Positions 1 through 28,906 of a stretch of DNA of 28,906 bases are shown here, piece by piece. The translations under genes and the position numbers were made by a program. A model generated the notes under the pieces. The model did no database searches, was not told where the DNA came from, and saw nothing but the letters and a program-made list of their open reading frames with translations. The stretch comes from Verrucomicrobiota bacterium. Its GTDB lineage: Bacteria > Verrucomicrobiota > Verrucomicrobiia > Verrucomicrobiales > DEV007. The stretch covers positions 1 to 28,906 of the forward strand of contig JASFYY010000097.1 of assembly GCA_045046875.1 (NCBI GenBank), given 5' to 3'. The first letter of the stretch is position 1, and the number at the start of each line of letters is the position of its first letter.

Positions 1-2
1 GG

Positions 3-506
3 GGTTTTGGCGAACCTTCCCTGATCAAATTTCAAGAACGCTACCTTATAACCATCCGCAGCAACACCCGGGCCTACGTGACATCCGGCAGTGACGGCTT
101 GAACTATGAAACCCCCAAAGCCTGGACCTTCGATGACGGCAAAGAACTCGGCTCTTACAATACCCAGCAACACTGGATCGCCCACAGCGACGGCTTGTTT
201 CTACTCTACACCCGCCGTGGAGCCAACAACGATCACATCAATCGCCATCGTGCCCCTCTCTTCATCGCCCAGGTCGATCCTGCCAAACTCCAGGTGGTGC
301 GTGAAAGCGAACAAGTCCTCGTACCCGAACGTGGAGCCATGATGGGTAATTTTGGAGCCACCAACGTCACGGCAGCCGAATCCTGGGCCGTCGTTTGTGA
401 ACACTTCCGCAAAGACGAAGCCCGCCAACGCGGAGCGAAAGGTGCCTTGTTTGTTTCCCGAGTGATCTGGTCAAAACCCAATCGATTGGTCAAAACAAGT
501 AGGTGA
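3..506 (+). CDS. Sialidase/BNR-repeat (exo-alpha-sialidase-like) beta-propeller protein, 5'-truncated by the window edge
   Basis: The frame is open from base 3 (GFGEPSLIKFQERYLITIRS...). It has an EPS...R segment, an Asp-box-like SGSDGLNY and LGSYNTQQHW...LYTRRGANNDHINRHRAPLFIA, which I recognise from PVC 'sialidase family' proteins. Stop TGA is at 504-506. Confidence 0.7.
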   Translation, partial: GFGEPSLIKFQERYLITIRSNTRAYVTSGSDGLNYETPKAWTFDDGKELGSYNTQQHWIAHSDGLFLLYTRRGANNDHINRHRAPLFIAQVDPAKLQVVRESEQVLVPERGAMMGNFGATNVTAAESWAVVCEHFRKDEARQRGAKGALFVSRVIWSKPNRLVKTSR

Positions 507-520
507 CTTGCCTCTTCTTT

Positions 521-562
521 CCTAAAGCCTAAACCCCTACAACCTAAACACCTACAGCCTAC
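521..562. repeat. Degenerate 7/8-mer tandem repeat (CCTAMA-based)
   Basis: cctaaag cctaaacc cctacaa cctaaaca cctacag cctac, lying between two convergent genes. Confidence 0.75.
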
Positions 563-604
563 CCACCTTCCCCCCTTGACCGCCAAAGCCTCGGCGAAGG
601 AGGT

Positions 605-1693
605 TCACACCGTCTCCCCCCGTACGAATTCCGGCATCAGGCGAATCGCATGAGCTGGCAAAATCCCCGTCTCCGCCAGTTGCCGCGCGGCGGCGGAAAC
701 GCGTTTGGCATAACGCTCAGGATCATTGGAATAACGCGTGATCGCCGGTCGCAGGGCTTCCAGGAAAATGTCGTCATCACGGGATATGACCGCCACATCC
801 TGTGGAATACGTTTACCCTTATTCAAGAGATGAAAAACAAGCGTCAAGGTATGCAAAGCACGCGCCACCACAAATGCGGTGGGTGCATTCTTCTGCTTCA
901 GGGCAGCATCAACCAGTTTGCACAAATGCTCAGCACTGCCATCATGCCGCAGCACCTGCATGCTGGCATTTTTTGAACTTGCTACTAGTTCCTTTAAACC
1001 CATCTCGCTATCCGCGTCTCCACCAAAAACATCCTTGGGCAAGACCAGCGCGATCCGGCTATGCCCCTTGCGTAACAGCACCCCGCCCGCATGGTGACAC
1101 ACCGCCCGGTGATCAGCATCTATGGAAGGCAGCATGATGTTCGGCCTGGAGGATCCCATCACCAGACAAGGTGTTTTTTTGCGCACAAACCAACGTTCGG
1201 TGGTTTCCTTGGAATAAAGTAACATCCACACATTGCTGGCATTGCGGCTCACCAGTTTCTCCAGGGCACGTGAAGGTTTTGCCGAATAACAGGCTTTGTC
1301 ATGATGGATACGCATGGAAAATCCCGCTCGCGCCAAGGTCCTCCTCAGCACATCCAATAACAGCAAGATCGATGGGTTCAAGCCAGTTAGAGGTGCCGAA
1401 GAAATAACTCCGACCACCCTTTTTTTATCATCATCGTTCAAATCAGACTTTTTCTTTTTGATCCGTCTATTCTTGCCCTGGGTGACTTCCAGCAAACCTT
1501 CCCGCTGCAATTCCTTAAGCGCCGTGCGCAGCGTCGTGCGCCCGACTTGCAATTGCTCGCTCAAAACTCTCTCTCCAGGTAGAATCTCCCCCCATTGTCC
1601 CGCTTCAATTCCACTGCGCAAACTTTCCACCGTTTCGGCAATGAGCGAGCAACGTTGAGGCAATCCCGTATCTACTGAATTTTTCCCTTTCAC
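605..1693 (-). CDS. Transcriptional regulator with GntR winged-HTH and LacI/periplasmic-binding-type effector domain (AraR-like architecture)
   Basis: N-terminal LPGERVLSEQLQVGRTTLRTALKELQREGLL is a GntR HTH. C-terminal LPSIDADH...LLRKGHSRIA...IPQDVAVISRDD is a LacI-type sensor. The ORF track starts at 1729; a GTG at 1693 or TTG at 1663 is more plausible, so the start is uncertain. Confidence 0.9.
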   Translation of the reverse strand: MKGKNSVDTGLPQRCSLIAETVESLRSGIEAGQWGEILPGERVLSEQLQVGRTTLRTALKELQREGLLEVTQGKNRRIKKKKSDLNDDDKKRVVGVISSAPLTGLNPSILLLLDVLRRTLARAGFSMRIHHDKACYSAKPSRALEKLVSRNASNVWMLLYSKETTERWFVRKKTPCLVMGSSRPNIMLPSIDADHRAVCHHAGGVLLRKGHSRIALVLPKDVFGGDADSEMGLKELVASSKNASMQVLRHDGSAEHLCKLVDAALKQKNAPTAFVVARALHTLTLVFHLLNKGKRIPQDVAVISRDDDIFLEALRPAITRYSNDPERYAKRVSAAARQLAETGILPAHAIRLMPEFVRGETV

Positions 1694-1714
1694 TGGTTTT
1701 ATTATAAAACCAGT
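1692..1714. promoter_or_regulatory. Candidate operator for the adjacent GntR-type regulator
   Basis: Perfect inverted repeat ACTGGTTTTAT-T-ATAAAACCAGT (11+1+11) in the divergent promoter region, containing GntR-like TGGT...ACCA half-sites. Confidence 0.6.
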
Positions 1715-1761
1715 ATAGCCCGCTTGCAAAGCACGGATGCAAAAAGGATTATATTAACCCT

Positions 1762-2517
1762 ATGGCCCCCTACTCCGCAGAAAAACAAGCTTACGACAAA
1801 CATGGTTTCACCATTGTGCGTGGATTCCTCAATGATTCAGAATTAAACGAGCTGCAGGAAAACCTGAATCGTTACATCCGTGAAGTCGTTCCGACTTTGC
1901 CGGACTCAGATGCTTTTTACGAAAGTCGTGAGCAACCCGAGACGCTGAAACAGTTGCAGCACATGGGAGCCGATCCGTATTTCCTACTCTACGGCCAGCA
2001 TCCCAAATGGAAAACTCTGGCAGAGGCTCTGGTCGGCGAACCGATCAGCGACTCACAACCTGAATGGTTCAACAAACCGCCCGGCACGCGTCACGTCACT
2101 CCGCCACACCAGGATAACTATTATTTCTGTCTCAAACCATCCAATGTGGTCACCATCTGGTTGGCACTCGATACCGTCGATGCGGAAAACGGTTGCCTGC
2201 GCTACTTGTCAGGTTCACACCAACAGGGCTTTCGTCCTCATGCCAAGTCCAATACTCTGGGATTCTCGCAAGGCATCACCAGTTACACTTCGGATGATTT
2301 CAGCAATGAAATAGCAGCCCCCTTACAAGCAGGTGACGCAGTGGCCCACCATGGAATGACAATTCATCGCGCGGATGCCAACATGTCCACTACGCGTCAC
2401 CGCCGTGCCCTGGCGATGGTCTGTAAAGGGGTTTCCTGTGAGCGAGATGAAAAAGCTTTTGCTCGATATCAGCAAATGATGCAAAAACAACATCAGGAAG
2501 TTGGTATCAAAGTCTGA
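1762..2517 (+). CDS. Phytanoyl-CoA dioxygenase (PhyH) family Fe(II)/2-oxoglutarate dioxygenase
   Basis: YDKHGFTIVRGFL start, KPPG...TPPHQDN (HxD), TIWLALD...ENGCLRYLSGSH, distal His in HGMTIHRA and RRA. No signal peptide. Confidence 0.92.
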   Translation: MAPYSAEKQAYDKHGFTIVRGFLNDSELNELQENLNRYIREVVPTLPDSDAFYESREQPETLKQLQHMGADPYFLLYGQHPKWKTLAEALVGEPISDSQPEWFNKPPGTRHVTPPHQDNYYFCLKPSNVVTIWLALDTVDAENGCLRYLSGSHQQGFRPHAKSNTLGFSQGITSYTSDDFSNEIAAPLQAGDAVAHHGMTIHRADANMSTTRHRRALAMVCKGVSCERDEKAFARYQQMMQKQHQEVGIKV

Positions 2518-2575
2518 AAAACTGTAGCCTGATCCCTTTTCCCCTTACGAACAAATCCATCCAATCAAGCCCGAC

Positions 2576-3334
2576 ATGCAAAATACCCCCACCCTACCAC
2601 TCAGCGAGCTCTACAAACTCAAACGTTGGAACACTCCCACCATCTACAATGGTTGGGAACAAGTCACCCAACAAAACCCCGCGGCTGACGCCTTCAACAT
2701 TGAAGAAACCCACGACTTCATGCCGCAGATGGGTCCCATGGTGGGGTACGCGGTCACCCTGGTGATCGAACCCAGTAATGAGGAACACCGCCAAACCAAT
2801 CCAAATGCCGGCGCGGAGTATCGTGAATACATCGCCAGCATTCCAGGACCAAAAATCGTCGTCGTGCAGGATCTCGACAAACCCCGGGTATTGGGATCCC
2901 ACTGGGGAGAGGTCAACGCCAACCTGCATCGCGCTTTTGGTTGTGTCGGCACCATCACCGACGGCGCGATCCGCGACGTGGATGAGATGTGTAATGCCGG
3001 ATTCAAGGCACTCGCCCAACGTCTCTGTGTCGGCCATGCTTTTGTTCATCCGGTGCGCTGGGGTTGTGAAGTGGAAGTCTTCGGTCGCACAGTAAAACCC
3101 GGCGACCTCATTCACGCGGATCAACACGGTTTCATGACCATCGCTCCGGAAGACCAGGCAGGATTGCTCGACGCCTCACGTTTCATGGATGAAAACGAAT
3201 GCAAAACCGTGATCCCTGCGATTAGGGCCTCGGCGGATAAAAGTGCCGCTGATTTGTTAAATCATGTTGAACAGTCCATCGACCAGTTCCGAAACAACGT
3301 GCAGACAAAATTCAACAACACTGGTGAATGGTAA
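2576..3334 (+). CDS. RraA family / HMG-CHA-type class II pyruvate aldolase-like protein
   Basis: NTPTIYNG, MVGYAVT, WGEVNA, GTITDGAIRDVDE (conserved RD) and VKPGDLIHADQHG. Confidence 0.88.
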   Translation: MQNTPTLPLSELYKLKRWNTPTIYNGWEQVTQQNPAADAFNIEETHDFMPQMGPMVGYAVTLVIEPSNEEHRQTNPNAGAEYREYIASIPGPKIVVVQDLDKPRVLGSHWGEVNANLHRAFGCVGTITDGAIRDVDEMCNAGFKALAQRLCVGHAFVHPVRWGCEVEVFGRTVKPGDLIHADQHGFMTIAPEDQAGLLDASRFMDENECKTVIPAIRASADKSAADLLNHVEQSIDQFRNNVQTKFNNTGEW

Positions 3335-3370
3335 AAACATTTCTCTCTCCGTGTTAACCTACCTGTTTTT

Positions 3371-4618
3371 GTGAACCCCCTCATCATCATTCTATCGATC
3401 ACCGTGACCTGCTTCAGTGTGTCCGTAGCACGCGATCTACACGTCGATCCATCTCAAGGCAATGATTCTAACGATGGTTCCTCGCAATCTCTGAAAACCA
3501 TCAAGCGCGCTATCCGGATTGCGCAGCCCGGTGATACCATCCACCTCAAACCTGTTATCTATTACGAATACGCGGGATTCCACAACAAACGAGGGGAAGC
3601 GGGAAAGCCTATCACCCTCGCCGGTCATGGCGCCACTCTCGAAGGCTCTGATGCGATCGATCCCTCCACCTGGCAAGAAGTGAGCCCGGGGTTATTCAAA
3701 AACGGGCAACTCATGCCTACACTCAATCGCGCTATTTTATGGCGATGGTTTTTCCTCTTCAACGGGAAAATCAATCGCATGGGTCGGGTCATGAAAGGCA
3801 AAAGCGATGAATTTAAAAAACCAGAAAGCTTACAGGAAGGCGAATGGACTTTTGTGGCGGCAGGCGAACCCAGTTCCGCAAGTGGCGATTCACAAAAAGC
3901 ACCTGGCACTTTTTATCTCAAAATCAAATCCGGCCAAAACCTGGCGGAAGCCAGGATCAGATACCCGGTGAGACCCGCAGGCGTTATTTTTAGCGGTGAC
4001 AATGCCCACCTCGTCATTCGCAATCTCACCGCAAGCCACCCCTACAACGACGGTTTCAATATCCACGGAGATTGTCGCGATGTGGTCTTTGAGAATATCC
4101 GCGCCATCGAATGTGGCGATGACGGCATCAGTGCTCACGAAAGCGCACAGTATCGGGTCAACGGTCTGGTTTCCATCGGCAACGGCACCGGCATCTGCGA
4201 CACCGGCAGTAGCCAAACCTCTTATAAAAATCTGTTCATCGCCGACTGCGTGGGTGTGGATCTCTATTTTCTCGATACCGGACGTTACTCGATCGACAAT
4301 GGCATCGTGCTGTCTTCCGCGCAAAAGCCGCTGATCGTGACCGGAGGATCCAAGGGTTCTTGTGAATTAAAAATCAACAATCTTTTCATCAGACGAATAG
4401 GCACACCTCAAGCTGCCGTCATTGCTATCAATTCCAGTCTATTCGCCAACAAACTCACTCTGGACAATCTCGATCTCAAAATCACCGGTAAAGCAGAATT
4501 CGAAAACTGCCTGATCAACGGGCACCCTAATCCAAAGGATGCAAAAGCACCGGGAGCTGATCTAAAAACTCTTGTGAAAACCCTCGTTCCAAAAAAATAT
4601 CAAACTCAATTACCCTAA
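3371..4618 (+). CDS. Exported right-handed parallel beta-helix protein (polysaccharide lyase/hydrolase-like)
   Basis: GTG start and hydrophobic signal peptide. LHVDPSQGNDSNDGS..LKTIKRAIRIAQPGDTIHL is the typical beta-helix N-terminal cap, followed by NDGFNIHG, DDGISAHE and NGTGICD coils. Confidence 0.8.
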   Translation: MNPLIIILSITVTCFSVSVARDLHVDPSQGNDSNDGSSQSLKTIKRAIRIAQPGDTIHLKPVIYYEYAGFHNKRGEAGKPITLAGHGATLEGSDAIDPSTWQEVSPGLFKNGQLMPTLNRAILWRWFFLFNGKINRMGRVMKGKSDEFKKPESLQEGEWTFVAAGEPSSASGDSQKAPGTFYLKIKSGQNLAEARIRYPVRPAGVIFSGDNAHLVIRNLTASHPYNDGFNIHGDCRDVVFENIRAIECGDDGISAHESAQYRVNGLVSIGNGTGICDTGSSQTSYKNLFIADCVGVDLYFLDTGRYSIDNGIVLSSAQKPLIVTGGSKGSCELKINNLFIRRIGTPQAAVIAINSSLFANKLTLDNLDLKITGKAEFENCLINGHPNPKDAKAPGADLKTLVKTLVPKKYQTQLP

Positions 4619-4620
4619 CA

Positions 4621-6267
4621 ATGAAAACCCTACTTAACTCGTGGCAAGCGGAGCGCTCGCCCTACAATCCCAAACGACACGCACAACTCCATTGTAGGGA
4701 GGCCACCCCGGCTGCCTTCCTAATACTAACTGCCATATTATTACTCCTCCCTCACACTCAAGCCGAAGAACAAACCTTTTTCGCATTCGATGACCACAGC
4801 ATCCCATGGCAACACAACTTAAAAACCACTCTGGTCCAGGCCGATAAACATCCTGACAACCCTGTGCTGCTGCGTGGACCGAAAGGCGCCCCCGATAACG
4901 CCCACGCCATTCTCTACGGCACAGTCATCAGGGATAAGGACAAATTCCGCATGTGGTATCTCGGCAATTTTGATACAAAACAACTGAAAACACCAGCTCC
5001 AAAAAACTGGCGCCCCATGTGTTATGCCGAGAGCAAGGATGGCATTCACTGGAGCAAACCAAATTTAGGTTTAGTGGAATTTAATGGCAATACCAACAAC
5101 AATATCTGCCTCATCCAGGGCAATCCACAATCACTGACACTCGTCAATGATTTCCTCTCGGTATTGCATGACCCCAGTGATCCCGATCCATCGAAGCTCT
5201 TCAAGGTTGCTTACATCGCCCATGTGCCCTACGAGGAAATCGCCGGTGGCATGAGCAGCATAGGCAGGAAAGAAAAAAACATCTGCTCCACGATCTGCGC
5301 AACCAGCGCTGACGGCTTGACTTGGAAAGTTGTCGGCGACCGCCCGGCAAATGCAGGTGGCGAGCGTTTTGAAGTCAGTGGTCTCTATCGCTTTGGTGAC
5401 TTTTATTATTCCACCGGACAAATTATCGGCCCTTGGTCGTGGCAGACCGACGGGTCATTCCGCAAAGATCCTAAACGCCCTGACCCCGACCGCGTGATGC
5501 GGGTGTATCGCTCTGCAGATTTCAGCTCGTGGTCACAAGCCACTGCGCTGAGCTTTGCCCGTCCCGGACAGCTTGCGAGCCCATCCGTCAGAGGTCAACA
5601 GACGCACATGGGGGCAGGCATGTGGAATCGCGGCAAGGTCATGCTTGGGCTCTACGGGCAATGGCAGGACGCCGCCGAGCCACCTGCCAAAGGCCATGGT
5701 TTTAATGAAGGGGTTCACATAGACCTTGGCCTCATTGTGAGCAATGACGGCATTCATTTCCGCGAACCGGTGGCGAACCACAAAGTCATCGCCGTAGGAA
5801 AAAAAGGCGAATGGGATGACGTAGCTTTGCTCCAGGGGCATGCCTTTGTCAATGACGGTGATAAAACGATGATCTGGTATTCTCACTGGGATACCAGCGG
5901 CCAAGGCAAACCTATGGAAATCGGTCTGGCAACTTTGCGCCGGGATGGTTTTGGATATTTATCCGCCCAGGAGGATGACAACGAAGCCGAGTTCATTACC
6001 GACTTCTTTGAAGCGGATGAAAAAACCAGGATCTCTCTGAATGTAGATGGATTGTCACCCGATGCTCCTCTCGAAATCGAACTGCTCGACCACCTTGCCA
6101 AACCCCTACCAGGATTCTCTGGTGCCGATGCGGTGAAGATCACCGACAACGGCACGCGCCAAGCCATCACCTGGGCAAAAAAAATACCCAGTGGAAAACT
6201 TGCGCTTAGAGTAAAATACCCCAGCGGCAGCAAAGCCAAAGTATATGCAATCTATCTAAATGAGTAA
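4621..6267 (+). CDS. Exported Asp-box beta-propeller protein, putative glycoside hydrolase
   Basis: Four Asp-box-like motifs (SKDGIHW, SADGLTW, SADFSSW, SNDGIHF), NPVL, FRMWY and IGLATLRRDGF before a C-terminal beta-sandwich. The signal peptide is unusually long and ends TQA. Confidence 0.7.
   Translation: MKTLLNSWQAERSPYNPKRHAQLHCREATPAAFLILTAILLLLPHTQAEEQTFFAFDDHSIPWQHNLKTTLVQADKHPDNPVLLRGPKGAPDNAHAILYGTVIRDKDKFRMWYLGNFDTKQLKTPAPKNWRPMCYAESKDGIHWSKPNLGLVEFNGNTNNNICLIQGNPQSLTLVNDFLSVLHDPSDPDPSKLFKVAYIAHVPYEEIAGGMSSIGRKEKNICSTICATSADGLTWKVVGDRPANAGGERFEVSGLYRFGDFYYSTGQIIGPWSWQTDGSFRKDPKRPDPDRVMRVYRSADFSSWSQATALSFARPGQLASPSVRGQQTHMGAGMWNRGKVMLGLYGQWQDAAEPPAKGHGFNEGVHIDLGLIVSNDGIHFREPVANHKVIAVGKKGEWDDVALLQGHAFVNDGDKTMIWYSHWDTSGQGKPMEIGLATLRRDGFGYLSAQEDDNEAEFITDFFEADEKTRISLNVDGLSPDAPLEIELLDHLAKPLPGFSGADAVKITDNGTRQAITWAKKIPSGKLALRVKYPSGSKAKVYAIYLNE
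4643..4717. repeat. GTAG-type REP doublet inside the 5' end of a CDS
   Basis: The reverse complement of 4643-4667 (ttgtagggcgagcgctccgcttgcc) matches 6271-6295 at 24/25 positions. A degenerate second copy, ttgtagggaggccaccccggctgcct, lies at 4692-4717. Confidence 0.8.
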
Positions 6268-6270
6268 TAT

Positions 6271-6333
6271 TTGTAGGCCGAGCGCTCCGCTTGCCTTCAC
6301 TGAATCTCGACAGGTGAAGCGCCTGCCCTACAA
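6271..6333. repeat. GTAG-type REP doublet (REPIN-like)
   Basis: ttGTAGgccgagcgctccgcttgcct ... gacaggtgaagcgcctgccCTACaa: two inverted GTAG-plus-hairpin units just after a stop codon. Confidence 0.85.
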
Positions 6334-6383
6334 CCCTCACCACCCTGTCCACAAGCAAACCCTCACCCCATAATTTGGAAGCC

Positions 6384-7262
6384 ATGCCTATTTTGATCAT
6401 CACCCGGTATTTTTGCATAGCCCACATGTTTGTCTTATTGCTCTCAGGCATGTCTGTGCTTCAGGCTGCTGAAGCGTCCATGACACTATGGCCGCAAGGA
6501 GCCCCTGGCGCACTTGGCATGGCTCAGAAGGACATACCTACACTCACAGCTTATATCCCGGATCAACCCACCGGATCAGCCATGTTACTCATTCCAGGAG
6601 GTAGCTACAGCGGCATTTTTGAAGGACAGGCAAAACCCTTTGCGATTTGGCTTAATAAACAAGGTATCACGACTTTCGTTTTGCGCTATCGGCTCGGAAG
6701 CGCGGGATACCGTTATCCAAGCCAACTGCAGGATGCCGTGGAAGCCATGCGTCACATAAGAGGTAATTATGAAAAATGGCAAATTGATACCAAGCGGATA
6801 GGAGTGATGGGGTTTTCTGCGGGTGGTCATTTGGTATCGTCACTGCTCACCAATCCGAAAGACGGTGATATTGAATCTGAAGATGAGCGCAGTAAAATCA
6901 GCTCTCGACCGGATTTAGCAATTCTCTGTTACCCGGTCATCAGCATGATTACCAAACCTCATAAAACTTCGCGCAAAAACCTTATCGGAGAATCGCCTAG
7001 TGACGATCTTGTTCGTAAAACTTCAAGTGAACTACAGGTGAAACCCGGCCTACCAGCCTGCTTCGTGTGGCATACAAACGAGGACAAAATGGTTCCACCC
7101 GATCACAGTCTGAATTTTGTCACCGCATTACGTGAGTTTAGTGTGCCATGTGAATTTCATCTCTACCAATCCGGGAATCACGGAACAGGACTGATTGGTA
7201 CGAAACATCCATGGCTGAACGACCTCCTGTTTTGGTTGCGGGGTCAGAAATTCATCAATTAA
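6384..7262 (+). CDS. Exported alpha/beta hydrolase (BD-FAE / acetyl esterase-like)
   Basis: PGGSY oxyanion loop, LRYRL, GFSAGGHL nucleophile elbow, RPDLAILCYPVI, Asp in EDKMV and His in GNHG. The start could be 6375, 6384 or 6426. Confidence 0.9.
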   Translation: MPILIITRYFCIAHMFVLLLSGMSVLQAAEASMTLWPQGAPGALGMAQKDIPTLTAYIPDQPTGSAMLLIPGGSYSGIFEGQAKPFAIWLNKQGITTFVLRYRLGSAGYRYPSQLQDAVEAMRHIRGNYEKWQIDTKRIGVMGFSAGGHLVSSLLTNPKDGDIESEDERSKISSRPDLAILCYPVISMITKPHKTSRKNLIGESPSDDLVRKTSSELQVKPGLPACFVWHTNEDKMVPPDHSLNFVTALREFSVPCEFHLYQSGNHGTGLIGTKHPWLNDLLFWLRGQKFIN

Positions 7263-7312
7263 GTTCACGCTATGCAAACAAATTTATCAAAACCCCATTA
7301 CCCACTTAGCAT

Positions 7313-9808
7313 ATGAAATCAGTAATCATTCTTCTCACTTTCATTTGCCTGCTTGTTTCCACAAAGGCGCAAGACCACCCCGCTCCCTTCTCACCCCAAC
7401 ATCGCCTCACCATGGCGGAATACGAAGGCACCCTGCGCTTGTGGAAAAAACAACACCCGCAATGGGTCACGGTGGAATCCCGTGGCATCAGCGGACAAAA
7501 TATGCCGGTCTATTTACTCAAAATAACCGACAAATCGGTGCCCGATACCGACAAACAAGTCTGCCTGGTCACCGCCCTGCACAGTGGTCCCGAGCGAACC
7601 GGAACCACTGGAGCCCTCGCTTTCGCCGAGTGGATGCTCAGCGATGATGCGCTCGCCGTAGAAACCCGCCGTCGTCAAATCATCCTGATTATGCCAATCA
7701 TCAATCCGCTTTCGATGTTTTTCACCGATCGCTTTCGCAATGAACACGGGATCGACCCCTACGCGGGACTAGGGCCTAAAGGTAAAATATGGGATGTGAA
7801 AAACCTGACCGTTCTCAACCCGGAAGAAGCCCCCGAGTTGATGGCTTTTCTCTCTGTCGTTGATCAATACCAACCAGAAGTCCACGCCGACTTCCATGGC
7901 ACCGGACTACAGGAATACGCCAGCGATCAACTCGGCACCAGGCAAACCTATCACGGCCAGATCATGACCGAGGTCACTGGCGGTGCTTATTCCAACTACG
8001 CTCTGCGCCCCTGGGACTGGCGCGTGACTGAAGCGATGATCGCATCCGGCAATGCAGCTGGCTTCCCCTCCGATCGTTTTGAAGCCGACGCGCAACGTAC
8101 TTTCTGGGGTAAGGAGTTAGCTCCCTTGGGCAAAAAACTTTGGCACGGCGCTCCGCTTTTTTACTCTGCCCACTACGGCTACGCCAAATACCACACCTTG
8201 ATCATCACCCAGGAAGTGGCGTGGGAACAAAGCGTCATCGAACGCATGAAAGGTCTGCTGCGCATTGGCAATCAAGTCTGGGGCGATCAACGTCAAGCCA
8301 GCTATCCTGTCAACCGAATGAAACATTTTGTCGGTCACTTTGTCACCGCTTATGGCAACAGCGCCAGCGAGCGCAGAAAGAGCCGCGTTGAACTGTGGTC
8401 CAAACAAGGCAGCCTTGCTTTGGGTTTTATATATCCACAGACCGATGGCCGTGAGAGCCTGGTCTGCGCGACAACGGCTGCGGCAAAAAAAGTCGTCGCG
8501 GTTCATGGTCTTGACGACTTGCACGCCAATCTACGCAAACAATTCCCCACTGATGCAGCAAACATCGAAACTTTCATCAAAGCCGGACCGGAAATCAAAC
8601 TGGCGATGGGAACGCCCAATGCCCATTTGCTCGCTGCAAAAAAAACCGATGACGTGAAATTCGAAAACGGCGTCAGCTTTCGTCTGCGTCTGCCTTATCA
8701 AAAACCAAGCAATCTGAAAGTCCAACTCAATGGGCAGACTTTAAACACCAGCGACAGCGATGGGTATGAAAGCTGGCTCGCCGACGGTTTCACCCAGATC
8801 CAAGTGAACGTGCCTGCCGCTAAATCACAAAAAACCGAGCTTTACTTTATCACCTGTTCTTACACCCCTGATCAACAACGCTCCACCGGATGGATGCCTC
8901 CTGCAGAAGTACAAAAACAAAACGCCACCGCCAAAGCGGAAGCCACTCCGGCAACTTTCACCGACCTGTCCTACGGTAAACATTTTCGCCAAAATCTAGA
9001 CTTGTGGCTGGCGAAAACAAAGCAGCCCACCCCACTGGTATTTTACATTCACGGCGGCGGCTGGGCAGCTCAGGACAAAACGGACATCCACCAACACCTC
9101 GATGTGAAAGCCTTGCTCGATGCAGGTATATCCGTCGCTTCAGTAAACTACCGTCTGCTGCAGGATGCCAATGCCGCCAAGATCCACCCGCCTTTGCAAT
9201 GGCCGCTGAACGATGCTAAACGCGCCCTGCAGTTCCTGCGTTCGAAAGCCGGTGAATGGAATATCGACAAAAGCCGCATCGCCGCCAGCGGAGTCAGTGC
9301 CGGAGGCTGTGCTTCTTTATGGCTAGCCCTGCACGATGACATGGCAGAGGCAAAAAATGACGATCCCCTTGAGCGTGAATCCACCCGGCTTTTTGCCGCC
9401 GCCGTCCTATCTCCACAAACCTCGCTCGATCCCAAACAACTGCGCCAATGGATTCCCAACAGTATTTACGGCGGACGGGCTTTTGGTTTCAAAGGCGCCA
9501 GCCGCGCTGATTCCTTCATCCCCTTCCTCGCCGCCCGCGATTCTATCATCGCTGACATTCAACGCTACTCCCCGATCGAACACGCCAGCAAAGACGATCC
9601 CCCGATATTCATGGAATTCCCCCGACAGGATAAAACTCCCGTCGCCGGAGAAAAACAAAGTGATCCCACCCACTCCGCAGTGTCCGGTCTGATGCTCGAT
9701 CAAAAACTGCAATCACTCGGCGTAAAATCCGAGCTGCGTTATATGAATGATGGCAAAAAGGGAAATGCCAACATCCAGGAATTCCTGCTTAACAAACTAA
9801 CGCCCTAA
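7313..9808 (+). CDS. Exported fusion of an M14 zinc carboxypeptidase/deacylase-like domain and a C-terminal alpha/beta hydrolase
   Basis: Signal peptide. M14-like TALHSGPERTG, MPIINP and DFHG. The C-terminal ~280 aa has HGGGW, VASVNYRL, GVSAGG and DPTHS. Confidence 0.8.
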   Translation: MKSVIILLTFICLLVSTKAQDHPAPFSPQHRLTMAEYEGTLRLWKKQHPQWVTVESRGISGQNMPVYLLKITDKSVPDTDKQVCLVTALHSGPERTGTTGALAFAEWMLSDDALAVETRRRQIILIMPIINPLSMFFTDRFRNEHGIDPYAGLGPKGKIWDVKNLTVLNPEEAPELMAFLSVVDQYQPEVHADFHGTGLQEYASDQLGTRQTYHGQIMTEVTGGAYSNYALRPWDWRVTEAMIASGNAAGFPSDRFEADAQRTFWGKELAPLGKKLWHGAPLFYSAHYGYAKYHTLIITQEVAWEQSVIERMKGLLRIGNQVWGDQRQASYPVNRMKHFVGHFVTAYGNSASERRKSRVELWSKQGSLALGFIYPQTDGRESLVCATTAAAKKVVAVHGLDDLHANLRKQFPTDAANIETFIKAGPEIKLAMGTPNAHLLAAKKTDDVKFENGVSFRLRLPYQKPSNLKVQLNGQTLNTSDSDGYESWLADGFTQIQVNVPAAKSQKTELYFITCSYTPDQQRSTGWMPPAEVQKQNATAKAEATPATFTDLSYGKHFRQNLDLWLAKTKQPTPLVFYIHGGGWAAQDKTDIHQHLDVKALLDAGISVASVNYRLLQDANAAKIHPPLQWPLNDAKRALQFLRSKAGEWNIDKSRIAASGVSAGGCASLWLALHDDMAEAKNDDPLERESTRLFAAAVLSPQTSLDPKQLRQWIPNSIYGGRAFGFKGASRADSFIPFLAARDSIIADIQRYSPIEHASKDDPPIFMEFPRQDKTPVAGEKQSDPTHSAVSGLMLDQKLQSLGVKSELRYMNDGKKGNANIQEFLLNKLTP

Positions 9809-9954
9809 CCACTGATCTTCACTGATGAGCACTGATGCACGACTTTACGATCAACCCTCTATCGACTTTCATGAGAGCACGTTTGCAGAATAATAGACTG
9901 AACAGTTGCCAGAAAATATTGCCCATCAGTGTCTATCAGTGCGCATCAGTGGTT
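9807..9954. repeat. Inverted-repeat element with 3 x CACTGAT at 10-bp period on each arm (MITE-like)
   Basis: Left arm aacCACTGATcttCACTGATgagCACTGATg (9807-9837). Right arm cATCAGTGtctATCAGTGcgcATCAGTGgtt (9924-9954). Confidence 0.85.
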
Positions 9955-9989
9955 CTAATTCTTCAATTTTATAAAATGTCACTACCCGC

Positions 9990-11711
9990 ATGAAATACCT
10001 CACTTCAATCCTAATAGCGATTTTCTCAGTCACACTTGCCGCAAGTGGTGAACCTTCATCAAAAAAAACGAGCAGTGAGGACCATATCACCGGACTCTGG
10101 TTGATGGGACAATCCTTGTGTGAGGGCGCACAATCCTTACCTATCGTCACCTCCGCCGATACCGGTCATGGCAACTTCTCTTTCAAACGCGGCGTGCGCA
10201 CCTGGCGCTATGGCGATCACGCCAAGCAACCGCAACAACGCGCCGACGATCAATTTGTTTTCACCCCGCTCACTGCCCATTTGTTTGGTGGTCTGGGAGA
10301 AACCATCGCCAACGGCCTGGCGGACCATCTCAGTTTTAGTTTAGCAAAATCAAAAAACGCCCCATCCAAGCAGCCTATCCGCGCCCCGTTTTTGGTCTCT
10401 TACGCCGGTCAGGGCGGGCGTATGATCGATGAACTTTCCCAAACCGATCAAAGCAGCGATGCCCGCACACCCAAATCGAGGCAGCACGGTGGAGGCTACT
10501 ACCGGACCAGTCTCGACGATGCCCGCCGCGCTCGTCAACAAGCTGAAACCATGGGTAAAACTTTTTCCATCGCCGCACTGGTCTGGATGCAGGGAGAAGC
10601 CAATGGCGGACCCACCGGAGGCATCAATCCCAGTCGCTGGGGTGAAGAATTACCACGTCCGGAAGGACTGCAATGGTACCGTGACCGCCTGATCGCTTAC
10701 CGTCAACAATGGTCGCACGACTTACAGGCGATCACCGGACAAAGTGGCGAGCTTCCCCTGTTCACCTACCAGACTCAGGGAGTAGCAGGTGAAGCCCAGC
10801 TCATGGCCGCCGACCAGGATCCGCACATCACCATGGTTGGGCCCCACTACATGGTGGCGAGCGGTCTCAACAGTCAATACGCAAAACGATATGGAGCTGC
10901 CATCCATCTGTCAGCCGACGGCGAACGCTGGTATGGAGAACAAGTCGCCAAAGTGATGCAGCGCGTTCTCACCGCAGGCGAAAAGTGGCAACCGCTGCGA
11001 CCGCTCAAGGCAAAAATCGCTGACGACCGCAATAGTGTATTGGTTGACTTCCACGTTCCTCGCCCGCCGTTGGTCTTGGATCATGACTTCCTCGCCCGAC
11101 AACATTATAAAACCGGCAAAGCTTTTTCATCTCTCAACGGATTGCAAATACGCAACTCGGCAAGAGCGGTTTCATTGATCAGCTCCATCGAAGTGGACTC
11201 CCCCACTGCACTCCGCATTCGTCTGACATCCCCCTTGAAAAAAGACAGCTCTTACCATCTCAGCTACGGCCAATCTTATGCCGGCCAAATTGGAAAGATA
11301 TCCAGCGTCCGTGAAGGGCCGAAACTTGGCGAACAAAAAACCACGGAGATTCTGATCAAAGGTGACCTGAGCCAACAACTGTCGGCCTTAAGCAAGGAAG
11401 GTGCCTTCAATGTTTCAAATACGAACACGGCAGGGCCATACACCCAAGCCAGCATCCGTCACCTCTATGTCGAAAACGGCTTCACTGTGCTGCGATTCGA
11501 AGACCGAGAACTGCGCAATCAAGTCAAGTTCAACTCCGGACAAATGCTCACCGCTCACCGGCCTTTTGCCTACGGTAATCTACGGGATTCTGATCCTGCG
11601 CAATCGATCTATCAATTCGCCGACCAATCCTACGGAAATCGCGCCGGACAAAACTACCCGCTGTGGAACTGGTGCGCGCTCTTCAAACAATTTCCCATTT
11701 CTGACCAATGA
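9990..11711 (+). CDS. Exported SGNH/SASA-type (sialate O-acetylesterase-like) esterase
   Basis: Signal peptide, block I MGQSL, block II AGQGG, block III VWMQGEAN, catalytic His in AIHLS, and a long C-terminal extension. Confidence 0.72.
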   Translation: MKYLTSILIAIFSVTLAASGEPSSKKTSSEDHITGLWLMGQSLCEGAQSLPIVTSADTGHGNFSFKRGVRTWRYGDHAKQPQQRADDQFVFTPLTAHLFGGLGETIANGLADHLSFSLAKSKNAPSKQPIRAPFLVSYAGQGGRMIDELSQTDQSSDARTPKSRQHGGGYYRTSLDDARRARQQAETMGKTFSIAALVWMQGEANGGPTGGINPSRWGEELPRPEGLQWYRDRLIAYRQQWSHDLQAITGQSGELPLFTYQTQGVAGEAQLMAADQDPHITMVGPHYMVASGLNSQYAKRYGAAIHLSADGERWYGEQVAKVMQRVLTAGEKWQPLRPLKAKIADDRNSVLVDFHVPRPPLVLDHDFLARQHYKTGKAFSSLNGLQIRNSARAVSLISSIEVDSPTALRIRLTSPLKKDSSYHLSYGQSYAGQIGKISSVREGPKLGEQKTTEILIKGDLSQQLSALSKEGAFNVSNTNTAGPYTQASIRHLYVENGFTVLRFEDRELRNQVKFNSGQMLTAHRPFAYGNLRDSDPAQSIYQFADQSYGNRAGQNYPLWNWCALFKQFPISDQ

Positions 11712-13378
11712 ACTTAAAAACAATCCACCCAAATCAGGGATTCACCCGGCGGGATTTTCTGCAAAGCAGCGTCGGCGCTGCTGCGGCAACATTGACAAGC
11801 ACTTCGATAGCCAGCAGCCAGGTCGCCGGTCATCGGGCAGCACTCAGCCAACGCAAATGCCGCATAGTCGTCCAACACGATGCGTATGATATTTTACAGG
11901 CTTGCCTGAGAAAATTCGGAGCCGAACAGGCTTCCTTCGATACCTTCAAACAAGCGGTGTTCTCCCACCTGGACGATCCAGCCAGTCAGATCGATGCCAT
12001 TTGGTGGGACATCAACGGGGCCTCTCCCGGATCGGCCTACCCCAGTGATATCCTTCCCCCTGTAGACAATCCCTTGTTAAAAACATGGTTGGCTGACGGT
12101 GTCGATTGGGTCAGGGAACTGGTGTCGGAAACACGCAAACGAAAGCTGGAAGTCTTCTGGAACTACCGCATCAGCGAAGTCGATGGCTTGGCCGGAGGCG
12201 GTTTAGCCAAGAAAAAAATAAATCCACTGAAAGCCGCTCATCCTGACTGGCTCGTCCCCGATACCTGGTGGTGGCAGGGCATGTGGAATCTGGCATCCGA
12301 AGATTTGCGGTTTCATAAAATCGAGGTGTTGCATGAGTTGGTCACGCGTTATGATTTTAATGGAATCCAAATCGACTTTTCCCGTCACATGCCCTGCCTA
12401 CCTATCGGCAGGCAATGGGAAATGCGCGAGCACGTCACTGAATTCATGCAAATGGTCAGGCAGTTGCTTGACGAGTCAGGAAAAAAACGCGGCCACCCTA
12501 TTTTGTTGGCCGCAAAGGTTCCGCGCAATCCAGCGGGTTGTCGCATCGATGGTTTTGATCTCCAGGCTTGGGCGGATAAAGGGCTGATAGACATTCTCAC
12601 TCTGGGATCACGATCGATCTATGTGGAAGTGGAAGGCTTTCGCAAGCTGGTCGGGGATAAAGTTCAACTGCAACCCTGCTTCGACGATCATCACGCCACC
12701 GACGGATACCGCCATCAATCCGTAGAGTTTCTTCGCGGCGTATTCGCCAACCACTGGCAACGCGGCGCGGACAGCGTGGTGACTTTTAACTGGTCCACAG
12801 GCGTTCCCGAGGTAGCTCAAAAAGTCGGTGCGGAAATCGGGCCGCTGTCGCAACAGGTCGCATACCGGGAAATTGGCGATCCTTCTTCCATGGTCGACAA
12901 GGACAAAATATTCGCGGTCGAACGACGTGGTGGCTATCCCTGGTCGAACGGATTTTTTAATCGCAATCACACTTCGCCTTTGCCGGTGATTCTTTCGCAA
13001 GACAAGGCAAAGGTCACTTTAGCTTTGCACATCAGCGATGACCCAATGGCAAGCAAAGCAAAGCTCACCCTTCGTTGCATTTTATTCGGGGTAAATGTGG
13101 ACGACTCGTTCGAATTCCGAATCAACAACACTCCGCTCACGGCAGGTGTGCGGGATACTGAATGGAAAGATGCCCAGATCTTTTCCCCCAAGCGCCAGCC
13201 CACATCAGGAGGCAAAGGGCTTTATAAAATCAATCCAAAACAACAACTGCTACGACTCGATTGCCTCGTGCCCAACAAGGCCTGGCGACAAGGTCTCAAT
13301 CAGATTTCCATCCATCTGACTTCGACAAATAAAACTTCCGTTCAAATCGAAAAATTAGAAGCTCACCTCAAATACTAA
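11708..13378 (+). CDS. Tat-exported TIM-barrel glycosyl hydrolase-like protein (GHL10/DUF187-like)
   Basis: FTRRDFL twin-arginine signal, HPDWL...WNLASEDLR...ELVTRYDFNGIQIDFSR and GFDLQAWADKGLID. It overlaps the upstream gene by ATGA. Confidence 0.75.
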   Translation: MNLKTIHPNQGFTRRDFLQSSVGAAAATLTSTSIASSQVAGHRAALSQRKCRIVVQHDAYDILQACLRKFGAEQASFDTFKQAVFSHLDDPASQIDAIWWDINGASPGSAYPSDILPPVDNPLLKTWLADGVDWVRELVSETRKRKLEVFWNYRISEVDGLAGGGLAKKKINPLKAAHPDWLVPDTWWWQGMWNLASEDLRFHKIEVLHELVTRYDFNGIQIDFSRHMPCLPIGRQWEMREHVTEFMQMVRQLLDESGKKRGHPILLAAKVPRNPAGCRIDGFDLQAWADKGLIDILTLGSRSIYVEVEGFRKLVGDKVQLQPCFDDHHATDGYRHQSVEFLRGVFANHWQRGADSVVTFNWSTGVPEVAQKVGAEIGPLSQQVAYREIGDPSSMVDKDKIFAVERRGGYPWSNGFFNRNHTSPLPVILSQDKAKVTLALHISDDPMASKAKLTLRCILFGVNVDDSFEFRINNTPLTAGVRDTEWKDAQIFSPKRQPTSGGKGLYKINPKQQLLRLDCLVPNKAWRQGLNQISIHLTSTNKTSVQIEKLEAHLKY

Positions 13379-13385
13379 TACCCCC

Positions 13386-15731
13386 ATGTCTATTTCCCTC
13401 ATCACCCAACTCACTGAAGCTGACCATAAAATGATTCGCCAGGCTTGCGATGATTTTGTGCCTGACAAGATCTTCGATATTCACACCCACTTGTTTCACT
13501 CGAAAAATTTCGCCGCAGGCAAACGCCCGGAATTCCTCGCAGAGGACACTGGTTATGGAATGACAGATTTTCGCGAAGCTCTTGGTCGCTGGTTGCCCAA
13601 TCGGGAAGTCGAGGGGCTCTTTTTCGGCTACCCCTCACCGGACAATGATCGGGTAGGCGAAAATCACTGGGTCGCCTCGCAGCTCGAACAACACCCCGAG
13701 CAGAGCTTGAGCCGCAAGCTCGCTCTGGTCTCTCCTGAAGACGGTGAAGAGGCCACTCGAAAACTGATCCAGGAACGTGGATTCAACGGTATCAAACCCT
13801 ACCGGCTTTACGCGCCAGTGGACGATACCAATCAAGCCCGTATCGAAGAATTCGCTCCACCCTGGATGTGGCAGATTTGCCATGACATTAAGGGCGTGAT
13901 GGTGCTTCACATCATGCGCAGCGAAGGCATCGCCGATCCGGATAATCTGGAAAGCATCGAACGGCTCTGCAAGGAGTTCCCCGACTGCCGTCTGGTGCTT
14001 GCCCATATTGCGCGCTCGTTCAACTACCGCAATGCGCGGACGGCGCTGCGAAAAATCGAACCGCTCGACAATGTGGTCGTCGACACTTCGGCAGTGACCG
14101 AAGTCGAAGCCATGCGGGTGGCCCTCGATTCCCTCGGTCCGCAACGCGTGCTGTTCGGCAGTGATTACATGGTCAGTGAATTGCGCGGAAAATGTTTCAC
14201 CATGGGTGACGGATTTTCCTGGATCTACACCGATAATCTACCCTCACCTGCAGTCACGGCTTTTGAAAATTCGGCACTGGTCGGCGTGGAATCGTTGCTC
14301 TGCCTGCGTGAGGCTTTTGACATTGGCGGTTTCAACTCGGCGGACGCCCAGGACGTTTTCCACGACAATGCCTTGCGGCTACTGTCTCCCCATCTGGATG
14401 ACGTCGATATTCCAAAAAACCCGAGCGGACCGGAACTCGCCTCCATCGCCCAGCAGAGTATTTCCTGCGGCACTGGCCTGCTATCCAAGCGTCCGGAAAG
14501 CTTTGATCCGGCGACCTGGCCTGCTTATTTTTCCCGCGCGTCGGGTTCTTACATCTGGGACATGAGCGGACGCAAGTTGATGGATTTCACCGGCGGAGCG
14601 GGAGCCATCCTGCTCGGCCACAGTGATCCCGACGTCAATGCCGCCGTGCGTCGCCGACTCAGTCTGGGAACCTATTCCATCCTCGCCTCACCGGATGAAG
14701 TGACCCTCGCCGAGACCTTGCTCGATCTGCACCCCTGGGCTGACAAAGTGCGTTATGCCCGTGGAGGTGGTGAAGCCCTGAGCATCGCCGCTCGCATTGC
14801 TCGCGCCGCCACCGGACGCAGCAAAATTGTGTTCTGTGGATACCATGGTTGGAGCGATTGGTATCTGTCCGCCAACCTAACTGGAACCGAAGCTCTCGAA
14901 GGTCACCTCCTACCCGGTCTGGAACCGCATGGTGTGCCATCCGAACTCGCTGGAACGGCGATCCCATTTAAATACAACGATTACCAGGCTTTCGAAAAAG
15001 CTTTCGCCGCTGCCGATGATCAACCTGCCGCGATCATCATGGAACCGATGCGCGCGGAATTACCGCGTGATGGTTTTATGGAAAAGATTGCCGCCCGTTG
15101 TCGAGCTGCAGGAACTGCCTTCATCATTGATGAAGTCACCGCTGGTTGGCGTTTTGGATTCCCCGGTGGCTGCGCCAAAATCGGCATCGAACCGGACATT
15201 GCCGTGTACGCAAAAGCCATGTCGAACGGCATCCCCTGTGCCGCCATCGTCGGACGTGGAGAAATCATGGATGCCGCCAATGACAGTTTCATTTCCTCGA
15301 GCTACTGGACCGACGGCATCGGTCCCGCGGCTGCCCTGGCCTGCATCGATAAAATGCAGCGCATGGGAACCCAAAACCATGTCTGGTCATTGGGAGAAAA
15401 ACTACAGGAAAAATTACGCCAACTCGCCGAGCAACATCCGTCGCTCAAACTCAAAGTAGGCAGTCAAGCCTGCGCACCTTCACTCGCCTTCCAACTCGGT
15501 GAAGACAGCCTCGCCACCAAAACCCTGATGATCCGTGAAATGTTAAAACGAGGTTTCCTGTTTTCAAGCCAACTCTACGTTTTGGGCACGCATGACGAAA
15601 ACCAGATCAACAGCATGTTAAACGCCCTCGATGAAAGCCTCAGCGAATTGGATGAACTGCAAACCGAAGGCAAACTGCAAGAGCAAGTAGGCGACAAAAA
15701 AGCCAGTGCTGGTTTTGGGAGATTAGCATGA
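13386..15731 (+). CDS. Fusion of a metal-dependent amidohydrolase (Amidohydro_2-like) and a class-III PLP aminotransferase (GSA-aminomutase-like)
   Basis: N-half: DIHTH, GIKPY, LHIM, LAHIAR, VDTSAV, LFGSDY. C-half: GSYIWDMSGRKLMDF, LLGH, GGGEA, GYHGW, IMEP, IDEV, YAKAMSNG (PLP lysine). No signal peptide. Confidence 0.9.
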   Translation: MSISLITQLTEADHKMIRQACDDFVPDKIFDIHTHLFHSKNFAAGKRPEFLAEDTGYGMTDFREALGRWLPNREVEGLFFGYPSPDNDRVGENHWVASQLEQHPEQSLSRKLALVSPEDGEEATRKLIQERGFNGIKPYRLYAPVDDTNQARIEEFAPPWMWQICHDIKGVMVLHIMRSEGIADPDNLESIERLCKEFPDCRLVLAHIARSFNYRNARTALRKIEPLDNVVVDTSAVTEVEAMRVALDSLGPQRVLFGSDYMVSELRGKCFTMGDGFSWIYTDNLPSPAVTAFENSALVGVESLLCLREAFDIGGFNSADAQDVFHDNALRLLSPHLDDVDIPKNPSGPELASIAQQSISCGTGLLSKRPESFDPATWPAYFSRASGSYIWDMSGRKLMDFTGGAGAILLGHSDPDVNAAVRRRLSLGTYSILASPDEVTLAETLLDLHPWADKVRYARGGGEALSIAARIARAATGRSKIVFCGYHGWSDWYLSANLTGTEALEGHLLPGLEPHGVPSELAGTAIPFKYNDYQAFEKAFAAADDQPAAIIMEPMRAELPRDGFMEKIAARCRAAGTAFIIDEVTAGWRFGFPGGCAKIGIEPDIAVYAKAMSNGIPCAAIVGRGEIMDAANDSFISSSYWTDGIGPAAALACIDKMQRMGTQNHVWSLGEKLQEKLRQLAEQHPSLKLKVGSQACAPSLAFQLGEDSLATKTLMIREMLKRGFLFSSQLYVLGTHDENQINSMLNALDESLSELDELQTEGKLQEQVGDKKASAGFGRLA

Positions 15732-15746
15732 AAGCAAGCTCAACCA

Positions 15747-15804
15747 TTGTAGGGCAACCGCTCCGGCTACCTCGATACTTGGCAGGCAGGAGTTTGCCCG
15801 CGAA
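15747..15804. repeat. Degenerate GTAG-type REP doublet
   Basis: ttGTAGggcaaccgctccggctacct (15747-15772) followed by a decayed inverted partner, ggcaggcaggagtttgcccgcgaa (15781-15804). Confidence 0.65.
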
Positions 15805-15857
15805 ACATATTAGTCACCTAATCCCCTCTTCCTAACAAGCTAAATACCCACTACCCC

Positions 15858-16781
15858 ATGAACACCGAACCCACTGTCTTTCTCAACGATCGTTTCATCC
15901 CCGCCTCAGAGGCAGGCATCAGCATTTACGATCTAGGCATCGTGCTCGGTGCCACGCTTACCGAAATGACCCGCACCTTTGCCGGCAAAGCCTTCCGTCT
16001 CGAAGACCATGTCGATCGCCTTTACCGCTCACTGCACTACTCCGGCATCCAAGTGGATCTCACACCGGGTGATATGATTTCCAAAACGCTGGAGCTAATC
16101 GCCACCAACAGCGACCAACTCAAAGAGGGCGAGGACCTGGGCGTCGTGCATTTTGTCACCCCTGGGGAAAACCCCATCTACGCAGGCAGCGCCGCGGGAA
16201 AGGTAAGACTCAAACCCACGGTCTGTATTCACTCCTTTCCGCTTCCTTTTTCCGCTTGGAGTCATCTCATCACCGACGGCGCCCATGTGGTGACGCCATC
16301 CATCCGCCACATCCCGCCCCAATGCCTTGATCCCAAAATGAAAAACCGCTCTCGCTTGCACTGGTTTATCGCCGAGCAGCAAAGCCAGAACGTAGATCCT
16401 AAAGCTATCAGCCTACTACTCGATCTCGATGGGAATATCACCGAGTGCGCGGGATCCAATTTCCTCATCGCTCGCGATCACACCATCTACAGTCCGACTT
16501 CGCGCAATATTCTAGGCGGCGTCAGCATGGCAACTGTACGCGAACTGGCCGATGAACTGGGTTGGGCCTGGGTCGAAAAAGATTTGCAGGTTTACGACGT
16601 CGCCAACGCCGATGAAGCCTGGCTCACCACAACGCCCTACTGCGCGGCGCCCTGTAGCAAAATTAACAATATTCCGATCGGATCAGGCGAACCCGGCCCT
16701 ATGTATAAGGAGCTGATGGATGCCTGGAGTCAACGGGTAGGCGTGAATATCGTCGCTCAAATTACGAATTCCCATGATTAA
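15858..16781 (+). CDS. Class-IV (fold type IV) PLP aminotransferase, BCAT/DAAT/ADC-lyase superfamily
   Basis: VFLNDRFIP...ISIYDLG, FRLEDHVDRLYRS, catalytic Lys in DPKMKNRS, GNITECAGSNF, ILGGVS and ADEAWLT. Confidence 0.9.
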   Translation: MNTEPTVFLNDRFIPASEAGISIYDLGIVLGATLTEMTRTFAGKAFRLEDHVDRLYRSLHYSGIQVDLTPGDMISKTLELIATNSDQLKEGEDLGVVHFVTPGENPIYAGSAAGKVRLKPTVCIHSFPLPFSAWSHLITDGAHVVTPSIRHIPPQCLDPKMKNRSRLHWFIAEQQSQNVDPKAISLLLDLDGNITECAGSNFLIARDHTIYSPTSRNILGGVSMATVRELADELGWAWVEKDLQVYDVANADEAWLTTTPYCAAPCSKINNIPIGSGEPGPMYKELMDAWSQRVGVNIVAQITNSHD

Positions 16782-16992
16782 CCATTCGGTGATCTCACGC
16801 CCGCAAGCGACGGTCAATCAAGTCAAGACGTCGCGAAAGAGTGTGGAGGGCACAGGACTGAGAGATAACGCTGATTCGAAGAAAACCCCGGTTTTCACCC
16901 TATTGGCACGTAGCGCGTAATACATAGGTGAATAGATTACTCATTGTGATGATATAACTGTGAAAATGGTATTATTTGACGATGAGTTCACC

Positions 16993-18495
16993 TCAAGCCA
17001 TCACGTCCTTGATCACATGGCCATGCACCACGGTCAGGCGGCGTTCGAGTCCATTGTGATAGTAGGTCAGACGTTCGTGATCAAAACCCATCAACCGTAA
17101 AATCGTTGCGTTAAAATCGTATAAAGTCAGCGGATTCTCAGCCACCTTGAAGCCAAATTCGTCGCTCGCTCCGTAACTGGTTCCGGCGTTAACTCCCGCG
17201 CCCATGAACCATGCCGTGAACGCTCCCGGATTATGATCCCTGCCGGTTCCATTTTCCTGCAAAAAAGGCATGCGTCCAAATTCGGTACACCAAACCACCA
17301 GGGTATCATCCAGCATGCCTCGCTGTTTCATATCCTGCAGCAGGGCCGCAGTCGGTTGATCCATGATCTCCGCTTGCATGCCATGAGTCTTCTCCAAATC
17401 GTTATGCGAATCCCAGTTGGTGATTCCGTTGCCTCCACTGGCATCCGAACCGTTGAACAACTGCACCACCCGCACTCCTTGCTCCAACAGACGCCTCGCC
17501 AAAATGCAATTCCTCGCGTATGCCTTTTTGGTATCACTGCCACTGTCGGTGCCATACTGACGATGAATGAAAGCAGGCTCCTGATCAATACGGGTGACCT
17601 CCGGAATCGACAGTTGCATCTTGCCCGCCAACTCGTAACTCGCGATGCGGGCGGCCAAATCAGCATCCCCTGGGTATTGGTTCAGATGTTTGTCGTTCAA
17701 ACGTGCCAACAAATCCACCGCTCGTTTTTTGCCCGCCGGTGATTGTGATGCACTGCTTTTGAGATTGGCGGGTGGATTGGTCGCATTAAAATCAGTCCCT
17801 TGAAAAGCTGCCGGCAAAAATCCCGATCCCCAGTCATTTTTACCCGAACGCGGTTTCCCGCGTGGATCTTCAATCGCCACAAACGCAGGCAAAGATTCGT
17901 TCTCACTGCCAAGCGCATAGGTCATCCAAGATCCCAATGATGGAAAACCCTCAAAAGTGGAACCCGTGTTGATCAAATTCTCCGCTTGTGGATGTGCACT
18001 GGTCTGGGTGGTCAGCGAGTGCACAAAACACATGTCATCCGCCATCTCAGCAAGGTTCGGCAACAGGTCGGAAATCATTTTACCCGACTGACCCCGCGGA
18101 CGAAATTTCCACGGTGACTGCGCCACGCTACCGGTCGGTCCGGAAAAAGTAACCGCAGGCAAACCTGGCGGCTTTTTGCCATGAAAACGCGCCAGATCCG
18201 GTTTGTAATCAAAGGTATCAATGTGACTGACCGCACCCGGACAAGAAATAATCAGTAGCTTTTTTGCCTTTACCGGAAACATCGGCTTTCGTGCCGCGTA
18301 AGGATCACTGGAATTAATTTGAGGGCGAAACGGGCCTTTTGCCTTGGATGAATTTGCTAACAAGGAGTCAGCGCCGAGCAGTTGTAACAGTGAAAAACCT
18401 CCCATCAAACCTGCGGTCTGACCAAGAAAATTGCGCCGGTCAAGCAGGCTTCGCCCCATGGCAGATAAATGTGTCGCGTTGCGATTGTGATGCAT
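16993..18495 (-). CDS. DUF1501 domain protein (Tat-exported, PVC type)
   Basis: DRRNFL Tat motif, GAVSHIDTFDYKP, WDSH, TEFGRMP, GRDHNP and RRLTVVHGHVI. Confidence 0.93.
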   Translation of the reverse strand: MHHNRNATHLSAMGRSLLDRRNFLGQTAGLMGGFSLLQLLGADSLLANSSKAKGPFRPQINSSDPYAARKPMFPVKAKKLLIISCPGAVSHIDTFDYKPDLARFHGKKPPGLPAVTFSGPTGSVAQSPWKFRPRGQSGKMISDLLPNLAEMADDMCFVHSLTTQTSAHPQAENLINTGSTFEGFPSLGSWMTYALGSENESLPAFVAIEDPRGKPRSGKNDWGSGFLPAAFQGTDFNATNPPANLKSSASQSPAGKKRAVDLLARLNDKHLNQYPGDADLAARIASYELAGKMQLSIPEVTRIDQEPAFIHRQYGTDSGSDTKKAYARNCILARRLLEQGVRVVQLFNGSDASGGNGITNWDSHNDLEKTHGMQAEIMDQPTAALLQDMKQRGMLDDTLVVWCTEFGRMPFLQENGTGRDHNPGAFTAWFMGAGVNAGTSYGASDEFGFKVAENPLTLYDFNATILRLMGFDHERLTYYHNGLERRLTVVHGHVIKDVMA

Positions 18496-18515
18496 AAAAT
18501 CTTAATGTTTAGAAG

Positions 18516-21404
18516 TTAGTCTAAAAAGGCAAATTCATTGGTATTAAACAAAACCCGGGCAAGCGCAGCCAAACCATCCTGCTCCACTACGTGTTGCGCC
18601 GCAGACTTTTCATCCGGCTGGGGTTTGCGGCTCAGCACCAGTAAAAACAAATGCTCAACTTGTTTGCCCACGTCAGCCTTTGCTGCTCCCAATCCCCGCT
18701 TAACCCGTTGGGAAATCTCCCCAGCCTGAATCTCCACCAATTTACCATTCATCAAATTTAATGCCTGAATCGGAGTGGTCGAAACCGGACGTTTTGAACT
18801 TAGGGTTTTACAATCGGGCAAGTCGAATGCCATGAACATCCGATCGTCCACACCTCGCATTCGTTGTTGGTAAAACAACCTGCGCCAGGTCTGCGGACTC
18901 GAATTGTCCACCACCTTCCATTGCGCATAACGTTTTTTATCAGCATGAATACGATAGCCCTTGCCCCCCACCCGCTGATCCAGAGTGCCCGCAGCGAGCA
19001 AAATCGAATCGCGCAAAACCTCCGCTCCCACACGCCGGGGAGCAAAACGCCACAACAAACGGTTGCCGGCATCCACCTTAAGCGCCTCCGCTCGCGGCAA
19101 ACTCGCCTGAGCAAAGGTCTGCGATAAAAGCAAACGCCGGATCATCGCTTTCATGTCCCATTGACTATCCACAAACTGCTTGGCCAAATAATCCAACAAT
19201 TCAGGGTGCGAAGGTTTCTCCCCCGCTTGCCCAAAATCATCCAGCGTGCTGACGATGCCACTGCCAAACACGTGATACCATATACGATTGACCGCCACGC
19301 GCGCAGTGAGTGGATTTTTTCCGTCCACCAACCAATCGGCAAAAGCCAGGCGTCGTTCTGCTCCAGTGCTTTGATCCGATAATTTCAGGTCGCTGCGAAA
19401 AGCCGAAAGAGCATTGGGAACCACCGCATCCCCTTTGTTATTCGGGTCCCCCCGTTGCAAAACCCGGGTGGCGACAGGCGGGATAAACTTACCTGCAAAG
19501 ATGGGTTGCGGTCCCTCGTGATACATTTTCAAGGTCAACTCATTGAGTTTGTTCAGACGTTTGTCTCCAGGTTCCCCCTTTTTTCCGCCCACCTTGTTTT
19601 TAGCTGACTGAGCCCCGGCAGAAAAAACCGTCTTCCAGTTTTCACCATCCAGACTGACCTCCACCTGATAACGCGAAAACCCCGGTTTGTTATTTTCTTC
19701 GAGATAATCCGTATTGGTTAGCGCCGCTCGGTTAGTGCTGAGATCTATCCGGTCGATATTTGCCACTTCAGCCAATTCAATCACAAAACCCTGCTCTTTT
19801 TTTGCATTGATACGTCCTCCGCTCCAGCCCCAGAAAGCTTCCCGTTCACCATCGATCAATTGCTTCGCCCCGTTATTAGAACGGCTGTGTTTGGCATTAA
19901 AATCCGTAGCTTTGGAGCCATTAGCGCTCAATGCCAGATTCACCTCGGCGGAATTCGGACCATAAATTTCCACCTCGTCGACTTTGGCAAATCCGGTGAA
20001 AAACTTAACCCGCACAAACTTCGCCTTATTTTCAGGCAAGTGAACCTTACTGTGATCTCCCCAGTCTTCAGACCAGGCATTTAATCCCGATGCTTTCAAT
20101 TGACCGCGTATCTTTTTCACCTCTGCCAGCAACTGTCGGTATCGTTGCATTTTCGGATGGCCTGGTGCCAACTTGGGCATGCGGTGCCCATACTCGACAT
20201 CCTGAAACACCGCTACGATCGAATAATAATCTTTCGTGCTGATCGCATCAAATTTGTGATCGTGGCAACGCGCACAACCAAGTGAAGAGCCCAACAACGA
20301 AGCCCCCACCGTCTGCATCAATTCATCAAGCCGATCGTAACGCGCTTGCAAAATGGCCGAAGCCTCACGACCAATGGTCGCAGGAGACACATGCGGCCCC
20401 GCGACTAGAAAACCCGTGGCCTCATCCACCCCCAATACATCACCCGCCAATTGCTCGCGCACAAATTGCGCGTAGGGCATATTCTGATTAAAAGCCCGCG
20501 CCACATAATCACGATACCACCAGGAACGACTACGATACAAGTTATCCTCGGAGCCGTTGCTTTCACCAAAACGAATCCCATCCAACCAATGCTGCGCCCA
20601 GGTTTCTCCAAAACGCGGGGAAGCCAACAGCCGATCCACATAGGCCGCCACAGCCAGCTCATCAGAACTTTGATCTGCAACCAATCTCTCCACTTCTTCA
20701 GGGCTCGGCACCATACCCACCAGGATGATCGACAATCGCCTTGCCAGGTTCCGCCGATCGGCGCGAGCCGAAGGCGCTAGTTTATTTTTCTCCAAGTCGG
20801 AAAAAATAAAACGATCCACCGGTTTTACCGCCCAGCGTTTATTCTTCACCTGGGGAACTTTCACCGACCTCACCGCCAGCAGGCTCCACCAGCGCAAGCG
20901 CTCTTTGGAAACCAACTGCCAAACCAGTTTTTCAGCTTCTTCACTCGACGGCGCATGATCGCGCGGATCCGGCGCTCCCATCGCCACCCATTTTTCAAAG
21001 TCCGCGATCACTTCCTGCGGTAAGGGATCGGAAGGTGGCATCTCAAACTCCCCATAATGCAGAGCTTCAATCAGTAGACTTTTTTTCACATCTCCCGGAA
21101 CCACCGCAAACCCCGACTTGCCTCCCTTGGCCACATTAACCCTGGAATCTAACCTCAAGCCCCCTTTGGCTTTTTCACTGATCGCCGAATGGCAATCATA
21201 ACACTGGGCAATCAATACCGGTTCGATTTTATTTTTGAAAAAATCAATGCCCTCCGCTTTAGACACTTTACCAGCTTGCTCTGCGGCAAAACTCGATACC
21301 GCTAAACTCTGCCCCCCAAAAAACAACCAACTCATCCAAGTCAATACCCGATGATGACTTTCCCCTAATTGTTTGAACTTTTGAAAAATAGAATATTGAA
21401 ACAT
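18516..21404 (-). CDS. Planctomycete cytochrome c / PSD1 (DUF1549 + DUF1553) protein with an inserted discoidin (F5/8-like) domain
   Basis: CYDCH...GGLRLDS...MPP, RFGETWAQHWLD, CARCHDHKFD, NPLTARVAVNRIW, PSHPELLDYLA and QALNLMN. The internal NLAL...LIDG...YQVEVSLDGENW segment is discoidin-like. Confidence 0.92.
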   Translation of the reverse strand: MFQYSIFQKFKQLGESHHRVLTWMSWLFFGGQSLAVSSFAAEQAGKVSKAEGIDFFKNKIEPVLIAQCYDCHSAISEKAKGGLRLDSRVNVAKGGKSGFAVVPGDVKKSLLIEALHYGEFEMPPSDPLPQEVIADFEKWVAMGAPDPRDHAPSSEEAEKLVWQLVSKERLRWWSLLAVRSVKVPQVKNKRWAVKPVDRFIFSDLEKNKLAPSARADRRNLARRLSIILVGMVPSPEEVERLVADQSSDELAVAAYVDRLLASPRFGETWAQHWLDGIRFGESNGSEDNLYRSRSWWYRDYVARAFNQNMPYAQFVREQLAGDVLGVDEATGFLVAGPHVSPATIGREASAILQARYDRLDELMQTVGASLLGSSLGCARCHDHKFDAISTKDYYSIVAVFQDVEYGHRMPKLAPGHPKMQRYRQLLAEVKKIRGQLKASGLNAWSEDWGDHSKVHLPENKAKFVRVKFFTGFAKVDEVEIYGPNSAEVNLALSANGSKATDFNAKHSRSNNGAKQLIDGEREAFWGWSGGRINAKKEQGFVIELAEVANIDRIDLSTNRAALTNTDYLEENNKPGFSRYQVEVSLDGENWKTVFSAGAQSAKNKVGGKKGEPGDKRLNKLNELTLKMYHEGPQPIFAGKFIPPVATRVLQRGDPNNKGDAVVPNALSAFRSDLKLSDQSTGAERRLAFADWLVDGKNPLTARVAVNRIWYHVFGSGIVSTLDDFGQAGEKPSHPELLDYLAKQFVDSQWDMKAMIRRLLLSQTFAQASLPRAEALKVDAGNRLLWRFAPRRVGAEVLRDSILLAAGTLDQRVGGKGYRIHADKKRYAQWKVVDNSSPQTWRRLFYQQRMRGVDDRMFMAFDLPDCKTLSSKRPVSTTPIQALNLMNGKLVEIQAGEISQRVKRGLGAAKADVGKQVEHLFLLVLSRKPQPDEKSAAQHVVEQDGLAALARVLFNTNEFAFLD

Positions 21405-21439
21405 AGCAGTTAGACAGAATCTTCTACCAAGTTACTCCC

Positions 21440-21501
21440 ATTGCCCAAAAAATTGCCCAAAAAAATTTCAAGCACTGTCGAAGGCACTCCCGAAGGCACT
21501 C
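21440..21501. repeat. Two adjacent tandem duplications with 12-bp period
   Basis: attgcccaaaaa x2 (21440-21463) and cgaaggcactc x2 (21479-21489, 21491-21501). Confidence 0.7.
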
Positions 21502-23691
21502 TTAAAAACGGAAGGTCCAACCGACCTTAGCCACCATTTCACTGGAGAATTGTTGGAAATTTCCATCCTCAACATCAAAACCCTGATTGATCACCAGATA
21601 AACATCACTGCCAGGTTTGACGATATAACGAATCCGGCTGTTCACCCCCACTTCATCCGAAACATTGTCGTATTGCACCACCGAGTCCCAGGATATACGA
21701 GTATTTGGAGTGATTCGTAAACCCACCGAAGCCACGATAGTTTCAAAATCCCCCTCATCCAGGTTGATGTCATTATAACTGCCCCCCACGTTGAAGCGGA
21801 AAAAACGAGAAGCTCTCCAGACGGCATCGGCCATGGCGCGGGAACGAGTGCCACTATAAAATTCCCCGATACCAAAGCCCATTTCAAAACCAAAAGGTCG
21901 AACCGAGCTGGTATCAAAACCAAAATTCAGTCTCTTGGTCAAATAGTCTCCTGGGGCAATCGCGATGCCCTCTTGAATCTCAAAATCCTCAAACAACACC
22001 TCCCGCCTGAATTCCGGTGCGATATAGAATTGGTCCCCTCTTAAAGTTTCAAAATCAATCGAAGGCACATCAAATCGCTCCGTTTCAATATCGCCGTCAG
22101 GCGAAGTGAACACACTGGCCCCGTAACCCACATCCAACTGCTGCATCCAAACCTGTCCCGGAAAAAAACGGTAGCGCATCCGGTTGCTGGCGACTCCGCC
22201 ATCACGTTGCACAAATCCCATTGCAGGTCGAAAAGCCTCGTCAACTTGCTCAAACTCCACCACAAAAGAGAACGGCGTATTGGTGTAATCAAAACGAACT
22301 CCATAAGAGTCTCCCCGTTGACCATCACTTTCACTGCCCATCGCCCAAAGGTAAACCTCCAGCGCATTGTCCCCAATCCAGTTTCTATTTTTATACAAAA
22401 AATCAATTCCTCCCAAACTATTACTGCCATTGGTGCGTGGATCCCCATAACTACCAATCAAGCCCACCTGGGATTCTTTCAACACATCGTAGGTGAAACG
22501 ACCAATGTAAGCCTGATCCTTATTCAACACCCCGCGACTATCCAAACCTACTCCCAACAAACCAATGCCCACCTTGCCGATACGCCCGGTCACTTTCCCC
22601 CCGGCCCGGACATCTACTTTTTTCCCACCCGCCGACAATCCAATCGTGCGCGAATGAAAAGCCAAAGGAGAACGTCTTTGCCCGCCAAACTCAAAATACT
22701 CCGCCCCCTGAAGGAAAAAATCCCTTTGCTCGGGAAAGAACAAAGGAAAGCGTGTGAGATTCACTCGCCGGGCGTCGACCTCCGCTTCAGCAAAATCAGT
22801 ATTAAAAGTTAAAGTCGCGGTGAGATTGGGAGTGATCTGGTAAAAAACATCTCCACCTGGATCAAAACTGTATCCCTCATTAGCTCCGGCACCGCCCTTA
22901 CTGTTCCTATAGCGATTGGTAAAATAAGGTTTCACATCAATCCCCAACCCTTTTTCCACCTCCTGCAAACCGACCAACATCCCTGCGTCTTCCAGTTTGA
23001 AAAATCCCCGGTTGCGGCTCGCAGCTGTCCAACGCATCTGTTCCTGACGTCTTGGCATCCAGCGACCAAAATTAATCCCCCAGTTCATTTCATTGGGATC
23101 AAAAGATAAACTGCGAAAAGGAATCACCATCTCCGCCGACCAACCATTGGCGTCAATCTGACTTGCTCCGTCCCACAGCGCATCCCACTCCATTCTCGGA
23201 GCATTACGTCGCGGATCAATTTTACCTTCCCCCAAAGCTCCATTGGCGTTGATCCTAAAATAAAACCCTTCTTTCCCCCGTCGAAACGGATCCAGCACCA
23301 CAAAGACATAATCGTCCGCCCCTACCGAGGCATCCCGTTGCATCACCGAGTGATTAAGCTTTTCGATATCGCTATCAGAAGCACGAAATGCGATATACAA
23401 ATTTTTCTCATCAAAACAAACCCGCACCACTGTATTTTGAGTCGCAGGTTCGCCCTCGACCGGGTTGCGCTGGATAAAATGGTCTGCCAACTGGGCATTC
23501 TTCCAACAGGCATCATCCAGTTTGCCGTCAATGACAGGGGCTATTTTCACCGCTTGAACCTGCAAGCGCGGAACCTCCTCTGCCCGACCATTTGATCCCG
23601 CTGTCAATATCAGCCCACCAAGACAAAGCGACGCTCCAATACGGAAAATCAGCTTAATACAAGCTATCAATGGGGGGATCAAACTGAGCAC
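21502..23691 (-). CDS. CBM9-like domain plus DUF5916 outer-membrane beta-barrel protein
   Basis: APVIDGKLDDACW...WSAEMVIPFRSL...WGINFGR (CBM9-like), then NTDFAEAEVD...NLTRFPLFFPEQRDFFLQG (DUF5916), ending in the barrel signature KVGWTFRF. The ORF track starts at 23805; the GTG at 23691 or a later codon fits a signal peptide better. Confidence 0.85.
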   Translation of the reverse strand: MLSLIPPLIACIKLIFRIGASLCLGGLILTAGSNGRAEEVPRLQVQAVKIAPVIDGKLDDACWKNAQLADHFIQRNPVEGEPATQNTVVRVCFDEKNLYIAFRASDSDIEKLNHSVMQRDASVGADDYVFVVLDPFRRGKEGFYFRINANGALGEGKIDPRRNAPRMEWDALWDGASQIDANGWSAEMVIPFRSLSFDPNEMNWGINFGRWMPRRQEQMRWTAASRNRGFFKLEDAGMLVGLQEVEKGLGIDVKPYFTNRYRNSKGGAGANEGYSFDPGGDVFYQITPNLTATLTFNTDFAEAEVDARRVNLTRFPLFFPEQRDFFLQGAEYFEFGGQRRSPLAFHSRTIGLSAGGKKVDVRAGGKVTGRIGKVGIGLLGVGLDSRGVLNKDQAYIGRFTYDVLKESQVGLIGSYGDPRTNGSNSLGGIDFLYKNRNWIGDNALEVYLWAMGSESDGQRGDSYGVRFDYTNTPFSFVVEFEQVDEAFRPAMGFVQRDGGVASNRMRYRFFPGQVWMQQLDVGYGASVFTSPDGDIETERFDVPSIDFETLRGDQFYIAPEFRREVLFEDFEIQEGIAIAPGDYLTKRLNFGFDTSSVRPFGFEMGFGIGEFYSGTRSRAMADAVWRASRFFRFNVGGSYNDINLDEGDFETIVASVGLRITPNTRISWDSVVQYDNVSDEVGVNSRIRYIVKPGSDVYLVINQGFDVEDGNFQQFSSEMVAKVGWTFRF

Positions 23692-23838
23692 AATAAAAGC
23701 CTCTACTTCAGCCAAAACAATCGCCCATGCAAGCCGCAAAGCCACCCGGTTTAAAGGAATTGATTCCCCAAATCGGATTTTTGTGAAACAGTAGGGCATA
23801 TCCACAATGGATCTCTTTCAAGACCAGCAAACAAGACT

Positions 23839-25341
23839 ATGAACCGTGAAAAAATGCTTAGCCAAATCGAGGATTCCTCGATCAAATGGGATATCGTCAT
23901 CATCGGCGGCGGAGCCACAGGTCTGGGCTGCGCCGTGGATGCCGCAGCCCGGGGACTGCGCACACTTTTACTTGAACAAGGCGATTTTTCCCAAGGAACT
24001 TCTTCACGCAGCACCAAACTGATCCATGGTGGTGTGCGCTACCTGCAACAGGGTGACATTCCCATGGTGCGGGATTCGCTGCGTGAGCGAGGTCATTTGT
24101 TGAAAAATGCCCCCCATCTGGTCAACCCGCTGCCTTTTGTGATTCCCGCCTATCGCTGGTATGAGCCTTATTATTATACCTTTGGCATGAAAGCCTACGA
24201 CATGCTCTCTGGCAAACTCGGCATCGATCCTTCGCTGCTGCTGTCCAGAGATGACGTTATCGAAAAATTTCCCAACTTGAAAAACGACGGTCTGACCGGT
24301 GGCACCCTGTATTGGGATGCCCAGTTTGATGATGCCCGTATGGTCGTCGCCCTGGCTCGCACCGCGGCCAACGAAAATGCCTGCGTATTGAACTATCTCA
24401 AAGTGGACAGCTTACAAAAAGAGAACGATCAAATCACCGGACTGGTGGCGACCGATCAACTTTCCGGTGAGGAATACACCATCAATGCCAAAGCAGTGAT
24501 CAACGCCACCGGCATATTCGCCGATTCCATTCGCCAACTCGATGATGACAAGGCAAGTGAAATCATCGAACCCAGTCAGGGCATCCATATTATATTAGAT
24601 GCATCCTTCCTCTCCACCGACCACGCCATCATGATCCCGAAAACGGATGACGGGCGAGTGCTTTTTGCCATCCCCTGGCACGGACATCTGATGTTCGGCA
24701 CCACCGACACCCCCGATGTGCCGATCGAACTGGAACCCAAACCACTTGAAGAAGAAATCGAATACCTGATTGAACACGCTGGTCGTTACTTGCAGAAAGC
24801 ACCGACCCGGGCCGATGTATTGTCGGTATTTGCCGGCATCAGACCGCTGGTGCGTCCCGCCCATGCCAAAGGCGGTGCTACTTCCAAAATATCACGGGAT
24901 CATCACATCGATGTGTCCGCTGCAGGTCTGATCACCATCGTTGGCGGCAAGTGGACCACCTACCGCCACATGGCCGAAGACACGATTGATCAAGCAATCA
25001 AATCCGCATCCCTACCTGCCAAAGCCTGCCCCACTCTCGATCTGGAAATCCACCGCAGCGCCGAACGCGAACCGCTCGCTCAAGAGCACGCCGAACTGAA
25101 CGAAGTGTTGCATCCCGAGTTTGAATACAAAAAAGCAGCCATTGTCGCCGCCGCCAGACATGAAATGGCACAGACGCTCGACGATGCGCTCTCACGCCGC
25201 ACCCGCTGTCTGCTGCTCAACAAAAAAGCCACTCTCGAAGCCGCTCCCGAAGCTGCCAGGTTAATGGCCGAAGAACTAGGGAAAGATCAAGTCTGGATCG
25301 ACGAACAAATCGCCCTGATTTCCAAATCCTGCAAACCTTAG
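23839..25341 (+). CDS. glpD: FAD-dependent glycerol-3-phosphate dehydrogenase
   Basis: DIVIIGGGATGLGCAVDAAARGL, GTSSRSTKLIHGGVRYL, FDDAR, GTTD, SRDH and GGKWTTYRHMAED. Confidence 0.95.
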   Translation: MNREKMLSQIEDSSIKWDIVIIGGGATGLGCAVDAAARGLRTLLLEQGDFSQGTSSRSTKLIHGGVRYLQQGDIPMVRDSLRERGHLLKNAPHLVNPLPFVIPAYRWYEPYYYTFGMKAYDMLSGKLGIDPSLLLSRDDVIEKFPNLKNDGLTGGTLYWDAQFDDARMVVALARTAANENACVLNYLKVDSLQKENDQITGLVATDQLSGEEYTINAKAVINATGIFADSIRQLDDDKASEIIEPSQGIHIILDASFLSTDHAIMIPKTDDGRVLFAIPWHGHLMFGTTDTPDVPIELEPKPLEEEIEYLIEHAGRYLQKAPTRADVLSVFAGIRPLVRPAHAKGGATSKISRDHHIDVSAAGLITIVGGKWTTYRHMAEDTIDQAIKSASLPAKACPTLDLEIHRSAEREPLAQEHAELNEVLHPEFEYKKAAIVAAARHEMAQTLDDALSRRTRCLLLNKKATLEAAPEAARLMAEELGKDQVWIDEQIALISKSCKP

Positions 25342-25371
25342 TTTTTCCCTAACCGCATTCCCCCAAGCACT

Positions 25372-26106
25372 GTGCAAAAAACAATCAACGGTCTGCTGTT
25401 CCTAGTTCTAGGCACAGGTTTCTGTTATTTTTTCTACGTGCTGCTCAGTCACGACTACCAGTGGGACAAAATTTACCCCTACCGTTGGAATCTGCTGCGC
25501 GGTTGGGGCACCACCATTACTATCAGCGCTTTTGCCCTGGTCTTGAGCAGCTTGATTGGCGCCCTGTTAGTCATCGGGCAGCTCGGCAAAAGCCGTCCCA
25601 CCCGTATTCTATCCCAGCTTTACGTAGAACTCATCCGCAGCACCCCGCTGCTGGTTCAGATTCTCATTATATATTACATGATCGCCCATGCCGCCGGCTT
25701 GCAAAGTGAATGGCTCGTTGGCGTGCTGGTATTATCCCTGTTTTCAGGAGCCTATCTCAGCGAGATTTTTCGTGGCGGCATCCAATCGATTCCCAAATCC
25801 CAAATCGAATCCGCCCGCTCAATCGGTCTAACCGGAATCCAGATCTATCGTTTTGTCATCATCCCCCAGGCGATACGCCGCATCCTTCCGGCAGTGACCG
25901 GACAGTTTGCCAATCTGATCAAAGACTCATCTCTGTTATATGTCATCGGCCTGCGTGAGTTCATGATGCAGGCCAAAGAAGTCAATGCGATGACCTATGC
26001 CACCTTCGAGTCCTACATCCCGCTGGCCATCGGCTACCTCATCCTAACCCTTCCACTGTCACTCTTATCCCGACATTTGGAGAAACGTTTTCACTATGAA
26101 CATTGA
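25372..26106 (+). CDS. Polar amino-acid ABC transporter permease (HisM/GlnP family)
   Basis: YVELIRSTPLLVQI, AYLSEIFRGGIQSIPKSQIESARSIGL (EAA loop), IIPQAIRRILP and LIKDSSL. Confidence 0.93.
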   Translation: MQKTINGLLFLVLGTGFCYFFYVLLSHDYQWDKIYPYRWNLLRGWGTTITISAFALVLSSLIGALLVIGQLGKSRPTRILSQLYVELIRSTPLLVQILIIYYMIAHAAGLQSEWLVGVLVLSLFSGAYLSEIFRGGIQSIPKSQIESARSIGLTGIQIYRFVIIPQAIRRILPAVTGQFANLIKDSSLLYVIGLREFMMQAKEVNAMTYATFESYIPLAIGYLILTLPLSLLSRHLEKRFHYEH

Positions 26107-26830
26107 ACTGCGCCAGATAAACAAACGTTATGGCGACACTCACGCCCTGCGTGAGTTGGATCTATCCATCAGCGATCCAGTCAACGTGCTGGTTTTGATC
26201 GGCCCCTCCGGAGGGGGGAAATCCACTCTGATGCGTCTGTTGGGGGGCTTGGAGTCTCCCGACGGTGGCGAGTTGTTTTTTGACCAAAAAAAACTAATCC
26301 AAAATGAAAGTGCTCTGTTAAGCCATCGGCGCCACAACGGTTATTTGTTTCAGTCCTACAATCTCTTTCCCCACCTGAGCGCGATAGAAAATGTTGCGCT
26401 GCCTCTGGTCCGGGTGCACGGGAAAAAAACAAGCGAAGCCCGCAACCTTGCCGAGATCGCCCTGGCCCAATTCCAATTGGAAAAACACGCCCACAAACAC
26501 CCGGCGCAACTGTCGGGCGGCCAGCAACAGCGCGTAGCGATCGCCCGGGCTCTTGCTATCAAACCCAAACTGCTGTTGCTCGACGAACCCACCTCCGCCC
26601 TCGACCCGGAGATGACAGCGGAAGTTCTCAGCGTCATCGAGGAGCTCACCCGCAGCGGGCAACAAATTATTCTCTCCACACACGAAATGGGATTCGCCCG
26701 TGCCGTGGCTGAGCAAGTTGTATTCCTTTCCGAAGGATCGATTATCGAACAAGGCCCTCCTGCAGCTCTTTTTGACCAGGCGCAAAATGCCCAAGTTAAA
26801 AGCTTCTTCAGCAAAGTGATGCGTTACTGA
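26096..26830 (+). CDS. Polar amino-acid ABC transporter ATP-binding protein (GlnQ family)
   Basis: GPSGGGKST, FQSYNLFPH, LSGGQQQRVAIARAL, LLLDEPTSALDPE and THEMGFAR. Confidence 0.95.
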   Translation: MNIELRQINKRYGDTHALRELDLSISDPVNVLVLIGPSGGGKSTLMRLLGGLESPDGGELFFDQKKLIQNESALLSHRRHNGYLFQSYNLFPHLSAIENVALPLVRVHGKKTSEARNLAEIALAQFQLEKHAHKHPAQLSGGQQQRVAIARALAIKPKLLLLDEPTSALDPEMTAEVLSVIEELTRSGQQIILSTHEMGFARAVAEQVVFLSEGSIIEQGPPAALFDQAQNAQVKSFFSKVMRY

Positions 26831-26857
26831 AAAGTTCAGCAAAAACAGCTGACCTGT

Positions 26858-27766
26858 TCAAACCTTGGGTTTGATTTTGTCCAACAACCGTTCAGTCTTG
26901 GCCAACAGCTTATTGCTTTTGCCTTCCTGACCATGCTCCTTGAGAAGCTCCGCGTAATTCTGAGTCACAATCTCGTAAGTCTCCCAGTTGTCCTCGATGT
27001 TCTTAGAGAGAATACCCAAAGCCCGCTCGTAATTCCTGCTCGCTTTGTCAAAATCACCCAGATCATGATAGACGGTAGCCAGATTGCAGGCTGATTGGCC
27101 AATATCGGGATGATCGTCAGACAGCATTTCCCGGCGAATTTTCAAAGCCCGTAAATGCATGTCACGAGCCATCTCGGGATGACGCCATGCCCAATAGAGT
27201 CCACCCAGATTATTGCAAACCGTGGCCACGGTCAGATGATCGGGGCCATTCATTTGCTCAAAAGTCTGCAAGGCCACATCGTAACAACGCTCGGCCAAAT
27301 CCAGTTTGGTCTGATTGCGGTAAATCATGCCAAGGTTGTTCGCCATGTTGGCAATATCCGTCAAAGGGGGAGCCGGAGTCAGTTTGTAGTGTTCGATCGC
27401 CTCGGTGTATAAAGGGATCACTTCCTCTTCCATCCCCCGCTGGTCACATAACGCACCGTAGGCATGTTTCATTGCCCCCATATCTTCATGGGAAATCAAA
27501 ACGCCCTCTTGCTTGGTGAGTTCAAAAGCTTCGCCGAACAAATTTGAAGCTTCTTCCACATCCCCTCGCTTTTTGCGCAGTGCAGCAATATGACAAAACA
27601 ATGCAAACAGCTCTGGAGCATGTTCTTTATCACCCTTGCCATTTCGACGCGCAGATTCGAGCGCCGTCTGCGCGATCTTAAAGGCTTCTTCTATTTTACC
27701 CTCGTCAAACAATGTTTGAGCCCGGTCGCGTAATACGCGTATCAACTTAGCTTGTCCCGAAGTCAT
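26858..27766 (-). CDS. Tetratricopeptide repeat protein (42-residue kinesin-light-chain-like TPRs)
   Basis: Repeats ANMANNLGMIY, DHLTVATVCNNLGGLY and DHPDIGQSACNLATVY. Confidence 0.9.
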   Translation of the reverse strand: MTSGQAKLIRVLRDRAQTLFDEGKIEEAFKIAQTALESARRNGKGDKEHAPELFALFCHIAALRKKRGDVEEASNLFGEAFELTKQEGVLISHEDMGAMKHAYGALCDQRGMEEEVIPLYTEAIEHYKLTPAPPLTDIANMANNLGMIYRNQTKLDLAERCYDVALQTFEQMNGPDHLTVATVCNNLGGLYWAWRHPEMARDMHLRALKIRREMLSDDHPDIGQSACNLATVYHDLGDFDKASRNYERALGILSKNIEDNWETYEIVTQNYAELLKEHGQEGKSNKLLAKTERLLDKIKPKV

Positions 27767-27908
27767 ATTTTTCGATTCAAATCGATTTACATTAAAGACA
27801 AATTAAACACAAGGTTTTGCCATTCGCAAGATCAGGCAAGTACCTATTTTGTATTTAATTGAGGGCTCCCGGGTCTCATTCAATCCAGGAATCACTCTAA
27901 AAAACCAT

Positions 27909-28451
27909 TCAATCTTGAATCTTCAAAGTGCTGCCACCTGATTTAGGGGCGCTTGAAGCAGGGGGCTTAGCGGCAGCTGAAGGACGCCTGAAACCACTCG
28001 CTGCGGGTGCCGGGGTGGCTGGGGCGGGAGCCGCTTTTGCCGCCGGAACCGCTGCAGGCGCCGCCTTAACAGCAGCGCCCTCTTTTGATGGAACTTTCAA
28101 GGTCTGTCCGGCGCGAATATTGTCACCGGTAAGTTGATTGATACGTTTGAGACGCCCAATCGAGCTTTGGTGATTTTTAGCAATCAACCACAGGCTGTCA
28201 CCGGTTTTAACTGTGTAATTGATAGTTGGCCCGATTTCTTCAGGAGTTAATGGCGGCAAAGGTTCCGCTGGCACGGCAGGAACTGCAGCTGTGGCTGCTG
28301 CCGCAGGCATCGCATTGCCCCCGTCCGTTGCAGTAGTCCCGCTAGGATAAGCCGTTCCCGAATCATAGTTTTTATCCTTGCTCGAACACGCCATGGTAAG
28401 CACCGCCATGCCTGTCAGGATAACTCCTCCAAATTTTGTAGATTTCTGCAT
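27909..28451 (-). CDS. LysM peptidoglycan-binding lipoprotein with Ala/Pro-rich linkers
   Basis: Lipobox-like LTMAC and LysM domain YTVKTGDSLWLIAKNHQSSIGRLKRINQLTGDNIRAGQTLKVP. Confidence 0.9.
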   Translation of the reverse strand: MQKSTKFGGVILTGMAVLTMACSSKDKNYDSGTAYPSGTTATDGGNAMPAAAATAAVPAVPAEPLPPLTPEEIGPTINYTVKTGDSLWLIAKNHQSSIGRLKRINQLTGDNIRAGQTLKVPSKEGAAVKAAPAAVPAAKAAPAPATPAPAASGFRRPSAAAKPPASSAPKSGGSTLKIQD

Positions 28452-28571
28452 AATAAGCCAATAGCAGATTTATCCGCAAAGCGGAAGCGAAATTTTCAGC
28501 TTCTATACGAAGAACCAAACAGGTTAGCCATTGACTATTGAAAGCTACCTTATCACATATCAACATCATTC

Positions 28572-28825
28572 CGCCCTTTTAGGGCTTGGCAATAAAACCA
28601 ATTTAACCTCAGGACTTGGCACTGGGCTATCTCATTTTGCCCTTACAGGACAGTTTGCTTTCATCTCTTCTGCACCAACGGTGCTCAATGATACAGCCCA
28701 GACCTCTTCTGCACCAACGGTGCTCAATGATACAGCCCAGACCTCTTCTGCACCAACGGTGCTCAATGATATAGCCCAGTGCGAAGCGCTGGGTAAACCA
28801 TCCAATTCTCCCAGCCCTGAAAGGC
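28572..28825. repeat. Inverted pair of composite hairpin modules (REP/BIME-like)
   Basis: The reverse complement of 28607-28636 (aatgagatagcccagtgccaagtcctgagg) matches 28765-28794 (aatgatatagcccagtgcgaagcgctgggt) at 24/30. Both arms end in AGCCCTRAAAGG. Confidence 0.7.
28665..28779. repeat. 39-bp tandem repeat x3 with an internal hairpin
   Basis: Unit ctcttctgcaccaacggtgctcaatgatacagcccagac starts at 28665, 28704 and 28743; the third copy has one substitution and is 37 bp. Each contains GCACC-aac-GGTGC. Confidence 0.92.
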
Positions 28826-28906
28826 ATACGCGTCAACTTAAGTGGCTTTTTTTTCTTTTTTAGAGAGCAACGATTTACTAGGCTTTACGCGTTTCAATAT
28901 AAAGGT

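Follow-up and report, generated by a model that had tools for sequence, protein, structure and literature searches.

Described systems for ulosonic acid release and turnover

Nonulosonic acids are common on the capsules, LPS and flagella of bacteria, and no catabolic route for these bacterial sugars was found in the literature that we searched. One of the closest described systems is the canonical Nan/Nag system (NanH, NanT/SiaT, NanM, NanS, NanA, NanK, NanE, NagA and NagB), in which the sugar is released, stripped of O-acyl groups, taken up, mutarotated and split by an aldol cleavage that yields pyruvate. Characterised members of the SASA esterases and of NanM act on Neu5Ac. Release itself can be achieved by different folds: besides the GH33 sialidases (e.g. 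NanA, Neu2 and NedA of M. viridifaciens), there is EnvSia156, an inverting GH156 exosialidase (PDB 6RZD/6S00) whose residue roles have been described and which binds Kdn and tolerates different C5 groups (PMC6811678). Described enzymes for 2-keto acids include the HMG/CHA aldolases (PMC5065237) and FlDet, a keto-deoxy-glucarate dehydratase/decarboxylase built on the RraA fold (PMC8563752).

On the biosynthetic side, a marine O-antigen contains an 8-amino nonulosonate (PMC3210612), C8 of Pse is epimerised by a set of AKR, cytidylyltransferase and SDR (EpaAB C8-epimerisation; PMC12053666), and the Aeromonas group I Pse islands carry genes in the order pseB-pseC-AKR-SpsF-AT-pseG-pseI (PMC7874193).

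Here, we describe twelve neighbouring genes of a Verrucomicrobiota genome, forming two modules, A and B, that share the logic of the Nan/Nag system and whose relatives' loci contain SSS, NanM-like, NagA and DHDPS-family genes. Unlike that system, the stretch lacks nanA, nanK, nanE, nagA and nagB and instead encodes two transaminases, a PhyH protein, an RraA protein, several deacylases and non-canonical hydrolases. It likely serves to degrade amino-rich bacterial surface sugars, given the recurrent modules, the sialidase-like proteins and the relatives of its class III aminotransferase (AT-III) in biosynthesis operons.

Organisation of the locus

All open reading frames of the original prediction were found in place between positions 3 and 16781 of the window (the entire analysed stretch of 28,906 nucleotides; Table 1), as was its arrangement of one minus-strand regulator (605-1729) divergent from ten plus-strand genes (1762-16781), which are spaced by -4 to 181 bp. 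Likewise, 3-16781 is devoid of nan/nag genes, kinases and transporters. The proposed split into six exported and four cytoplasmic products agrees with a simple heuristic: hydrophobic stretches at the N-terminus (mean hydropathy 2.6-3.4) occur in five products, that of the barrel gene bears a Tat-like N-terminal motif and the four cytoplasmic ones reach only 0.2-1.7. The regulator probably starts near 1675; alignments of its distant homologues begin at residue 13-23. A sigma70-like site is located nearby (1729-1701), in a promoter and terminator scan that was at chance level overall.

Table 1. Features of the locus, with module membership and the basis of each assignment
Position	Strand	Feature	Module	Basis
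3..506	+	Exported sialidase-fold protein, 3′ end	B	Orthologue model, conservation in 150 relatives
605..1729	-	GntR-HTH/LacI-sensor regulator	A	Pfam; divergent from RraA in relatives too
1762..2517	+	PhyH-family Fe/2-oxoglutarate dioxygenase	A	Pfam; H116-x-D118...H202
2576..3334	+	RraA/HMG-CHA-fold 2-keto acid enzyme	A	Pfam; DGAIRD, Arg133-Asp134
3371..4618	+	Exported right-handed beta-helix protein	A	Weak Pfam matches
4621..6267	+	Exported putative beta-propeller glycosidase, unnamed family	A	ESM Atlas neighbours
6375..7262	+	Exported BD-FAE-type alpha/beta esterase	B (loosely)	Pfam
7313..9808	+	Exported M14-type deacylase fused to BD-FAE esterase	A	Pfam
9990..11711	+	Exported SGNH esterase, SASA-like	A	GQS/QGE motifs, ESM Atlas
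11708..13378	+	Tat-exported GH156-like ulosonidase candidate	B	Structure/sequence match to EnvSia156
13386..15731	+	Cytoplasmic amidohydrolase–class III aminotransferase fusion	A	Pfam, neighbourhoods of relatives
15858..16781	+	Cytoplasmic fold-IV PLP enzyme (AT-IV), distinct subfamily	B	Pfam, barrel co-location

Pfam matches above cut-off were obtained for PhyH, RraA-like, BD-FAE, M14 plus BD-FAE, Amidohydro_2 plus Aminotran_3 and Aminotran_4. Those for the beta-helix and for GHL10 stayed below it, and no Pfam family matched the propeller, the SASA-like protein or the 3-506 fragment. Among the exported accessory proteins, the beta-helix protein has no significant relative in a PDB sequence search. 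The propeller had been called an Asp-box propeller, a label that is no more than putative: its ESM Atlas neighbours are unnamed, and the closest named clusters bear BNR_2. As for the proposed SASA-type esterase, its fold resembles that of SASA-named ESM Atlas clusters (TM 0.60-0.64) and it has similar GQS/QGE SGNH motifs, although the Pfam SASA family (PF03629) does not match.

Two non-canonical hydrolases

The barrel encoded at 11708-13378, previously labelled GHL10-like, turned out to be a relative of the GH156 exosialidases. The match to EnvSia156 spans the entire protein (E 6.8e-19 and 4.8e-27; TM 0.72-0.74 by query), and superposition of model residues 14-520 on residues 6-502 of the EnvSia156 chain aligns 442 residues at an rmsd of 2.8 (Z 32.8, the runner-up fold reaching Z 24), comprising both the (beta/alpha)8 barrel and the C-terminal beta-sandwich of GH156. 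D58, R154, R226, N361 and W188 are equivalent to D14, R129, R202, N346 and W164 of EnvSia156, D58 having been located from the start of the structural match by taking the first strand as gap-free. In the aligned relatives, the carboxylate triad R154, R226 and N361 is kept in 65, 66 and 65 of 66, respectively, and the general base D58 is Asp in 63 of 66 rows, the other three being gaps. Yet the two proteins share only about 20% identity, Phe203 of EnvSia156 is replaced by His, the barrel has a Tat signal and the general acid His134 is not kept: the barrel has D159 here, and all 66 relatives have Asp or Glu. A published GH156 profile tolerated polar substitutions at this position, and one verrucomicrobial GH156 was inactive on 4MU-Neu5Ac. 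The barrel is a candidate ulosonidase.

The second hydrolase had been predicted as a sialidase-family gene. The fold stands, since the model of an orthologue resembles GH33 sialidases at Z 30-32, but 3-506 is only the 3′ end of a gene, the 5′ part of which sits at the end of contig C110, preceded by an HpcH aldolase gene. A PDB sequence search with the 3-506 fragment returned nothing. The family shares with GH33 sialidases the propeller fold, three Arg (98/123, 141/141 and 138/139 rows), an acid/base Asp (118/127) and a Glu (138/141), roles that we assigned by spacing against the GH33 numbering. It differs from them in its low identity (9-13%) and in an Asn, present in 131 of 133 rows, where spacing would place the nucleophile Tyr.

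Neither hydrolase is therefore a canonical sialidase, the barrel lacking the His acid and the sialidase-fold family the presumed Tyr. This bears on the view that ordinary sialic acids (Neu5Ac, Neu5Gc, Kdn and their O-acetyl forms) are what the stretch, as an alternative locus, handles, with aminotransferases replacing NagB-type deamination. The barrel, SASA and NanM do have characterised relatives that all act on Neu5Ac, but the altered catalytic positions of both hydrolases, the link of AT-III to Pse-type loci and the presence in the same genome of a separate BNR_2, SSS and DHDPS-family locus (contig C126), with NagA relatives elsewhere, make this view very improbable.

Two modules that recur across genomes

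The gene set is conserved in many related genomes, albeit as two separate modules. Module A comprises the regulator, RraA, PhyH, the beta-helix, the propeller, the M14 protein, the SASA-like protein and the amidohydrolase–AT-III fusion; module B comprises the barrel, AT-IV and the sialidase-fold gene, with the alpha/beta hydrolase more loosely attached (relatives of 38-41% identity occur in five barrel/AT-IV loci and are missing from the loci of the genomes G001 and G002). Of 251 genomes searched in the order, 72 have the amidohydrolase domain of the fusion, and these 72 serve as the denominator for co-location. Cultured Verrucomicrobiota carry the fusion as well, a named example being a protein of Roseimicrobium gellanilyticum. 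At a distance of up to 25 kb from the fusion, RraA is encoded in 24/72, a PhyH homologue in 14/72 and AT-IV in only two. Instead, AT-IV is found at most about 10 kb (10.1 kb) from the barrel in 12 of 15 genomes, and it is missing from the locus of the closest relative and from the corresponding place in G005. The idea of two transaminases acting as partners, and forming one conserved pair, was accordingly rejected: the regular companions of AT-IV are the barrel and the sialidase-fold gene rather than AT-III.

Among 58 fusion loci, 27 contain the propeller, 14 the beta-helix, 13 the M14 protein and 11 the SASA-like protein, while 17 hold none of the scored partners. Related loci additionally encode SSS carriers, NanM-type Kelch proteins (5/58), BNR_2 proteins, NagA, HpcH and DHDPS aldolases (the DHDPS count of 4/58 may include up to two unconfirmed loci, because the seed L134:15648-16562 has no Pfam match at 1e-6) and, in two loci, alanine dehydrogenase. 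In loci not picked for linkage, BNR_2 was rare, occurring in 1/17 and 2/16 (loci of at least 12 kb), compared to 4.4% of control windows. One further neighbour family is NHL. The co-occurrence expected in the original prediction was found, in that genes for sialidase-fold proteins and esterases accompany RraA, PhyH and the fusion. Because the grouping recurs across two families of the order, it is not due to chance.

Adjacency of the modules, however, may be a peculiarity of this genus. Module B would then act on an ulosonide, and module A on a non-ulosonic amino sugar acid or aminocyclitol through deacylation, transamination, PhyH oxidation and RraA cleavage. In the other family the modules occupy separate contigs or are widely spaced, members of the genus differ in gene content, and fusion loci hold D-serine-dehydratase-like, AAC(3)-like and enolase-superfamily genes; moreover, the named PhyH relatives SnoK, SnoN and EvdO2 act on antibiotic sugars. 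Against such a division, module A of relatives includes BNR_2 proteins, NanM-type Kelch proteins, SASA-like esterases and PtmA-like SDRs, and three module A loci encode a protein distantly related to the barrel (E about 4e-7 to 9e-7). Taken as a whole, we regard this explanation as quite unlikely, even though modules A and B may serve different sugars.

An aminotransferase with relatives in nonulosonate biosynthesis loci

The fusion retains H33, H35, H175, H207 and D260 in its amidohydrolase domain, for which a PDB sequence search gave one weak, uncharacterised match, and D582 and K610 in AT-III. Unfused relatives of AT-III (43-50% identity) are encoded in Pse/Leg/Neu biosynthesis loci (PseB/G/I, SpsF, NeuA or NeuC) in 37 of 61 cases, and such relatives sit in the same gene order as in the Aeromonas group I islands. 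Within these 37 loci, an AKR, Gfo or SDR gene is at most three genes away in 25 and a cytidylyltransferase in 27; PseI/NeuB is present in 25, with Pse markers predominating. One biosynthetic cassette is that of Pseudosulfitobacter pseudonitzschiae SMR1, with the AKR WP_089422654.1 and the AT-III WP_089422657.1. A search of 72,556 plasmids yielded two matches, both within annotated nonulosonate loci. The root of the AT-III tree is poorly supported (0.21). Assignment of AT-III to HemL, the haem-pathway glutamate-1-semialdehyde aminomutase and its usual annotation, was rejected (183, 191 and 207 bits against the TIGR00713, PRK00062 and PRK06209 cut-offs of 527, 398 and 486); a distinct HemL-like paralogue is present on contig C37.

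The AT-III here departs from the Aeromonas AKR-SpsF-AT cassette, which putatively carries out an amination, in being joined to an amidohydrolase, in lying amid hydrolases and in lacking a nearby synthase or cytidylyltransferase. Since none of the 58 fused loci has these or any other of the biosynthesis markers named above, a biosynthetic role of the stretch was rejected. In addition, searching this genome with one seed revealed no PseI/NeuB relative, which favours the catabolic direction. PtmA-like SDR partners are common to the biosynthetic cassettes and the related catabolic clusters: two SDR groups of the latter cluster with the biosynthetic enzymes (support 0.998; best model PRK09186, with scores under its cut-off), while a third SDR group branches outside the biosynthetic clades, as do the AKRs from the closest clusters.

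Based on these neighbourhoods, the fusion probably reverses an extra amination at C8 and is not likely to act on the 5- and 7-amines, in contrast to the removal of two amines by transamination that had been proposed. In Aeromonas AH-1, the island adds only an AKR and a class III aminotransferase, and its Pse-like glycan has the odd mass of 403. A di-hydroxybutyryl 8-amino form (403.195) would fit this mass; the authors of that work placed a nitrogen-free formula first. An acetamidino form also yields an odd mass. The available portion of the T. maritimum O-antigen paper does not tie an AT-III to the 8-amino sugar.

Alternatively, AT-III might take the terminal amine of another ulosonic acid—8-amino-Kdo of marine LPS, amino-neuraminic acid or plant and algal Kdo/Dha-type acids—before aldolases release pyruvate. 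Consistent with this, Kdo8N is frequent in Shewanella LPS, some biosynthetic AT-III loci hold NeuA/NeuC, the best PDB matches of AT-III include C-6′ aminotransferases acting on terminal carbons, and GH156 accepts Kdn and varied C5 groups. Such a substrate nevertheless appears unlikely: the unfused relatives are mostly accompanied by Pse markers, Kdo8N is made by a DegT-type enzyme of a different family, and the number of deacylases would better suit di- or tri-acylated sugars.

The RraA-type enzyme

The original prediction had cast RraA as a pyruvate aldolase. The catalytic Arg and metal-binding Asp of the HMG/CHA aldolases are kept (R133-D134 in DGAIRD), and the protein resembles both these aldolases and FlDet in fold, in the Arg-Asp pair and in its putative 2-keto-acid substrates. 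What sets it apart from the aldolases is the weak similarity to 3NOJ (E 0.007) and scores of 26-32 bits against LigK-family models, well under their cut-offs. RraA may be an aldolase or a dehydratase/decarboxylase; members of its subfamily elsewhere mostly lie beside glycolate oxidase or 2-hydroxyacid dehydrogenase genes. HpcH proteins (contigs C110 and C113) and a DHDPS-family enzyme (contig C49) are alternative candidate aldolases of the same genome.

A proposed pathway

The relationship of the barrel to GH156 and the relatives of AT-III in Pse/Leg/Neu loci support a nonulosonic acid as the substrate. On balance, we lean towards the reading that both modules jointly enable the cell to feed on bacterial Pse/Leg-type nonulosonic acids, including forms with an extra amine. 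From the observed gene content, folds, catalytic residues, co-location and neighbourhoods, we infer the substrate, the direction and each reaction of the following scheme. Release of the ulosonate in the periplasm would fall to the GH156-like barrel together with the sialidase-fold protein. There, the beta-helix and propeller proteins could cleave adjoining linkages, while O- and N-acyl groups would be taken off by the SASA-like, BD-FAE and M14 domains. Import may occur via SSS/MFS carriers, whose genes lie within the locus in relatives and elsewhere in this genome. The amidohydrolase domain might then unmask a side-chain amine for the fused AT-III, which would run the biosynthetic amination in reverse, most likely at C8, leaving a ketone for reduction by a PtmA-like SDR, a Gfo oxidoreductase or an AKR (candidates on contig C18). 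Finally, HpcH, a DHDPS-type enzyme or RraA could perform the C3-C4 retro-aldol cleavage to pyruvate, and AT-IV and PhyH might remove or oxidise a leftover amine or methyl group. The substrate class first proposed, acylated amino-ulosonic acids, thus gains support from the barrel and from the AT-III and SDR links to nonulosonate loci, whereas its detailed chemistry does not, and its exact order of steps is unlikely.

Possible implications for bacterial glycan recycling

The locus supplies candidate enzymes for each catabolic step, and through its soluble fusion the AKR/SpsF/AT-III cassette, widespread in Pse operons, becomes more accessible to study. Glycan analysis would benefit from hydrolases that are specific for Pse/Leg-type linkages. 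As 72 of the 251 genomes have the amidohydrolase domain, the pathway could contribute appreciably to how bacterial polysaccharides are turned over. More tentatively, and with more doubt than confidence, it may represent the first catabolic route for tri-amino (8-amino) or otherwise side-chain-modified Pse/Leg acids, fed by two ulosonidase families that would both be new: one a branch of GH156 whose acid is Asp/Glu, the other a sialidase-fold family in which Asn replaces the Tyr nucleophile. If true, widespread PVC and Bacteroidota bacteria would recycle bacterial surface glycans by means of biosynthetic amination and epimerisation enzymes working in reverse.

Gene set of the window and its partners

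The twelve genes of the original prediction are all recovered by an ORF check, and the majority of its family calls are upheld by domain and profile searches; the exceptions include the barrel, which is GH156-like, and the gene at the window's start, sialidase-like at the level of fold only. Named homologues come for the most part from Verrucomicrobiota. The genome itself (5.6 Mb, the window being its contig C97) holds further pieces. The gene at the window's start continues the one ending contig C110, where an HpcH aldolase precedes it, an order repeated in a relative, G005. There, cluster gene order is kept and AT-IV (the fold-IV PLP enzyme) is absent from the corresponding position; DNA identity is 86-91% over the cluster and 96% downstream. 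Elsewhere in the same genome, C18 encodes an amidohydrolase, a hydroxyacyl-CoA-dehydrogenase-like protein, Gfo and SDR (43-70% to genes of the metagenome locus L186). Another counterpart of an L186 gene, a DHDPS-family enzyme at 69%, is on C49, and C55 carries a BNR_2 protein and a propeller along with a second regulator.

Coordinates of features in the window and in related loci
Record	Positions	Feature	Remark
Window	3-506	sialidase-fold gene	
Window	11708-13378	barrel	
Window	13386-15731	amidohydrolase-AT-III fusion	
Window	15858-16781	AT-IV	
Window	6268-6374, 9809-9989, 15732-15857	longer intergenic gaps	palindromic or repeated elements, two mutually similar and REP-type-like (by eye)
Window	16993-21404	DUF1501 gene; PSCyt1/DUF1549/DUF1553 gene with F5/8 domain	common PVC pair; no functional tie to cluster seen in domain scan
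Window	21502-28451	CBM9-DUF5916 protein, glycerol-3-phosphate-dehydrogenase-like flavoprotein, polar amino acid ABC permease and ATPase, 302-aa ORF, LysM protein	96-99.6% identity in G005
Window	28531-28863	ORF; 13-residue unit, ~3 repeats, at about 28650-28820	suggests short DNA tandem repeat near contig end
G005 (L011)	4707-5415	3-506 orthologue	broken across two frames
G002, a relative (L013)	1439-2190	PhyH gene	broken across two frames
Own genome, C126 (L275)	5657-11963	GntR/FCD regulator, FG-GAP+BNR_2 protein, SSS carrier, DHDPS-family enzyme	separate operon
L241	919-3155	extra enolase and APH-type kinase within module A	one of three related loci
L186 (metagenome)	2024-11097	unfused AT-III with HpcH, SDR, Gfo, hydroxyacyl-CoA-dehydrogenase-like, amidohydrolase, DHDPS, SSS and PhyH genes	

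Two modules across the order

Among 251 genomes of the order, kin included and hence not independent, 72 carried the amidohydrolase domain, fused to the class III aminotransferase (AT-III) in 69 (reading frame of at least 760 aa), and 90 had RraA, 45 PhyH, 31 close AT-IV and 21 the barrel. RraA lay on the same contig within 25 kb of the fusion in 24 of the 72 genomes, PhyH in 14 and AT-IV in 2, all lower bounds because the assemblies are fragmented. Ten mapped loci from two families, picked for a nearby RraA or PhyH, carry module A (regulator, RraA, PhyH, beta-helix, M14, propeller, SASA-like protein and fusion) in shuffled order, with BNR_2, GDSL, HpcH, SDR, AKR, Gfo, SSS and NanM-type Kelch genes added. 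No more than 10.1 kb separated AT-IV from the barrel in 12/15 genomes with a close barrel, and AT-IV had no match in any of the six with weaker barrel matches. Eight of the 19 AT-IV loci retrieved contained orthologues of the 3-506 gene (50-64% identity), and SSS, MFS, AstE/AspA deacylase and esterase genes were likewise present in these loci. Since RraA and PhyH are linked to the fusion and AT-IV to the barrel, the window is a merger of module A with this second module. At order level, loci of both modules show the co-occurrence with sialidase-like and esterase genes that the proposed pathway called for.

Two loci (L263, L269) place an alanine dehydrogenase two genes 3′ of the fusion, which would regenerate pyruvate as amine acceptor; two others (L166, L167) are SusC/SusD-type loci in which the fusion is accompanied by propellers, BNR_2, SSS and PhyH.

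Of the fused loci, 48 spanned 12 kb or more; these contained the propeller family in 26 cases, an aldolase in 17, a BNR-type gene in 13 and SSS in 12, against 2.1%, 2.1%, 4.4% and 1.8% of 1,305 random own-genome windows, a contrast overstated because the seeds were drawn from these loci and the ten mapped loci were selected and longer. Unselected loci of this length gave aldolase 5, SSS 4, propeller 4 and BNR 1 in phylum and metagenome draws (n = 17), and propeller 9, BNR 2, SSS 1 and aldolase 0 elsewhere in the order (n = 16); 17 of 58 fused loci had none of the scored partners.

Candidate glycosidases

A PDB sequence search with the barrel returned EnvSia156 as its sole significant match (E 6.8e-19; 4.8e-27 with a 66-row profile), and the barrel model (pLDDT 90) aligns with it along the full length (TM 0.72-0.74, Z 32.8, rmsd 2.8 over 442 residues). 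The base Asp and Arg-Arg-Asn carboxylate triad of EnvSia156, as described in PMC6811678, are retained in the alignment; the His acid position is Asp or Glu in 66/66 rows. With fold, base and triad kept and the acid replaced, the barrel is a putative GH156-type ulosonidase that departs from the family at one defining residue. This branch could already stand in the sequence lists of the GH156 preprint.

The model of an orthologue of the 3-506 protein folds as a sialidase propeller (Z 30-32 at 9-13% identity), so the label 'sialidase-family' holds for the fold and not beyond it: among the best 150 of 945 representatives (E <=0.001), the conserved residues include three Arg, an Asp and a Glu at GH33-like spacing, following GH33 numbering, and the expected Tyr nucleophile, placed by spacing, is Asn in 131/133 rows. 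Compared with GH156 and GH33, the two proteins each fall short of the full defining features.

AT-III and nonulosonate biosynthesis

Searching metagenomes with the fusion alignment gave 587 confirmed stretches; the best 80 were kept, and 61 unfused AT-III relatives were examined. PseB/G/I, SpsF, NeuA or NeuC accompanied 37 (25/37 for loci of at least 5 kb), nine lay in catabolic-looking loci and 15 were unplaceable; within three genes of AT-III, 25 of the 37 marker loci encode an AKR/Gfo/SDR and 27 a cytidylyltransferase. No Pse/Leg/Neu biosynthesis marker stood beside fused AT-III in 58 loci. Only two matches came from 72,556 plasmids, both in annotated nonulosonate loci. The fusion's clade has support 1.0, and we claim no direction of origin because the tree's root is unresolved. 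Two SDR groups from related clusters (best model PRK09186, below cut-off) join biosynthetic SDRs (0.998) together with one of 13 own-genome SDRs, on C18; neither the third SDR group nor the AKRs from the nearest clusters fell inside the biosynthetic clades. By sequence, then, AT-III kinship points toward nonulosonates. Catalytic residues of the fusion (amidohydrolase H33, H35, H175, H207, D260; AT-III D582, K610) are present in 27/27 rows.

As for the biosynthetic cassette, C8 of Pse is epimerised by EpaAB, a cytidylyltransferase-AKR together with an SDR (PMC12053666). By analogy, an aminotransferase in place of such an SDR would yield an 8-amino sugar, a nonulosonate type that PMC3210612 records from Flexibacter maritimus. 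Aeromonas AH-1 belongs to subgroup IA, whose island adds AKR and class III AT only (PMC7874193). The strain also carries a Pse-like glycan of 403 Da, for which the authors of the glycan study ranked a different formula first; the computed mass of a di-hydroxybutyryl 8-amino residue is 403.195, the Aeromonas AT being compared by class only.

RraA, PhyH and AT-IV

PhyH retains its iron triad; KanJ, of the same family, oxidatively deaminates an amino sugar. AT-IV scored above the cut-off of no curated model in the profile search. RraA retains its Arg-Asp pair, and its neighbours in 80 loci across phyla (2-hydroxyacid dehydrogenase 10, glycolate-oxidase-type 8, HpcH 7) make it not particular to this system. 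The same fold dehydrates and decarboxylates a keto-deoxy sugar acid in FlDet (PMC8563752); the window's RraA could be a relative. In six loci, mostly Pirellulaceae records (L037, L041, L047, L050, L066, L069), the subfamily gene comes after a conserved block whose content (2-hydroxyacid dehydrogenase, lactate permease, class V aminotransferase, glycolate-oxidase-type genes) hints at a glyoxylate/pyruvate aldol step.

Substrate and outlook

The cluster works like a sialic-acid utilisation locus, yet is no nan cluster. An ulosonic acid of some kind is its probable substrate, and a bacterial Pse/Leg-type sugar, extra-amino forms included, is slightly favoured. The exact order first proposed (release, deacylation, two transaminations, retro-aldol cleavage) is improbable. 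Searches of open-access literature yielded no catabolic route for Pse/Leg, and the L186 locus offers a compact model system.
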